Origin: a virus
Taxonomy: Duplodnaviria; Caudoviricetes
IMG/VR virus record: IMGVR_UViG_3300043219_000190
Coordinates: 1 to 53,301 of that record
DNA length: 53,301 nt
Strand: one strand, 5' to 3'
Part shown: positions 1-53,301 of the stretch, piece by piece
How positions within the stretch are numbered: the stretch's first letter is position 1
How the letters are laid out: the number at the start of each line of letters is the position of its first letter
Notes under the pieces: generated by a model
Told to the model about the DNA's origin: nothing
What the model saw: the letters and a program-made list of their open reading frames with translations, nothing else
Database searches by the model: none
Made by a program: the position numbers and the translations under genes

Positions 1-15
1 GGTCTATTTGCGAGG
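1..15. repeat. Left copy of 15-bp direct terminal repeat (GGTCTATTTGCGAGG)
   Basis: Identical to 53287-53301; indicates a complete/circularisable genome; sits directly upstream of terS. Confidence 0.95.
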
Positions 16-62
16 GGTTTTGTAAAAATTCTGAGTTGTTAAAAAGTAAAGTAAAGTAAAAA

Positions 63-92
63 TTGACTAGTTAATATTTAAAATGCTATACT
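63..92 (+). promoter_or_regulatory. Sigma70-type promoter of terS
   Basis: TTGACT (63-68), 18 bp, TGc-TATACT (84-92); ATG at 101 lies 8 nt downstream with no SD. Confidence 0.6.
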
Positions 93-100
93 TTACTTAT

Positions 101-766
101 ATGATAATCACTAGGTATGGACTTCACAAAATTACAAATATAAATGAATCGGTTTTTTCTCAAATGTGGAAACGCCATCAAGCTGGAAAAGATTTTTATA
201 GTTTTTTTACAGACGACGGAAAAATAGATATTGAAGATAATGGATTCATAAAAAAATATTCACATAAAATAATTCCTGAAGAATTGGAAAAATTAAAAGC
301 TAAAAAAAATAAGAAAAATAATGTTGTAGTTAAAAAAGTTGTAGTTAAAAAAGATAGGGTTGTTAAACCTAAGAATGAAAAAAAAGATACAGAACCAGAA
401 AAACCGAAAGATGAAGAGTTGCAAAAATTAGCACGTAAGGCAACTATTGCAAAACATAAATCTGATATTTTTAAAGCAGATAAAGCAGAATTGGAACTAA
501 AAAAATCCCGTGCTGAAGTTGCAGAAATACAAACCATAGGCCAAGTTTGCATAGGTTACTTAATGGCCTTAAATCAAACATTACTAGACCAACCCCGTTC
601 ATGGATAGATGAAATTTCACTAGGAATTAAAGCTGGAAAATCAAAAACAGATTTAACCGATATGGCACGTAAACCAGCAATGGAAGCGATCGCCGAAAGT
701 ATAGAAATAATAAAAAAAGAGATCAAAAAATATAAGCGAGACACAAAGAGTTCTTTAAATGAGTAA
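101..766 (+). CDS. terS: Terminase small subunit (start probably ATG 101 rather than 83)
   Basis: Overlaps the start of terL; basic N-terminus and Nu1-like helical C-terminus (KADKAELELKKSRAEVAEI). Confidence 0.7.
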   Translation: MIITRYGLHKITNINESVFSQMWKRHQAGKDFYSFFTDDGKIDIEDNGFIKKYSHKIIPEELEKLKAKKNKKNNVVVKKVVVKKDRVVKPKNEKKDTEPEKPKDEELQKLARKATIAKHKSDIFKADKAELELKKSRAEVAEIQTIGQVCIGYLMALNQTLLDQPRSWIDEISLGIKAGKSKTDLTDMARKPAMEAIAESIEIIKKEIKKYKRDTKSSLNE

Positions 767-2780
767 TACGAGATATCTAAAAATAAAAAAACCACACCTC
801 CAAGATTTAGAATGGTTAGAGAAACAATTAGATTCTTTACCTAAATCAAAAATTACATCGAATGTGGCAGAAACAGCAGAGAGGCTTCGAATACTTCCGT
901 CAACATCTCCGTTCCCTGGGAAATATAAATTTTCAAGATCGTCATACATGTACGAGATAGCAATGGAGTTAAGCCCGCAATCAATTACAGAAATAATTAA
1001 CATATGCAAAGCCGGTCAAATGGGGGCCACGGCAGGAAGTACTGAAAACCTAATACTTTTTAAAATTGCAGAAGATCCAGGACCCGTGTTATGTATGGTC
1101 CCAACAAAAGAGTTTTTAATAAAATGGGATGAAACACGATTAGGTCCCATGATTGACGCATCAGGATTAAAATTAAAATCTTCATATAAAAAGAATTCCC
1201 AACATGGCGGGAATGGTGACGCTGTCGGGCGTAAATCTTGGATCGGTGGAAAACTTGATATTTTAACATTTGCACAATTAAACCAACTAAGAAATCAATC
1301 ATATCAAATAATTTGCATAGAAGATGCTGAAGAGTTAGTTTTAACAGCACAAAAAGGTGGCGGTCAAGGTAACGTTAAAAAAGTTGCGTTTATTAGATCC
1401 ATGACTTTTGCAGGCAGAAGGAAAATATTGGACATATCTACCCCAATATTTAAAGACAATTCACACATCTGGGCGGAGTTTGAAAAAGGGGACCAGCGAT
1501 ATTATTATATAAATTGTCCAGATTGTGGCCACTCTCAAAGATTAATATGGGAACATTTAAAATATACAAAAGATGAACACAACCATGTTATAGAAGATTC
1601 CGTTTACTACGAATGTCAATCAAAAGACTGTGATTACCATATCAAAGAAGAGGAAAAACCAGACTTTTTATTATGCGAGGAATTAGGCGGTACAGCAAAA
1701 TGGATTCCACACAATGCAGAAAAAGCAGAACCGCTAACAAAATCTTATCAATTTTCAGCATTATATGCGGGTCCTGGATTTGACACATGGTATCAATTAG
1801 CAAAAGAATGGGTTGCAGCAAAAGGAAGTTCAAAAGATTTACAAGCTTTTTATAATTTAAGACTAGGTTTACCATTTTCCGATTACTCAGAAGCCCCACC
1901 AGAATCTGGTTTGCATATACTAAAAGGTCTATATAAACGTGGCCAACTTCCAAACACAGAACAAGGAATGCCAATATATACAATGTTAGGTGCAGACGTT
2001 CAGGCCGGAAATACAAAAGATGGAAAATATATAAAAAATAAAGAACCCAGAATTGAAGCTAGTTTATGGGGTTATGGATTAAACGGCCGAGAATGGTTAA
2101 TTGACCACTATATTATCCCAGGTGAAGTGACCGATTGGAGATCAGGAGCATTTGCAAAATTTAGGAAAATGCATGAAAAAAATGTTTTCCCAATTCCACC
2201 AACATATACATTTATCGACTCCAGACACCAAACAAACCAAGTTAAAAATTTCTGCAACGGTGGTAAAAACATATATCCAGTTATGGGGCAAGGTATAACA
2301 AAAAAAGGAATATTTAAAAAAGTAGATTTACAAGGTTATCAATCTGGTTTTGGTGGACCATTGCCACTATACGAACTAAATAACGACTCTTTAAAATTAG
2401 ATTTATATAACGCCCTAGGATTAAGACAGGACCTAGTAACAAAAGAATATCCTGCAGGTTACATGATGTTCCCACACGATTTAGACCATACATATTTTAA
2501 ACAATTAGTATCAGAAAGAGCAGTTCCAATAATTAAAAACGGCGCACACCATCACTACGAATGGCAAGCCCACGGAGCAAACGAAACATTCGACTGCGCT
2601 CTATACGCAAAACAGGCAAAAAATGTATTCATGTACAATATGTCAATTCTAAACGGTTGGGAATCTACAAACGATTATGAATTTTGGAAATGGGCAACAA
2701 TTAAATTCGGAATACCAAAAATAACGATAGAAGAATTAGCACAAAAACAGAAACGATTATGGGAAATATTGATTGCTTGA
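759..2780 (+). CDS. terL: Terminase large subunit, lambda GpA family
   Basis: KAGQMGAT ATPase motif, ISTP, GDQRYYYINCPDCGHSQ, GADVQ and IDS nuclease motifs, NETFDC C-terminal motif. Confidence 0.95.
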   Translation: MSNTRYLKIKKPHLQDLEWLEKQLDSLPKSKITSNVAETAERLRILPSTSPFPGKYKFSRSSYMYEIAMELSPQSITEIINICKAGQMGATAGSTENLILFKIAEDPGPVLCMVPTKEFLIKWDETRLGPMIDASGLKLKSSYKKNSQHGGNGDAVGRKSWIGGKLDILTFAQLNQLRNQSYQIICIEDAEELVLTAQKGGGQGNVKKVAFIRSMTFAGRRKILDISTPIFKDNSHIWAEFEKGDQRYYYINCPDCGHSQRLIWEHLKYTKDEHNHVIEDSVYYECQSKDCDYHIKEEEKPDFLLCEELGGTAKWIPHNAEKAEPLTKSYQFSALYAGPGFDTWYQLAKEWVAAKGSSKDLQAFYNLRLGLPFSDYSEAPPESGLHILKGLYKRGQLPNTEQGMPIYTMLGADVQAGNTKDGKYIKNKEPRIEASLWGYGLNGREWLIDHYIIPGEVTDWRSGAFAKFRKMHEKNVFPIPPTYTFIDSRHQTNQVKNFCNGGKNIYPVMGQGITKKGIFKKVDLQGYQSGFGGPLPLYELNNDSLKLDLYNALGLRQDLVTKEYPAGYMMFPHDLDHTYFKQLVSERAVPIIKNGAHHHYEWQAHGANETFDCALYAKQAKNVFMYNMSILNGWESTNDYEFWKWATIKFGIPKITIEELAQKQKRLWEILIA

Positions 2781-2810
2781 AAAAAAACAAAAATAGGGGT
2801 ATTATAACTT

Positions 2811-3053
2811 ATGGCATTATATACAGTTGAAGAATTGAAAACAAAAATAAAAACTCTAATGGAAGATTTAGACGACGGCGTATCTAGTTCAGATTTAGAT
2901 ACTAGTCAATCTAAACATGGTTTTAAAATATCAGTTAGAGCAAAGAGAGAACAATTAGAAAGATATTTAGCAATGCTAAAAAAACAAGATCCAGCATGCT
3001 ACTACTCTTTTATGCCACCCTCAGTAATTAGTTTCGGCGGTAATAGATGTTAG
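2811..3053 (+). CDS. gpW-like head-tail joining protein
   Basis: 80 aa between terL and portal, the lambda W position. Confidence 0.6.
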   Translation: MALYTVEELKTKIKTLMEDLDDGVSSSDLDTSQSKHGFKISVRAKREQLERYLAMLKKQDPACYYSFMPPSVISFGGNRC

Positions 3054-4804
3054 AAAAACAAAAATGGCAATATGCTAAATTAAAAGTTAACAGATCAGTA
3101 AACACATTAGCAAAATACGGCTTTGGATATTCCCCAACCGCTGGATTAGTTGGTAATACTAAAGGTTTAGAACCAAAAGTTATAAATAAATTAACCATGG
3201 CTGCCAATGACATGCAACGTTTCGAAGCTGCATATTATCCAAGAGCAAATAATAAAAACAATAATTCAAATACTCCAAATATTTCACCAGCACATTATGA
3301 CGCAATAAATTTATCAGATCATGAAGAGGTTCAGGAAAAAGCAATTTCTCAATCTAAAACATCTATGGAATTAAGAGCAGTTCAAACTTTTATCCGTAGA
3401 ATATTATATGCACCCCGGATGCAATCACACCCAAACCGTAGAGTTTTAGGAATCGATGCAGAAACCGCAAATAATTGGAGCGCAGAAACTGAAGCATTAT
3501 TTCGTCAAGACCGTGAACTTAAATCATGGGATGAATCATTAAAAAATACTTACGATCAATTGGCAGATATGGCACTAGGACAATATTTAACAGTAGGGGA
3601 ATTTTTCGCAGTTACTAGATCATATTTTGAAGATCCAGAACGACCAACAAATGTATCAATACAACTTTTTAATCCTCTACAAGTGCAATCCCCACATTTT
3701 GCATATGGCAACTATTACTATAACATCCAAACTCATAACGATTGTGGACAGATTATTAATGTATCATATGCAAGTTATCACGATGATATAACCAAAAAAG
3801 GTAACTATATTGAAAAAGGAATTGAGTTCAATTCTAAAGATCAAGAAATAGCAATATTCTTAGCACCAACAAAATTTGGTGAACCATATGTAAGGATCCC
3901 ATTTAAAAATAAAAATGGTTTTGTTCAGGTTATCCACGGTTTTGTTCAAACTGAACCAGGACAAAAAAGAGGTTTACCAGATTCCGCATTTGCACACCAC
4001 GAATTTATGAACACAACAGATTTAAAGAAATTTGAAATGCAATCAGCACGGCTTAGTAGTTCTGTTATGGGATCAGTTACAGCAGACAGTAATGCACAAC
4101 CTGGTGGAAATCAAGGCGGTCTGGATGAACTAGGGACAAGTTTTGCCCCTGGTCCTCTGTCTAATGGAACACTAGAAAAATACGAACCTCCAGGATATGA
4201 AACAAGAGAAGTAAACGGCGGTGCAATAATATTACAAAACTTTACACCCGGATATAAATTTACAGAACATACAACATCTAGACCAAATTTAAACATCCCC
4301 CTATTTATAGAAAAAAACTTAGATTATACATTTGTTGCTACTTATGGGGTAGCAAATGCTCTAGTGACTCAAAAATTTGAAGGTTCTTACAATGCATCAA
4401 AAGGGAAAATAGATATTTCTTGGAAAACAGGTATAGAATACTATTTAAAACAATTCTCCAGCGATTGGGCAAAAGTTATTTATCCTATATGGTTAAACGG
4501 TAAAGTAGCAACAAGTGAAATTATGTGTCCAGGATGGGAAATACCAAAAAAGCGTTTTGCATGGTCTAGTATGTCAGTTATCACACCACGAAAACCATCA
4601 TTAAACCCATTGCAGGAAGCAAAAGCAAATGATTTAAACATGACAAACTTTTTAATTAATGGAGAAGTCGCAGCACAACAAACCTCTGATACAAGTTTTG
4701 AAGAAAACGCAGAACGTGGCGTATTAGAGAAAAAATTAAAAGATAAAGTTAATCCACCAGAAATAATACAACCAGTTAAAAAGGAGATTACCGAAAATGC
4801 CTAG
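3047..4804 (+). CDS. Portal protein, lambda family
   Basis: GEFF, GIEFN, VIHGF..EPGQKRGLP, SYNASK, LNPLQEAKA motifs; synteny. Confidence 0.9.
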   Translation: MLEKQKWQYAKLKVNRSVNTLAKYGFGYSPTAGLVGNTKGLEPKVINKLTMAANDMQRFEAAYYPRANNKNNNSNTPNISPAHYDAINLSDHEEVQEKAISQSKTSMELRAVQTFIRRILYAPRMQSHPNRRVLGIDAETANNWSAETEALFRQDRELKSWDESLKNTYDQLADMALGQYLTVGEFFAVTRSYFEDPERPTNVSIQLFNPLQVQSPHFAYGNYYYNIQTHNDCGQIINVSYASYHDDITKKGNYIEKGIEFNSKDQEIAIFLAPTKFGEPYVRIPFKNKNGFVQVIHGFVQTEPGQKRGLPDSAFAHHEFMNTTDLKKFEMQSARLSSSVMGSVTADSNAQPGGNQGGLDELGTSFAPGPLSNGTLEKYEPPGYETREVNGGAIILQNFTPGYKFTEHTTSRPNLNIPLFIEKNLDYTFVATYGVANALVTQKFEGSYNASKGKIDISWKTGIEYYLKQFSSDWAKVIYPIWLNGKVATSEIMCPGWEIPKKRFAWSSMSVITPRKPSLNPLQEAKANDLNMTNFLINGEVAAQQTSDTSFEENAERGVLEKKLKDKVNPPEIIQPVKKEITENA

Positions 4805-6104
4805 ATTATTATTTGCAATGAATGAACCAGAATTAAATGCGTATATTTCGCATATGAATAATATATCCCTAATCCGTGGAGATATGGCAGCCGATGAAGT
4901 AAAAAACACTATTCAGTTAATTTCAGATACAAGAGAGAGTCAAAAAGAGTCTTTTAATGTAGATGAATCAGGTGTTAGTCATATAAATATTGTCGGAGTC
5001 CTACAACCAAAAGTAGATCCATGTGCAATTTTATTTGGAATAGAAGCTACAGCCTATTCCGAAATAATGGATGCAATAGCAAAAGGTGAAGCCAATTCAG
5101 ATGTAAAAGAACACCTATTCCACTTTGATACTCCAGGTGGTTACTTGGTCGGATTAGAAAAAACCGCATTAGCAATAAAAAACGCAAAAAAACCAACAAA
5201 AGGGATAATCCACGGACAAGCTTGTTCCGCTGGTTTGTTTTTAGGTTCACAATGTGATATATTTGAAGCAGAAGGGGAACTTTGCGAATCTGGTTCATTG
5301 GGTGTAAAAATCGTAATGACAGACACAACCGCAAAAGATCGAGCATCAGGAATAACAAAATATACTATAGTTTCTGAAAATGCACCGTTAAAAACAATTG
5401 ATCCAGCTAAAAAAGAGGATCGATTAAGATTAAAAGCACACATAACTAAAATGGAAGATATATTTACTTTTTTTGTAGCAGACGGTCGGAACACCACCCC
5501 CGAAAATGTTAGAAAAACTTACGGAAAAGGTGCAACATTATTAGCACGAGAAGCCTTAGACGTAGGAATGATTGACAGTATACAAAATGAAATGACTGAT
5601 TCTATTTTAGAAAATGATACTAGCAACACCAGCAGTATTGATAAAAAAACAATACCAAAAACCAATACGGAGGACAATAATAATATGGAAATGACAGCAG
5701 AAGAAATTGCAAAAATTGCAAGTGACGCAGCTACTCAGGCATCAGCAAAAACAGAGCAAAACATGATTGAGATGTTAGATAAAAGAGATTTAGCAGCATC
5801 AGCAGAAACAAACAGAAAAGCAGGTTTTGCACCACTATTAGCAAAATTCCCAAATCAGGTAACAATGATAACTGAAGAAATGGCGAAACCAGAAGGTGCA
5901 GCAAGTTCTGATTTTACTATTAAGTTAATGGAAACTGAGAGTGCGAGATTAAGTGCAGAAGATGAATTAAAGAAAAATTCAGGTGATAAAACAGATCCCT
6001 TAAAAACAAAAAAACCAGATGAAGAAAAACTTTCAGCAGAAACAGACATTGCTGAAATGTCCGAAATGATGGGCGTTGAATTACCAAAAATGGAGGCGAA
6101 CTAA
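4797..6104 (+). CDS. S49 (SppA-like) prohead protease with C-terminal scaffold region
   Basis: FDTPGG, ACSAGLFLGS, GSLGV, FVADGR, ALDVGMID motifs. Confidence 0.9.
   Translation: MPRLLFAMNEPELNAYISHMNNISLIRGDMAADEVKNTIQLISDTRESQKESFNVDESGVSHINIVGVLQPKVDPCAILFGIEATAYSEIMDAIAKGEANSDVKEHLFHFDTPGGYLVGLEKTALAIKNAKKPTKGIIHGQACSAGLFLGSQCDIFEAEGELCESGSLGVKIVMTDTTAKDRASGITKYTIVSENAPLKTIDPAKKEDRLRLKAHITKMEDIFTFFVADGRNTTPENVRKTYGKGATLLAREALDVGMIDSIQNEMTDSILENDTSNTSSIDKKTIPKTNTEDNNNMEMTAEEIAKIASDAATQASAKTEQNMIEMLDKRDLAASAETNRKAGFAPLLAKFPNQVTMITEEMAKPEGAASSDFTIKLMETESARLSAEDELKKNSGDKTDPLKTKKPDEEKLSAETDIAEMSEMMGVELPKMEAN
5685..6104 (+). CDS. Nested in-frame scaffolding protein (Nu3-like internal start)
   Basis: GGAGG at 5669-5673 then in-frame ATG at 5685 after a low-complexity linker; same arrangement as lambda C/Nu3. 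Confidence 0.55.
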   Translation: MEMTAEEIAKIASDAATQASAKTEQNMIEMLDKRDLAASAETNRKAGFAPLLAKFPNQVTMITEEMAKPEGAASSDFTIKLMETESARLSAEDELKKNSGDKTDPLKTKKPDEEKLSAETDIAEMSEMMGVELPKMEAN

Positions 6105-6490
6105 TGGCACCACAAACACGATTAGATTACAATGAACTAATGTTTGCAGTTCACGATATAGACTATAAATATAAAGATGGAATTGTAGTAGCAGGAGCCG
6201 ACTTAGTAGAAGGTCAAGTTGTTGTTTTAGACACTGGAAAATATAGAGCTGCAATTGATGCAGATAAAGGTGTTGTTATATCAGGTTGGAGAATCTTACT
6301 TGCAGATGCAGCAGCAGCAGGTGGAGACGTTCCAAATATTCCTATGGGAATTTCTGGTGGAATTAACACTGATAAAATAGTTGGTGCAGGTCTAGCAGTA
6401 GACGACGAACTTTTAAACATTTTAGAAGTGAATAGAATTATAGTTCAAGGTGGAACTAATGCAATACAAGTAGCAGGGGAGGACGCATAA
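6104..6490 (+). CDS. Head decoration protein (gpD-like)
   Basis: 128 aa, Ala/Gly/Val-rich, between protease and capsid gene, strong SD. Confidence 0.7.
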   Translation: MAPQTRLDYNELMFAVHDIDYKYKDGIVVAGADLVEGQVVVLDTGKYRAAIDADKGVVISGWRILLADAAAAGGDVPNIPMGISGGINTDKIVGAGLAVDDELLNILEVNRIIVQGGTNAIQVAGEDA

Positions 6491-6491
6491 T

Positions 6492-7739
6492 ATGTCTAGT
6501 ACAATAACAACAACACGGTTTGTAATGAACAGTCAAATGAATCAAAGTGCAAAACTTGCAAGAATTGCAACTCCATTTTTAGCAATGTATAATTTACAAC
6601 AAGCTATTATAGATATGGCATCAGATCAAATTACCGTAGAACTTTTTAAAGGTAATGAAAAAGTAGCCGTATTAGTTAGACGTTTAGTAGGTTCAGGTTC
6701 AAGTGCCGATAATAACACAATTAGACCTGGAATATCTGGTGCAGATGATTATTTATTTGCTTTAATTGAACAAAAAATGGCATTACCAGAAGGAACTTTA
6801 AATAAAAGAGTTCCAGGTGAACCAGAAAGAGTTACAGGTGGAGATAAAGGCGAACGTAAAAGATTTAGACGTCGTTATTGGTTTATGAAATTATCTCTTG
6901 ATATGATTTGTCGTGTTATTAGAAAAAATGAGCAATTATGTCAACAATCTCACTTTGATTCAGAAATGGAAATTAAAGATAATTTTCAAGGTGATACTAA
7001 ATTAGTATTCCCACGTTCTGCAGCTCTTGGAAACAGAACAGTAACAGCAGCATGGTCTGACGCTGCAAATGCAAAACCTTGGACAGATATTGCCCTTGCT
7101 TTTAAAGCAATCAGAAAGCATTCACAAATTAATAATAACAAACTTAGATATGCTTTTTTATCTGATTCTGCAATGACTAACCTAAGAGCTATTTACAGAG
7201 ATCAAAGACCAGGCGAAGGACCAGACGTTAATAAGCTAAACAACACTTATAACTTTAACCCAGACAATGGCGAACCAAAACCATTTAGTTTCCTAATTAA
7301 CAACGGAATGGAATATGGTGGATGGTTAAGAGGTGAAGAGTTTGGTAACGTAAAAGTACACCTTTTCACACTTCCGGAAGGTTATGACACAATAGAGGAC
7401 GATTCAAGTTCAAACTTTGAATCATGGATAACAGGCGAAACAATATGTGTAGGTTTATTTGATCCATCGTACTATAGATCATACTATGGTCCTGGAACAA
7501 AAGTACCACCAGAAGATTCTGTAATGACAAAGGCTATTGGTAAAAAAGGAATAATTCAGGTTCCAGCAATCGCAGGTTTAACTATCGGTAATTCTGGAAT
7601 TCCAACAGAAACAATGATGGTCAACCTTTACCCTCTTGGTCAAGACGATGGTTTTGGTGCATCAACACAACATGCTCCAATTTATGCCCCTGAAGTGTTA
7701 GACATTACAGCAACAATTGACACAGAAACAACAGTTTAA
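6492..7739 (+). CDS. Major capsid protein (lambda gpE-like)
   Basis: Size, synteny, WSDAANAKP..DI motif, C-terminal QHAPIYAP motif. Confidence 0.85.
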   Translation: MSSTITTTRFVMNSQMNQSAKLARIATPFLAMYNLQQAIIDMASDQITVELFKGNEKVAVLVRRLVGSGSSADNNTIRPGISGADDYLFALIEQKMALPEGTLNKRVPGEPERVTGGDKGERKRFRRRYWFMKLSLDMICRVIRKNEQLCQQSHFDSEMEIKDNFQGDTKLVFPRSAALGNRTVTAAWSDAANAKPWTDIALAFKAIRKHSQINNNKLRYAFLSDSAMTNLRAIYRDQRPGEGPDVNKLNNTYNFNPDNGEPKPFSFLINNGMEYGGWLRGEEFGNVKVHLFTLPEGYDTIEDDSSSNFESWITGETICVGLFDPSYYRSYYGPGTKVPPEDSVMTKAIGKKGIIQVPAIAGLTIGNSGIPTETMMVNLYPLGQDDGFGASTQHAPIYAPEVLDITATIDTETTV

Positions 7740-7749
7740 GGAGATTTAA

Positions 7750-8100
7750 ATGTATTTAACACCAAATCAAGTATTTTGTAAGAAGGGTCTTAGAGGTGGT
7801 AATATCACTACAAAAGACGGTGAATATAGAAAATTGTCAGCAGTTGAATTAAAGATTATGGAAAAAAATATTCCAGGTCTTAAAATTAGAAAAATTGTTG
7901 TTGACAATAAACCAGAAGTTATTGAACCAGAAAAGACAGAAATTAAACCAGGTTCCGTAGAAGCTCTAAGATTAGAAGCTGAAGAGTTAGGAATTGATTT
8001 TAATTCTAAAACTAAAAAAGGTGATCTTGAAACATTGATTTCTGAAAAAAAACTTGAATTAGAAACAGAACCAGAAACAGAAGGTGAAGGGGACGAATAA
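7750..8100 (+). CDS. Small protein with HeH/Rho-N-like helical domain (FI position)
   Basis: VEALRLEAEELGIDFNSKTKKGDLETLI pattern; acidic tail. Confidence 0.5.
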   Translation: MYLTPNQVFCKKGLRGGNITTKDGEYRKLSAVELKIMEKNIPGLKIRKIVVDNKPEVIEPEKTEIKPGSVEALRLEAEELGIDFNSKTKKGDLETLISEKKLELETEPETEGEGDE

Positions 8101-8104
8101 ATAA

Positions 8105-8488
8105 ATGGATTTGCTCAACCGCCACGCCAAACTGATGAAAAAAATCGTAGAACCCTTTTCGGTAACTGTAACTTTAACAGATCCAGAAGGGACAGTATAC
8201 GAGAACTTAAAACCAATTTGGAACGATGTTGAGCACGTTTTAAAAATGGATAATCTTGACACCTCCAATCCTATGGGTGCAAGATCTTCCATTTATTTTG
8301 ATAAAGATACACTTTCCACACCTGGAATAGTACCCGGTAATAGTTGGATAATGACAGGATCACCGAACGCATATACAGCATCCGCTGATTATGTTTTAGA
8401 GATCCCGAAAGAGGATAACCAGTTACCAGGGGATTTATTTTTTATTAGTAGAGTAAAAGAAAAAGATGAAAGATGGGGAGCGCAATAA
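8105..8488 (+). CDS. Putative head closure/head-tail connector
   Basis: Synteny and size only. Confidence 0.5.
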   Translation: MDLLNRHAKLMKKIVEPFSVTVTLTDPEGTVYENLKPIWNDVEHVLKMDNLDTSNPMGARSSIYFDKDTLSTPGIVPGNSWIMTGSPNAYTASADYVLEIPKEDNQLPGDLFFISRVKEKDERWGAQ

Positions 8489-9114
8489 TGCAGGTTTTTA
8501 GATTAGAGACACCAATTAAAAATAAGATTGAATTTATAGTTGGTGAAAAAATTACAGATGGTGAAATTCCAGCAAATTCTGATATTAAATATTTAGATTT
8601 TGAACCACCTGAAGGATTTTTTAATAGTTCTGATTTAGACGGAGCAATTGCAGTTTACGCCCCTAGTGTTACTTTTTCCGAGTCGTCAGGATCGAAAACA
8701 GAACAACAAGAATCAGACTCTATAATAAGAGTTGTTTCATATGGTTTTGGAGCTCCATTAAAAGACGACGACGATATTACTAAATATGAATCTTCAGTTC
8801 GTGAAGCACAAAACAGAGCGCAAATATTAATTACTTGTGCTTTCCGTGCAGTTATGGACAGAAGGGAAGTTGCAGGTTCACCAAGTGAAGGAATCGAACC
8901 GTCTTATGATAGTGGTATTGATGTAGGAGCAAATAAGTTCCCTCAATCAATGCAAAAAGTTACCCCAGAGGGTGCAATGACTACAAACCGTGGATTATGC
9001 ATTTATTTTCAAGATTTTAAATTCAAATTAGACGAATCCGCAATCAACGAAGAATTAGGCGTGGCATTTGCCGGATCGGACAATATTGAAACCGATACAA
9101 TAGACCCAATATAA
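8488..9114 (+). CDS. Putative tail terminator/neck protein
   Basis: Upstream of sheath; TAATG coupling at 8486-8490 with GGGGAG SD favours start 8488. Confidence 0.5.
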   Translation: MQVFRLETPIKNKIEFIVGEKITDGEIPANSDIKYLDFEPPEGFFNSSDLDGAIAVYAPSVTFSESSGSKTEQQESDSIIRVVSYGFGAPLKDDDDITKYESSVREAQNRAQILITCAFRAVMDRREVAGSPSEGIEPSYDSGIDVGANKFPQSMQKVTPEGAMTTNRGLCIYFQDFKFKLDESAINEELGVAFAGSDNIETDTIDPI

Positions 9115-9135
9115 AACATAGAAAGGAGCAAATAA

Positions 9136-9363
9136 ATGAGAGCAAAATTTAGATGTGATTCTGTTACAGATTTTGGTGGAAGCAAAAAAGCCAAATTAAC
9201 AGCAATAACCAATGGATCAGAAGAAAATTCTGATTTTAATAAATATACTCCATCCGCTGAATTAGAAATTCACATATGCAACCCAAACGCATTGGATTAT
9301 TTTAAACCAGACGAAGAGTATTATTTAAATTTCTCTAAAGCAGAAAAAGGAGATATTTCGTAA
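9136..9363 (+). CDS. Conserved small phage protein
   Basis: AAGGAG SD; MRAKF.C...EEN..F.KYTPS...I.NP.A...F.P..EYYL.F pattern seen in many phages. Confidence 0.65.
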   Translation: MRAKFRCDSVTDFGGSKKAKLTAITNGSEENSDFNKYTPSAELEIHICNPNALDYFKPDEEYYLNFSKAEKGDIS

Positions 9364-10931
9364 TGAGTAGTTTACCCAATAACGCCCTAGCGTCAATATA
9401 TACAGCTTTTACATTAGAAGCTATATTCGGCGTATTAAAAGCATTTTTGCAAGCTGATAAATTATTAGCTGGTGGATTTGACCCACTTAAAACCGAAGTC
9501 GTACAGGGACAAGCTTATACAATAATCTCACTAAAACAAGCCGGTGAAACTTTTGGTTTTGGTAGTCAATTATATAGAATGGTTCTGTACCAAATCAAAG
9601 GGGCTGGTGGTCAAATACCGATAACCTGTTTCCCATTAGATGCAGCATCAGGCGGTGCAACAGAAACCAAAACAATTACATTCGCAGAAGATGCAACCAG
9701 TTCTGGAAGTTATATTTTCCGTGTTGGTAGTTATCTATTACAAGATGTTATAGAAATCGGAGTAAGTTCAGGTTCAACACCGACTGAGATCGCTCTATTG
9801 TTAAACGATAAAATTAACGCAAATTCAGCACTTCCATTTAAATCAACCGTATTACTTGGAGTTGTTACAATAGTTTCTAAAACCGCAGATGTTACAGCAT
9901 CAGAAATGAGTGTAACCGTTAATCAAAAAGAATCTGATTTACTACCTGCAGATATGACCGTAGCTATATTAAGTACAGTTTCAGGTGCTGGTTCTTCAGA
10001 TTTAGCAGATTTATGGAGCTATGTCCAAGCTGAAACAACACCATGGCACACATCAATAATTCATCCATATACAGCAGAATTAGCACTAGATAGCGGAGCC
10101 GTAACAATTGGAAACCCTAATCAGCAAAGTGGTCAATATGATCCTAGAGACTACAGGCCAGCTAGTATTTACACTTGTGACACAACAGGCGGTGACGCTG
10201 GACTAGTTGCAGCATTAGCATTAGCAGATGGTAGGGAAAATGATTGTGGTAATGTTAGATTAGAAGCTCCAGACTATCCAGAATTAGGATATGAGATCGC
10301 AACTTACGTTTCCGCAACAATGGAAGTTGGCTCAATGTTTGAGAGTTCAAGAGCTTATACACATTTAGGTCTATCGGAACTATATGGACCATTAGATCCT
10401 AAAGAAGATTGGGCAATGTATAAAGAGGGCGGTAAAGCATACGATAATAGAGATTTAGCGGTAAAAGCTGGAATAACTCCAATTATGTACGCTAACAATC
10501 TTGCTAAAATTGGTGATATGACTAGCTACTGGCAACCAGAAAGCAATCAGAACGCACCATTTAAATTCCAAGTTAACCGATGGAAAGCATGGAACATTCA
10601 AAACCTTTATAGTATTTACATTAATGGAGATAAAAACGCAGGTCGAGCAATTGTTAACTCTATTGCAGCAACTAATCAAAGTGCAAACGCAATTGACGCA
10701 TCAGTATTAAATGCAGGTTTAGCATTAGTAACTAGTCAGTTGGAAAAAGAAGCATGGATATTTACGGCACTATTTACGCTAAAAAATACATTGATTATTC
10801 CATCAGAAACTAATCCAGATAGATTTGATTTTAAACTACCTGTTATATTGTCAGGTAATAACAGAATCAATGTTGGTGGTATTTTAATTGACAGAGATCA
10901 AACAGCAGTCGATATCATATTAGTAGCCTAG
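9363..10931 (+). CDS. Contractile tail sheath protein (Mu gpL-like)
   Basis: FGFGSQLYRM, AVKAGITP, NPDRFDF motifs; 522 aa. Confidence 0.9.
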   Translation: MSSLPNNALASIYTAFTLEAIFGVLKAFLQADKLLAGGFDPLKTEVVQGQAYTIISLKQAGETFGFGSQLYRMVLYQIKGAGGQIPITCFPLDAASGGATETKTITFAEDATSSGSYIFRVGSYLLQDVIEIGVSSGSTPTEIALLLNDKINANSALPFKSTVLLGVVTIVSKTADVTASEMSVTVNQKESDLLPADMTVAILSTVSGAGSSDLADLWSYVQAETTPWHTSIIHPYTAELALDSGAVTIGNPNQQSGQYDPRDYRPASIYTCDTTGGDAGLVAALALADGRENDCGNVRLEAPDYPELGYEIATYVSATMEVGSMFESSRAYTHLGLSELYGPLDPKEDWAMYKEGGKAYDNRDLAVKAGITPIMYANNLAKIGDMTSYWQPESNQNAPFKFQVNRWKAWNIQNLYSIYINGDKNAGRAIVNSIAATNQSANAIDASVLNAGLALVTSQLEKEAWIFTALFTLKNTLIIPSETNPDRFDFKLPVILSGNNRINVGGILIDRDQTAVDIILVA

Positions 10932-10942
10932 GAGGTAAATAA

Positions 10943-11350
10943 ATGTCAGTACATGGAGCAGTGAGAAAATTTGTATTAAACGGTTTAGAGAGATCTTTAT
11001 CAGGCGATAACGACCCAGCAGTAACTGAAGGTGGTCGATACGTTTCAGAAAAGCAGGAAACCAATAATGGTAAACCTGTTTTTATTATAGATATCGCAAC
11101 CGGTGTTGTATCAGGTTTAGAGGAAAGAGTTTCACATCAAGCTGGAACTTTTAAAACCTTAAACGACGCCATGAAAATATGCGGAGAAGGAACCGGTGTA
11201 TCTTGTGAGATCACTTACGCCGACGGTTACACATCAGTTGGTGCTGGTGGAGTTATGATAATTCCAGACAATGCAGCCGACGGGATGGTAACAGTCAGAG
11301 AAGGTAAAGCAGCCTACTCTGTCCACCCATTAGACGGTTATTGGACATAA
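10943..11350 (+). CDS. Tail tube protein
   Basis: 135 aa following sheath, GGAGGT SD. Confidence 0.75.
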   Translation: MSVHGAVRKFVLNGLERSLSGDNDPAVTEGGRYVSEKQETNNGKPVFIIDIATGVVSGLEERVSHQAGTFKTLNDAMKICGEGTGVSCEITYADGYTSVGAGGVMIIPDNAADGMVTVREGKAAYSVHPLDGYWT

Positions 11351-11360
11351 TTGTAATTTT

Positions 11361-11395
11361 AGGGTAACTATAATATAATGTAGTTACCCTTTTTT
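11361..11395 (+). terminator. Intrinsic terminator after tube gene, overlapping a promoter
   Basis: AGGGTAACTA/TAGTTACCCT perfect 10-bp stem followed by a T run. Confidence 0.75.
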
Positions 11396-11446
11396 AGTTA
11401 TAAGGGAAAAAAATTAAAAGCAGAATCATCTGTAGGAGAAAAAATC

Positions 11447-11965
11447 ATGGACAATGAAAACGAAAATCAAGTTATGACACGTGAGAACGCAATTGCAGAA
11501 TTAAACAGAATTACAAAGTATTTCGGTTTTAATATCTCAATGGAAGTAGTCGAGCAGAAAATGACAGTTGAAATGAATAACATGCCTGTACACATCCAAC
11601 AAGAAAGAGTCGACGCAGATGTATTTATTACAAAAATTATGTCTGGGAAAATTAAATTTGACGACGATATAAATAAATTAGTTTTAACATTAAACGAACC
11701 AATTACAACAGATACAGGAACTACTTCAGAAATATGTTTTGGTAAAGTTACAATGGCAACAGTTAAAAGTATAAAATGGACAAATGATAAAAACAAAACT
11801 CAATCAGTCCAGTTAAAAGAAATCAATTTTGGAACTATGGACGATAAAAGAGCCGACGCCGTATTAATGGCCATGTCTGGAATATCAGATCATGAAATAT
11901 TTAGTAATTTAGAAATAACCGATATGTTAGACCTTAAATTCATCGGAGCATACTATTTCAACTAA
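11447..11965 (+). CDS. Tail assembly chaperone (G/gpE-like)
   Basis: Between tube and tape measure; C-terminal IFSNLEITDM..L....YF pattern. Confidence 0.7.
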   Translation: MDNENENQVMTRENAIAELNRITKYFGFNISMEVVEQKMTVEMNNMPVHIQQERVDADVFITKIMSGKIKFDDDINKLVLTLNEPITTDTGTTSEICFGKVTMATVKSIKWTNDKNKTQSVQLKEINFGTMDDKRADAVLMAMSGISDHEIFSNLEITDMLDLKFIGAYYFN

Positions 11966-12138
11966 TCCTTAATTGGGTATTTGTAATATGTACCCGATTT
12001 CAAGTTTTACCATCTTGGTATGTAAAAACAAAAACATGGGAAGATTTAGCCATGGATTACGAAATGGCTAAAACCGCCAATGAAATAGACCAACAGAAAG
12101 AAGATGCTAGGTATAAGCAGATTTCTGGGAATAAATAG
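11938..12138 (+). CDS. -1 frame extension of tail chaperone (GT/E'-like), not in ORF track
   Basis: Open -1 frame overlapping the chaperone end: LNWVFVICTRFQVLPSWYVKTKTWEDLAMDYEMAK...; no own SD/start; followed by a terminator. Confidence 0.65.
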   Translation: MHRSILFQLILNWVFVICTRFQVLPSWYVKTKTWEDLAMDYEMAKTANEIDQQKEDARYKQISGNK

Positions 12139-12142
12139 GATT

Positions 12143-12170
12143 AGTGGGAACCGAAATTCCCACTTTTTTG
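12143..12170. terminator. Terminator between convergent genes
   Basis: AGTGGGAA-ccgaaa-TTCCCACT followed by a T run. Confidence 0.8.
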
Positions 12171-12179
12171 TTTATAAGG

Positions 12180-12356
12180 TTAATCTAAAACCCATCTTAA
12201 AATTCTTAAATCAGCTTTTATGTTATCAAGTTCACCCTCTAAATCTTCAATATCATAATTATCATCTTCTTTAGAATTTTTAATATAACCCCTTGTTTTA
12301 GATAAAGCTTTTTCTCTATCTATAATCCTTTCTTCTACTTGCTCAATTGTTTTCAT
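12180..12356 (-). CDS. Small coiled-coil cargo protein (start MKTIEQ)
   Basis: AAGGAG SD preceded by UUCG hairpin. Confidence 0.7.
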   Translation of the reverse strand: MKTIEQVEERIIDREKALSKTRGYIKNSKEDDNYDIEDLEGELDNIKADLRILRWVLD

Positions 12357-12386
12357 ATTATCTCCTTGCCCCGAAGGGCTCAATTG

Positions 12387-12650
12387 TTATGCCAACATGT
12401 CTCCGATACAATCGGTACTAAAAGGGTTTTCCCAAGCATTTGGAACTTCCGCCCTTGTATCAATTGCGCCCATATTAGAAAGCTTTTCAACAGTATCCTG
12501 TAATTTTGAATATAATTTTTGATATGTCAATGTTTCAGGGTTTGACCACCTTAATTTGGCTATTAGGCTTGAAGTGATTGATTCTAAAGTCTCTTGGTCA
12601 TCTGTTCTATTTATTAACGCTATAGTAACTCTTTTAATCTCTGTCATCAT
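12387..12650 (-). CDS. Hypothetical cargo protein
   Basis: ORF with AAGGGG SD downstream of leftward promoter. Confidence 0.65.
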   Translation of the reverse strand: MMTEIKRVTIALINRTDDQETLESITSSLIAKLRWSNPETLTYQKLYSKLQDTVEKLSNMGAIDTRAEVPNAWENPFSTDCIGDMLA

Positions 12651-12667
12651 GTACCCCTTTTCTTCCC

Positions 12668-12766
12668 TAACTATCTACACAATACCACAACCATTTAATC
12701 ATGTCTACTATATCCAACAAAAAAACACACTTTTTTTAATTTATTTTTAATGCTATAATAAAACCT
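12668..12766. promoter_or_regulatory. Divergent promoter module copy 1
   Basis: Minus: TAGACA (12702-07), 17 bp, TATTGT. Plus: TGcTATAAT (12751-59), 7 nt before tape-measure ATG. Confidence 0.8.
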
Positions 12767-14803
12767 ATGGGACGAAGATTTATTATTCAGACAGATTACA
12801 AATCAGATGGTTCACAAGTTTTAAAAACTCAATCAAAAATGTCACGGTCTTTTTCAAGATTAGCAACTAACATGGCAGATAAAAATTCCATGATTTCAAG
12901 ATCATTTGGAAAAGTTAATCAATCAATAAATCGTGTTGCTATGGTTGGACTAGTTGCATTAATTGGTGCTTTTGGTTTAGCTGCTAATGAGTTTATTAAA
13001 TTCGACCAAACCATAACTGGTGCGAATGCAAGATTTAAAGATACCGTTTTAGGATCACAGCAAGCCGTCACGAATTTAGCATTGCTCAAAAAAGAAGCAC
13101 GAGCAGTTGCAGCAACTTCACAATTCTTAGGAACAGAGACAGCAGCAGGTTTAAACTTCTACGCAAAAGCAGGTTTCACAACCACTGAAGCCATGGCAGT
13201 TTTAGCCGATACAATAGATTTGGCAACAGTAGCCGAAGCAGATTTTAATAGAACCGCCGATATTTCATCAGACTTGTTAGGTGCATTAGGTAAAAATGTT
13301 CAAGATTCAGCCAAAAAAATAGAGAATTTAAAAGATATAAATAGAGCATTAGGTTTAACCGCTAATAGTGCAAATGTAGATTTGGAAGATTTATTCGAAA
13401 CCTTAAAAGTAGCTGCACCGATCGCAACGGCTGCAGGTGAAGGAATGCATGAACTTTTCGCAATCACTGGAGCATTGGGTGGTGCAGGTATTAAGGGTTC
13501 AATGGGTGCAACAGCATTAAAGAATGCTTATATAAGATTAGCAGCACCAACGGACAAAGTTACAGCAGCATTGGATAGGTTGGGATTAAGTCAAAAAGAT
13601 TTTGTAACCGCCGATGGTGATATGAAATCCATGGTTAATATAATGAAACAGTTAGGGGATGCATCAAAAGATTTAGGTAATGCCGATCAATTAGGTATAT
13701 TCTCAGAAATATTTGGAAAGAATGCAGTAGCTGGAGCCGTTAATTTATCTAAATCATTATCAGAAATAGAATTTATTATGGCAAAACTTGAATCCGCAAC
13801 AGCCTTAAAAGATCTAGCCGATGAAATCAGAACAGGTTTAGGAATGCAAATAGAAATATTAAAATCGGGATTACTAGAATTAGGTTTTCAATTTGTCGAA
13901 ACGTTCGAGAAAGATGGTCGGGGAGCTTTAGAGGAAATGATTAAATCGGTTCAAAGTTTCGATATTCAACCCATTGTTGAAATTTCAAAAGTATTTGTAT
14001 CTTTCATTAAATTCATAGCCAAAAACTGGAAAACCCTAGTCATTTTTGCAGCTGGAATTAAAGCCGTTGGTATAGCAATGGGAATTTTAACAATAGCCAC
14101 ACAATTTTTTGGTGTAGCATTAGCAGCAACCCCTGTCGGAATGATAATAACCGCCGTATTCTTATTCGGTGCAGCATTAGCCTTTTTATGGACACACATA
14201 GACGAAGTTAACACAGTAGTTAAGATCATGGGTAATTGGTTCAAATGGTTAGGAAAAGTAATCCTAGATTTCTTAATAATGGTCGGAAAGAAAATATTAA
14301 ATCTTCTTTTAGCTCCAATAAGATTAGCCGTTTCAATAATACAGGTACTTGCAGAAAAATGGGACGCTATTAAAAAATCATTCGCAGACGGTGGTTTTTT
14401 AAATGGAATATTAGGATTAGGAAAGACTCTATTGTCGGCAGTATTAGCCCCAATACAGGCTATTTTGGAACTAATTAGTAAAATCCCTGGTATTGGAAAC
14501 CTTGCAAAAGGTGGTGCTCTAAAGATTGAGGAAATAAGGAAATCACTAATAGATTTTAAAGATATACCTGAACAAAATAAACCAGAATTTCTACAACCAG
14601 AACAACCAACACCACAATTTCCATCAGTATTTAATACTAACACAGCACAAACCCCACAACCAACACCGCCAGAAGGTTCAAGTGGATCGGGTACACTAGA
14701 TATTAATATAAATGATAAATCTAACGGCAATGCAGAAGTTAAACAGAGTCGTAACATGCCGATTGGTGTTAATATTGGTATTAGCCCAACTTATGGGTTT
14801 TAG
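12767..14803 (+). CDS. Tape measure protein (TP901-like core)
   Basis: AAGLNFYAKAGF, GIKGSMGATALK, IFGKNA motifs; hydrophobic repeats. Confidence 0.93.
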   Translation: MGRRFIIQTDYKSDGSQVLKTQSKMSRSFSRLATNMADKNSMISRSFGKVNQSINRVAMVGLVALIGAFGLAANEFIKFDQTITGANARFKDTVLGSQQAVTNLALLKKEARAVAATSQFLGTETAAGLNFYAKAGFTTTEAMAVLADTIDLATVAEADFNRTADISSDLLGALGKNVQDSAKKIENLKDINRALGLTANSANVDLEDLFETLKVAAPIATAAGEGMHELFAITGALGGAGIKGSMGATALKNAYIRLAAPTDKVTAALDRLGLSQKDFVTADGDMKSMVNIMKQLGDASKDLGNADQLGIFSEIFGKNAVAGAVNLSKSLSEIEFIMAKLESATALKDLADEIRTGLGMQIEILKSGLLELGFQFVETFEKDGRGALEEMIKSVQSFDIQPIVEISKVFVSFIKFIAKNWKTLVIFAAGIKAVGIAMGILTIATQFFGVALAATPVGMIITAVFLFGAALAFLWTHIDEVNTVVKIMGNWFKWLGKVILDFLIMVGKKILNLLLAPIRLAVSIIQVLAEKWDAIKKSFADGGFLNGILGLGKTLLSAVLAPIQAILELISKIPGIGNLAKGGALKIEEIRKSLIDFKDIPEQNKPEFLQPEQPTPQFPSVFNTNTAQTPQPTPPEGSSGSGTLDININDKSNGNAEVKQSRNMPIGVNIGISPTYGF

Positions 14804-14824
14804 ATATTTAAGGAGAAATAAACC

Positions 14825-15982
14825 ATGCCAGTACAAGTTAAATCAATAAAAGAAAATGCTCAAAATTCACTAACTGATATAGAGTCAAAAACTAATCAAA
14901 ACACTCCAGAGGTGGACGTTGCATATAATAGAATAGTTGCAAATGCACAAGCTGGTTTAGCTACATTGTGTCAAATCCATAATGTGGATCAAAGAAAAGA
15001 ATGTTTTCCACAAACCGCAACTGAAAAAGTGGGTCTATTATTTTGGGCTGGTTTAGTTAATAGGCCACGTGGTAAAGGTACGCAAGCAGAATTACAAGCA
15101 TTAGCAACAGGAACCGACGGTGTAACTTTAGGCTCTGGTAGTACCGGTCCACGTTGGATCGCAAACAGCGGAATAAACTACACAACTAAAACAGGTGGAT
15201 TAATCTCTGGTGGAAGTGTATCTATAACCGTTTTAGCTAATCAATACGGTGTTGAGGGTACTCTACAAATAGGTGACGAAATAACTTTAACAACTACAAT
15301 CCCAGGAGTTAATACAACCGCCACAATCACAGCAATAAACGTTGTAGGTGCTGAAGAGGAAAACGTGGAAGCGTGGAGATCCGCAATTATACAGTTAGCA
15401 GCCTTCCCACCAAACACTGGAACCTCTTCATGGTTTTTTAACGAAACTATATCAGTACCTGGTATAACTAGATGTTACCCATATGTAAATCAAACATTCC
15501 CGGGACAGGAACTATTATATTGTGTTGCAGATGATAATGTTGACGGAACCCCAACAGCCCCACAATTAGACGCCGTAGAAGATCACTATAAAACAGCAAA
15601 TAAAAATATAATGTGGTCAACCGATCTATTACCGAATGCAGAAAAAAGAATAATAGCTCTAGTTTCACCATTCGACGTTTACGATGTAGTAATAACGGAC
15701 GGAACCCCAGCACTTTCTGCAAGTTTAAAAACCAAAATAGAAGCATCAATAAATAATTATTTCCTAACACGTAACCCATTTATCCTTGGTCTATCCCTAT
15801 TAAATCAAGGCTCAGTCGAAAAAGTAGCAATAACAGCAGTTGCACAAAATACAATCGATGCACAAACAGGAGAAACTGGAAAATTCACAGATATCGGATT
15901 AACTAAACAAGGTTTTCCACCAGAAGATGCATATATACTAATGCCAGGTTATCGGGCTACAGCTAATATTAGTTATACTTAA
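14825..15982 (+). CDS. Baseplate J / Mu gp47-like wedge protein
   Basis: FPQTAT, VGAEEENVEAWRSAI, SVPGITRCY, PTAPQLDAV motifs. Confidence 0.88.
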   Translation: MPVQVKSIKENAQNSLTDIESKTNQNTPEVDVAYNRIVANAQAGLATLCQIHNVDQRKECFPQTATEKVGLLFWAGLVNRPRGKGTQAELQALATGTDGVTLGSGSTGPRWIANSGINYTTKTGGLISGGSVSITVLANQYGVEGTLQIGDEITLTTTIPGVNTTATITAINVVGAEEENVEAWRSAIIQLAAFPPNTGTSSWFFNETISVPGITRCYPYVNQTFPGQELLYCVADDNVDGTPTAPQLDAVEDHYKTANKNIMWSTDLLPNAEKRIIALVSPFDVYDVVITDGTPALSASLKTKIEASINNYFLTRNPFILGLSLLNQGSVEKVAITAVAQNTIDAQTGETGKFTDIGLTKQGFPPEDAYILMPGYRATANISYT

Positions 15983-16015
15983 TTATTGACATTATGATGT
16001 ATCAAGACTATATTT
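15979..16015 (+). promoter_or_regulatory. Promoter, copy 1 of a 37-bp direct repeat
   Basis: TTGACA (15986-91), 17 bp, TATATT; one mismatch to 16429-16465. Confidence 0.85.
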
Positions 16016-16043
16016 TCATTAGGCAGACAGACAGGAGACACAA

Positions 16044-16376
16044 ATGATTTTAAAATTAGGTTACACAGATTTAGACGGTATCAATGTATTTAGGTATGTT
16101 GAAGATTTTACAGAGTTAAAGATTACTCCTTTTTTAACAACTAAATATAAATATAATAAAGAAAGTAATATGGTTATTTACAATAAAAAGCATGATGTTC
16201 AAGGGGTAGACCTTTTATTTAACCCTAAAATATTAGAAGATAACGAAGTTAAAGAAATGAATATTACATACCTTTATTTCTTAGATACTAAAACATCTAC
16301 ATATATTTCATACGCTTGTTTATCTGATTCAGTATTTTTAATGAATGATAACGGTAAAACAATAGATAAATATTAA
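16044..16376 (+). CDS. Moron-type hypothetical protein
   Basis: Own promoter, CAGGAG SD and terminator; ends FLMNDNGKTIDKY. Confidence 0.75.
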   Translation: MILKLGYTDLDGINVFRYVEDFTELKITPFLTTKYKYNKESNMVIYNKKHDVQGVDLLFNPKILEDNEVKEMNITYLYFLDTKTSTYISYACLSDSVFLMNDNGKTIDKY

Positions 16377-16395
16377 AAAAATAAACAGTCTGCTC

Positions 16396-16426
16396 AAACC
16401 CTTTAATCTAATTAGAGGGTTTTTTT
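16396..16426. terminator. Intrinsic terminator
   Basis: AACCCTTTAA/TTAGAGGGTT stem with T run. Confidence 0.8.
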
Positions 16427-16428
16427 AA

Positions 16429-16465
16429 TTAATTATTGACATTATGATGTATCAAGATTATATTT
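16429..16465 (+). promoter_or_regulatory. Promoter, copy 2 of 37-bp direct repeat
   Basis: 450 bp after copy 1; no sizeable plus-strand ORF downstream. Confidence 0.8.
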
Positions 16466-16536
16466 AACCCAGTCATGAAATTCAAAATTTTATTTTCTTA
16501 GTTATCTTGGCACAATACTCTCCTTAATGATTTAAC

Positions 16537-16746
16537 TTAGTACCCGTCACAGGGTACTTTTTTGTTTACAAGGTAGTTTTTATTTAAGTCCTGTAACCAA
16601 GATTCATAACCAAACCATTTAAAATTGTTTTCAATTTGCCTTTTATGAGTATTTTTTAAATTAATTATTGTCGCAATATCCATGTTACAGGATATTGCGT
16701 TATTTAAAGTTTCAGTAAATAGGATTTCTAGTTTCATATTATTCAC
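16537..16746 (-). CDS. Hypothetical cargo protein
   Basis: GTGA overlap with upstream ORF. Confidence 0.55.
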   Translation of the reverse strand: MNNMKLEILFTETLNNAISCNMDIATIINLKNTHKRQIENNFKWFGYESWLQDLNKNYLVNKKVPCDGY

Positions 16747-16919
16747 CTCAGTTCAGAAACAAGTCCACCTATAGCAGAAGGAGTAAACCCATATTTTTTA
16801 TACATCTTCTTAGAAAATACTAGCGTAATTTTATTATTATTCTCCTCTAAAAACTTTTTTATTTCATTTTTCACAACTTCTCTTCGTTGTAATCCATTAT
16901 TAATCCCATATTTATTCAT
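16743..16919 (-). CDS. 58-aa cargo protein (MNKYGINNGLQRREVV...), not in ORF track
   Basis: Hand-translated ORF with AAGGAG SD preceded by UACG hairpin. Confidence 0.7.
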   Translation of the reverse strand: MNKYGINNGLQRREVVKNEIKKFLEENNNKITLVFSKKMYKKYGFTPSAIGGLVSELR

Positions 16920-16942
16920 ATTATCTCCTTACCCCGTAGGGC

Positions 16943-17170
16943 TTATTTGTTAAACCAAGTTGTAGCATCAATATGATTAACTGGATATTCTTTTGATACA
17001 TTACCAAGAACAACTCGAACTAATTCAGTCCCTTTCTTAGATACTCTAAAACCAACTAAATCAAAGTCACCATCACGTATCATCTCTTTTACAGTTTTAA
17101 AATCCGATTCAACAACCTCTTGGCTTAAAAACTCTCTTAATCTGTTTATTTCTTTTCTATTTAACATCAC
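16943..17170 (-). CDS. Hypothetical cargo protein
   Basis: First ORF after leftward promoter, AAGGTGG SD. Confidence 0.65.
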   Translation of the reverse strand: MMLNRKEINRLREFLSQEVVESDFKTVKEMIRDGDFDLVGFRVSKKGTELVRVVLGNVSKEYPVNHIDATTWFNK

Positions 17171-17189
17171 TGTACCACCTTTCCTTATT

Positions 17190-17289
17190 TAACTATCTAT
17201 ATAATACCCTTTATAACTAATCATGTCTACAAAAATAACCAAAATAAACAATCTTTTTTAAATTATTTTTTCATGCTATAATAACCCTT
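17190..17289. promoter_or_regulatory. Divergent promoter module copy 2
   Basis: Minus: TAGACA (17224-29), 17 bp, TATTAT. Plus: TGcTATAAT (17274-82), 7 nt before ATG 17290. Confidence 0.8.
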
Positions 17290-18174
17290 ATGGATAACCT
17301 AATCGAAAAATCATTAAAATCATTATTTCCAACTGGTGAAATTGCATGGGACGGCATGAATAACGGAACCATGAGAGAGATTTCCGACGGTTTAGCAATT
17401 CAAGGTGATCGTGATTATAAAGACGGTAAATCAATAGTTACTGATTTCTACCCAAATACGACCACACTACAAACCGAATGGGAAGAAACATATAAACTAC
17501 CAGCAGGTGAGATATTAACCCCAGAACAGCGAACAGCGCGATTAAATGCCGTTTGGTCACGTGAAGAGGTGGCAAGTTTTGACGGTATGAATCATATGTA
17601 TGAATTATCGGGAATTCCAGTTATCGCACGACCTCTATTACCTAGTGAAGATCCAAGAGTTATTGCAGAAGCCAAACCCGTATTTGATGTTTTTACAACA
17701 GTATTCGATGATGTAGTTTTTGGTGTCGATTCAGTATTCGGGGGATTCTCAGAAATTGAAGCGGAATTTCTCCCAACAATATTTGCAGACGGTCGACCAG
17801 GTGATCCAGCAATTAATTATTTAACAGTTTTCGACGATATAGTTTTCGGAGTAGATTCAGTATTCGGAGACTTTGAAGGTTCAAGAGTAGATCCGCCACA
17901 ATTAACAATTCCAGATGAAACTTGGACATGGCCTATGATCTATATAATAGAAGGACTAGACGGTGAATTTGCAGAAATACCAATCGAATTAAAAGATGCA
18001 TATGAATTTTTAACATATAAAAATAAACCCAATTTTATGTGGGCAATATCGAGAGTTGTATTTTTTGAAGAACCAATTCCAGTATTTAACGAAAATATAG
18101 TAACAGACGATGGGTTTACATTTGTCACAGATGATGGATTCAATATAGTAACACAAACCACGGAGGAAATTTAA
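17290..18174 (+). CDS. Mu gp48/YmfQ-like baseplate protein with internal repeats
   Basis: LKSLFPTG.IAW, P.TT..LQTEWEE...LP, EQRTARL, terminal KP motif. Confidence 0.8.
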   Translation: MDNLIEKSLKSLFPTGEIAWDGMNNGTMREISDGLAIQGDRDYKDGKSIVTDFYPNTTTLQTEWEETYKLPAGEILTPEQRTARLNAVWSREEVASFDGMNHMYELSGIPVIARPLLPSEDPRVIAEAKPVFDVFTTVFDDVVFGVDSVFGGFSEIEAEFLPTIFADGRPGDPAINYLTVFDDIVFGVDSVFGDFEGSRVDPPQLTIPDETWTWPMIYIIEGLDGEFAEIPIELKDAYEFLTYKNKPNFMWAISRVVFFEEPIPVFNENIVTDDGFTFVTDDGFNIVTQTTEEI

Positions 18175-18175
18175 C

Positions 18176-18895
18176 ATGGCAGATAAACCATTCAAAAGTA
18201 CATCATATGATGCAGCGCAGGACATAACAGAAGCACAGGACGGTTTTTTAATCGAGCAACCGTCATTCGCTGGAGTACGTAAACAAACATGGATTCTATT
18301 TTCATCAGTAAGAGCATGGATATTAACATTTTCCGAATTCGCCCAAATGACATATAATAAAAGTGCAATTGCTGCTAATAAAAATCAAATTGAAAACAAT
18401 AAAGGTGAAATTGACGGGCATAGTGTTGATATTAATAATAATAGTAATGCTATTAATAGTAATGTTACCGATATTGGTAATAATACTACTGCGATTGGTG
18501 TTAATGCTGGAAATATTTCTGATAATGATACCGATATTGGTAATTTACAAAATAAAACACCACAGAGCTATAAAACAACTGATGCTGTTGAATTTGTCAG
18601 TGTTAAAAGTTCAGTTTATTTTATCGAAGAGTCATCTAAGATTGCTGGTGATATATATGATGAAATGATAATATCAGTATTGAAAGATGTGGGAGATATC
18701 TGTATAGTATCTGGAACCGCAAATATTTCTGGTCTTAGAAGAAATATTTCATTCATGGAAAGAAAAACCTCTACACAGATATATGTTTACACTTATAACC
18801 ATGACTCTGGGGCTCTTATTACCGTGATTATTAATTCAGCTAGTGCATCAGTATGGTCTAATGTATTATTTTGCACTGGAATACATAAAGTATAA
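18176..18895 (+). CDS. Fibre-like virion protein with trimeric coiled coil
   Basis: About nine I-x-x-N-x-x-x heptads followed by a beta-rich head. Confidence 0.55.
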   Translation: MADKPFKSTSYDAAQDITEAQDGFLIEQPSFAGVRKQTWILFSSVRAWILTFSEFAQMTYNKSAIAANKNQIENNKGEIDGHSVDINNNSNAINSNVTDIGNNTTAIGVNAGNISDNDTDIGNLQNKTPQSYKTTDAVEFVSVKSSVYFIEESSKIAGDIYDEMIISVLKDVGDICIVSGTANISGLRRNISFMERKTSTQIYVYTYNHDSGALITVIINSASASVWSNVLFCTGIHKV

Positions 18896-18903
18896 AAGAT
18901 CAC

Positions 18904-19383
18904 TTAATAAAATAATTCATCAAAACTATAGCTATACTTGACATCACTATCAACCCTACGTCCTGTTTGTGGTTCAATTAAGTCACCGTTTGATAATTGA
19001 ACCACAGCATGATTTGCATTTCCACCTTCGATAATTGTTCTAGAATCCTCAATTAGTACTAAGTTAGCTTTTTCCCCTTTTTTTACATAAAGAATATTTA
19101 TATATAGTATAGCGAAATCTTCACAATCACCACTTTTGTTTAAAAAAGTTTCTTCAGGTGACTGAAATTCATCTCTAATGTCGACTTTATATTCAATCAT
19201 ATGCCTTAATTTAAACCCTAAGTTAAAGTAAGTGCTAAAATCAGGAAGATAATCACTGGCATATATTTCTAAACTACCATCATTTATGCGTTCATATATT
19301 AAAGAATCAATCCTCATGCTAGAACTTTCCAATTCACATCCCATAAACAAAATACAAAAAACAGTAATAATAATCTCTTTCAC
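18904..19383 (-). CDS. Lipoprotein with transglutaminase-like Cys-protease domain
   Basis: Start probably GTG 19383 after GGAGGGG; signal ...ILFMG-C; GDCEDFA and HAVV motifs. Confidence 0.8.
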   Translation of the reverse strand: MKEIIITVFCILFMGCELESSSMRIDSLIYERINDGSLEIYASDYLPDFSTYFNLGFKLRHMIEYKVDIRDEFQSPEETFLNKSGDCEDFAILYINILYVKKGEKANLVLIEDSRTIIEGGNANHAVVQLSNGDLIEPQTGRRVDSDVKYSYSFDELFY

Positions 19384-19399
19384 AATAAACCCCTCCAAC

Positions 19400-19495
19400 A
19401 TATCTACAGAATACCATCAATACTAACTAATGTCTATAACATACACCATTAAATACAATCTTTTTTAATTATATTAATCATGCTATAATAAAAGT
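19400..19495. promoter_or_regulatory. Divergent promoter module copy 3
   Basis: Minus: TAGACA (19431-36), 17 bp, TATTCT. Plus: TGcTATAAT (19481-89), 6 nt before ATG 19496. Confidence 0.8.
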
Positions 19496-19915
19496 ATGAT
19501 TAATATAACAAATAACACCCAATATAACGGCGAACCAGCAATAATAAACGGCGATGTAGTTAAAAACGGCGGTGATTATAAAAGAGTAACAGCCCTAAAT
19601 AATAAAATACTAATCTTGGTCGGTACAGATTCAGGTTATTGGGGTAATTTAATCGAACCTGTTAACTCTCAAATAAAAGGCGGTCTAGAATTATTAAAAG
19701 GGCGTGCGATCACATCAAACTTTTTAAAAGAACATACCCAAAAAGTAGAATCGTTATTAAGTCCCATGATTACAAGTAAACAGGCAAAAAGCGTAAAAGC
19801 AGAATCATTTAATAGATTTGCTGATCGTGTAGATTGGACTGCGTTAATTGTTTTAAAAGATGGACAGAAGTATTATTTTGAAAGTAGTACAGGTGAAGGA
19901 AAATTTATTAATTAG
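19496..19915 (+). CDS. Mu gp46-like baseplate wedge protein
   Basis: GYWGN, L.PMI....AKSV pattern; size. Confidence 0.7.
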   Translation: MINITNNTQYNGEPAIINGDVVKNGGDYKRVTALNNKILILVGTDSGYWGNLIEPVNSQIKGGLELLKGRAITSNFLKEHTQKVESLLSPMITSKQAKSVKAESFNRFADRVDWTALIVLKDGQKYYFESSTGEGKFIN

Positions 19916-19938
19916 TAAATAAAAGGAGATATATAGTT

Positions 19939-20214
19939 ATGGCAAATAATCCACAATTCCCAGTGAATTTAGTTAAAGAAACTTGGACAAAAATAGCAAC
20001 TGGAGTATTAACAGGAACAATTTACAACCGAAAAACTACAGTCGGGTATTTTCAAACATTTAGAGTGACAGGAGATCCAGCACCAACGGATTTAAACGAA
20101 GGGGTATCTATGTTTTTAGAACATCCAGATTACGAACCAATAGGAAGTGATAGTCCTATAGACGTGTGGGTTTTCTGTCGTGGTAAAGATGGAATTTTAA
20201 GGGTAGATCTATGA
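19939..20214 (+). CDS. Small beta-rich putative virion protein
   Basis: AAGGAG SD; in late unit. Confidence 0.5.
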   Translation: MANNPQFPVNLVKETWTKIATGVLTGTIYNRKTTVGYFQTFRVTGDPAPTDLNEGVSMFLEHPDYEPIGSDSPIDVWVFCRGKDGILRVDL

Positions 20215-20747
20215 TAGGAAACGGCGGAATAAACATAAAACCATTACCTGCAGATGATGCAATTTATCAGGCTTTGGACACTGTGGGGGATGGTTCAGGA
20301 GCCACAAATCAGGCTGTAAACGGTAGTTCAACCCCTGTTAAGTTTTTAATAAAACCTCCCGTTACAGAAAAATATATTCTAAAAAGATTAAATTTACATG
20401 CAATAGATTCAAATTGGAACAATGCAGGTTTTTATGGTGCTATTGCACTATTAGCAAACGGAATTAGAATATACATTGAAAATGATGAGGGTATTATAAA
20501 AGAATATACCAGTAATTTTAAAATACAACGAACCCATGATTGGGCGCTATTAGCTGGTGCAGATGTTACGACAATAGGAAACGCCGGAGCCGATCCCTTG
20601 GTTGTAAGGTGGACATTCGCAAGTGGTTACTCAAATATCACTCTTGACGGTTCTAAAAATGAAAGATTTGTTATGGAAATACCCGATAATCTATCAGGAC
20701 TTGATTATCAAGTTGCAACCGTTCAAGGAGGTAAAACCTTATTATGA
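20211..20747 (+). CDS. Putative virion accessory protein
   Basis: ATGA-coupled; AVNGSSTPVKF motif. Confidence 0.5.
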   Translation: MIGNGGINIKPLPADDAIYQALDTVGDGSGATNQAVNGSSTPVKFLIKPPVTEKYILKRLNLHAIDSNWNNAGFYGAIALLANGIRIYIENDEGIIKEYTSNFKIQRTHDWALLAGADVTTIGNAGADPLVVRWTFASGYSNITLDGSKNERFVMEIPDNLSGLDYQVATVQGGKTLL

Positions 20748-21298
20748 TTGGCAACGGTAAATTTTCACCTGTAAAATCTATAATTCCTGGTTCAAACGTA
20801 ACATCTAATATAACCGTGGAACTTATTAAAAAAGGTTTTATGTATACTGTTCAAACTGTAATTACTGGATTAACAGTGGATTCTGTAAAAAACTTTTATC
20901 TTGATCCATCAGCATTCACAGGGGATTTTTTAGTTATTTATGAATTATCTTATGCAGTTTCACAAGGCAAAGGAGTTGGTGAAATTTTTGTCACGGGGGA
21001 TTATGAACAGGGAACACTTCTTTCTGCATTTAATAGAAACGAAAATTCTTCAAATACTCCTCAGTCTAAAATTTCAGTAGATCCAACAATAAACGATCTA
21101 GGAGTAGGGACTTTTAAATATTTAGCAGGTTCAGAAGCACAAGGTAATAATTTAGGTGGTGGCGGCTTTAAAGGAAATCCAGATTTCCCACTAGAAGTAA
21201 ATAAAACACTGGACAGAATATTTAGAGTAACACAATCAGGCGGTTCTGGAACTTATGACCTAGAATTAAGACTTGTATTCGCTGAAATAACCGTTTAA
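20744..21298 (+). CDS. Putative virion accessory protein
   Basis: ATGA-coupled; same MIGNG start as previous gene. Confidence 0.5.
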   Translation: MIGNGKFSPVKSIIPGSNVTSNITVELIKKGFMYTVQTVITGLTVDSVKNFYLDPSAFTGDFLVIYELSYAVSQGKGVGEIFVTGDYEQGTLLSAFNRNENSSNTPQSKISVDPTINDLGVGTFKYLAGSEAQGNNLGGGGFKGNPDFPLEVNKTLDRIFRVTQSGGSGTYDLELRLVFAEITV

Positions 21299-21299
21299 T

Positions 21300-21329
21300 C
21301 TTGACATACGACAAGACCTGATATATATT
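21300..21329 (+). promoter_or_regulatory. Promoter with dyad operator CTTGAC-N4-GACAAG
   Basis: TTGACA (21301-06), 17 bp, TATATT, ATG 6 nt later; operator recurs at 26984 and 47068. Confidence 0.8.
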
Positions 21330-21335
21330 TAATGT

Positions 21336-21590
21336 ATGGACAAAGAATTAATATTAGGTACAGATTATGAAACTATAGATTCTATAATTAAAAAAACCAG
21401 TCTAAAAACTAGACAGGCAATTAATTATAGAATCCAAGTTTTAAAGAAAAGAGGTGTCGTCATAGAATCGTTATACAATAATCGTGGAGTATATTGGTTA
21501 AGAAAAGACGCCGACAAAATTATGAATATTAAATTTACAAAGAATAGGAGCAACAATGTCACTAAATCCAAAAATGTTAAAAGAGTGTAA
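21336..21590 (+). CDS. Small HTH DNA-binding protein
   Basis: TIDSIIKKTSLKTRQAINYRIQVL helix-turn-helix pattern. Confidence 0.6.
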   Translation: MDKELILGTDYETIDSIIKKTSLKTRQAINYRIQVLKKRGVVIESLYNNRGVYWLRKDADKIMNIKFTKNRSNNVTKSKNVKRV

Positions 21591-21876
21591 AGATGTAATT
21601 TACTTAAATTCAAATTTACCAGAATCAGTAGTAGAACCCGTTCATGCAGTAGTTAAGACAATTATAGCTATGGAGTATAGTTATGAGGATTTCTTATCTA
21701 GAGAGTTGTGTGGTACCAATACCCGTGCAAATGTAATTAGAGAGTTAATCCTTGCACATGGTGGATCTATTCACAGTTTTGATGAATGGTTTTTACGTTA
21801 TGAAGGCGATGGATTAACAATGTCTCAAAAAATAGGTGGTGAAGAACCTGTAGTATTAGGTGCATGGGAAGCGTAA
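21556..21876 (+). CDS. Hypothetical protein
   Basis: AGGAG SD, overlaps HTH gene. Confidence 0.65.
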   Translation: MSLNPKMLKECKDVIYLNSNLPESVVEPVHAVVKTIIAMEYSYEDFLSRELCGTNTRANVIRELILAHGGSIHSFDEWFLRYEGDGLTMSQKIGGEEPVVLGAWEA

Positions 21877-22521
21877 TTGATATTAACGAACAAGCTATTT
21901 AAAATTATTATTATTTCTCTTTTAGCTTTTTTGTCATTTATCCATATTCAGAAAATAATATTTGTAGGAATTGGATTAAATCAGATAACGTTAATTGTTT
22001 GTATTGTTTTAGGAATAGCAATTTTAAAAGAGAATAAAATTTTATATTCTTGTTCGTTTTATCTTTTCACTGTAGCTTATTTTTTAACCACTCCAGATAT
22101 TAGCCTAACCCCTGTGGTTGGGTTTTTTATTGCATTATATTATTATCGTGACATTAAAATGATAGTTACTATAATTGTATCTACCCCATCATTTTTAGTG
22201 TTAAATTTCTTCATATATGAAAGACCAGATTTTTACAATTTAATTATCTTACTTGTTATGAATTTAGGTTTATTAACATTTTTATATATTGCATTTCTTA
22301 AACACAAAAAAAGAAAAGTAGATCTATGGAAAGAAATATCAGAAAAAGAAAAAGCGATTTTAAAACTATATATGAATGGTTACGATTACGCAAAAATAAG
22401 CACAACTCTAAACATCAATGATAAAAAAGAATCCATCAGGACACTAATAACTAGGGTAAGAAAAGAATCAAAGTGTGAAAATGATATACAATTTGGCATA
22501 TGGTTGTCTGAAAAGGGATAA
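21877..22521 (+). CDS. Multi-pass membrane protein fused to LuxR-type HTH
   Basis: About 5-6 hydrophobic segments then ISEKEKAILKLYMNGYDYAKISTTLNI...SIRTLITRVRK. Confidence 0.8.
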   Translation: MILTNKLFKIIIISLLAFLSFIHIQKIIFVGIGLNQITLIVCIVLGIAILKENKILYSCSFYLFTVAYFLTTPDISLTPVVGFFIALYYYRDIKMIVTIIVSTPSFLVLNFFIYERPDFYNLIILLVMNLGLLTFLYIAFLKHKKRKVDLWKEISEKEKAILKLYMNGYDYAKISTTLNINDKKESIRTLITRVRKESKCENDIQFGIWLSEKG

Positions 22522-22522
22522 A

Positions 22523-22552
22523 TAGACAATACAGCCTAATATGTTGTATAAT
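22523..22552 (+). promoter_or_regulatory. Candidate lysis-cassette promoter
   Basis: TAGACA, 18 bp, TATAAT. Confidence 0.55.
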
Positions 22553-22590
22553 AATTTAATTAACAAGTTAATATTAGATAGTCCGATTAC

Positions 22591-22630
22591 GTCGGGTTAT
22601 TTGTTTTTAACAGTAGCCCGACTTTTTTAT
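22591..22630 (+). terminator. Intrinsic terminator/attenuator ahead of lysis genes
   Basis: GTCGGGTTA...TAGCCCGAC stem followed by a T run. Confidence 0.8.
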
Positions 22631-22649
22631 TTAAAGGGGTTATTACAGG

Positions 22650-23183
22650 ATGGAGAATAAAATTTGTATGGCAGAAATTGAAACTATAGTAGCGTTATTG
22701 AAAGAGAATAACCTAAAACTTGAAGGGCTTAATACATCTTTTATGGCCTTACATTCTGATTTAACAACTTTTAAAGGTGAAGTTTCAACAGCACTTACAG
22801 ACACCAATGGAAAGTTAAAAGGCAATAATGAAGTTTTAACACTTAAAATTGACCAACTTTCAAAAGATTTAAAAAATATTACATCGAACCTTGGCGACCA
22901 AATACAAATAAATCATGACGACATATTAAGAAATAAAAATACAATAGCTAATTTATACGAATTAGATAGAGCTGCAACTAAACGCAATGACGATGCACAC
23001 ACAGAACTAATAAAAGGACTAGATGAAAAAATGTCTAATTGTTCTAGTGATTCTGGTGCAGAAATGAAAGAGATTAGAGATATAGCAAAAGATTCACAAA
23101 CTAAAATAAATATATTATTTGGTATATCTGGAGGTTTAGGTCTAGCGGTTATAGCTGGCCTAATAGATTTTTTCACTAAATAA
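22650..23183 (+). CDS. Coiled-coil protein with C-terminal TM helix (XhlA/holin-accessory-like)
   Basis: Heptad pattern, C-terminal hydrophobic helix, directly before endolysin. Confidence 0.55.
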   Translation: MENKICMAEIETIVALLKENNLKLEGLNTSFMALHSDLTTFKGEVSTALTDTNGKLKGNNEVLTLKIDQLSKDLKNITSNLGDQIQINHDDILRNKNTIANLYELDRAATKRNDDAHTELIKGLDEKMSNCSSDSGAEMKEIRDIAKDSQTKINILFGISGGLGLAVIAGLIDFFTK

Positions 23184-23200
23184 AATAGGAGTCGGACACT

Positions 23201-23683
23201 ATGGAAAGAAAAGAAAAATGGGGTATATATGCACCCTCTGACGGCATTGTATCGCTAGTATATGAATCTAATGATTATGGGTTAACTGTAGTTATTGAAT
23301 ACCCTTGTGGCACAAAAACACTACAGGGACATAATAGTAAAATATTAGTAACAGAAGGTAATAGAGTTAAAAAAGGCGAACTAATCGCAATAATGGGAAA
23401 TACTGGCAAAGGTATTCCAAAACCAAACAGACATTCACACATTGGAGTTATCCCAAAAGGTAGACCACTAACAAATCTAAAAGTAAACTGTATAAATCCT
23501 GTGCCATTCTTAATTAAAAATAATTGCGTATATCCATGTAATACTTTAGTGTCTGGAGCATTCCACGAATGTTATGGTGATTATTTTCATGAAGGAATAG
23601 ACTTTTCTGGATTGACTAAAAATTTAATTGAAGGATGGGAAAACGGAATTATGGCGAATTCTCAGAGGTATTATAAAGTATGA
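23201..23683 (+). CDS. M23 family metallopeptidase endolysin (permuted motif order)
   Basis: IYAPSDGIV, GHNS, MGNTG, HSH, INP and HEGID motifs. Confidence 0.88.
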   Translation: MERKEKWGIYAPSDGIVSLVYESNDYGLTVVIEYPCGTKTLQGHNSKILVTEGNRVKKGELIAIMGNTGKGIPKPNRHSHIGVIPKGRPLTNLKVNCINPVPFLIKNNCVYPCNTLVSGAFHECYGDYFHEGIDFSGLTKNLIEGWENGIMANSQRYYKV

Positions 23684-23886
23684 ATACCCAAAAACCATTC
23701 TATCAATCAGTTAAAAAAATGTTGGGAATATTCAATAATATTTGCTATTGGGGTATTCAATTTTATGTTGTTAAAGAAGATACGGCAATGATAGTTCCTT
23801 TTATTATTCCAGATGTTGCACTTATCACTGCATTTTTCGCATTAAAGAAAATGAACTTCGACAAAAAGGATAAAGGTAATGAGTAA
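23680..23886 (+). CDS. Putative holin
   Basis: 68 aa, two hydrophobic segments, charged C-terminus, KPFYQS start. Confidence 0.65.
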   Translation: MNTQKPFYQSVKKMLGIFNNICYWGIQFYVVKEDTAMIVPFIIPDVALITAFFALKKMNFDKKDKGNE

Positions 23887-24268
23887 TGTTAAAAAAATCG
23901 GTATCGGTCTTATTATTATTGTTGTTATCATTTCAACCATTACTCTCACGGGATATATCTTTAAAGAAAGAGCTAAAAAAATCTACTCAGAACTTGAAGA
24001 TAGATATAGCAATCTTGAAAAATCAAATCGAGGCATCAGAGAAATCAATAATAGACTTGAAAAAAGCAATATCAGACTTAACAACACAATCGAACAACTT
24101 AACAACGGAATCATCAGAACAAGCGAAATTGTTGTTGAAATTGAATCTTCAATTATCGGAGCAGGAACTACAATTGAAAGAATTGAAAAAACAATTGAAG
24201 GACTTGAACGACTTATTGACCAGCTACCAGAAAAAATTATCATTCTGGAGAAAAGCAACAGCAATTAG
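23879..24268 (+). CDS. i-spanin-like protein
   Basis: N-terminal TM plus long coiled coil after holin. Confidence 0.6.
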   Translation: MSNVKKIGIGLIIIVVIISTITLTGYIFKERAKKIYSELEDRYSNLEKSNRGIREINNRLEKSNIRLNNTIEQLNNGIIRTSEIVVEIESSIIGAGTTIERIEKTIEGLERLIDQLPEKIIILEKSNSN

Positions 24269-24335
24269 TATCATTTTATTAATATTAGAAAATGTGATAA
24301 TATATATGTTAAATCAATATAAAGGAGTATTTTAA
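23886..24335 (+). CDS. Overlapping +1-frame spanin-like protein
   Basis: Signal-like N-terminus, coiled coil, C-terminal TM; stop coupled (TAATG) to next gene. Confidence 0.55.
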   Translation: MLKKSVSVLLLLLLSFQPLLSRDISLKKELKKSTQNLKIDIAILKNQIEASEKSIIDLKKAISDLTTQSNNLTTESSEQAKLLLKLNLQLSEQELQLKELKKQLKDLNDLLTSYQKKLSFWRKATAISIILLILENVIIYMLNQYKGVF

Positions 24336-25156
24336 TGGCATTAAAATTAAGCGATAACACCCCAGATTCAAAAACCCCAACGGTAGATGAACCAGATGGG
24401 GCATTTTTAGATAAAAGTGCAGGAATTCCAGGGAGTCCAGTTCAAGCTGGTATGCGGAACGATATGGTTTATTTTTTCAGTAGAATAATGGCGGAGGTCG
24501 GAATTGCATTTAATAACATACAGGATAATATAACTAATTCACAATATTTCACGGCATTTGTTAATTTTCTAAAACCTGTAACCATTATTGCACTTGACGG
24601 TGTACCAATTACAGTTCCATTATCTAGGCACTTTACCGTTTTAATGGATTCAAGTCTTGGAGATCCAGACCTACCAGCATTTGACGGAACTTTCGAAGGT
24701 CAAAAATGTACTGTTATTTCAGACGGATCGGGAACTACAACAAATCTAGCTGGAACTGGTGAATATGTAAATGGTGTTTTTATTAGTCCTAGAGCTACAG
24801 GATTGAGTTATAAGAAAACTTGGTTGGATGGGGCTTGGTTTGTTGTTAATGAGGTTACAAATGATTTCATAAGTGGTGGTATTAGAGTAGAAAAACGTCC
24901 TAACGGATTCATGTCTCAATCTGGAAGATTCATAAAAGATAATGGACTAGTAACAGCCCAAGTGATCCCATATCAACAATCTTTTTTAGTGAATAATGGA
25001 ATTCTTTTAAATCAAATATCATCAGGTACTACAACGATGGTTACTGCCGAAGATGCCTTACTCTCTTATTTTAGTGCTATCATTATTGTTATGTCGACAG
25101 GTTCAGCATCACTTGTTGCAAGAGAATGTTATCAAAAATCAGAAGGAACGTACTAA
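24335..25156 (+). CDS. Tail fibre protein (Mu gp49-like N-terminus)
   Basis: GAF.DKS....GSPV.A...ND, SQYFTA N-terminal motifs; KRPNGFMSQSG...IPYQQSF gp53-like C-terminus. Confidence 0.75.
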   Translation: MALKLSDNTPDSKTPTVDEPDGAFLDKSAGIPGSPVQAGMRNDMVYFFSRIMAEVGIAFNNIQDNITNSQYFTAFVNFLKPVTIIALDGVPITVPLSRHFTVLMDSSLGDPDLPAFDGTFEGQKCTVISDGSGTTTNLAGTGEYVNGVFISPRATGLSYKKTWLDGAWFVVNEVTNDFISGGIRVEKRPNGFMSQSGRFIKDNGLVTAQVIPYQQSFLVNNGILLNQISSGTTTMVTAEDALLSYFSAIIIVMSTGSASLVARECYQKSEGTY

Positions 25157-25563
25157 TGATAAAATTACAAACATACTACTATAAAGATACACCGTTATCA
25201 AATTTCAAGCTACAAAAACACACAATAACAGTAGATGGTAGAATTTTTGATTTAAGCAAAATAGAATCTATAACAGAGGATCAAGAAAGCCCTGTTTATA
25301 GACTTGGTGAAGATATCATAATAAACATAAACATACCAAAAAATAGAATGTTTATGTTTACAAATGGTAATCTTTTACGATTTTTTGATATTGATGGAAA
25401 TGGAATAATTTCTGTAGATGAATTAAAAGTTGCACTAGATTATATTTTAGAAACAGATACAGAAAAAGTACAAGCTGGTTTAAAAATTATATTAGATGAT
25501 TATTTAAAAGATCACACTAAACAAGAATGGTGGGATAAAGGATTCCCTGTTAAAGCTGCATAA
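25156..25563 (+). CDS. Putative tail fibre assembly protein with EF-hand-like loop
   Basis: TAATG coupling to fibre gene; DIDGNGIISVDEL. Confidence 0.55.
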   Translation: MIKLQTYYYKDTPLSNFKLQKHTITVDGRIFDLSKIESITEDQESPVYRLGEDIIININIPKNRMFMFTNGNLLRFFDIDGNGIISVDELKVALDYILETDTEKVQAGLKIILDDYLKDHTKQEWWDKGFPVKAA

Positions 25564-25570
25564 ATAGTTA

Positions 25571-25596
25571 GCCCTCAATTGCGAGGGCATTTTTTT
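25571..25596 (+). terminator. Intrinsic terminator
   Basis: GCCCTC-aattgc-GAGGGC followed by a T run, between convergent genes. Confidence 0.8.
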
Positions 25597-25783
25597 AATT
25601 GAAACGAATAAGCTTTTTATTAATCGTCATAATATCATAAAATTCCTTACTTACATGTACAGGAATTACAATATCCTCACCATTCGGTAAATCATAACCA
25701 AAATTGTTTACATACACTTTCCCATGTTCCACTTTAATAATATCTGGATTATCAGATGGAATCATTTTTATTTTAATCATCAA
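25595..25783 (-). CDS. Small protein resembling N-terminus of the fibre assembly protein
   Basis: MMIKIKMIPSDNPDIIKVEHGKVYVNNFGYDL; start uncertain. Confidence 0.45.
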   Translation of the reverse strand: MMIKIKMIPSDNPDIIKVEHGKVYVNNFGYDLPNGEDIVIPVHVSKEFYDIMTINKKLIRFN

Positions 25784-26735
25784 AGTACCCCATTTCAACC
25801 AATACAGGATTATTAGGATAATATTCAAATACAACATTTAATAAATATTCGCCAGTTCCATATCTTTCTAATACATCAATTGCAATTGTTAATTCTTCAA
25901 GACTCATATCAATAAAATCAAATCCTAAGAATCTAAACATATTACCATTACCGAATAGGAAACTATTTTTAGAATATGTATTTATTCGGATCGCAATAGT
26001 TTTAATAGTCTCCACTGTTGCACCCTCAGCATCCATAAAACTAGTTTCGATATCATTTATTAAATAACTATCATCTGTTAGTTCAAGTACGTCTACAGTG
26101 CCTTGGCAAGTACCAGATAGATTAAATAATAATGTTTCATAATCTGGGACAGGTTCGGTATAGTTTAATTTATCCAAAAATGTATTCATATTATCTACTG
26201 TCAATTCATCAATCGTAAATTCTGGGAAATGTACTCCCCAATTATCGTAACTTTGACTAAATATAAATGAGTCCATTCCACCGAATTTAAAATCCATATT
26301 GATATATACTAATCGTTCAGTATCGGTATAATTTGTTTTAACTTCAAATCCATTAACATCTGCAGCCATAGTTTCAATATTAAATTCCGTTCCCGAATGC
26401 GTAATATTTGGATAATCAAGAGTTACTAAAGTTGTAGAATCTCGATGTGTCCTGGGGATTAAAATAAATCTGGTTGTGTAGTTAATTATTATTGGTTCTG
26501 TTTCTGGTTCTGTTTCTGGAATAATTTCAACTGGTTCTTCCTCTTCCTCTTCTAAAATTACTGGTTCTGGTTCTTCAATTATTTCCTCTTCAATTACAGG
26601 TTCAGGCTCGACAGTTTCTATAACCACAACTTCAGTTTCTTCAATCTCTGCCTCTAATTCCGCTGTTGCTGGTTCTTGATCTAATTCACAATTAAATAAT
26701 AGTATTGCGAATGTTAGTAGTAGTAATTTTTTCAT
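25773..26735 (-). CDS. Lipoprotein with acidic Glu/Pro linker
   Basis: MKKLLLLTFAILLFN-C signal; about 65-aa E/P/I-rich stretch; AAGGAG SD. Confidence 0.75.
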   Translation of the reverse strand: MKKLLLLTFAILLFNCELDQEPATAELEAEIEETEVVVIETVEPEPVIEEEIIEEPEPVILEEEEEEPVEIIPETEPETEPIIINYTTRFILIPRTHRDSTTLVTLDYPNITHSGTEFNIETMAADVNGFEVKTNYTDTERLVYINMDFKFGGMDSFIFSQSYDNWGVHFPEFTIDELTVDNMNTFLDKLNYTEPVPDYETLLFNLSGTCQGTVDVLELTDDSYLINDIETSFMDAEGATVETIKTIAIRINTYSKNSFLFGNGNMFRFLGFDFIDMSLEELTIAIDVLERYGTGEYLLNVVFEYYPNNPVLVEMGYFDD

Positions 26736-26947
26736 GATTGCTCCTTTAAGTATTGCCCTGCTCTCTCTACATAAATATATAGTTTATCGTTTTCGTTTTT
26801 ATGATCGACTATTTTATTTAAATGTATTCTAAGTTTCTCGTTTTCTTCTAGTATATCCAATACTAACTGATGCTCTAATCTAATTGATTCTGGAATGTAC
26901 TTTTTTAAAATACTTTCACAATGATCTTTTAATTCTATCCTATTCAC
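26732..26947 (-). CDS. Hypothetical protein
   Basis: AAGGAGAG SD, first gene after operator-bearing promoter. Confidence 0.65.
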   Translation of the reverse strand: MNRIELKDHCESILKKYIPESIRLEHQLVLDILEENEKLRIHLNKIVDHKNENDKLYIYVERAGQYLKEQS

Positions 26948-26969
26948 TTTATTCTCTCCTTACCCTCTA

Positions 26970-27043
26970 ATTATTACACAACTCTTGTCATACGTCAAGC
27001 ATTAAACCCTCAATTTGTTATTATCTCGATATTATGATATATT
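26970..27043. promoter_or_regulatory. Divergent promoters with dyad operator copy 2
   Basis: Minus: CTTGACGTATGACAAG (26999-26984). Plus: TTGTTA (27015-20), 17 bp, TGa-TATATT (27035-43). Confidence 0.7.
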
Positions 27044-27049
27044 TATTGT

Positions 27050-27670
27050 GTGATTTTCTGGGGTTATTTTGTCCATGTGGCTCTGGGATCTCACATTTTA
27101 AGGGGTTTATTTATGACATTATGGAGCGTAGTAACTGGTTATTTAGTTGATAAATATTTAAATAGTGATAATTCTGTTGCGATACATCAAATTAAAACAG
27201 ATGGAAAACCCGAAACGGTATTATCTGGGTTCGCTCCTGGACTTGAAATCAATGTAGCAGATGGTGAAAATATAGTATTCCAGAAAATAAAAGGGTCGTC
27301 TAGTTTTAAAATTGCGATCGGTGGAACTAATCAGTTGATTGCTCCAGATACAGAACGTGGGGAACGACGGATATATTCAGTTAGTGAAGATGGAACGGAA
27401 ATTAAATCTATTCTTAAATTAAAAAATGATGGTGAAATGATTTTAAATGGTGGGACTGATTCGGCGGTTTTATTTTCGGAATTACAGACGGCGTATGATC
27501 AATTAAAGTCGGATTTTGATAATTTTGTATCTACTGTTTATGGTGTGCATACTCATATTGTAACTACTCCAGACACTATTAACGGTTCAGCATCCCCAAC
27601 AACTGCACAAGGTAGCCCCTCAACTGGCGATATTACTCCAGCTGAGAGTGAGGATGTTAAATTAAGTTAG
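27050..27670 (+). CDS. Baseplate central spike (Mu gp45-like); start GTG 27050 or ATG 27113
   Basis: GERRIYS motif, HTH metal-binding tip motif (VHTH). Confidence 0.8.
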   Translation: MIFWGYFVHVALGSHILRGLFMTLWSVVTGYLVDKYLNSDNSVAIHQIKTDGKPETVLSGFAPGLEINVADGENIVFQKIKGSSSFKIAIGGTNQLIAPDTERGERRIYSVSEDGTEIKSILKLKNDGEMILNGGTDSAVLFSELQTAYDQLKSDFDNFVSTVYGVHTHIVTTPDTINGSASPTTAQGSPSTGDITPAESEDVKLS

Positions 27671-27929
27671 GTAACATTTTTAGTACCCAGTGGTCAGTAT
27701 CACTACCTTTTATATCTGGGCTGGTATTACATTCATGATCTTCTAGACAACCTTGTTCTATTTCGTATTGACCATTAACTATAGGGTCGTTTAAGCCACA
27801 ATTGCCACAACATTTTAATGATTCAATATAATTTTCTATATTTCTTAATGATTCAAAACAGTCTCTAACTGCTCCAGTTTGTCTAACCATTTTGGATAAA
27901 TATTCTAAATCTTTTTTAACATCACACAT
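27657..27929 (-). CDS. Cys-rich hypothetical protein
   Basis: CCGNC motif; start MCDVKK after GAGGTGG. Confidence 0.55.
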   Translation of the reverse strand: MCDVKKDLEYLSKMVRQTGAVRDCFESLRNIENYIESLKCCGNCGLNDPIVNGQYEIEQGCLEDHECNTSPDIKGSDTDHWVLKMLPNLI

Positions 27930-29247
27930 AATAAACCACCTCTCTCCCTTTATCCACCATAAAAATATTATCTCCATAGATCCCATTGGTATCTTTAAAA
28001 AAGTCTAATGTTGCAAGTTCTACGGAATTATATAATTTTGCACACCAACCAATTATAGATAATGTCTCTTCTGCGATAAAAACAACTTCCCTTGCACTAT
28101 TGAAAATTCTTTCATTTAGGTTTTTAACGGTATTACTCACGATTGTTTTATTTAGTATTGAATAATCAAAGTATTGTGTAAAAAATGTTGATGCACCAAA
28201 TATTGATGCTCGGTCGCCTAGTATTTCAGTAGTGTTTAATGCAGAACTTAAAACCGCTTGGATGGTCTCGATTATTTGTGGTCTGGATAAATAACCGCCT
28301 GTAACCTCTGTTTCACCCGATTGTATTTCTGATATTGTGATTGACTCTGTTGATACGGCACTGTAATTTATTGCGGAAATTCCAGCTAATGAAGATAAAC
28401 CGGCAACGCTTAAAATATTTTTACCTGAAGGCGAACCGCTTTTAAATTCGTTCTCGTCTGTTTCTGAGAATCCCAAAACATCATTAACATATTCTTGATA
28501 TGCGGATAATCTTAAAGTAGCTTGGTCTACTGCTAACATTGGTAACTGGATTAAATTCTGCATTTGCCGTGCAAGATCAAATGGCGCTCGTGCTAATGTG
28601 TCAATATCATCTAATATATTTCCAGCGGTTGTACTAAATAATATTGCAACTTCATCTACAGCACCAGCAATTGACGATAATCTTTCGGTCGCAGTATTAA
28701 CAGCAGATACAGCACTATTAACTAAACTTGCAAATCCTGCCCCTGTGGACAAATCAACACTATTTGCAAAGTCATTAGCCTGTTCTATATTTAATTCATC
28801 GATTGCTGAAGCCGTCGCACTTGCGGAACTGGATAACGGGTCACCACCCAATAGGTTAGGTATATCTTTTAAAAATGTTACAGTAATTTTAGCAATACCA
28901 GATTTTTTAGTAGTATTCTGTCCATAATTAATAGATGATATTACCACAGGAAAAGTTCCTAAACTTGGATCTGGATGTTCTAATTCACCAACACTATCCT
29001 CTGTCTTTTTCTCATTAAATGCATCCCGAATTTCTTTTAAAAAATCTTGATTATCAATTAATAATACAAATGTATAATCACCAGTATTTAATGAATTATC
29101 TTGATGAAATATTCCATCCTGTCCAGCGAATTGGAACGACCCTAAATTATGTATTACTGAGTCGTTTAATTCGCCGTCGAAAGGGAATTCAAGTCTAGTG
29201 CCTGTTTCTGGTGATGTGTAGGCTAGGTTTCTGTAGTTTGTTATCAT
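27922..29247 (-). CDS. Mu gpN/gp43-like DNA circularisation (tube initiator) protein
   Basis: GELEHPDPSLG N-terminal motif, helical middle, LysM-like C-terminus (CAKLYN...NGI). Confidence 0.78.
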   Translation of the reverse strand: MITNYRNLAYTSPETGTRLEFPFDGELNDSVIHNLGSFQFAGQDGIFHQDNSLNTGDYTFVLLIDNQDFLKEIRDAFNEKKTEDSVGELEHPDPSLGTFPVVISSINYGQNTTKKSGIAKITVTFLKDIPNLLGGDPLSSSASATASAIDELNIEQANDFANSVDLSTGAGFASLVNSAVSAVNTATERLSSIAGAVDEVAILFSTTAGNILDDIDTLARAPFDLARQMQNLIQLPMLAVDQATLRLSAYQEYVNDVLGFSETDENEFKSGSPSGKNILSVAGLSSLAGISAINYSAVSTESITISEIQSGETEVTGGYLSRPQIIETIQAVLSSALNTTEILGDRASIFGASTFFTQYFDYSILNKTIVSNTVKNLNERIFNSAREVVFIAEETLSIIGWCAKLYNSVELATLDFFKDTNGIYGDNIFMVDKGREVVYYV

Positions 29248-29522
29248 GATAATTCCTTTATTTTAATTGGTTTAGCACAGTAAGGGCAAACTTTGAAGCT
29301 TTTATATTGATGTGGTTTTATAGCATTATCATGACCGCATGTTGTTTCTGCCACCCACTTGCTAAAGGGCTTCCATTCACATTCTTCTTTTTCCCATTCT
29401 GAACTTTTTAAAACTTCTGGTTCAGAACAAATCTCGACTTCACCTTTAAAACCTTTTTGATTTCTAACTAACTTATATTTAAAGCAATTAGGATATTTTA
29501 AGCAAAAATCTTTACAAGTCAT
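29244..29522 (-). CDS. Zn-ribbon hypothetical protein
   Basis: TTCGH...FKVCPYCAKPI. Confidence 0.6.
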   Translation of the reverse strand: MTCKDFCLKYPNCFKYKLVRNQKGFKGEVEICSEPEVLKSSEWEKEECEWKPFSKWVAETTCGHDNAIKPHQYKSFKVCPYCAKPIKIKELS

Positions 29523-29550
29523 ACACCCTCCACTTTTCTGTAATTTGTTA

Positions 29551-29946
29551 TCATGATAATAAATCCTTGTTTTCGTGTATGTTTCCGATTATTTCAATAT
29601 AGTTCCCATCAGATTCTAAACTTCCCAATAAGGCTTCATTTGGGGTGGCTTCTTTTGTAATAAAATAATGTGCCCCTCTTATGTATTTAACCACACCTTT
29701 ACATGTAGCCATTGGAGCGTACCACATATTAATAATATCCCCTTCGTAAATATCAACACCATTTTTATCTTTTAATCCAGTAAATTGTTCAATAGGATAT
29801 TCGCCATTTATACCATCTATAAAATAGGATGATTTTTTGACATAATCCCAATTGACATATTGACCGCTACACTCCTTTGAATCTACCTCTGATATATCTT
29901 TTGGTATTGATTTATCCCATATCCTAAATTTTAATTCTCTTTTCAT
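29551..29946 (-). CDS. YopX family protein
   Basis: RELKFRIWD, QFTGLKDKNGVDIYEGDI, EIIGNIHEN. Confidence 0.95.
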   Translation of the reverse strand: MKRELKFRIWDKSIPKDISEVDSKECSGQYVNWDYVKKSSYFIDGINGEYPIEQFTGLKDKNGVDIYEGDIINMWYAPMATCKGVVKYIRGAHYFITKEATPNEALLGSLESDGNYIEIIGNIHENKDLLS

Positions 29947-30221
29947 ACACCCTCCACACCATTCATTAATGCTTTAATCTTATCATACTTAGCAATCAAA
30001 CCCTCTAAGTTATCCACTTTTGACAGTTTTAATTCTAACTCTTTATTTTTATTATACATATCGATTAACACATAAATATATTTTGGTGGGGTAATTGCTC
30101 CCTCACGTGCTGAAATATAATTAGATAAAGTATTTCTCTTCACTCCAAATAATAAACCTGCTTCGGTCTGGTTAATGTTATTTTCTGCGATGAAATTTCT
30201 TATTGTTTGTTTATTGTTCAT
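29943..30221 (-). CDS. XRE-like HTH protein
   Basis: INQTEAGLLFGVKRNTLSNY. Confidence 0.75.
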   Translation of the reverse strand: MNNKQTIRNFIAENNINQTEAGLLFGVKRNTLSNYISAREGAITPPKYIYVLIDMYNKNKELELKLSKVDNLEGLIAKYDKIKALMNGVEGV

Positions 30222-30568
30222 TTTTTATTTGTCTCCTTTTCTGGTTTACCGTGATGATTAGCAATAATCACCTTACAACACTCTTTATCTATTTTACTAA
30301 AACAATGCTCTTTTAATACCCATCGTTTCTCGTGTGTTGGATTATTTACAGTCCAGACATATACAGGAGCATCATCAGGATAATTATCACCTGTTCTTTT
30401 TTCCCATTCTGAAACAGTTTCATGTTTAGGGATATCGATAACCTGTAATAATTCTTGACAATCTCTTCTACCTAATTCAATAGAACTTATTAATTCGCTA
30501 TCTGCAACATTGTGTAACATTTCAGAATATTTCTCTCTTAACTTCTCAATCACCGCCATCTCCCTCAA
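30218..30568 (-). CDS. Hypothetical protein
   Basis: ORF in early operon. Confidence 0.55.
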   Translation of the reverse strand: MREMAVIEKLREKYSEMLHNVADSELISSIELGRRDCQELLQVIDIPKHETVSEWEKRTGDNYPDDAPVYVWTVNNPTHEKRWVLKEHCFSKIDKECCKVIIANHHGKPEKETNKK

Positions 30569-30667
30569 CTTCTAATATCTCCAAATCAATCTCAGCTAAT
30601 TTTAACATCTTTTTTGCAAGCTCAATTTTTGTTTCCTGTAACTCTTTTTTTAGTTCTTCAAGTTTTG

Positions 30668-31297
30668 TCATAATTTAATTATCCCTCTTTTTTGATACCC
30701 TGTATTAATCCACAATCCGACTCTAATTCTATCATTAAGCATATAAAAATCAGCCTTACAACAAGGACAATGTGCTTGTGTTATCCTAAAACCGCCATGT
30801 TTTTTATAGTCGTATGGTGGTTGTTTTAATGGTGGTTTTGATATTCCTAGTATTTTACGTTTAAAAGTATCGCTTTTATTTTCAATGTCTCTTAAATCTG
30901 TAGTTTTCATGAATTCATTTATTATATCAGGACATACTTTAATATTCCGTTTATCAGATTTATCCCATTTCCACGGTTCGCCCAATTTTTCAGATGTGAC
31001 TAAAAATTTCTGATAATGATTTATTTCATTTTTCCCAACATAACCGCAAGCTGGACATTTAATATTATCGTGTGGGTAGATCTCGTAACATAATGAGCAT
31101 AGTTTATTGCCTGTTTTATCTGGATCAATACGTTCTTTTTGCATTTTGTCGGAATCCTTTTTATTGGCGGATATAACAACCTTTCTCCAGTTACTAAAAT
31201 GTCGATCGCAACCGTCGCATAATTTACCGTTACAGGTTGAGCAATCCTCTATAAAAGTAAAGTTTTTTAGGAATGTTTTAATTTTGGTTAGGATCAT
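30668..31297 (-). CDS. Cys-rich multi-Zn-finger hypothetical protein
   Basis: Several CxxC pairs; ATGA coupling at 31294-97. Confidence 0.6.
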   Translation of the reverse strand: MILTKIKTFLKNFTFIEDCSTCNGKLCDGCDRHFSNWRKVVISANKKDSDKMQKERIDPDKTGNKLCSLCYEIYPHDNIKCPACGYVGKNEINHYQKFLVTSEKLGEPWKWDKSDKRNIKVCPDIINEFMKTTDLRDIENKSDTFKRKILGISKPPLKQPPYDYKKHGGFRITQAHCPCCKADFYMLNDRIRVGLWINTGYQKRGIIKL

Positions 31298-31506
31298 GAA
31301 ATGCACCCCATAAAACATTTTAAAGTTTTAACATGTTCGTGAATTGAAAATCTTAAACTAGCTTTAGACACCAAATATCCATCTTTGTTTTTTATTCTTT
31401 TCAACGTCTTACAACAATATTGACACTGTATTATTGTCTTTAAAAAGTCATTCCAAAAATTATCATTATACTTTTTTGCATTTTCTTCTACTTCTTTATA
31501 ATCCAT
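31294..31506 (-). CDS. Hypothetical Zn-binding protein
   Basis: GAGGAG SD; CQYCC. Confidence 0.55.
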   Translation of the reverse strand: MDYKEVEENAKKYNDNFWNDFLKTIIQCQYCCKTLKRIKNKDGYLVSKASLRFSIHEHVKTLKCFMGCIS

Positions 31507-31532
31507 AACTACGCTCCTCAACGTTCAAATAT

Positions 31533-31567
31533 ACTTATACAATACCATAACAATAACTTAATGTCTA
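31533..31567 (-). promoter_or_regulatory. TAGACA-class promoter (leftward half of module)
   Basis: TAGACA (31562-67), 17 bp, TGG-TATTGT; abuts the stop of the hub gene. Confidence 0.75.
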
Positions 31568-32851
31568 CTAAATAACACTATCGGCAGGGATTAAGCTTAA
31601 AATTGCGGTCTTTTTTTCTGTATTCGGCCTATTAAATTTAATTACTGATATCATCATAAGTTTAGGTTTTGCACCTGTTAGGGGGAACTGTAGTGTTATA
31701 TAATCACCTGTAGACCACTTTTTGCCAGTTATAGGGTTTAACCATGATGGGAATGGGATTTGATTATTATAGAAATTTTTAATCGATTTCTGTTCTTCCC
31801 ATTCTGTAACTGATTTAATATTGGATCCCGTTGCATCTTGGTAATCTGTTATTTTTACAGTTTGTTGTAATAATGTTTTAGATTGTACAACACTTTCAAT
31901 ATTTGCATCGTCTGGTGTTGTAGTTTTCCCGATATATTGACCGAAAAGGTTTTTAGTATCGAATGTAAAAGTTAATGATTCTATTCCTAGGAAAGTTACA
32001 AATTCAGAATCTACAATAAAATCCGCAACTGGATCTTTTAATACTGGTTTTATTATTAATAGTTTTCCTGTACCTGTTTTATCTACTATTAAATTATGTT
32101 CCCTTGCAATTCTGGATAAAAATAGGAATGGTTTTTCAGCATCTTCAATTGAGACTTTAGAGAATATTTGACTTGCTCCTGCAATTGCAGCTTCTTCTAT
32201 TTCAAAATCTACAGAATAGGCACGGCAGATAATACCAGTTAAATCTTCTAAGGACTGTTTTAAATATTCTCGTTCAATTGCTGGTAGTATATCGGATTTT
32301 TCAAGCGGAAACGTTGCAGAACGACCGCCTAGGGATTGTATGTTACTGGATGGGGTAATTGTGTTACTTGGTGTTTCAATCTCTCCAGTTAATGCTGGAT
32401 CTTTACCTATATGAATTCTAATTTTTGGTAGACCTTTAGTTTTAAAATCATCGATATTAATATTATATGCTGGATTTTTTAGGTCTTTAGAATATGGATA
32501 GGATAAAACATAATTATCTGAGCAAGTGCCGAAATATTGGGTTAATTCGAACTCATGGGGTAATGGGCATTTTTTATCATCTATAAAGATATTGAGTTCA
32601 TCTTCAGAGTCAACTTTTAAGACCTGTGCTTTTTTAAGATCATCCACCGCTGAGGAAACAATATTTAAAATGTCTCCTGGATAAATCAAATCATAATCAC
32701 CGCCGATTAGAGCCCGACTTCTTTTAATCCGATCTGGCGTGAAAACTTGCGGATTAGCGTCCACAATTTGCTGGACTGATAGATTGTTGTTTAATGCGAT
32801 TGCCGATACTGTGTCGCCGTCTTTTACGGTGTGTTGGGTTTTAATTGGCAT
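31568..32851 (-). CDS. Baseplate hub (Mu gpP/gp44-like) with N-terminal LysM
   Basis: HTVKDGDTVSAIA...ANP...LIYPGDIL LysM; GGRS, EKPF.FLSRIARE, G.LLI, SWLNP.TGKKW motifs. Confidence 0.8.
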   Translation of the reverse strand: MPIKTQHTVKDGDTVSAIALNNNLSVQQIVDANPQVFTPDRIKRSRALIGGDYDLIYPGDILNIVSSAVDDLKKAQVLKVDSEDELNIFIDDKKCPLPHEFELTQYFGTCSDNYVLSYPYSKDLKNPAYNINIDDFKTKGLPKIRIHIGKDPALTGEIETPSNTITPSSNIQSLGGRSATFPLEKSDILPAIEREYLKQSLEDLTGIICRAYSVDFEIEEAAIAGASQIFSKVSIEDAEKPFLFLSRIAREHNLIVDKTGTGKLLIIKPVLKDPVADFIVDSEFVTFLGIESLTFTFDTKNLFGQYIGKTTTPDDANIESVVQSKTLLQQTVKITDYQDATGSNIKSVTEWEEQKSIKNFYNNQIPFPSWLNPITGKKWSTGDYITLQFPLTGAKPKLMMISVIKFNRPNTEKKTAILSLIPADSVI

Positions 32852-33221
32852 TGGTGGGGTTCTCCTTTATTTGATCTAATATGTATTTAATGGCTTGGGT
32901 TTTTGCTTGGTCTGTATCGTGTGTTCCTATAAAATAAAAGTCTTTGATATCATCTAAAACATTGTGAAATATCTCAAGACCACCCCTGTTTTGTCTTATC
33001 ATAAACATACCATCTTTTCTATTTATCCCTTCAATAACTCTTTGTAGAAATAGTGGGTATACAGTCAAATCTTCAATAAAATCTTTATAGTAGGATCTCG
33101 ATTTACTAGGACAGACAATTAAAAAACCATTCTCCCAAACCTTATGATAAAGAATTTCAAACCCATCCACAAACTCACACGCTTTCTTAATATCTTCAAT
33201 TGTTAATTTAATTTCTTCCAT
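32841..33221 (-). CDS. Hypothetical protein
   Basis: GGAGAGG SD. Confidence 0.6.
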   Translation of the reverse strand: MEEIKLTIEDIKKACEFVDGFEILYHKVWENGFLIVCPSKSRSYYKDFIEDLTVYPLFLQRVIEGINRKDGMFMIRQNRGGLEIFHNVLDDIKDFYFIGTHDTDQAKTQAIKYILDQIKENPTNAN

Positions 33222-33311
33222 CTTCCTCTCCTAAATAAACGGTGTCAACATCATCTACAAAACTAATTATAGTAACACCTATTATTATATGTACTATTAT
33301 TATCCATATTA

Positions 33312-33494
33312 TCATATTATATCCCGACTTGCTAAATAATCTAAATAATCATCACCACAAGAATTTTCATAAACAACCTTTTCTTTTTTAGGTTTTATTT
33401 TTATTGGATGTTGCCCGATATATCCGCAATCATTACATTTGTAAAAATTCTTAGATAATCCATATATTTTAGTGTTTTTGTGTTTACAGTTCAT
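33312..33494 (-). CDS. Small Zn-ribbon protein
   Basis: CKH...CNDCG; AAGGAG SD. Confidence 0.55.
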   Translation of the reverse strand: MNCKHKNTKIYGLSKNFYKCNDCGYIGQHPIKIKPKKEKVVYENSCGDDYLDYLASRDII

Positions 33495-33497
33495 AGT

Positions 33498-33989
33498 TTA
33501 GCTCCTTTTTAACCATTTCGGTCTATTACCCTTAACATTAAAATCAGATTTACAGCCACGATCTAATAGACACATAGCTGATTCTGGTTCTATATCCATG
33601 GCGTTAAATAATAATGTCTCTGGTTCGATCTCGTCAAATATTTCAAACTTAATTGTTCTCTCTGGTAATTTTAAGAGACCGTTTGTTATTTTAAACTGTT
33701 CTTTTTCAAAAACTTTAGTTATAGATCTAATAGTTCCTGATGATACATAAAGAATTGTAGGAGTCTTTTTTACAGCTCCAATTATATTTTCAAATGCAGT
33801 AATTGCACCTTCTGGGTTATCTTGCCATAATAGTTGTGGTGGTTTTATCCTTGATTCTTCCACTCTTTCTAATGTATATCCGAGCTGAGTAGCACGAGCT
33901 ATTACATTATCAATCGGGCTTTCAGTAGCTCCACATGCAGAATGTTTTGTAATTGTAATTGTTATTTTTTTTATTGATCCGTGTAACAT
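33498..33989 (-). CDS. Hypothetical protein
   Basis: AAGGGG SD. Confidence 0.55.
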   Translation of the reverse strand: MLHGSIKKITITITKHSACGATESPIDNVIARATQLGYTLERVEESRIKPPQLLWQDNPEGAITAFENIIGAVKKTPTILYVSSGTIRSITKVFEKEQFKITNGLLKLPERTIKFEIFDEIEPETLLFNAMDIEPESAMCLLDRGCKSDFNVKGNRPKWLKRS

Positions 33990-34008
33990 AAATTCCCCTT
34001 TATAAAGT

Positions 34009-34032
34009 AAAATAGCCCCGTTAAGGGGGCTT
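34009..34032 (-). terminator. Hairpin terminator
   Basis: AGCCCC-cttaac-GGGGCT followed by ATTTT on minus strand. Confidence 0.6.
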
Positions 34033-34039
34033 GATTTGG

Positions 34040-34204
34040 TTATTCTTTTATCATTGCCTGTACATAAATAACTTGTTTATTCACAGCTGAAAGACCAATA
34101 CCAACACTAATACCACCATGAGGTTTAAATCCTCTTTTTATTAAAGATAATACCCTTTCGGTAACCTTTGTTGAGTCCGAGTGTTTTACGATTATATATT
34201 CCAT
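34040..34204 (-). CDS. DUF1737-like 54-aa protein, not in ORF track
   Basis: MEYIIV...V..LIKRGFKPHGGIS...YVQAMIKE; AAGGAG SD; own promoter and terminator. Confidence 0.7.
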   Translation of the reverse strand: MEYIIVKHSDSTKVTERVLSLIKRGFKPHGGISVGIGLSAVNKQVIYVQAMIKE

Positions 34205-34230
34205 AATGTAGCTCCTTACTGCCTTTAATG

Positions 34231-34268
34231 TATCTACAGAATACCACCAATATTAACTAATGTATATA
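34231..34268 (-). promoter_or_regulatory. TAGACA-class promoter variant
   Basis: Three mismatches over 38 bp to 19401-19438. Confidence 0.75.
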
Positions 34269-34270
34269 GT

Positions 34271-35854
34271 TTAACTACATTTAATCTGCTTTTTTGCGAA
34301 ATGTGTCCATGAACTTTTAAAATCCATACTTCTTTGAATTCTGAATAATAAAGTTACATCTATTATATTTGTGTTTTGGCGTAACTTGTAATAAATCCAA
34401 AATGGTAAATTCCTTTTAGTCGTCAACGTCCTCCCAATCTCTTTTAATGCTTCAATGTCATTGTCAACTATCGCTTTACTGATTGTTTTATTGACTGCGG
34501 TTTTATCCTCTTCTGATCGGTCTTTTAGTGGGACTGGTGCGGTTAATTCGACAAGTTCGCCGTCCATGTTTTTAATCATTTTAACTTTTTTCTTTGGTTT
34601 TAATTTATCTGCTCCACATTCCTCGCACTGGACTTTCCCTATTGGGATTAAAGCATAACACAGTGGGCAAACGTGTTCCTCTCCTGTACCGACTGGTTTT
34701 TTGTTAAACTTGGTACTGTGAAAATTCCATTCTATATCGTAATAAATATTGTATTCTGGGAAGCACCTAAAATTCCCAACAAGATCTAAATAAACAGCGT
34801 AATCTTTACCTTCTGCCATTCGTGTGAATCTACCTGTTTTCTGTCTCTGTAGACTCCTTGACGGTGTTGGTTGGATATCTACACCCATTCTCAAATCTAC
34901 AATATCAACACCTTTTTGAACCATTTTACAAGTGATTAAAACCTGTGTCTTTTTTGTATTGAAGTTTTTCATAACTTTTCTACGCTGTTTTGGTGTTAAT
35001 GTTCCCTCTAAAACTTCTGCAGTATATCCGTGAGAATGTAAAATTGTTTCCATTTCATAACAGGCAGATACATTTCTACAGAAAAATAAAATATAATCCT
35101 GTATTTCTGGGAATTTCTGCATTTCTGTTATTGCGTTCCCGAAAGTTCCACGGTCTTTTAATAATTTTTCAATTTCTTTATCTTTAAAATCTCCACCTGC
35201 AATATGTAGATCCTCAACACCTTTTAATGGGATACTGAAATATCTAATTAATGATAAATGTCTAATTTTATCTGTACCGCCTAAACCATTATCCTCTTCT
35301 ACCCCATCGGTTAAATCCCACATTGTAACAGGTGATTTTAACATTACATCATAGATCCCATTACCTGACTCTCTGGATAATCCTTTTCCATTTGTTTGTT
35401 CACATGATGCGGAAACACCTAATATCTTTGTGGTTGGGTGTGCTTCAAATAAGTCCATATATCTTGGTGCTGTGGTAATGTGTGCTTCATCTGCAACAAA
35501 AAAAGCTGGTTCCCTTTTTGGTGGGTGTTTAGATAAAGTCTGTACAGTACAAACATGAATTTGTACGTCTCGACCTTCTTTATATCCTGCCCCTATAATA
35601 TCATGGCTAATATTTGTTACTGCTAAATGGTCGCTAAACTGGTCGAGCAGGAAAATTTCATCCACTAAAAAATATAAATGCCTATCCGTATTCCATTTCC
35701 TATTAAACTTTAAAAAAGAATCTACAATATCGGCAAGTATTACACTTTTACCTGCTCCTGTTGGTGCTTCAGCTAAAACCGCCCTGTTAGTTCTAAATGC
35801 TTCTCTTATGTTATCAAATATAGTTTGTTGGTATGGTCTTAGTTTGTATTTCAT
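34271..35854 (-). CDS. SF2 DEAH helicase with C-terminal Zn ribbon
   Basis: LRPYQ, APTGAGKS, DEAH, SAS, GVD, QKTGRFTR, CPLC...CEECG. Confidence 0.93.
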   Translation of the reverse strand: MKYKLRPYQQTIFDNIREAFRTNRAVLAEAPTGAGKSVILADIVDSFLKFNRKWNTDRHLYFLVDEIFLLDQFSDHLAVTNISHDIIGAGYKEGRDVQIHVCTVQTLSKHPPKREPAFFVADEAHITTAPRYMDLFEAHPTTKILGVSASCEQTNGKGLSRESGNGIYDVMLKSPVTMWDLTDGVEEDNGLGGTDKIRHLSLIRYFSIPLKGVEDLHIAGGDFKDKEIEKLLKDRGTFGNAITEMQKFPEIQDYILFFCRNVSACYEMETILHSHGYTAEVLEGTLTPKQRRKVMKNFNTKKTQVLITCKMVQKGVDIVDLRMGVDIQPTPSRSLQRQKTGRFTRMAEGKDYAVYLDLVGNFRCFPEYNIYYDIEWNFHSTKFNKKPVGTGEEHVCPLCYALIPIGKVQCEECGADKLKPKKKVKMIKNMDGELVELTAPVPLKDRSEEDKTAVNKTISKAIVDNDIEALKEIGRTLTTKRNLPFWIYYKLRQNTNIIDVTLLFRIQRSMDFKSSWTHFAKKQIKCS

Positions 35855-35857
35855 ACC

Positions 35858-36424
35858 CTACATTTCCCCTCTTAAATCTAAATCATCAAACCAAGTTAAA
35901 CCAGTTTTAGTATTATTTTCTGAATCCCAGATGAACCAGCAATACATAGTATTACCACCACGTTTATTTTTGGATAGATCAAATTTAGGACTCATTTTAA
36001 TAATACCGACATATTCTGGTACATCCTGCCACTCTTTTTGTATACATAAATAATTCGATGCAACATGTGGAATTAGTGCGAAAACATATCTGGCTTGTTT
36101 CCGTGCCTTTTTTACAAACTTATATTTATTTGAATATGGTGGATTGAAAGTTATTACATCATAATTATTTTTATGTAATAAAAAATTCCCTCTTTTCTTT
36201 CCAAAATATCTATCAAAATAAGTTATATTATAAAAGACGTTTTTAAGACCTTTCCAGATTCTGCCATTTTCACCGCTACATGGATCCAATACTTTTAAAT
36301 GTTTATATTCTGGGATATTTTCTTTTATCCAGTCTGCTAAAGCATCGATCATAAAAGGGTGTGTTTCTACGTGATCTATGGTTTTTTCTAGTGGTGTTTT
36401 TTTAGTTCTGATTAGTGATTTCAT
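35858..36424 (-). CDS. DNA adenine (amino) methyltransferase
   Basis: ETHP, LDPCSGENG, NPPYS, YCWFIW. Confidence 0.85.
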   Translation of the reverse strand: MKSLIRTKKTPLEKTIDHVETHPFMIDALADWIKENIPEYKHLKVLDPCSGENGRIWKGLKNVFYNITYFDRYFGKKRGNFLLHKNNYDVITFNPPYSNKYKFVKKARKQARYVFALIPHVASNYLCIQKEWQDVPEYVGIIKMSPKFDLSKNKRGGNTMYCWFIWDSENNTKTGLTWFDDLDLRGEM

Positions 36425-36564
36425 GTTGTGTACCCATCTTTTAAATTATTGAGCTGAGTACGCATTTTTTTATATTGAGTCATGTATAAACCGTTTAATC
36501 CATGGGTTTTCATAAACTTTGAAATTCTCTCTTCTAATCGTTCTATTTTTATTTCTGTTGCCAT

Positions 36565-37131
36565 CTACCCCTCCAACCCAAAACCAACACCGCCACATTC
36601 TGGGCAATCTTTAACAGGAATCCATTCTACAATGACACCTTTTTTATAGATCGGCTCCCAATTATCCCAGCAAGTAGAACATTCTCTAGCTAAGTAATGA
36701 ATCCCATTTATTGATTTTAACCAGTTTCTAAAGTTTTTCTGGTTTGGTTTTAATTTTGCATTTCCTGTTTTGCACTCTATTCCTGTTAGGATAGGGATAT
36801 GTTTTGTATTTACTGGACATTCTTTACAGTTATGATTAAATAAACACTTTCCGTTATCATCTCTTAAATACCAACAGAGAGAATAATAATTTTCCCCCAA
36901 TAAATCAGTACCGCCACTACCCTCTTTTTTAGATGGAATACCAGCATTTAGAGGTCTATAATTTTGTAGTGTTACTGTTCCGTTTTTAAACTCTGGATCA
37001 TTTCCAGCCCAACCGATTCCAGATGTATTATTAAATAATTTAGATCCTGGATTGTCTTTTTGATATGTTCTGCGGACTAATTTTACTAATCTGGCGTGTC
37101 GGATGTGTGGGGTTAGTTTTGGTTTTTTCAT
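36565..37131 (-). CDS. VRR-NUC-like PD-(D/E)XK nuclease with Cys-rich inserts
   Basis: LFNNTSG, GGTDLLG, GIECKT...KLKPNQKNF..W....GI. Confidence 0.8.
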   Translation of the reverse strand: MKKPKLTPHIRHARLVKLVRRTYQKDNPGSKLFNNTSGIGWAGNDPEFKNGTVTLQNYRPLNAGIPSKKEGSGGTDLLGENYYSLCWYLRDDNGKCLFNHNCKECPVNTKHIPILTGIECKTGNAKLKPNQKNFRNWLKSINGIHYLARECSTCWDNWEPIYKKGVIVEWIPVKDCPECGGVGFGLEG

Positions 37132-37441
37132 TTATATCTTTCTCCCTATTTTTAATTCAAGAATACCGTCTCTTTCGTCCCATTCCGCCGAAATAAGCCC
37201 AAAACGTCCTTTTATTAATTTAGAGGATAATTCAACCTCAAAATATTTTTGTATCTCTGTTTTATATCGCAATGTCTCGCAAAATTTTAAAATATCATCT
37301 GTAACATGCATATAAAAAGTTGATGTTGTTTCTAAATTAAAACTGATGCTATTATCAAATCCATAAATGGGTTTGATTTCTCTTTCATCTATTTCTACTG
37401 TAAATTGTCCATGTAACATGTTTTCTCTCCCAAGGGGCATT
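37132..37441 (-). CDS. Hypothetical protein (start uncertain)
   Basis: ORF in early operon. Confidence 0.5.
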
Positions 37442-37455
37442 ACACCCCATAACAA

Positions 37456-38382
37456 TTAAAATAATGCTTTAATATCGTTCTCTTTACCGATAACAGTTTT
37501 TTTATTATTTTTCAGTTCATCTTTTAATGTTTCTGTACCTGATTTCTGTTCAATAACTTCCTCGTTATTATTATAGAATTCCTGTTCAACGTCTGCAGCG
37601 TCGTCGTGATCTTCTAAAATATGGGAATTATCAATCAATTGGTTTTGTTTTATCATATCTACGGAACCGCCCAACCGTAGTTGTTTTTGTGTTGCTGCTT
37701 CTAACTGTAGCTTTGTTGTATCTCCAGCATATACAATATTAACAACTTTTACTTTGCCGTGTTTCTCGGTCTGTTTTTCGATTAGTTCCATTTTTAACGG
37801 GATTCCAAATAATACACCACCAGTAATTAGTTTAATTGTTTCTAATGATGATAAAATATTAATAATTGAGTTCCAAGAGTGAGTTCTAAACTTAGCTACC
37901 CCGCCGATTTTTGCAGACTGTGGAATCATGCAAGATAATATTCCAGATGGTTTACAGGCTTTACTTAATGCAAATTCACACGTTTCGGGATTACAGTCTA
38001 CATTATGGTAGATTGGAGGATCTAAGATTTTACCGTTATCATCTTTAGTTTTAATTCTGCTTGCTGTTTCACCATCTCCACGACATGCACAAGTTTTACC
38101 GGTATATAACTGGTATGCAGTCATGAAGTTTTTGTCGGGATCATCTGAGAGTAGCATTATATCAAGTGATTTTGGTTCTTTACCGACTTGGTCCATAATA
38201 ACCTTATCTATAATAAAATTATCGTTTTTATCTTTGTCTAATCCAGTTACTACAAAATGATTAAATTTAACAGGTAATCGGTATTTATTACCGCCCTGTC
38301 CTGTTTTCTCTTTTTCAGAATGTCCACCTATTTTAATTTTGTGGGTTTCTACTAATCTTCTGGTTAGGTTTTTAATTGCCAT
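37456..38382 (-). CDS. Gp3-like (recombination directionality factor-like) protein
   Basis: KIKIG, P.KFNHF, CRGDGE, C...C......CKP.G.L, F.THSWNS motifs. Confidence 0.8.
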   Translation of the reverse strand: MAIKNLTRRLVETHKIKIGGHSEKEKTGQGGNKYRLPVKFNHFVVTGLDKDKNDNFIIDKVIMDQVGKEPKSLDIMLLSDDPDKNFMTAYQLYTGKTCACRGDGETASRIKTKDDNGKILDPPIYHNVDCNPETCEFALSKACKPSGILSCMIPQSAKIGGVAKFRTHSWNSIINILSSLETIKLITGGVLFGIPLKMELIEKQTEKHGKVKVVNIVYAGDTTKLQLEAATQKQLRLGGSVDMIKQNQLIDNSHILEDHDDAADVEQEFYNNNEEVIEQKSGTETLKDELKNNKKTVIGKENDIKALF

Positions 38383-38536
38383 GACTATTTTACCTCTCTA
38401 TATTTAGAACAGGTATGCTCTCTTTTATTTTTTAAACAAAAAACAAAACCTCTAACTGTCGAATCAATACATCTAATACATTGACCGCCTAAATCTTTAC
38501 CGCTTTGGCAATTACCACATTTTTTATCTTTCATAA

Positions 38537-38752
38537 CTATTTATCCCCTCTTTTAATTAATAATTTAACATCCGCTTTAATTACCCCAATCATGCAACCA
38601 CCACCAGCTCTACGCCCTTTACAGTCCTTTTTTGTGCATTCGTCACAAACTGTATAAGTTTTTCCGTTCTGATCGATGAAAGAACCGATATCCTGTGTTT
38701 TTAAGTTAGCTCTGTACTTTTGGTACTCTTGTAGTATTTTGTCTTGTTTCAT
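38537..38752 (-). CDS. Small Cys-rich protein
   Basis: CDEC....C.......C. Confidence 0.55.
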   Translation of the reverse strand: MKQDKILQEYQKYRANLKTQDIGSFIDQNGKTYTVCDECTKKDCKGRRAGGGCMIGVIKADVKLLIKRGDK

Positions 38753-38755
38753 TGT

Positions 38756-39172
38756 CTACTCCTCTTCCTCTTCTGTAAAATCCGCAAAATCAACATTCCA
38801 TTTGCTAATTTTCCCATCTTCTTCTATATCCATAATTATATAATCACCATATCCTGATTCTTTAGGACACATCATTTTAGGAACATAACCATCTATTTTA
38901 ACAATCTCTGTAAAATGGAGATCTAGCAAAGAATAAATACCAGCATCACAAATCTTAAAATGAATACTTGCCTTATTGCCCTTATCCCAATTAATAATAA
39001 TTCCACTATCAACATCAATAACAGGTTCCCATTGATCACCATTTTGACAGGGGAAATTATCACAATTTTCTAAAACTTCTTTACCGTTTAATTCTGCATT
39101 ATTCCAATACCGAACTTCTACTGATGCTTTTAAAAATTTAACATCAAACTCTTTTGTAATTTTCAATTCTAT
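38756..39172 (-). CDS. Conserved phage protein
   Basis: VRYW, W.P.IDVD.G.I.NW, HFKICD.G.Y, GYGDYI motifs; start approximate. Confidence 0.6.
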   Translation of the reverse strand: MELKITKEFDVKFLKASVEVRYWNNAELNGKEVLENCDNFPCQNGDQWEPVIDVDSGIIINWDKGNKASIHFKICDAGIYSLLDLHFTEIVKIDGYVPKMMCPKESGYGDYIIMDIEEDGKISKWNVDFADFTEEEEE

Positions 39173-39182
39173 TTTCACTTCA

Positions 39183-40604
39183 TTATTCCTCCACATTCTT
39201 AGTCATAGTCAATCGTGCTTTACCTTCAGTCTCTTCTACAATTCCGTTTTCATAAAAGAAATTATACATTTCTGGTCTGTTTTTTTGGATTGTTTTGATA
39301 TGAGAATCTTTTGATAATAATTTAGATAACTTTAATGATTTAAGAAATTTAATACTATCTTTGTCAACCTCCATTATTAGTGCATCAATTAAATCACTAT
39401 TTACATCAACTTTTTCAATTTGTTTTTCTGTTAATAAAAGATCCCCCATAATATCCAGAAACGACGTTTTTTTCATTTCTTCATATAATTTCGGGCTATT
39501 ATCTTTTGCGGTATCGACCATTTTAGCACTGATTTTTGTTGATTTTCTTGGTCGGGAGATTGACGCTAATTTTCTTGCACCAGCATAAATGTTTAGTTTA
39601 TGATCTTCATTACCCTCTTTTACATTTTTCTTGGAATACTCGATTTGAATTAAACCAGCAAAACTATTTTTAATTTCGTAAATACGATCCTGCATTGATT
39701 TAATTTCATTTTCGGTTGAACACTTTTCGTCCCATAATCCAATCATTGCAATATGACGCTCTTTAGTAAATAATTCCTCTTCCGTGCAACCTTCATTTTT
39801 AGCGATCGGGCTACCATCTAACTGAATTTCACCTTCTGGAGATGCGAATAACCATTTAATATCATCATAACCGTTAATTGGTGGTGCTATTGATTTAAGA
39901 ATGTTTTCATTCCAGAAATAAACACATTGTTTTACTATTTCATTTTGGAGTTCTAAGTCTGCTTTTATGTAGAATTCATTGTAGTAGCCTAAATCTTTTA
40001 ACATTTTTGCAAAAACGAAAAGGTCGCCTCGTTCACCGTCAGGATATAATATAGATTCAAATTCCAGATCTACCCGATACCCCATTTTTTCCCACTCAGC
40101 TGGTGGTTTAGGAAATACAAGTGCGTTTAAATCTGTTTTGAATGTGTTAGATAATAACATTTGGACTTGAATTTGAATCATATAGCCTTTATCTATCATA
40201 TCAGATCCAGCGTCACCCCAACCCATTTTAAAAGCCATATCGAAAATAGTTTTGTTTTCTTGGTTTATAGTTTCACTGTTTACAATTGTTTGACCATCAA
40301 TATGGCAAGTAATAAATGGATAATCTGGATGAACAAAGGCTTTTTCTCTGTTTATCACATTTCCTTTTAAATCACAGATAGAATTTTCAAAAGATAAACC
40401 AAATCTTAATGATGCATGTTTTGAGTCTAATGGTTCCAAAAAAGGGTCAATTCTAACTGGTGTTGTATAGCCATTTTTTGCACAAAACCCAGGTTCTAGC
40501 TCTTCTTTAATTTCTAGCCATGCACGTAATGGTGATTTATATTTATTACAACCTAATATTGCAGAAATACGACTAGCACTTAAATTACTTGGTGTTGATC
40601 CCAT
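39183..40604 (-). CDS. YqaJ/lambda-exonuclease-like recombinase with long C-terminal extension
   Basis: SAS.ISAILG.NKYKSP, G..FE, HIDG, ENKT, Y.IQIQ.QM. Confidence 0.88.
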   Translation of the reverse strand: MGSTPSNLSASRISAILGCNKYKSPLRAWLEIKEELEPGFCAKNGYTTPVRIDPFLEPLDSKHASLRFGLSFENSICDLKGNVINREKAFVHPDYPFITCHIDGQTIVNSETINQENKTIFDMAFKMGWGDAGSDMIDKGYMIQIQVQMLLSNTFKTDLNALVFPKPPAEWEKMGYRVDLEFESILYPDGERGDLFVFAKMLKDLGYYNEFYIKADLELQNEIVKQCVYFWNENILKSIAPPINGYDDIKWLFASPEGEIQLDGSPIAKNEGCTEEELFTKERHIAMIGLWDEKCSTENEIKSMQDRIYEIKNSFAGLIQIEYSKKNVKEGNEDHKLNIYAGARKLASISRPRKSTKISAKMVDTAKDNSPKLYEEMKKTSFLDIMGDLLLTEKQIEKVDVNSDLIDALIMEVDKDSIKFLKSLKLSKLLSKDSHIKTIQKNRPEMYNFFYENGIVEETEGKARLTMTKNVEE

Positions 40605-40651
40605 TATTCACCGCCCTTTTTAAATTCTTCTTTATACGTTTTATCCAACAT

Positions 40652-40936
40652 CTACCCCTCCCCCCGATTAAAAGCACTTTCAAGCAATGCTCTTTTTTTT
40701 GCTAATTTAGACAATCTTTCAGTATCTAAAATTTTAGTATTATCAATAAGTAAATCCATTTCAAAGAGTAAATCTTTCCAAATCTGTTTCATCTCTCTAT
40801 TATTATCAACATACTCTTTTAAGATGATACCGACTTGATCGCCGACCGCCCGTCTGTTGTGGGGTAATTTAGCAATGTTCTTTAATTTACCCCAAATTGT
40901 TTCGTCTATTGTTATGTATTTTTTTATTAATGCCAT
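40652..40936 (-). CDS. Arc-like ribbon-helix-helix protein
   Basis: KYITIDETIWGKLK..A....R....QV..IL.EYV. Confidence 0.6.
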   Translation of the reverse strand: MALIKKYITIDETIWGKLKNIAKLPHNRRAVGDQVGIILKEYVDNNREMKQIWKDLLFEMDLLIDNTKILDTERLSKLAKKRALLESAFNRGEG

Positions 40937-41113
40937 ATTATAGAACCTCCTTTAATATCTTTTTAGCTTCAACAACATCATTCTCCATGGTCGAACTCAT
41001 ATCACTACAATATTTATACATAGGACAGCCTGGGCAACTATCTACAGCACTACAATTATTTAATGCTACTAATTCTTCTATGTGTTTTTTATATTTTTTA
41101 TCCACTTTTCCCC

Positions 41114-41365
41114 CTAAAACCTAATCGCTTGCAACTTATGTTGCTTTTCAATTAATTCTTTTAACCATTCGTCCCGTAGTTCTGATGCTTTTGACATTAG
41201 TTCTATTTTTGAACAAGAGACGTAATAATTTTGGTTGTATTGTATAACCTCATTTTTTAAATCATGTCGTTCTATAAATTCCATCATTATAGAATCTTTA
41301 CTAATAGTAATGATTTGTAACTTGCTTTCTTCTTTATTAAAATATAATCCGTGTTTTTCTGGCAT
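41114..41365 (-). CDS. Hypothetical protein
   Basis: GGAGGG SD after promoter. Confidence 0.6.
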   Translation of the reverse strand: MPEKHGLYFNKEESKLQIITISKDSIMMEFIERHDLKNEVIQYNQNYYVSCSKIELMSKASELRDEWLKELIEKQHKLQAIRF

Positions 41366-41386
41366 AATGCCCTCCCTGTGTAACTA

Positions 41387-41415
41387 ATAATAAATTATTA
41401 ACAGGATAATGTCAA
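41387..41415 (-). promoter_or_regulatory. Consensus promoter restarting the early operon
   Basis: TTGACA, 17 bp, TATTAT. Confidence 0.75.
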
Positions 41416-41440
41416 GATATTGAGATTTTAAATGAGAGTA

Positions 41441-42223
41441 TTATAGTTTTTTGAATGCCTGAGTTAAGGATTTATCAAGTTCTTTACCGTAGATAGTGTC
41501 TATTTCGGTTTGTGTGAATGATTTGGAGGATTTGTCCATCCAGTTTGTGGGGTTTCTTTTTTTGTTTACTGAGTCTTTTTTTGCGTAGATTTTTTTTAAG
41601 TGTGGATATTGTCCACCGCTTAATGATGCACTTGAAAATTGGTACATACCTTCGTTAAATGAATTGGTTGGGTTTGGGATATTGTCGCCTTTTTTAATGT
41701 AGATTAGTTGGTTACTTTTTGGCATTGCGTAATGGCTTAGATATAATTTACGAATTGCAAAAAGTGAGTTTGAATTTGCAGATTGTGGTTTTAATACTTC
41801 AATTTTATTACGTCTAAAATTCCTTTTAATAACCTTATCTTTATTCTGGGATGGGTAGGCGTGTTTAGTTGGGATCATTCCGTTATGTTTAAAACCGTCC
41901 TCTTGTTTGACTAGAAAATCTAAATCGGTAGCACCCTTTTTAGCTGGAGCTCCCCATCTTGATTCTATTTTATTTAGGTCGTGATGTGGTTTGGAATTCT
42001 TGAATTTTAGAACTCCTTTACCTGGACCATTGCCGACCAGGTATTTATTAGATAGTGTAAATTCCTTTTTAAATTGTTGGTTTGATCTCTTCAGCCCTTT
42101 ATATGCAACTTTGTTAGCTGTTCCACTTAAAGCAAATCTGGTTGAATCTGGTAGAGCTTGATTAAAGTATTTCTCTACTTTTTTTTGGTTTTTAATTGTT
42201 GCGGTGAAGTTTTTTGTGGCCAT
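41441..42223 (-). CDS. Basic protein, probable tail completion/neck protein (gpZ-like)
   Basis: ALSGTANKVA...F.L.NKY pattern; preceded by the TGnTATAAT-6nt-ATG promoter used by structural genes. Confidence 0.5.
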   Translation of the reverse strand: MATKNFTATIKNQKKVEKYFNQALPDSTRFALSGTANKVAYKGLKRSNQQFKKEFTLSNKYLVGNGPGKGVLKFKNSKPHHDLNKIESRWGAPAKKGATDLDFLVKQEDGFKHNGMIPTKHAYPSQNKDKVIKRNFRRNKIEVLKPQSANSNSLFAIRKLYLSHYAMPKSNQLIYIKKGDNIPNPTNSFNEGMYQFSSASLSGGQYPHLKKIYAKKDSVNKKRNPTNWMDKSSKSFTQTEIDTIYGKELDKSLTQAFKKL

Positions 42224-42235
42224 GGGGGTATTATA

Positions 42236-42469
42236 TCATGTTTTCTTATGATTGTTTAATCCTACTTCAAAACAGCTTAATATTACAACTGAATCGTATC
42301 CGTTATTTCTTTTTAATTCAGCTTCGACCCACTCTACATTAATCATTGTCCTATTTATCTTGTAAGTTATAGATGTTGTCGCATCTTCGCCATTTCTTTT
42401 ATATCTGTATCCTATATAAAATTTACGTTTACGTTGTAATTTTAATTTATTTTTTCTTTTATATTTCAT
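42236..42469 (-). CDS. Hypothetical protein
   Basis: ORF, basic N-terminus. Confidence 0.5.
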   Translation of the reverse strand: MKYKRKNKLKLQRKRKFYIGYRYKRNGEDATTSITYKINRTMINVEWVEAELKRNNGYDSVVILSCFEVGLNNHKKT

Positions 42470-42471
42470 AT

Positions 42472-43014
42472 TCATCCCTTACCTCTCTCAACAGTATTAT
42501 AAACCCTAGCAAAATGATTAATACTAACCTTACTAGCACCATACAACATATGTTGCAGATCCTTCATTTTATCAACTACCCCATTATCTTCTTTAAAATA
42601 GTCAATTATTGATTTCCCAAACTCACATGATTTATTTTGAACATTTAATAATTTTGAACTATTTACAATAACTAAAATCCCCTCTTTAACCGCTTCTGAT
42701 TCAGCATATGCAAGAATACTTTTAAAACTGCCAGTGTGTGGTTTCTCTCGCCGTCCATGTTTAACATAATCAATGTGGTGTGCTAATTCATGTATTGCAA
42801 CTTTCATTAACTCATTGTTAGTTTTAAAATGTGCGGTGTATAAAGTAATTTCCCCAGATATTAAAGTATAAATCCCTAGTGTGCGTTTTGGGTGCTGGTC
42901 GCTAAATATCACAGTGTATGGGGATTTATTGTATATCTTTTGTAGGTGGGTTAGTACTTCGTTTTGTGAGAGTGTTATATTTGTTTCGACTATTTGGATG
43001 TTATCGATTAGCAT
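42472..43014 (-). CDS. SprT-like zinc metalloprotease
   Basis: IHELAHH and H...F motifs. Confidence 0.75.
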   Translation of the reverse strand: MLIDNIQIVETNITLSQNEVLTHLQKIYNKSPYTVIFSDQHPKRTLGIYTLISGEITLYTAHFKTNNELMKVAIHELAHHIDYVKHGRREKPHTGSFKSILAYAESEAVKEGILVIVNSSKLLNVQNKSCEFGKSIIDYFKEDNGVVDKMKDLQHMLYGASKVSINHFARVYNTVERGKG

Positions 43015-43444
43015 TATGATTTGTCTCCATTATCTAAATAATAACAAATTCTAGGTAATATTATTCCTATAAAAAATAAAACTAAAAAACATATTAATGG
43101 CAACACTATCTCACCCTTTCCTTTTACTAAACAATATCAATACACAAAATGCAAATCTAGTTTTAAAATCTGATTTTTTGAGCTCCAAAACAATATGCTC
43201 CATAACAATCTCTTTATGTTCTGCAATTGTTTTTCTAATTTCTTTTCTTATCTTTTTAGATGTTGATCCTGACATAGTTATTTATCTCTCCATTTATATA
43301 AATTTAAAACTGCATTATTTGATTTATTTAAATAATTTTTACTCCAATTCCATTTAAAAATAATGTCTATCAATAATACTAATAGACATGGCATAAATAT
43401 TAATATTTCTAAAGACCAACATAAAAGTGTTTTTAATATCTTTT

Positions 43445-43690
43445 TCATAATATCCCCTTCATCCTCAATTCGCTTAATCCAACATGCTCTACAATTTCGC
43501 CACCATACATTTTTTTTAGTTTAAATATATATGGGTCTATCTCTTTATATTCTAATATTTCGCACTCAGTTTTATTATATGTTACATATTTATTCTCTAA
43601 ATCGGATAGTTCCTGTACTGTAACAAGTTCCGTATCTGTATCTAGTTTGCATTTTTTGTTTAATAGGTCTGAGTGGAAATAGGTTACCAT
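43445..43690 (-). CDS. Hypothetical protein
   Basis: ORF only. Confidence 0.5.
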   Translation of the reverse strand: MVTYFHSDLLNKKCKLDTDTELVTVQELSDLENKYVTYNKTECEILEYKEIDPYIFKLKKMYGGEIVEHVGLSELRMKGIL

Positions 43691-43885
43691 ATAATAACCA
43701 TATTTTTACTGACTGATTCATTTAATAAAACACCTAAAGGAGATTTAAACCATATTCTATATTGAGTAGTATTTATTGATTTAATGTCCTCTACTTCTCC
43801 AGTAAAAATTATATTGTTAAATGTGTCTTTAATGGTTATATTTATCATAATAAAAAGAGGGCTATTTCTAACCCCCTCGCTCCTT

Positions 43886-44620
43886 TTAACTGATTATTGG
43901 TATTTCTACTTCAATGTTTGAATCTAGATAACCAGCTATTATTTTTCTGGCATCTCTAACCCATGACCCACCGTCTGCTTCATGTAGTGTACAAGTTGCA
44001 CCACCTTCACCTGTAGCCATTCTGAATAAGAATTCGCTTTGTGGTTGCTCTAGCTCTTGGAATGTTCTAAAAGGTTTAAGTTTTACTTTTGATGGGATTG
44101 ATGCACGTTCTCCAGCAACTCCAGATGTTCCTGTTAATATTCTAACATTTTGACCAATTCCATCATCTTCAGTAATAACTTTATTTTCAGTATCAATTTT
44201 AGCAGTATAACGAATTATACTTGCTAAGTCGGTTGTATCTTGGAATAGAGAGTTACATTTAATAATAAATGCCTCTTGTCCAAGTTGTCTACCAAATGGA
44301 AATTCATTAACATCGTCTAATGTTGCAATCAATACAGTGTGTCGCTCGTTAGTTTCACCCTGGATTTTAGTTAACAATTTAACTGTTCTGTAATCTACAA
44401 CATGAATTATTAAATCTGCAATCTCGTATTTGTCTGGATTAGATTTAATATAATCAACTAAACCATCAAGGGATTTAATATTAATTGAACTTGGTCTTGG
44501 ATCGGAATAGACTCTTTTTAAGTTCTCAAAAGAATATTCTTTACCAGCACCATCTGTTATAATACCTGTATTTTTCTTAACTAATGTTTCTATTTTTTCA
44601 ATAAAATCTGAATCTATCAT
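43886..44620 (-). CDS. Conserved phage protein
   Basis: SLDGLVDYI, DDGIGQ, LKPFRTF.E.EQP.S.F.FRM, EADGG.W motifs; typically paired with upstream gene. Confidence 0.75.
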   Translation of the reverse strand: MIDSDFIEKIETLVKKNTGIITDGAGKEYSFENLKRVYSDPRPSSINIKSLDGLVDYIKSNPDKYEIADLIIHVVDYRTVKLLTKIQGETNERHTVLIATLDDVNEFPFGRQLGQEAFIIKCNSLFQDTTDLASIIRYTAKIDTENKVITEDDGIGQNVRILTGTSGVAGERASIPSKVKLKPFRTFQELEQPQSEFLFRMATGEGGATCTLHEADGGSWVRDARKIIAGYLDSNIEVEIPIIS

Positions 44621-44973
44621 TATTGACCTCCCGCAGTTTTAAATTCTGTTACATTGTCTAAATCTGGTTGGATCTCTTCATGTCTAGAAAAAGCTTGAAC
44701 ATTTTTACCATCCCAATCTAAACTAATCATTGACTCATTAGGTTTTGGTGGTGCTGTGTTAAGGTTAACTTCAACAGAACTAGTTGCTGATTCTCTACTC
44801 TCGGAAGTTAATTTAACCTTTAACTTAATAACAATAGATCTTTCTTTTTTCCAGCTGCAATTTTCATCTGCTAAATTGTTTAATAATTTTTGGTACTCAA
44901 TTTCGAACAATTCTGTAATTGCGCCTTTGTTTATGTCCTCAATAGACATACTCTTTTTGTAACTTTCTGACAT
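44620..44973 (-). CDS. Conserved phage protein (often annotated replication-terminator-like)
   Basis: GAI.ELFE.E..K...N..DEN.....R pattern. Confidence 0.65.
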   Translation of the reverse strand: MSESYKKSMSIEDINKGAITELFEIEYQKLLNNLADENCSWKKERSIVIKLKVKLTSESRESATSSVEVNLNTAPPKPNESMISLDWDGKNVQAFSRHEEIQPDLDNVTEFKTAGGQ

Positions 44974-45015
44974 TTAATGCCCTCCATATAATTTTAATAT
45001 TGTGTTATGTGTTGG

Positions 45016-45417
45016 TTAAAATGGTATATTTGGATCTTCATAATTATTATTACCAGCAGGTGCATTACTAGCTGGAGTATTATTACCACTTACTCTGGTC
45101 TGTCCCTCATGTGGAAAACCTTCAACAATAAATAAAACTCTACTTCTATTATTGCCGTCCTGTTCCCATGTTTGTTGTTTTACTCTGGCTTCAATTGCGA
45201 TTGATTTACCTTTTACCAATCTGTTTAACCACTCAGTAGGTTTTTTAGTCCAATACTCACAATCAAACCATGATGTGATATTTTCCCACTCTTCACCAAC
45301 TTTCCGTGATTCCTCATTATTAGCGATACTGAATTTTAAACAACTGTATTCGCTACCGTCTGGACTAAAAACTTCTGGATCTTTTCCAATGTTTCCTGTT
45401 AAAAATGCTTTTCTCAT
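45016..45417 (-). CDS. ssb: Single-stranded DNA-binding protein
   Basis: LTGNIGKDPE, FSIA, WF.C..W, C-terminal IPF. Confidence 0.95.
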   Translation of the reverse strand: MRKAFLTGNIGKDPEVFSPDGSEYSCLKFSIANNEESRKVGEEWENITSWFDCEYWTKKPTEWLNRLVKGKSIAIEARVKQQTWEQDGNNRSRVLFIVEGFPHEGQTRVSGNNTPASNAPAGNNNYEDPNIPF

Positions 45418-45419
45418 AA

Positions 45420-45791
45420 TTATTTTTGCTCCTTTTTACTAAACTGTTTGTATGAAAATGCTCTAATCCTATTGTTTAATATAAATTTTTCCATCCTTAA
45501 TTTATCTTTTAAAAATGCATCGGCTACTTCTTTCGTTAATTTAAGTTCCTCTGTTAAATCGTCAACTGCAATAAATTCTATCTTTGATTCTGGAGTATAT
45601 CTACGAGAGAATGACGGTAAATATATAATCTCTTTATAGTAAACATTCTTGCCCATTTCTTCTTCTAATTTTTTGCTTAACTTTAAAGCATCGTTCCTGT
45701 ATTCATCTACAAGATTTTCTAATTCCGTAATCCTTGAACTTGATTCTTTTAAAACAGCTTCTTCGAAAATTTGATTAAATTTATTATCCAT
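45420..45791 (-). CDS. Coiled-coil hypothetical protein
   Basis: GGAGGG SD before MDNKF. Confidence 0.55.
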   Translation of the reverse strand: MDNKFNQIFEEAVLKESSSRITELENLVDEYRNDALKLSKKLEEEMGKNVYYKEIIYLPSFSRRYTPESKIEFIAVDDLTEELKLTKEVADAFLKDKLRMEKFILNNRIRAFSYKQFSKKEQK

Positions 45792-46068
45792 CAATTGTTC
45801 CCTCCTTCTCAATTTCCCTGTCACATGCCATAATTCCCATATGTGCGTAATTAGCAACATCTGCAAATTCTCTTCTTAATGCTTTGTGGTCGATTACTTT
45901 TTTATTGTATTCTTCACAAACTTCATCTTTTTCTTCTAACATTCCATCCAGACATAAATATAAAGGAAGTTTATCAAATCCGTCTTTATGCTCATTCTCA
46001 TTTAGTTTTTCAATCTGTGCTGAGTTGCCGGCATGGAGTAGGTTATTTATGTTTCGTTCGTTGTTCAT
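45784..46068 (-). CDS. MazG-like all-alpha nucleotide pyrophosphohydrolase candidate
   Basis: EE..EV.E ... EFADVANY acidic motif. Confidence 0.55.
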   Translation of the reverse strand: MNNERNINNLLHAGNSAQIEKLNENEHKDGFDKLPLYLCLDGMLEEKDEVCEEYNKKVIDHKALRREFADVANYAHMGIMACDREIEKEGTIDG

Positions 46069-46316
46069 GATTTTTCCTTGTTGTGTGTAGAAAAGTGACA
46101 TTTTTGACATAATGCTTTTAATCTATCATCTGTTACATTCCAATTTTCTGGATCATGGTCTAAGTGTGCAATTGTTAAAACAACTTTTGAACCTCTTGGA
46201 TTTATAGCATAATTTTCAATACCACAAAACTCACATTTATGTTCAGCACGTTTTAAAATTCTCGGTCTAATTTCTGTTTTCCAATTTGGTGGATATTTTT
46301 TGTAATCTATCGGCAT
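46065..46316 (-). CDS. Small HNH endonuclease
   Basis: CEFCG, LTIAHLDHD..N, LCQKCH...H. Confidence 0.9.
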   Translation of the reverse strand: MPIDYKKYPPNWKTEIRPRILKRAEHKCEFCGIENYAINPRGSKVVLTIAHLDHDPENWNVTDDRLKALCQKCHFSTHNKEKS

Positions 46317-46693
46317 TAATCTATATCCCCCTCAATCCGATTTTCCAAATGTCTTAATATAGTTTCATCACTCATTAGTTTTGATCTATCGACAGGTTTG
46401 TTTGATCTTTTGCAGGCTTCATTATAGTCACATTTTGCAATTTTTTGTGATTTCTGAGATAAATTAAGGTTGGGATTTTTAACTATATCCATTACATAAG
46501 TATCATTTATGTTTGGAATTTTATATTTAGAAACTAAAGTACTAACTAAGCTGAGTTCTCTAAATGATAATTCATATTCACCTGTTTCGATATGGGTATA
46601 ATCTAATATTGACATATCCAGGTGAAAAGCCATTTCTAGGGTCGTGAATCCTAGCTCGTTTGTTCTGATTCTTGTTAGTTTTTCGCTGTTCAT
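46316..46693 (-). CDS. XRE-family HTH protein
   Basis: IR..LGFT..EMA..L.MS...Y..IE.G. Confidence 0.75.
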   Translation of the reverse strand: MNSEKLTRIRTNELGFTTLEMAFHLDMSILDYTHIETGEYELSFRELSLVSTLVSKYKIPNINDTYVMDIVKNPNLNLSQKSQKIAKCDYNEACKRSNKPVDRSKLMSDETILRHLENRIEGDID

Positions 46694-47031
46694 TTTGCTT
46701 GCTCCAAGTTTAATGATTTTATTTGTTCGTTTGATAGTTTGGTTAATGTTAATTTGTCAAAATCATACCAAGATGATAAACCGAAAAACAAAACTACTTT
46801 CTCGTTATCTATATTATCAAACTCAATAATTTTTGCGAAGAAAAACCCAAAAGATTTAGTTTCAACTTTTACCCAGTCCCCAACCTTAAATGGTTCAACC
46901 TTATACTTATTAATATAATACTGTAAATTACTAGCCTTAGTTCTCATTTCATCATTAAAACAAGGACTTTCAGATATTGCATATAAATCAGTTACAATAT
47001 TTTCAAACTCTATAATCTCTTTTTTTAACAT
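46690..47031 (-). CDS. Hypothetical protein (SH3-like C-terminus)
   Basis: AAGGAG SD; FKVGDWVKV. Confidence 0.6.
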   Translation of the reverse strand: MLKKEIIEFENIVTDLYAISESPCFNDEMRTKASNLQYYINKYKVEPFKVGDWVKVETKSFGFFFAKIIEFDNIDNEKVVLFFGLSSWYDFDKLTLTKLSNEQIKSLNLEQAK

Positions 47032-47053
47032 AATTTCGCTCCTTATCCTCTTA

Positions 47054-47083
47054 AATATACTTTAACTCTTGTCGTATGTCAAG
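47054..47083 (-). promoter_or_regulatory. Promoter with dyad operator copy 3
   Basis: CTTGACATACGACAAGA identical to 21300-21316; TTGACA, 17 bp, TATATT. Confidence 0.8.
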
Positions 47084-47366
47084 TAATGTTTATATATTCT
47101 GTTATTTTATAGCCTAGTCCTGATATTTTTTGATCGTGGTATAATTTATATACGGTTGCAGGTGCTAATTTTGTAATGACCATTATTTCCTTCATTTTAG
47201 TTTTCTCTAAAACAATTTCGTCATTTTTATATAGATTGAAAAATTCAACAATTGTTGTTGATCCTCTTCTTGTTAAGCTATTGCATGAGCCACGTTTTGC
47301 AGAGGTGGAAATCATTCCGTTTGGTCGTTTTAGATAGTCTACGTAGTTGTGATTGTATGTTTTCAT
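47079..47366 (-). CDS. Hypothetical protein with possible HTH
   Basis: MKEIMVITKLAPATVYKL. Confidence 0.5.
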   Translation of the reverse strand: MKTYNHNYVDYLKRPNGMISTSAKRGSCNSLTRRGSTTIVEFFNLYKNDEIVLEKTKMKEIMVITKLAPATVYKLYHDQKISGLGYKITEYINIT

Positions 47367-48634
47367 TGGTTCTCCTTTAATCCCTGTAAAATATGAACTA
47401 TCACTTTAATGTTCCATCCGTTACCAAATTGTTTATATAACTGTGTTTCAGAAACTCCGGCTTTAAGCATTTTATCAATTATATGCTCTGGTATAGTCTG
47501 CAGTCGCCCACATTCTCTTGGAGTGTATCTTCTTATTCTGTATTCGATGGGATCCAGTATTAAATCATATGAATGTTTTTTATTATATGAACTTTTTCCC
47601 CCAACTCTTAAAGTTTTTGATGTTTTATTTATATTGTTTGCCCCCATCTCTTCAGATAATAAAATCATAGAGTCTTTTGAAACGGTTGTTAAGCAATTTG
47701 ACAGGGTAGGCGTTTTACTTATTTCTAACATTTGTTCAGTTTCAAGACCTGATTCTCTTGATTTTGGATTATCTGGATTTCTTCCACGGACTGCACATGT
47801 TGAAATTTTTACATAACCATTTGCGTAACCGTGAGTTCCTGCACATAATGTTTGCGCTTGTTCAGTTTCAGATATAACTTTACTAGCTTGAGTATCTTGA
47901 TTTATATATCCTAAATGTGGTGATTTTTCTATAAATCCTTTTACCATTTCATCAGATAAATAATATTTTTCATCCACAATATCCTCTAAGATATCTTTTA
48001 TTTTTGGCTTTAAATCTTTAGGTTGAGAGATACAATTTCCAAATAAAGTTAATTCACTCCCAGGTATATTAGTCCAATACAATCTTTTTCTGTTTTGTGC
48101 AGAAACTAAGTTGCTATTTATTAGGACTGGCTCAATCCCGGTTGCATCATTAATAACAATATTCCAGTTCTTTTCCATTTTTACATTTTCCAACATAAAA
48201 AATACATCCGGATTATCTACTCTAATTTCCTTCAAGATTCTCATGTACTCCCAGAATAAATAAGAATATCCTTCAAATTGGAAATTTTCGTCTTTTAATA
48301 TTAAATACTGATCCAGTGTAGTAACTAATATATTTTCTATTGTTGTCATTCCGTTACGTTTACCAGCAAAAGAAAATGATTGACATGGGGACCCACCAAT
48401 TAAAGCACCAACTGAACCAACATAAAAAACGCCGTTATCTGTAGTTAAATAACCATCTTTATAGTATATATTTCTAACATCACCCATTTGTATATTATCC
48501 GGATATAAATATTTTTCCATTTTTAAGGCGTGTTTATCTACTTCGCTGGAATAATAACCTTCGTATTTTATACCGGCTTCATCAAATGATATGTTTCCGC
48601 CTGAATGGCCGTTAAATAGGCTTACTATATTCAC
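47363..48634 (-). CDS. C5 cytosine DNA methyltransferase
   Basis: SLFNG, GGSPCQSFS.AG, ENV, QNRKRLYW, TPRECGRLQT, GNGW. Confidence 0.95.
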   Translation of the reverse strand: MNIVSLFNGHSGGNISFDEAGIKYEGYYSSEVDKHALKMEKYLYPDNIQMGDVRNIYYKDGYLTTDNGVFYVGSVGALIGGSPCQSFSFAGKRNGMTTIENILVTTLDQYLILKDENFQFEGYSYLFWEYMRILKEIRVDNPDVFFMLENVKMEKNWNIVINDATGIEPVLINSNLVSAQNRKRLYWTNIPGSELTLFGNCISQPKDLKPKIKDILEDIVDEKYYLSDEMVKGFIEKSPHLGYINQDTQASKVISETEQAQTLCAGTHGYANGYVKISTCAVRGRNPDNPKSRESGLETEQMLEISKTPTLSNCLTTVSKDSMILLSEEMGANNINKTSKTLRVGGKSSYNKKHSYDLILDPIEYRIRRYTPRECGRLQTIPEHIIDKMLKAGVSETQLYKQFGNGWNIKVIVHILQGLKENQ

Positions 48635-48782
48635 TTCAATCTCCTCTCAATCTCCCTTAAATCCCTCTGCACTTCTATCGGTATATTACGATTAAACGAT
48701 AGCTCAAATGTTGTATTTAAGAATCTGGTTTTTAGTTTTTCTGTTATGGTTTTTAGGGTGGTTAGTTTTTGGGTTAACATAA

Positions 48783-48986
48783 CTAACTGCTCCCTGCAAA
48801 TATTTTTTTTATTTCTTTTATTTCATCTTCGTAACATTTTGGAATCCATGCTATAAATTTGTTGCATTTTGCACATCTTAAAGCATATCTTTTTATTTTC
48901 TTATCTGAAAACTCTTCTACAAAATGTTTATTATTACACTTCTTACATGGCATATATTCTTTTTCGTCAATCCAATCTTTCAACAT
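48783..48986 (-). CDS. Zn-ribbon protein
   Basis: CKKC...CAKC.KFIAWIPK. Confidence 0.65.
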   Translation of the reverse strand: MLKDWIDEKEYMPCKKCNNKHFVEEFSDKKIKRYALRCAKCNKFIAWIPKCYEDEIKEIKKIFAGSS

Positions 48987-48995
48987 AATCTCTCC

Positions 48996-51545
48996 TTAAA
49001 ATGGTATATTGTCCGTTATTCCTTTATCTGCTTTTAAATCCGTTATATTTAATTCTATCTGGGTTTTTAATCTAATACCTGTTAAACCTCTTCGCCGTTT
49101 TTTAACATCCATATTGTATTCACCTTTTATAATAACCTCTCTTGATGCAGTCCCAATTGATCTATTATGTTTTTTTACTGAAGTTATTACCCATTTAGAG
49201 GATGCTTTTTTTAATCCTAGGTAATCCTTAAAAGCTTCTGTTATTTCATTTGATGTACAAAATGCATTAGGCTCTATTATACAAACATCATTTATGAATT
49301 TACCAAAATCATCATTATCCTGGATGTAAACATTTTTCTTATCTCTAGCTAATTCACTTTCGAATATTTTCCCTCCACCTTTTTGCAAATCAACATAGAT
49401 GTTTATTAAATGTCTTATTACTCCTGCTTTTTCACTAAATATATCTGCTTTTAATTTATTCTTAGGCTTAGAAATACCAATATGTTCTGGAAGAGTTCCC
49501 TGTGCTAAAAATCGTTGTTTTTCGTTATCATCTCTTGGGAATCTCATAACAAAAGGTAGTACTCTTAATCTTCCAATAAATGCTTCATCTGTAGAATTAA
49601 AGCGGGGTAAATCATTAACTGCCAATATTAATTGCCATGTTGGTTCTATTTCTCTTGATGATTTAAACTTAGGGTTTATTAGAATTGGATCTCCACCCGA
49701 TAGCTTTTTAATTGTTCCAAGTGAAAATTCTGCTGATTGTTCAACCTCTGTTGCCATTGCTGCATATGATCCTGGAAACTTTTCTAAATCAGGTGTTAAT
49801 TCTCCAGAACGTGCATATTTATCTGGTATAAGTAGATTAGAATTATATGTATTAGACTTACCTTTTAATATTTCTAAGATGATATCTATTAATGTACTTT
49901 TACCATTAGAACCTTCACCTTCCCATAATTGGAATATACGTTTTTCAACAGACCCAGAAATACATAACGAAACAAGTTGATTGGCCATTAGTAATGTTTC
50001 GTCGTCTGGAAATGAGTTTTTCATAAATTCTTTAAAATAAACAGGATCTTTAGAGTTTAATATTTCATCTGTAGTATAAGAAACAAAACTTCTTCTATAT
50101 TCGCCTCTATATCCTTTTCTTTTTATTATTTTCCCGTCCCTAAATTCTATTACCCCATCCGTAGTTGTTACAGTTTCCATAATAGCCGTAGGGTCCCAAC
50201 TAACAACATCTTCGCGTATCATTGAATTTAGTTCTGTAATTGTTTTAGATTTCCATGTTGTATCGTTAACACAATTTATTATCTTTAATAATCGGTCGTT
50301 GTTTTCTTTTCCTTCCTCTTGGTTCTGGTAATAAACCTTTGCAACCCTAATCATTATTGTATAAACAATAGAATACATATCTCTTAGGACTTCCCACTTG
50401 TTACCATCAAAATAAAATGTTTCTTTTTCTTGTTTTGAGTAAATAATGTTTCCACTAAATGCTTCAAATAGGATTTTTTTAGCTGAACTATTCCCTTGAA
50501 ATGTGAAAAACTCACTACACTCAGGCAACTCTACAAGATAGTTATAGTCTGGTTCTTTAAATGGTAAATCAGATTCTTTTTCTTCCGAACTTAAAATAGA
50601 GGTTGTTAATGAATCTATTTTAACAACCTGGTTTATTAAATACGGGCTTAAATTTTCTTCTCTTAATAGATTAATAAATGTGCCTGTAGTTATCCCACCT
50701 ACTGAAGATATAGAGCTTATTCTACTCCTTACGCTTCTATCTTGTGAGTAGTTCGGATCATTAGAACTCCAATCATCTAGGATTTCGACTATTTCAACAC
50801 TATCCCCTGCAGTAGAAATTACAGACATAATAAATTCTAACCATCTATCATTTGAATTAAAACTTTCTATTGGCAGCTTATTTAATATTGATTTTAATAA
50901 CTTAGGGGTAATTCTTTTTTTATTACCATATTCTGGATTATCTTGTTTTTTACTAGGCACGGTATTTGTTTTATTTTGTAAATCCAAAATCCATTCTTTT
51001 AATCTATCGGGCATAATCATAGGATCGTCGTTATTTATTGTTAAATACCCAGGTGATCCCGATGCTATAACGTAGCCTTTATTAGTTTTAATATCGATAC
51101 CAATTTCAGAACCGTCTATTTTTAATGTCCCTTGTTTGAATCCATGATCTTTCCCAACATAAAATAATAAATGATATCCACCGCCTGCAGTTTTAACAAA
51201 AGTCGTACTCATTGAAAAGTTAATATTTATATCGAGTTTTTTAATAATCTCTTTAAAACTATCAACCCCATCAGCCTTCCCTTCATGGGTATCTAAATCA
51301 ATAATAACAATATCTTCTGGAATCCACGCACCAATCATGTGACCTGTTTTTTGAAGTGTCTCGGCTTGATCTATGCTAATTTGATTTTCAGATTCTTTCC
51401 AATCTCTGTTAGGTATTTCAATATTATCTTTGCTATACTTTTTTCTACCAATATCTTTTGGAATAAATCCTTTTATTTGTGGGGACTTATCTATTTTACA
51501 TGGATGGAATTTAAATCCATTTTCGTTATATATTTCTAATGACAT
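48996..51545 (-). CDS. Prim-Pol (AEP) + PriCT + D5-like SF3 helicase
   Basis: IDLD, TAGGGYH, GYVIASGS; W.....S PriCT region; GEGSNGKST, SGGD, NDLP; C-terminal DNIPF. Confidence 0.93.
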   Translation of the reverse strand: MSLEIYNENGFKFHPCKIDKSPQIKGFIPKDIGRKKYSKDNIEIPNRDWKESENQISIDQAETLQKTGHMIGAWIPEDIVIIDLDTHEGKADGVDSFKEIIKKLDININFSMSTTFVKTAGGGYHLLFYVGKDHGFKQGTLKIDGSEIGIDIKTNKGYVIASGSPGYLTINNDDPMIMPDRLKEWILDLQNKTNTVPSKKQDNPEYGNKKRITPKLLKSILNKLPIESFNSNDRWLEFIMSVISTAGDSVEIVEILDDWSSNDPNYSQDRSVRSRISSISSVGGITTGTFINLLREENLSPYLINQVVKIDSLTTSILSSEEKESDLPFKEPDYNYLVELPECSEFFTFQGNSSAKKILFEAFSGNIIYSKQEKETFYFDGNKWEVLRDMYSIVYTIMIRVAKVYYQNQEEGKENNDRLLKIINCVNDTTWKSKTITELNSMIREDVVSWDPTAIMETVTTTDGVIEFRDGKIIKRKGYRGEYRRSFVSYTTDEILNSKDPVYFKEFMKNSFPDDETLLMANQLVSLCISGSVEKRIFQLWEGEGSNGKSTLIDIILEILKGKSNTYNSNLLIPDKYARSGELTPDLEKFPGSYAAMATEVEQSAEFSLGTIKKLSGGDPILINPKFKSSREIEPTWQLILAVNDLPRFNSTDEAFIGRLRVLPFVMRFPRDDNEKQRFLAQGTLPEHIGISKPKNKLKADIFSEKAGVIRHLINIYVDLQKGGGKIFESELARDKKNVYIQDNDDFGKFINDVCIIEPNAFCTSNEITEAFKDYLGLKKASSKWVITSVKKHNRSIGTASREVIIKGEYNMDVKKRRRGLTGIRLKTQIELNITDLKADKGITDNIPF

Positions 51546-51556
51546 ATAAGATCCCT

Positions 51557-51703
51557 TTATTTTTTATCAGTTTTATTTAAATGCTCTTTAATAAGATCCT
51601 TTATCTTTTCGGTCATAGATACCCCATCAGTAATACATCTGATTTTAAACTCTCGATGTTCTTCCTTAGTTAAATAATAAGTTCCTTGAATGTTTTCAGC
51701 CAT
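51557..51703 (-). CDS. 48-aa ParG-like ribbon-helix-helix protein, not in ORF track
   Basis: MAENIQGTYYLTKEEHREFKIRCITDGVSMTEKIKDLIKEHL; AAGGAG SD. Confidence 0.75.
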   Translation of the reverse strand: MAENIQGTYYLTKEEHREFKIRCITDGVSMTEKIKDLIKEHLNKTDKK

Positions 51704-51734
51704 TTAATAAGCTCCTTTGCTTTAATATAATACC

Positions 51735-51763
51735 TATAATATACTATATTACTTTAATGTCAA
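51735..51763 (-). promoter_or_regulatory. Main early leftward promoter
   Basis: TTGACA (51763-58), 16 bp, TATTAT. Confidence 0.65.
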
Positions 51764-51899
51764 GATTATTTAATATTATTATATCAGTAAAACATCAATC
51801 CATGTAACGCATTAAATATCTACTATTTAGCTCTAAGTCCATTTAAAGAGGGCAGGGGTCGCAATAAACGCTACTAATAACCATTACTATAGAATGAGT

Positions 51900-52130
51900 T
51901 ACAAATGTACACATAAAAAAAAGCAGTTATCCACAAGGAAGCTATCCGTTACATACAAAGGGGAAACAGAGGTTATCCACAATTTATCCACAAGTTAATG
52001 TACACTTAAAAGTGTAAAACGACTTTCTACCCTATTTATAGTAAAAAGTTTTATTAAAAAAACAGTGTATTTTTTTTAGTTATAAAGGCGACTAACTCAA
52101 AAACACACTTAAAGCGTGTAAGTGTACATT
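51900..52130. other. Candidate replication origin
   Basis: Three perfect TTATCCACA boxes (51927, 51973, 51984), inverted 12-mer AATGTACACTTA, AT-rich stretch, next to primase-helicase. Confidence 0.7.
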
Positions 52131-52263
52131 GCTATTATCTACTCATTATCATAACGGTCACTTTCACCCCAATAAACCCACAAAAACCAATCAATCAAAC
52201 ATATCCAGTTAATAATCTATTGCATATCATAATGTAGGGGTAAAAATGACTATTAAAAGCTAA

Positions 52264-52292
52264 TTGAATAACTCCTTAATAAATGATATTAT
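52264..52292 (+). promoter_or_regulatory. Promoter of GIY-YIG gene
   Basis: TTGAAT, 17 bp, TGa-TATTAT. Confidence 0.65.
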
Positions 52293-52358
52293 TATCACAT
52301 AGGGAAAGTGACCACGAATCATTAGTACCTAATCTTAATACTTTCGTGGAGTATTTAA

Positions 52359-53231
52359 ATGTCTATACATTATATTTATATTACAACTAATCTTATTAAT
52401 AATAAAAAATACTTAGGTCAAAGAAAGTCTCAAAATACCAATATAAATAAAGATTACTATTTAGGTAGTGGCACTATGCTATTGTTAGCTATTAAAAAAT
52501 ACGGTAAAAACAACTTTTCTAAAGAGATTATATTTACTTGCGATAATAGAAAAGAAATAGATCTAGCTGAAATTAAATATATCAAAGAATATAATTGTTT
52601 AAACAATAAAGACTATTGGTATAATTTATCTCCAGGCGGTCAAAATTGGCGTAAAGATCATTCTAATTATGTTAGTGAGGTTATGAAAAGTTATTATAGT
52701 AATCCTGTTAATAAGGCTAATCTATTAAAGGCAACAGCAAAAAAGTTTGGATTTAATACTTATGATGAATACCTTATTGATAAAGAAAATAAAGAGATAG
52801 ATAGAAAACGGTTATCAAAGCTTATTAGAATTAAAAAACAACAGGTCATGGTATTAAAACAAAACGATATTAAAAGATATAAGAATAGCTCTGAATATAA
52901 AGCATTAGCAAAAAATAAAAGAGTTACAGCAAGTAGAAACACCTTAAGCAACGCTCAATCAAGAATTAGTCACAAACAGAAATTAGATAAAGACAATGTA
53001 ATTAAAATGAGAAAACATAACAATCCGCTATACAATTTCCTTCTTAATAATAACCTTTATCCATTTAAAGAGAACATAAAAGACATATATTTCTTAGCCT
53101 CATACAGAACAAAGAGAATAAAAGACATCAACAGAGTCAATGATAAGCTCCTTATTTTAGCAACAGAACTAAAAGAAAGACATGATATCATACTTGATGT
53201 TAATTTATTCCTAATATTATACGGAAACTAA
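52359..53231 (+). CDS. Free-standing GIY-YIG (Seg-like) homing endonuclease
   Basis: YIYITTNLINNKKYLGQ, YLGSG, AIKKYG..NF.KEII, E..YI, YN. Confidence 0.92.
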   Translation: MSIHYIYITTNLINNKKYLGQRKSQNTNINKDYYLGSGTMLLLAIKKYGKNNFSKEIIFTCDNRKEIDLAEIKYIKEYNCLNNKDYWYNLSPGGQNWRKDHSNYVSEVMKSYYSNPVNKANLLKATAKKFGFNTYDEYLIDKENKEIDRKRLSKLIRIKKQQVMVLKQNDIKRYKNSSEYKALAKNKRVTASRNTLSNAQSRISHKQKLDKDNVIKMRKHNNPLYNFLLNNNLYPFKENIKDIYFLASYRTKRIKDINRVNDKLLILATELKERHDIILDVNLFLILYGN

Positions 53232-53286
53232 TAAATAAAACCAAATAAAGTTTTTAGGTACTCCTATCTAAACGAAGAAAAGAAGT

Positions 53287-53301
53287 GGTCTATTTGCGAG
53301 G
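53287..53301. repeat. Right copy of 15-bp terminal repeat
   Basis: Identical to 1-15. Confidence 0.95.

Follow-up and report, generated by a model that had tools for sequence, protein, structure and literature searches.

Antisense accessory islands and spacers resembling back-to-back promoters in the tail operon of an uncultured marine-sediment phage

Three homologous intergenic modules lie among the tail genes of an uncultured marine-sediment phage (a 53 kb record, analysed at its full length of 53,301 nt and referred to here as the window), and each is the entire spacer between two start codons. It would hold all the regulatory sequence that separates an island of leftward accessory genes from the next rightward tail gene. 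The module appears to be assembled from two kinds of promoter belonging to the phage itself, which face away from each other at a distance of 50-51 nt, such that the tail operon of this lineage would be split by antisense accessory islands and each piece restarted by a copy of a late-gene promoter. We put the probability of this reading as a whole at about 0.6. The layout is a variation on the moron and hyperplastic-region designs already known from phages and is not a novel type of mobile element.

An earlier note on this DNA had described three such modules, taken them for divergent promoter pairs with unrelated accessory genes to the left and a restarting tail gene to the right, and reported further left halves at 31.5 and 34.2 kb, all of which agrees with the present analysis. 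A repeat search of the window returned one family of three 91-nt copies, with 63-73% identity to the reference copy, at 12672-12762, 17194-17284 and 19401-19491, and a 47-nt family of left halves that includes 31523-31569 and 34222-34268. Two, three and one small ORFs lie leftward of modules 1, 2 and 3, and the gene to the right is that for the tape measure or one of two baseplate wedge proteins. The leftward -10 and -35 elements of module 1 are at 12679-12684 and 12702-12707 on the minus strand, with a T-rich box at approximately 12729-12740 and the rightward TGCTATAAT at 12751-12759. The corresponding positions are 17201-17206, 17224-17229, 17250-17261 (AATCTTTTTTAA) and 17274-17282 in module 2 and 19408-19413, 19431-19436, 19457-19468 (also AATCTTTTTTAA) and 19481-19489 in module 3. 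In a MAFFT alignment ATGTCTA, CTTTTTT, ATGCTATAATAA and the ATG are invariant, and the distance from ATGTCTA to TGCTATAAT is 50, 51 and 51 nt, a geometry kept in four of four full modules. The combined pattern ATGTCTA..TTTTTT..TGCTATAAT has three forward matches and none in reverse, with none for the reversed-pattern controls; TGCTATAAT by itself is marginally enriched (three matches against 0.99 expected, with 7 of 100 shuffles reaching three).

The leftward half, which we call class B, looks like a sigma-70-type -35/-10 promoter, TAGACA-17-TATTNT. The pattern TAGACAT-N15-GTATTNTNTA, with up to two mismatches allowed, occurs five times in the window, on the minus strand in every case, where 0.52 matches are expected; none of 100 shuffles reached five. 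A generic promoter scan also marks the three leftward sites of the modules, at 9-10 of 12 consensus positions, but as it found 46 sites in the region against 41.9 in shuffles, which is no excess, likeness to the consensus alone is weak evidence. A TG is found upstream of the -10 in four of the five copies, the exception being the left half of module 2. Both solo copies are on the minus strand. The one at 31536-31567 heads six small genes (29244-31521) between two baseplate hub genes, which are direct neighbours in the relatives L005, L006 and L007, and the one at 34235-34266, which is 92% identical over 38 nt to the copy in module 3, heads four small genes (32841-34204) upstream of a hub gene. 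All five copies stand at the head of a block of small ORFan genes whose conserved neighbours lie side by side in distant relatives, as they do for both solo copies in L005, L006 and L007. The mRNA from a class B site would have a short leader with a Shine-Dalgarno sequence, and we infer that this half would act early and the rightward half late. In the close relative L004 the left half at site 1 is degenerate and misses the class B pattern even at two mismatches, yet four cargo ORFs are present.

The rightward half, class C, looks like an extended -10 promoter, CATGCTATAAT, that has no -35 hexamer and is situated beneath the conserved T-rich box; TGnTATAAT is the textbook extended -10. It adjoins the tape measure gene (TMP; 12767-14803; phrog_28 at 9.3e-47), a candidate leaderless gene, and those for the wedge proteins of 294 aa (g294; 17290-18174; phrog_203 at 1.2e-6) and 139 aa (g139; 19496-19915; phrog_180 at 2.7e-5), all on the plus strand, with 7, 7 and 6 nt, respectively, between the end of the -10 hexamer and the ATG, and 6 nt at each of the three sites in L004. 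With the -10 only 6-7 nt from the ATG there is no space for a leader or a Shine-Dalgarno sequence, and transcription would begin at or beside the A of the AUG. None of the three genes has a Shine-Dalgarno sequence: the pairing energies are +1.5 for TMP, +1.5 for g294 and -0.4 for g139 compared with a median of -7.9 for 85 ORFs, whereas in relatives that have no modules the homologues do carry one (-4.5 to -9.2 for TMP in three relatives and -3.6 to -9.2 for g294 in eight). The N-termini at the module-adjoining ATGs are conserved, with that of TMP, MGRRFIIQTD, shared by L004-L007. It would seem likely that the tape measure gene and both wedge genes are restarted in this way and their proteins translated from leaderless mRNAs, an arrangement for which the relevant part of PMC12340547 provides a precedent in leaderless genes with the -10 adjoining the ORF. 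A search for TGnTAnnnT placed 5-8 nt before the start codon of any ORF encoding 50 aa or more gave seven matches, where 200 shuffles averaged 0.185; one is internal to a gene, and four of the other six precede structural genes, namely TMP, the two wedge genes and a 260-aa minor tail gene, g260 (41441-42223; phrog_4688 at 5.9e-6). The site before g260, TGATATAAT (42224-42238, minus strand), is 6 nt from the ATG and outside any module, and the baseplate hub gene of L006 is preceded by CATGCTATAAT-6-ATG. Since the same layout of promoter and ATG precedes these two genes, class C looks like the general late promoter of the lineage.

The left edge of insertion site 1 is the stop of the frameshift-extension ORF of the tail assembly chaperone, a stop-to-stop ORF (11938-12138, plus strand) homologous to a stretch that reaches the start of the tape measure gene in L005, L006, L007 and L016, where TMP directly follows the extension. 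At the distal end of island 1 is a terminator hairpin with a T-run and the tail TTTTTTGTTTATAAGG (12143-12179, plus strand, terminator-like on both strands), which matches 16556-16574 at 95% identity over 19 nt; the shared tail motif has five matches against 0.68 expected. The island holds two minus-strand genes, c1a (12180-12356, 58 aa), an ORFan with no Pfam or PHROG family that forms a singleton 90% cluster and has its best coding score in its own frame, and c1b (12387-12650, 87 aa), a near-ORFan with a weak match to phrog_6331, of unknown function, and one other match only, partial and at 2.9e-9, in 1.84 billion representatives. The joint between them (12352-12389, minus strand; repeat D11) consists of a stop, a GCCC-UUCG-GGGC hairpin, a AAGGAGAT Shine-Dalgarno sequence and ATGAA. 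It is 89% identical over 38 nt to a second copy between island 2 genes (16915-16952, minus strand) and 97% identical over 29 nt to L004 13529-13557, being found again at site 3 of that genome. The small UUCG hairpin folds, with a stability not clearly above that of shuffles, and with its Shine-Dalgarno sequence it stands between the first and second gene in three islands.

Before island 2 is the Baseplate J/gp47-family gene (BpJ; 14825-15982, plus strand; phrog_6 at 2.7e-24), with a normal Shine-Dalgarno sequence and 52 homologues found. The direct repeat D15 carries a putative promoter in each copy: copy 1 (15973-16015, plus strand) has a consensus-type TTGACA-17-TATATT with 11 of 12 consensus positions, and copy 2 (16423-16465, plus strand), 93% identical to it, faces a terminator about 75 nt away. 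Between the copies are ORF110 (16044-16376, plus strand), an ORFan with a sub-threshold Pfam match only that is absent from L004, and, after it, a terminator-like hairpin (16396-16422, plus strand). The distal end of island 2 is a terminator hairpin with the tail TTTTTTGTTTACAAGG (16539-16574, plus strand), which is kept in L004, and its genes, on the minus strand, are c2a (16537-16737, 66 aa), c2b (16743-16919, 58 aa) and c2c (16943-17167, 74 aa). The coding score is best in the own frame for six of seven cargo ORFs, with the signal of c2b being marginal (0.128 in its own frame against 0.172 in one antisense frame); c2c is an ORFan for which a search of 5.8 billion clusters found no homologue but itself. 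Terminator tail, hairpin joint and module follow in the same order in islands 1 and 2, with unrelated ORFs between. At both sites the hairpin and T-run would halt incoming rightward transcription before the antisense island; a scan found no terminator between g239 and the island at site 3.

This g239 (18176-18895, plus strand) encodes a fibre-like protein of 239 aa, the N-terminal 117 aa of which are conserved with L004 while the C-terminus is unrelated, and is absent from distant relatives. Next to it is c3 (18904-19383, minus strand, 159 aa), which has a lipoprotein-type signal and a predicted transglutaminase-like cysteine protease fold: it scores 21.5 bits with Pfam DUF553, for which the cut-off is 20.5, GDCEDF and a His are invariant in three sequences, and the AF2 model (pLDDT 67.6) gave Foldseek matches to PeiP, 3isr and LapG. 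The cargo proteins are singletons or near-ORFans. The islands would be hyperplastic regions, with ORFans, an anti-restriction-type Mom gene in an island of the close relative and the secreted protease-like lipoprotein beside a variable fibre gene.

The structural neighbours of the islands are 70-80% identical at the DNA level between the window and L004, while the cargo differs at all three sites, with four ORFs in L004 against two in the window at site 1, none against four at site 2 and two against one at site 3. No two of 13 cargo proteins are alike, the best E-value being 0.13. As L004 is the only close relative, cargo turnover rests on this one comparison. Distant relatives have no modules and no cargo, and their tail genes abut. 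The gap between BpJ and g294 is at most about 116 nt in all eight distant loci that cover both genes, against 1307 nt in the window, and g139 begins within about 40 nt after g294 in seven of the eight, against 1321 nt in the window; no homologue of g139 was found in L009. By outgroup parsimony, insertion of the islands in the present lineage is inferred rather than their loss elsewhere. The earlier note had named relatives that lack the module as counting against it; distant relatives do lack it, but since L004 keeps the modules this absence is not the case in point.

Ordinary mosaicism would explain much of this differently. The boxes would be alike since every block needs the same promoter, Shine-Dalgarno sequence and terminator, the islands would be gained and lost by illegitimate recombination and deletion, and the shared joints would play no role in exchange. 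Consistent with this, likeness is limited to the functional boxes, the tape measure is just 35-49% identical against about 80% in its neighbours, and remnants of gene starts (Shine-Dalgarno sequence, start codon, three codons and stop) at site 2 of both genomes point to decay by deletion. The rightward genes of the tail-fibre region (19939-21298), which have no module, also differ between the window and L004, so variability extends beyond the module-flanked islands. We nevertheless consider mosaicism alone unlikely, if a serious possibility: the 92% identity between the spacers of module 3 and the 34.2-kb promoter includes positions with no known promoter role, the 50-51 nt geometry is held in every full module, and the collinear scaffold of three joints in islands 1 and 2 suggests copied regulatory units rather than independent invention.

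The earlier note had gone further and proposed a dedicated, undescribed, integrase-free cassette system, in which the module copies are the substrates by which the phage recombinase swaps cargo and the restart promoter travels along. Beyond the unlike cargo at the three sites, this finds some encouragement in blastn homology between the window and L004 that at sites 1 and 2 picks up again precisely where the right half begins (12730 and 17250 in the window), in ORF110 lying between 43-nt direct repeats and missing from L004, in the hairpin joint shared by window site 1 and L004 site 3 at an identity above the 70-80% of orthologous genes, in an exact run of 22-23 nt common to L004 sites 1 and 3, and in an encoded YqaJ-type exonuclease and SSB. 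Against it, exact runs common to the module copies are just 12-22 nt, orthologous modules of the window and L004 (62, 66 and 72% identical) are no more alike than paralogous pairs (66-75%), and the stretch between the boxes is 33-56% identical, as expected if selection acted on the promoter boxes alone. Each half is also an ordinary promoter type that occurs by itself elsewhere, class B at 31.5 and 34.2 kb and class C ahead of g260 and of the hub gene in L006. The module copies are directly repeated on either side of essential tail genes, which recombination from copy to copy would remove, and the flanking structural genes would offer co-infecting phages far longer homology. The islands are not bounded by inverted repeats, each cargo gene was found at one site in one genome only, and the assembled contigs of one run contained no variant junctions at the modules. 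We find no sign of a dedicated system of this kind, which seems quite improbable.

That the right half is not a promoter at all, the tail genes being on read-through transcripts with Shine-Dalgarno-independent initiation and CATGCTATAAT and the T-rich box being a regulator-binding or RNA-processing site, would accommodate the missing -35 hexamer, the marginal enrichment of TGCTATAAT and the site 3 scan, but is very improbable given that the sequence is a textbook extended -10 and stands 6-7 nt from a conserved ATG at six of six sites in two genomes and again at g260 and the L006 hub gene, and given the plus-strand terminators upstream at sites 1 and 2, and the 0.6-1.3 kb of antisense genes that read-through would have to cross.

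Regulatory cassettes that act as exchange points for ORFans have already been published for T4-type phages (PMC2839356), namely the promoter-early stem-loop (PeSL) cassettes (Arbiol et al, 2010, PMC2839356; Comeau et al, 2014, PMC4122927). As the relevant parts of those papers describe them, these are repeated intergenic regulatory motifs of about 100 bp that run from a stop codon to the Shine-Dalgarno sequence and start of the next gene, carry their own promoter and terminator, and are linked to ORFans in hyperplastic regions, a few within virion modules. Of two close relatives, one may carry an ORFan with a copy of the motif on either side and the other just a single copy of the motif, a pattern that ORF110 and D15 fit best here. 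The present phage, with its 53 kb record, is not T4-type. In contrast to what those parts describe, its module has no stem-loop, hairpins being found instead between island genes and at the island's distal end; it is bidirectional, the second half being a predicted leaderless late-type promoter for an essential structural gene; and its islands run antisense to the operon. Neither mini-circles nor recombinant junctions have come to light here, and PeSL-like turnover through recombination at short shared joints is a plausible conjecture.

Lambdoid morons, reportedly described by Juhala et al and by Hendrix et al in 2000, are similar: two late genes that adjoin each other in relatives are separated by one or more additional genes equipped with a promoter and a terminator. 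A classical moron, however, reads in the same direction as its neighbours and is expressed from the prophage. The three islands here are antisense, so that the downstream gene needs a restart promoter, and no integrase was found among the proteins scanned.

Leaderless late transcripts are said to have been found in phiYS40 by Sevostyanova et al in 2007. In the Thermus phage P23-45, extended -10 middle and late promoters without a -35 are spared by a phage protein that displaces sigma-4, according to the pertinent part of PMC3950348. The likeness, as far as that account goes, is that promoters of a -10/-35 class coexist with extended -10 promoters that serve later genes and have the -10 adjoining the ORF, and this pair of classes would serve as a model of how use of the two module halves might switch over time. 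The differences are the low-GC DNA of the present phage and the conserved T-rich box in place of the -35; no gp39/AsiA-type factor stood out among the proteins identified. A parallel for site 3 is the T5 receptor-binding protein pb5 with the adjacent early lipoprotein Llp, as covered in part of PMC9586334: at site 3 the gene of a tail protein whose C-terminus varies precedes one for a small secreted lipoprotein that has its own putative promoter, and both genes differ between the window and L004. A role for c3 in blocking a receptor is purely conjectural, c3 having no detected likeness to Llp or Cor and looking instead like a transglutaminase-fold cysteine protease.

Three homologous modules lie at 12672-12762, 17194-17284 and 19401-19491, each occupying the entire gap between the start codons of a leftward and a rightward gene (116, 119 and 94 nt). 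The earlier note had described these modules together with further copies of their leftward halves at 31.5 and 34.2 kb, and all are present, giving five copies of the left half (class B). The pattern TAGACAT-N15-GTATTNTNTA matches five times, always on the minus strand (12.7, 17.2, 19.4, 31.5 and 34.2 kb), against 0.52 expected, and none of 100 shuffles reaches five. The combined left and right pattern is found three times in the forward orientation, never in reverse and never in the reversed control; TGCTATAAT by itself is weakly enriched (3 against 0.99 expected, with 7 of 100 shuffles reaching three). The reading of the modules as low-complexity chance matches was rejected on these counts against shuffles and reversed controls. 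No hairpin is found inside the 91-nt modules, and terminator-like hairpins lie outside them at 12143-12164, 16396-16422 and 16539-16558. A generic promoter scan flags all three leftward sites, with 9-10 of 12 consensus positions; since the same scan of the region gives 46 promoter-like sites against 41.9 in shuffles, which is no excess, the case for promoters rests on position, repetition and conservation, not on likeness to the consensus. On these grounds we put the probability that both module halves are promoters at roughly 0.75.

The left half, read on the minus strand, consists of TAGACA, a 17-nt spacer, TATTNT and then GTAGATA, with TG preceding TATTNT in four of the five copies. It is followed by a leader of about 25-35 nt with a good Shine-Dalgarno (SD) sequence (-8.0 kcal/mol for the cargo gene c1b at the first site and -11.3 kcal/mol for c2c at the second). 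All five class B promoters head blocks of small, lineage-specific genes. The solo copy at 31.5 kb stands at the head of a block of six small genes (29244-31521; one of the YopX family) between two baseplate hub genes that are 25-280 nt apart in three distant relatives (L005, L006 and L007), and the one at 34.2 kb precedes a block of four small genes, upstream of a hub gene. The ten genes of these two blocks have no matches in the 11 loci searched, and the records of L005, L006 and L007 do not contain the class B pattern. Both blocks are codirectional with their neighbours and have no class C partner, as would be expected if only genes that follow an antisense island required the right half.

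The right half (class C) has the layout AATCTTTTTTAA, 11 nt, CATGCTATAAT, 6-7 nt, ATG, without a -35 hexamer. By its sequence, the combination of TG and a perfect TATAAT is a textbook extended -10 element. The distance from TATAAT to the ATG is 7, 7 and 6 nt in the window and 6 nt at all three sites in the close relative L004. The genes opened in this way encode the tape measure protein (TMP; phrog_28, 9.3e-47), a 294-aa wedge protein (g294; phrog_203, 1.2e-6) and a 139-aa wedge protein (g139; phrog_180, 2.7e-5). Their predicted pairing with the anti-SD sequence is +1.5, +1.5 and -0.4 kcal/mol. The median of 85 ORFs is -7.9, and among these ORFs the first two genes tie for second to fourth weakest and the third is 11th weakest. 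The N-termini of all three proteins align from residue 1 with their homologues in relatives, where SD energies are -8.9 (L005), -9.2 (L006) and -4.5 (L007) for TMP, -3.6 to -9.2 across eight loci for g294, and -10.9, -3.8 and -1.0 in three loci for g139, the g139 start in L015 being uncertain. Since the N-termini are conserved with homologues that bear SD sequences, the module-gene ATGs are the true starts and there is no space for a leader. The three mRNAs are thus probably leaderless, with transcription predicted to start at or beside the A of the AUG.

A search for TGnTAnnnT (at least five of six matches to TATAAT) 5-8 nt before the start codon of an ORF of at least 50 aa gave seven hits in the window, against a mean of 0.185 and a maximum of three in 200 mononucleotide shuffles, a rough control, since shuffled sequence seldom contains long ORFs. 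Three of the hits are the module genes (ATGs at 12767, 17290 and 19496, plus strand) and one, at 10518, is internal to a gene. The remaining three belong to the gene that begins the rightward arm (ATG at 101; TGCTATACT, 8 nt), a 206-aa gene at 27050 (TGATATATT, 6 nt, GTG) and, on the minus strand at 42223, the gene of a 260-aa minor tail protein (TGATATAAT, 6 nt; phrog_4688, 5.9e-6). In L006, CATGCTATAAT-6-ATG opens a baseplate hub gene whose N-terminus matches that of the window hub protein. These occurrences outside the modules make class C look like the promoter type of the lineage for structural genes, of which the right halves of the modules look like copies. Scanning IMG/VR with the right-half pattern gave seven stretches, including two loci on the contig of L004; the other five (L017, L018, L020, L022 and L023), which have no tblastn matches to any of the 85 window ORFs, were rejected as generic sites of a terminator plus an extended -10. 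In two of these unrelated contigs (L018, 4111-4150, and L022, 2830-2869) a terminator hairpin is followed by AATGCTATAAT, 7 nt and ATG, and such a layout of terminator and then leaderless promoter may be common in some uncultured phages.

The record is classed as linear, with 53,301 bp, an estimated completeness of 81% and a GC content of about 30-37%, and its DNA was found in one sequencing run, of a marine sediment metagenome, and in no RNA run. The rightward gene arm (83-25156) holds a sheath/tube-type tail module with tape measure, baseplate J and wedge proteins, and from 25.7 to 51.7 kb the genes are mostly leftward, including two baseplate hub genes, a helicase, a YqaJ-type exonuclease, SSB, a C5 methylase and a primase-helicase. 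Pfam, run on 40 proteins of this incomplete record, showed no integrase, and neither a sigma factor nor an obvious late activator was found in the proteins scanned; an Rfam scan at gathering thresholds and a tRNA scan likewise gave no matches. No cultured phage is close to the window phage. Neither blastn of 12000-19900 nor tblastn of a 415-aa protein (6492-7739) matched any INPHARED phage, and baseplate J matched 119 INPHARED records, all below 60% identity, the best (about 25%) being Vibrio, Aeromonas and Shewanella phages of 42-53 kb. No relatives came from GTDB genome contigs when these were scanned with the baseplate J alignment, and an IMG/VR scan with g294 found the contig of L004 as the sole relative. 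A large protein collection holds 51 other proteins related to the window baseplate J, and relatives at 62-81% identity (P0002-P0019) occur on longer Logan and ENA contigs, several of them of 20-54 kb. The DNA comparison took in ten distinct loci. Among the loci compared, L004, an IMG/VR contig of 25,980 bp, is the only close relative, with protein identities of 81% for baseplate J, 81% for g294, 70% for g139 and 84% for a 522-aa protein; baseplate J of the distant relatives is 39-59% identical to that of the window.

In the distant relatives there are neither modules nor islands of cargo genes. Baseplate J is followed by g294 within about 116 nt in all eight loci in which both genes are covered (L005, L006, L007, L009, L010, L013, L014 and L015), against 1307 nt in the window, and g139 lies within about 40 nt after g294 in seven of these eight, against 1321 nt in the window, no g139 homologue being detected after g294 in L009. 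No homologue of the fibre-like gene g239 is found in the eight loci, and TMP starts directly after the chaperone extension in L005, L006, L007 and L016. Outgroup parsimony over these relatives places the gain of the islands, g239 and the restart promoters in the lineage of the window and L004, and by this comparison of gene order the islands are very likely insertions.

According to the earlier note, cargo should vary among relatives with modules and structural neighbours fixed, and relatives lacking the module would speak against the idea. L004 bears out the variable cargo at all three sites beside structural genes of 70-80% DNA identity to those of the window, and it keeps the right half at all three, always 6 nt from the ATG. 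The left half is less constant, being canonical at site 3 only, degenerate at site 1 and missing at site 2. At site 1 the window has two ORFs (58 and 87 aa) and L004 four: a 199-aa Mom-family protein (6569-7168, minus strand; Pfam PF25680, 1.3e-36), two small zinc-ribbon-like proteins and an ORF of 62 aa from TTG, or about 46 aa from the first ATG, with a sub-threshold NikA-like match. The Mom family is known from phage Mu, where DNA modification protects against restriction, and the islands may hold counter-defence genes. At site 2 the window has ORF110 and three leftward ORFs; L004 has no island there, its 159 nt holding a diverged copy of the promoter region that flanks ORF110, a gene-start remnant, a plus-strand terminator and the right half. 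At site 3 a single ORF (c3) stands against two, of 142 and 93 aa, in L004. No two of the 13 cargo proteins of the window and L004 are alike (best E-value 0.13), and none has a tblastn match in any other locus. The middle of the TMP gene (12988-14353, against 7987-9553 in L004) is also unalignable in DNA, with 35-49% protein identity; the ends of the gene and its neighbours are about 75-80% identical, which makes this a mosaic replacement within the gene.

Six of the seven cargo ORFs score best in their own frame under phage codon usage, and c2b is marginal. Nine of ten sequences looked up exactly are present in the protein collection, where eight of these nine are sole members of their 90% clusters and the ninth cluster consists of two start variants of c3. 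No homologues were found for c2c and one partial match for c1b among 1.84 billion representatives. No function for the small cargo proteins came from PHROGs, Pfam or the Atlas (for c1b the latter gave no lead, with scores of 0.80 or less), and ten further small or flanking proteins matched no Pfam family. Homing endonucleases were rejected as island genes, no such domain appearing in the Pfam and PHROG scans.

The product of c3 has two homologues, at 52-53% identity. Its N-terminus, MKEIIITVFCILFMGC, reads as a signal peptide with a lipobox cysteine by the lipobox rule, and the two homologues have ..TSC at this point; GDCEDF and one His are invariant in the three sequences, which show no clear third residue of a catalytic triad. 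Pfam gives DUF553 (transglutaminase-like) just above its cut-off (21.5 against 20.5 bits) and Peptidase_C93 at 16.2 against 27. The structure model, of moderate confidence (pLDDT 67.6), matches PeiP (2.3e-3), 3isr (3.1e-3) and LapG (4fgo, 1.2e-2) in Foldseek with TMq of 0.43-0.55, the two best hits being flagellar doublet proteins. As modelled, c3 is a candidate transglutaminase-fold cysteine protease resembling LapG or PeiP. A homologue at 53% identity (P0064) is on a 7,774-nt Logan contig, and a baseplate J relative at 77% (P0004) is on a 7,776-nt ENA contig; if they share one DNA, a second member of the clade keeps a diverged c3 near baseplate genes. In the window c3 stands tail to tail with g239, 8 nt apart (18176-19401). 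Only the first 117 residues of g239 are alike in its 304-aa counterpart in L004 (58% identity), the remainder being unrelated, and there a different secreted protein lies beside the fibre counterpart. This resembles phage T5, in which the receptor-binding protein pb5 is paired with the lipoprotein Llp (PMC9586334): a lipoprotein gene stands beside a variable fibre gene and both differ in L004. Unlike Llp, c3 falls outside the Llp and Cor families in Pfam and PHROGs, its best Pfam match being DUF553. By this analogy our guess is that c3 might act with the fibre in receptor modification or superinfection exclusion.

The earlier note had further proposed that the shared flanks let the phage recombinase swap cargo. 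Our conclusion is that regulatory units have been copied. Three short elements are common to islands 1 and 2, where they follow one order and are separated by unrelated ORFs: a terminator tail (95% identity over 19 nt), a joint of hairpin and SD sequence (89% over 38 nt) and, third, the module. This joint appears again behind the first gene of the site 3 island of L004 (97% over 29 nt, more than orthologous genes show), and an IMG/VR scan with its pattern found the contig of L004 only; its hairpin has a 4-bp stem and is not clearly above shuffles. The module 3 promoter and the copy at 34.2 kb are 92% identical over 38 nt, spacer included. Two 43-nt direct-repeat promoter copies of 93% identity flank ORF110 (16044-16376), which L004 lacks. 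Downstream of the second copy, a plus-strand terminator at about 75 nt predicts a transcript of about 95 nt (16436-16564) that would run antisense to the leftward island 2 at its 3' end; this transcript is a candidate small antisense RNA, or the second copy is just a duplication scar.

It is conceivable, though rather doubtful, that recombination at such shared joints has helped cargo turnover. In favour of the module as a recombination device, homology between the window and L004 picks up again precisely with the right half at two of the sites, 1 and 2. Ongoing exchange at the modules, as the earlier note has it, is unproven. A single 34.5-kb contig spans the region, and the variant junctions that the earlier note had looked to did not appear in the one DNA run, probably the source, as assembled contigs, which hide rare variants; its sole odd joint, marked 'goes back 550', has a 38-nt side that fits the 34.2-kb promoter copy. 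That the module is itself a recombination device, a dedicated new mobile system, is improbable: the ordered elements and copied promoters would suit such a device, but exact runs common to module copies reach 12-22 nt at most, the inter-box stretch is 33-56% identical, and orthologous modules of the window and L004 (62, 66 and 72%) are no closer than paralogous ones (66-75%). Each half is also found alone, the module copies are direct repeats surrounding essential genes, no inverted repeats bound the islands and none of the cargo genes turned up at another location. Rightward genes at 19939-21298, like the TMP middle, also differ between the window and L004, so mosaicism here is general.

If both halves are promoters, rightward tail transcription at sites 1 and 2 would be terminated ahead of the island by a hairpin with a T-run (12143-12170 and 16539-16564) and would converge with c3 at site 3, the class B promoter would drive the island leftward, and the class C promoter would restart the following tail gene as a leaderless mRNA. 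An essential late operon could in this way tolerate antisense accessory islands, as a late promoter close to the ATG would require no ribosome-binding site and would remove both polarity and the need to preserve a leader. The protein gp39 of the Thermus phage P23-45 displaces sigma region 4 (PMC3950348). By analogy, because class B needs a -35 element and class C does not, a phage factor displacing region 4 would flip the spacer from leftward early to rightward late transcription. A bolder possibility is that a portable, bidirectional 'insulated landing pad' evolved in the lineage: a -35-dependent cargo promoter would be joined, at a constant spacing of 50-51 nt, with a leaderless late promoter that is -35-independent, one sigma-4-directed switch would turn the same 91 nt from early cargo to late tail gene, antisense islands could enter the essential operon at any start codon, and homologous recombination at the pad and joints (promoter, hairpin plus SD, terminator tail) would allow ORFans to be spread and swapped. 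With the switch and the ORFan spread included, we regard this as unlikely. If true, it would place shuffling of the kind described for PeSL cassettes outside the T4 group, with leaderless restart as the enabling trick. Confirmation of the leaderless restart as such would extend leaderless late expression, known from Thermus phages, to a lineage of low-GC marine-sediment myophages and PeSL-like regulatory scaffolds beyond T4-type phages, and the sequence rule CATGCTATAAT-N6-7-ATG with TAGACA-17-TATTNT would annotate late genes and accessory, possibly counter-defence, islands in an uncultured group. Until a host or a transcriptome is at hand, this would be of modest practical use.

Morons are autonomous gene units between late genes. 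The islands resemble them as extra genes between genes that are adjacent in relatives; of a moron's own promoter and terminator, promoter-like and terminator-like sequences are seen at sites 1 and 2, and no terminator at site 3. The modules also have points in common with the PeSL cassettes of T4-type phages. These regulatory cassettes bound ORFans and mediate shuffling, with recombination between the motifs proposed and mini-circles shown (PMC2839356). Cassettes and modules both have a repeated intergenic motif of about 100 bp with a sigma-70-like promoter, ending at the SD and start of the next gene, the modules spanning 94-119 nt from start to start; the repeats around ORF110 carry such a promoter as well (TTGACA-17-TATATT), class B promoters associate with ORFans that differ between close relatives, and the sharing of joints and promoters around unrelated ORFs matches the PeSL pattern. 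In contrast, the PeSL motif contains a stable stem-loop and the modules contain none, and PeSL cassettes reside in genomes of T4-type myoviruses, whereas the window is a 53.3-kb record whose nearest cultured baseplate J is in phages of 42-53 kb. Extended -10 late promoters and -10 elements beside the ORF in leaderless genes are known (PMC3950348; PMC12340547), and the module genes share with them a -10 a few nt from a conserved ATG without an SD sequence. A search of open-access text found no description of back-to-back promoters at fixed spacing whose leaderless late member restarts essential tail genes once an antisense island has intervened. What seems new here is a combination of known parts, moron- or PeSL-like units plus a probable leaderless extended -10 restart.

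Several further features were seen in the window. The two baseplate hub genes (27922-32851, minus strand; phrog_184 and phrog_177), the second with a LysM domain, are on the strand opposite to the rest of the tail module and are separated by a 2.3-kb block of six small genes, including the YopX-family gene. The 260-aa minor tail protein gene (41441-42238, minus strand) stands alone amid genes for replication and recombination and has a TGATATAAT-6-ATG start to itself, and its homologue adjoins a hub gene in L007 and L015. The tail assembly chaperone has the usual second-frame extension (11938-12138); in the distant relatives a T-rich slippery run (..TATTTTTTC..) lies immediately 5' of the first-frame stop, and this run is shorter in the window and L004 (..CTTTTTC and ..TATTTC..). 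Three exact TTATCCACA sites, which are DnaA-box-like, occur within 66 nt (51927-51992) of a 655-nt non-coding stretch adjoined by a gene for a SegE-type GIY-YIG endonuclease (52359-53231; Pfam 6e-7), and this region is likely a replication origin with a free-standing homing endonuclease alongside. A third promoter type, in which the -35 TTGACA is embedded in the palindrome-like CTTGACRTAYGACAAGA, is present in three copies, against 0.00 expected, at 21300-21316 (plus strand), 26983-26999 and 47067-47083 (both minus strand), and could be an operator for a regulator of early genes.

Follow-up and report, generated by a model that had tools for sequence, protein, structure and literature searches.

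How does a phage with a contractile tail come to carry its baseplate genes on both strands, spread over 27 kb and lying in part among replication genes? The question is raised by a stretch of viral DNA of 53,301 nucleotides (hereafter the window), which is a whole IMG/VR virus record, classed as a linear metagenomic contig and estimated to be 81% complete. It represents an uncultivated marine-sediment myovirus by nearly its whole genome. The head module is of the lambda type and the contractile tail of the Mu/P2 type: terminase, portal and protease belong to the lambda class, and profile matches revealed neither a Mu transposase nor Mu-type head genes in the window. The virus probably infects a bacterium with two membranes; a LysM domain, an M23 peptidase, a spanin-like protein, sigma-70-type boxes and GGAGG ribosome-binding sites are pointers to a bacterial host, as evidence and not as proof. 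At this level of completeness, further tail genes could sit off the contig.

The matter deserves attention because few features of phage genomes are as conserved as the order of contractile-tail genes, on which annotation pipelines as well as module-based classification rely. The reading that we consider likely is that the baseplate is split in two: the wedge genes 47, 48 and 46 follow the tape measure gene (TMP) rightward and a spike-like gene ends this arm, while the hub genes 44 and then 43, together with a tail gene here called X, read leftward and converge upon it, with the history and the mode of expression proposed below.

Is the layout real? It could be a chimera or a mis-join at repeated 91-nt elements, the true phage having one collinear tail operon. 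Some features invite this suspicion: the contig is metagenomic and classed as linear, three to five copies of a 47-91-nt repeat lie beside several of the junctions, and the single sequencing run that was found, a DNA run, may be the source sample, in which case its reads are not independent. However, a 34,520-nt Logan contig (depth 320) made by a different assembler covers 14000-33999 with 0 differences and no joints at the junctions; the repeats are only 63-85% identical and shorter than 100 nt; and the convergent arrangement, with 45 facing 43-44, recurs at 38-70% protein identity in 8 of the 9 informative contigs that other samples yielded. An artefact is hardly credible: misassembly is excluded, and the layout is real and inherited. 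An earlier, sequence-only reading had proposed a stable reorganisation rather than decay or misassembly, and had asked for support across the junctions; the opposite-strand hub genes of the relatives and the exact second assembly bear it out. All eight open reading frames that it listed are present where it placed them and on the strands it gave, and they look intact, their lengths being in line with those of the relatives.

Six of the eight identities that had been proposed are upheld, those of gp47/J and the gp44 hub firmly, that of gp43 firmly in the sense of a gp43-like protein, and those of gp48, gp46 and the fibre moderately. The rightward arm begins with the tape measure protein (12767-14803, plus strand; PF10145, 4.8e-31; phrog_28, 9e-47), which is followed by a gp47/P2 gpJ-like wedge protein at 14825-15982 (plus strand). 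The latter belongs to Baseplate_J (PF04865, 2e-16; phrog_6, 2.7e-24), which it matches over residues 75-316 with 60.5 bits against a gathering cut-off of 21.1, and it is 52-59% identical to its counterparts in contigs G001-G003 and 81% to that of L031. The gp48/P2 gpI-like wedge gene (17290-18174, plus strand) matches phrog_203 at 1.2e-6 and adjoins the J gene in all relatives; hhalign aligns its product with Mu gp48 at a probability of 89.7 (E 1.8e-6) over the N-terminal 79 columns only, which places it in this family. A gp46/P2 gpW-like protein, wedge or sheath initiator, is encoded at 19496-19915 (plus strand). It has no Pfam match; phrog_180 (2.7e-5) and an hhalign alignment of 82 columns to Mu gp46, of the P2 gpW/T4 gp25-like family (probability 77, E 1.9e-5), point to its identity.

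On the minus strand, the gene at 31568-32851 encodes a gp44/P2 gpD-like baseplate hub with an N-terminal LysM domain. Its match to Gp44-like_2nd (PF22255) reaches 26.5 bits, just below the cut-off of 27, and that to phrog_177 has an E-value of 1.3e-19; a seven-sequence profile aligns with Mu gp44 over 262 columns (hhalign probability 96.4, E 1.2e-9), so that hub membership is clear. The second hub gene, at 27922-29247 (minus strand), encodes a gp43-like hub or DNA-circularisation protein. The window protein itself has no Pfam match, and direct hhalign to Mu gp43 gives a probability of just 48 (E 1.9e-4). Its gp43-like assignment is confirmed through phrog_184, matched over the full length at 3.8e-17, and through tblastn, which finds 22-27% identity over 98-99% of the length to "DNA circulation protein" genes of phages Scuro and PY6. 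DNA_circ_N (PF07157) is present, at 2.8e-13, in one of the 25 family members aligned, P0045, which matches the query at E 4.8e-18 with 99% coverage. The overlaps with small upstream frames that had been reported for both genes are real: 4 nt between 29244-29522 and gp43, and 11 nt between 32841-33221 and gp44. The three minus-strand tail genes, X included, do sit among helicase, exonuclease and SprT-like genes, as had been claimed. This setting, apart from the other tail genes and amid unrelated ones, might suggest that they are leftovers of a second element (a tailocin, a satellite or the tail module of another phage) rather than the hub of this virus. The window, however, holds no other hub, gp43-like or X-like gene that could be found, every long relative carries these genes together with the same wedge genes, and the lengths fit the family (441 aa against 443-447, and 427 aa against 425-431). 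A foreign origin of this kind is highly improbable.

The two remaining assignments, spike and X, are weak. The frame at 27050-27670 had been taken for gene 45; the frame and its likeness to a spike stand, but the label gp45 is not supported; hhalign to Mu gp45 gives a probability of 0.2. The real gene is probably 27113-27670 (plus strand, 185 aa), and we regard it as a candidate central-spike protein of the gp45/gpV class. The window protein has no Pfam match; one of 30 family members matches PF18352 at 9.5e-21 and one of 30 matches PF06890 at 0.0022. Central spikes, chain V of the Mu baseplate (9ki1_V) among them, are the best Foldseek matches, though weak ones (E 4e-3 to 1e-1), VIA-align recovers the N-terminal OB fold only (Z ~6), and in the relatives the gene is the last of the rightward arm; these observations are mutually consistent. 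Gene X (41441-42223, minus strand) had been called a probable tail completion gene. That it is a tail gene is retained, through phrog_4688, "minor tail protein", which 14 of the 16 family members match, and through linkage to gp44 in G002 and L022; the completion label is not. None of 16 family members and none of 21 distant homologues matches the Pfam tail completion families (lambda gpZ, PF06763; P2 gpS, PF05069), and hhalign to lambda Z, P2 S, Mu G and Mu K stays below a probability of 1. The sole lead towards completion is an Atlas similarity (TM 0.62/0.76) to a cluster with PF06763 or PF20039 in 11-12% of its members.

The fibre assignment (24335-25156, plus strand) is plausible: the frame has neither a Pfam nor a PHROG match, its Atlas feature score to tail-fibre Gp53-like_C clusters is 0.96, and only its N-terminal ~75-157 aa are conserved in G001, G002, L016 and L031. 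It is preceded by a probable lysis cassette (22650-24335, plus strand; PF01551, 1.8e-16, and hydropathy), comprising a coiled-coil protein with a C-terminal membrane helix, the M23 peptidase (23201-23683), a 68-aa one-helix membrane protein and the 149-aa spanin-like protein. A terminator-like hairpin at 25571-25588 (plus strand) would close the rightward structural arm.

What order did these genes have before? Ten distinct related contigs carry a gp43-like gene, and nine are informative, in that the far side of the gene is visible; L020 ends inside gp43. A 45-like gene lies on the other strand just past the gp43 end in eight of the nine (G001, G002, G003, L016, L017, L019, L021 and L023), the exception being L022. 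On the same strand, gp44 lies upstream of gp43 within ~0.45 kb in all seven contigs informative on this point, and 2.3 kb away in the window. The gene upstream of 44 varies: it is phrog_1029-like in G001, X in G002, and a helicase in G003, L016, L017 and L020, as in the window, and in L017 the helicase stop is immediately succeeded by the gp44 start. G002 has X, 44 and 43 in an unbroken series (15731-19191), which a block of opposite-strand frames separates from the replication genes, while L016 has the order of the window: X, exonuclease, Gp3-like gene, helicase, 44, 43. The more distant L022, whose gp43 is 34% identical, reads sheath-tube-TMP-47-48-46-45 on the plus strand, X on the minus strand and 44-43 on the plus strand. 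The collinear Mu-type order TMP-43-44-45-46-47-48-fibre on one strand, from which the sequence-only reading had started, occurs neither in the window nor in any related contig; the order of the clade, outgroup L022 included, is TMP-47-48-46-45-X-44-43.

The L022 order makes a single inversion of X-44-43, in an already non-Mu lineage, the most economical reading. The ancestor would have had TMP-47-48-46-45-X-44-43 on one strand; one inversion would have carried the terminal X-44-43 block to the far end of the leftward replication arm; and in a subclade, helicase and recombination genes would later have come between X and 44. Only L022, a single outgroup contig, gives this rearrangement its direction, and the convergent state could be older. 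One may then ask whether the convergent layout is ancestral to the clade, or whether the hub genes moved by separate transpositions, L022 being derived and no single inversion having occurred. That there is but one outgroup contig, at 34% gp43 identity, speaks for this, as do the differing genes upstream of 44 and the inverted X of L022, which implies at least two events in any scenario. Yet the more distant cultured phages Scuro, SppYZU01 and Mu keep the whole module on one strand, so that a one-strand ancestor needs fewer events, and the order 44-then-43 is common to L022 and the convergent clade. We consider an ancestral convergent layout or separate transpositions unlikely, and prefer the single inversion. 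Annotation by position can fail here: hub genes inverted into a replication arm and stably inherited would be missed by a positional search.

How unusual is this among known phages? T4, a 169-kb phage that has a late sigma factor of its own and a far more elaborate baseplate, encodes hub and wedge in distinct gene clusters, and its late genes are served by many individual promoters. Acinetobacter phage Scuro and Shewanella phage SppYZU01 are the nearest cultured phages by gp43-like matches (24-28% identity, full length) and also have homologues of TMP, 44, 47 and 48, but their order is the canonical one-strand 43-44-...-47-48. Mu (genes 42-50, AF083977) shares homologous gp43-like, gp44-like (hhalign probability 96), gp46-, gp47- and gp48-like genes; its order is 42-43-44-45-46-47-48-49 on one strand, whereas the window has 42-47-48-46...45 followed by 43, 44 and X inverted, and its gp44, unlike that of Mu, bears the N-terminal LysM domain. 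The Mu tail genes had been described as one operon; they are not, as a Mu late promoter lies inside gene 43. The layout is also less rare than had been suggested, since P2 (AF063097) already parts the hub genes U and D from the wedge and spike genes V, W, J and I in different operons, with non-essential opposite-strand morons (orf30 and fun(Z)) between operons, much as opposite-strand inserts occur here. The P2 tail-completion genes R and S lie elsewhere, in the O operon. All P2 tail operons read the same way and its hub genes follow the tape measure, whereas here the hub genes read in the opposite direction, amid replication genes, and it is the wedge genes that follow the tape measure; the head and replication modules are also unrelated to those of P2, and P2 activator sites were not seen in the window. 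The layout is a variation on the split tail operons already known from P2, and leaves known principles unchanged.

Why, then, are the genes spread over 27 kb? TMP, 47, 48 and 46 are contiguous in G001-G003, and the gaps of the window are therefore insertions. The tail genes had been described as scrambled; most of the spread reads instead as moron-like insertions specific to this genome and carrying repeated promoters, and not as shuffling of the tail genes. Small self-contained cassettes, with opposite-strand frames, lipoproteins, promoters and terminators, would have entered at chaperone/TMP, 47/48, 48/46, fibre/45 and 44/43 to give the 27-kb module. The 47/48 insertion (15983-17289), absent from G001-G003 and L031, holds a duplicated TTGACA-17-TATATT promoter (15986 and 16436), a frame at 16044-16376, terminators, small minus-strand frames at 16743-16919 and 16943-17170, and copy 2 of a promoter cassette at 17194-17284. 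That between 48 and 46 (18176-19495) holds a plus-strand frame (18176-18895), a minus-strand frame that is lipoprotein-like and transglutaminase-like (18904-19383) and copy 3 of the cassette (19401-19491). Between the fibre and the spike-like gene lie three minus-strand frames (25595-26947), including a lipoprotein (25773-26735), which the relatives lack. A 2.3-kb block found in this genome only (29244-31567, minus strand) parts 44 from 43, with a leftward promoter (31532-31567), small frames, an HTH protein (29943-30221) and YopX (29551-29946). At the gp43 start, 26-nt direct repeats at 29228-29253 and 29535-29560 (96% identical) duplicate the YopX stop/gp43 start junction and flank a Cys-rich frame (29244-29522), as an insertion scar (29228-29560, minus strand). 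The block between X and gp44 (34271-40604, minus strand), common to L016, consists of replication and recombination genes: helicase (34271-35854), methyltransferase-like (35858-36424), Gp3-like (37456-38382) and YqaJ exonuclease (39183-40604).

How could genes so divided still be expressed? All promoters, terminators and leaderless starts given here are predictions from sequence. Each fragment may have its own promoter, which would keep the split genes expressed, and the layout, which has been inherited, would be viable because virion assembly is independent of gene order. A broken tail operon could stay viable, repeated cargo insertions being tolerated when each downstream fragment has its own promoter. 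Repeat-family, alignment and regex scans revealed a 91-nt two-way promoter cassette, whose copy 1 (12672-12762) has a leftward TAGACA-17-TATTGT and a rightward CTTTTTT...TGCTATAAT that ends 7 nt 5' of the TMP start codon. The 48-like start codon comes 7 nt, and the 46-like one 6 nt, after TGCTATAAT, and that of gene X 6 nt after TGATATAAT (42230-42238). The window has ten strict TGnTATAAT sites, four of which lie 6-7 nt ahead of the start codons of TMP, 48, 46 and X. In L031 the same triad precedes TMP, 48 and 46, and all six copies across the two genomes share CTTTTTTA-N16-TATAAT; no such leaderless box occurs in G001, G002, L016, L017, L020 or L022. As the spacing after this extended -10 box is 6-7 nt, leaderless mRNAs are predicted for TMP, 48, 46 and X. 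In P2, each operon has its own late promoter copy, and transcription of the V operon is annotated as beginning at the very first base of the V coding sequence, which makes that transcript leaderless; here the repeated promoter stands before TMP, 48, 46 and X, not before 43 and 44. The conserved TGnTATAAT-N6/7-ATG starts offer a testable prediction of leaderless late transcripts in a marine-host phage.

The hub genes would be served differently. We propose that gp44 and gp43 each end a leftward unit, at whose head stands a single copy of a repeated sigma-70-like promoter (TAGACA-17-TATTnT). A Shine-Dalgarno site and a start codon come after each of its five leftward copies, the frames downstream being mutually unrelated; a generic sigma-70 scan was not enriched over shuffles (98 sites against 96 expected, and 101 against 90). 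Upstream of gp44 and gp43, the leftward promoters resemble ordinary host-type ones and not the class before TMP, 48, 46 and X, and so do not show hub and wedge genes to be co-regulated. Might the split be functional, the hub and DNA-circularisation proteins being made at early or middle times along with the products of the helicase and recombination genes, whether to act early or to pre-build the hub, and the wedge being late? The difference in promoters would fit, as would the helicase just upstream of gp44 in the window, L016, G003 and L020 and the abutting genes of L017. However, G003 has a TGCTATAAT-N6-ATG box directly at gp44 and G002 has its opposite-strand block between X-44-43 and the replication genes, both of which indicate a separate late unit, and gene X, on the same arm, does bear the leaderless box. 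A functional division is quite improbable. There is a small chance that the baseplate follows two programmes, gp44 and gp43 being expressed early or middle in replication-arm units and wedge, TMP and X from the leaderless promoter class, and that the two-way cassette is a portable device for inserting opposite-strand cargo without silencing the genes downstream. One copy of the leftward promoter lies just 3' of the helicase stop (34231-34266, minus strand) and is followed by a 54-aa frame (34040-34204) and a terminator-like hairpin (34014-34031), which stands between this promoter and gp44.

The window is the whole IMG/VR virus record, 53,301 bases of the linear class, with a CheckV completeness of 81% and a GC content of ∼0.33. 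Its strand skews change over near 25-27 kb, and its genes fall into two arms. On the rightward arm (83-25563, +) lie genes for a gpA-type large terminase, a lambda-type portal, and an S49 protease, followed in this list by the sheath (phrog_165), the tape measure gene (TMP, 12767-14803), Baseplate_J, two weak "wedge" matches, and an M23 peptidase. Along the leftward arm (from 51545 down to 25595, -) are found a primase-polymerase, a C5 methyltransferase, an HNH endonuclease, SSB, a SprT-like protein, a YqaJ exonuclease, a Gp3-like protein, a helicase, and YopX, and three tail matches, at 41441, 31568, and 27922, are scattered among these replication genes. No tRNA genes were found in the window, and no integrase was seen there. 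The Gp3-like protein (37456-38382, -) matches PF18897, "recombination directionality factor-like", at 3.5e-39 and is kept in the related contigs L016 and G003. A GIY-YIG (SegE-like) homing endonuclease (52359-53231, +) and a small HNH endonuclease (46065-46316, -) fit a heavily mosaic genome.

Are the scattered genes what they seem to be? The sequence-only reading had named eight tail and baseplate ORFs of the Mu type, and all eight are present where it placed them; six of its labels hold (three firmly, two moderately, and the fibre as a lead), while "45" and "tail completion" (here gene X) are unproven. The firm identities, as judged from profile matches, are those of the J gene and of the two hub genes, 44 and 43. 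The J gene (47, 14825-15982) matches Baseplate_J, PF04865, with 60.5 bits against a cut-off of 21.1. The ORF at 31568-32851 is a LysM-hub fusion (LysM, 4.3e-8; Gp44-like_2nd, 26.5 bits against a cut-off of 27; phrog_177, 1.3e-19), and a 7-sequence profile of it aligns with Mu gp44 over 262 columns (probability 96.4, E 1.2e-9). As for the gp43-like gene, the ORF at 27922-29247 matches phrog_184 over its full length (3.8e-17) and has 22-27% identity, over 98-99% of the length, to cultured-phage genes annotated as DNA circulation/circularisation proteins; its family counts 45 database proteins, the most distant of which carries PF07157, and the gp43-like alignment took the 25 that lie on long contigs.

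The identities of the two remaining wedge genes are of moderate strength. The ORF at 17290-18174, probably gp48-like, matches phrog_203 (1.2e-6) and aligns by hhalign with Mu gp48 over the N-terminal 79 columns (probability 89.7), and that at 19496-19915, probably gp46-like, matches phrog_180 (2.7e-5) and Mu gp46 (hhalign probability 77); both adjoin the J gene in every relative by tblastn mapping. The 48-like gene has a mid-gene tandem duplication (17697-17741 / 17823-17867, 87% identical, 126 nt apart) in a region that holds Cys-rich CG..CG motifs in relatives, and a C-terminal extension of ∼30 aa. The putative tail fibre (24335-25156) is a lead: its Atlas feature score to Gp53-like_C clusters is 0.96, and among relatives its N-terminus is conserved and its C-terminus variable, a pattern typical of fibres; a PDB sequence search with this candidate returned one chance-level match.

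The "45" gene is probably the 185-aa ORF at 27113-27670, and its role as a spike is likewise a lead. The best Foldseek matches of its structure model (pLDDT 76.8) are central spikes (PVC, Mu baseplate chain V, AFP, and the R2 pyocin spike), at weak E values of 4e-3 to 1e-1, and BFVD matches include the names VgrG and gp5-OB. Among the 30 of 31 homologues that were aligned (P0071 was dropped), one matches PF18352 (9.5e-21) and one PF06890 (0.0022). Comparison with Mu gp45 by hhalign gave no signal, and VIA-align found a generic OB fold only (Z ∼6). For gene X (41441-42223, -), 14 of the 16 members of its family match phrog_4688, "minor tail protein", with a best E of 7.5e-12. The suggestion that it encodes a tail completion protein has as its sole basis its Atlas neighbours, 11-16% of whose members carry Minor_tail_Z or DUF6441. 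Pfam gave nothing in the 16 family members. An exhaustive profile search brought up 31 hits, and Pfam was equally empty for the 21 that remained once six close relatives, two repetitive long proteins, and a pair of fragments had been set aside. Comparisons by hhalign of X with lambda Z, P2 S, Mu G, and Mu K were empty, its AlphaFold model is poor (pLDDT 57.6), and a BFVD search with that model returned nothing usable; PDB profile searches with the 45-like and X families gave no match at E up to 1.

Could the layout be an artifact of assembly? Misassembly is ruled out by a contig from a second assembler and by the layout of related contigs from other samples. The former (34,520 nt, depth 320) agrees with 14000-33999 letter for letter, unbroken and ungapped. 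It comes from the single public run that contains window DNA, a DNA run that may be the source sample itself; the related contigs weigh more. A single-protein scan of viral contigs found no close relatives. Scans with the gp43 alignment did find them, giving 10 distinct contigs (L018 being G001), of which three were fetched whole, and all window proteins were mapped by tblastn.

In eight of the nine contigs that show the far side of gp43, a 45-like gene lies on the opposite strand just past the end of gp43, facing the 43-44 pair; the exception is L022, and L020 ends inside gp43. In all seven informative contigs gp44 stands upstream of gp43 on the same strand, at a distance from overlap to ∼0.45 kb, and in G001 an 88-aa ORF lies between them. 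A further relative, the G004/L031 contig, stops before the gp43 region and says nothing on the hub genes. The arrangement is common to the relatives examined, and the idea of a stable reorganisation was right.

How did this order arise? Mu has the order 42-43-44-45-46-47-48-49, with a late promoter inside gene 43; Scuro has 43-44-..-46-47-48-like-fibre, and SppYZU01 has TMP-43-44-..-47. In L022 the order is sheath-tube-TMP-47-48-46-45, followed by X on the opposite strand, 44-43 on the first strand again, and large ORFs. G002 reads TMP-47-48-46-..-fibre-..-45 against an oppositely read, contiguous X-44-43, and G001 is the same with X 3.7 kb upstream of 44. In G003, L017, and L020 a helicase lies directly upstream of 44; L016 has X..exonuclease..Gp3-like..helicase-44-43, and the window has the L016 order with its own insertions. 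The helicase stop codon of L017 (39-2222) is followed by the gp44 start codon with zero spacer, an arrangement that hints at joint transcription of a replication gene with a hub gene in that contig. The order 47-48-46-45-X-44-43 is common to L022 and to the convergent clade, that is, the relatives in which 45 faces 43-44, and it is unlike that of Mu, so that the departure from the Mu order predates the strand switch. A single inversion of the X-44-43 block would then have produced the convergent clade, and a single inversion of X alone would have produced L022; the polarity of these inversions rests on a single outgroup and is tentative.

Tail operons that are split are already known from P2, and the window shows a variant of that design. 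In P2, the V operon (V W J I H G) stands apart from the F operon (FI FII E E' T U D), which separates spike and wedge genes from hub genes. Between the operons come the non-essential orf30 and fun(Z), encoded on the other strand. The tail-completion genes R and S sit in yet another operon, and every operon has its own activator site and promoter in front; for the V operon, transcription is annotated as starting at base one of the V coding sequence. A recent preprint on the structure of P2 assigns gpD to the hub, gpU to tube initiation, gpX to a glue role, gpJ and gpI to the wedge, gpW to sheath initiation, and gpV to the spike, and describes tail gene order as conserved among P2 relatives (10.64898/2026.09.14.750843). 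The window differs from P2 in that its hub genes are read oppositely, inside the replication arm, in that the TMP is followed by wedge genes and not hub genes, and in that the hub units lack the promoter class of the other tail genes. T4 also has its baseplate genes in separate clusters. A full-text literature search, at the level of listings and abstract openings, found no report of inverted or split hub genes in Mu/P2-type tails, and absence is not claimed.

With regard to the 27-kb extent of the scattering, the scattered layout is real, and part of the spread comes from cargo insertions particular to this genome. In G001-G003, TMP, 47, 48, and 46 abut one another; against these contigs the window has extra DNA at 11966-12766, 15983-17289, 18176-19495, 25595-26947, and 29244-31567. 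Almost none of the ORFs there has a counterpart in relatives at E below 1e-5, apart from a transglutaminase-like gene, whose counterpart lies at another place in L017, and some partial matches in L031. Each insert has the look of a self-contained cassette; among them are small minus-strand ORFs that have their own predicted promoter and Shine-Dalgarno site, predicted hairpin terminators, and two lipoprotein-like genes. The latter (18904-19383, -, and 25773-26735, -) both encode a signal peptide and a lipobox Cys and form islands of the opposite strand within the structural arm; one is transglutaminase-like, and the other has a long acidic repeat. Both may be cargo (moron) genes, perhaps serving superinfection exclusion.

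Scars mark two of these inserts. In the one, a 26-nt direct repeat (29228-29253 / 29535-29560, 96% identical) copies the overlap of the YopX stop with the gp43 start, first six gp43 codons included, to either side of a Cys-rich 92-aa ORF (29244-29522), and looks like the scar of a recent insertion. A 43-nt direct repeat (15973-16015 / 16423-16465, 93% identical), a near-consensus TTGACA-17-TATATT promoter, surrounds the ORF at 16044-16376 and its predicted terminator; its relatives at 21301 (+) and 47054 (-) form a 33-nt inverted repeat, 85% complementary.

What is the host? The signs are of a bacterium, probably with two membranes: the phage has LysM, the M23 peptidase, a spanin-like protein, lipoboxes, sigma-70-type boxes, and Shine-Dalgarno sites. 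Two close relatives of the gp43-like protein, P0021 and P0034, bear the source names of Pacearchaeota and Helarchaeota MAG proteins, as an archaeal virus might; this reading is ruled out by LysM, the M23 peptidase, the sigma-70-type boxes, and the Shine-Dalgarno sites, and the two are probably phage contigs binned with archaea in error. A gp43 alignment scan of species-representative genomes found nothing, a gp44 alignment scan of the same genomes gave one weak 27-residue match, in a Verrucomicrobiota MAG, and neither revealed a prophage relative.

Several tail genes of the rightward arm are preceded by repeated predicted promoters, and the promoter readings were drawn only from repeated, positionally fixed motifs; a generic promoter scan showed no enrichment over shuffles. 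A 91-nt two-way element occurs three times (12672-12762, 17194-17284, and 19401-19491), directly before TMP and the 48-like and 46-like genes, and its first 47 nt recur just past the stops of gp44 and the helicase. Read leftward, the part common to all copies is a predicted sigma-70-like promoter, TAGACA-17-(TG)nTATTnT, followed in all five copies by ∼20 nt, a GGAGG-like site, and a start codon. The five ORFs downstream have no mutual homology, which makes the repeat a promoter family and not a gene family. One leftward copy (31532-31567) heads the unit ending in gp43; another (34231-34266) is followed by a 54-aa ORF, a terminator-like hairpin, and then the ORFs leading to gp44.

In the rightward reading, each of the three full copies has CTTTTTT-N16-(CATGC)TATAAT at its end, and a start codon follows after 6-7 nt. 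Four of the ten strict TGnTATAAT sites in the window have an ATG at this distance, and these ATGs are the start codons of TMP, 48, 46, and X and of no other gene. With a looser box, 6 of 27 sites have the ATG, against a mean of 1.2 and a maximum of 4 in first-order Markov simulations. Because the -10 box ends 6-7 nt before the ATG, the transcript is predicted to start at the start codon, and leaderless mRNAs are predicted from sequence for TMP, the 48-like and 46-like genes, and X.

The triad before TMP, 48, and 46 is conserved in L031, a contig from another sample whose J protein is 81% identical, at 7640-7768, 11185-11313, and 13829-13957; the rightward half, CTTTTTTA-N16-TATAAT-N6/7-ATG, is kept in all six copies over the window and L031. 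In L031, J and the 48-like gene are parted by a terminator hairpin with no inserted gene. The same box lies 6 nt before gp44 in G003, and it is absent from G001, G002, L016, L017, L020, and L022. Of all this, what most deserves a test is the conserved promoter class with its predicted leaderless mRNAs, together with a possible early expression of the hub genes. Candidate phage regulators are encoded at 21336-21590 and 29943-30221. Directly upstream of the lysis cassette, and conserved in L031, lies a gene (21877-22521, +) for a membrane protein with ∼5 predicted helices and a weak C-terminal match to sigma-70 region 4 / HTH, whose product is a further candidate regulator.
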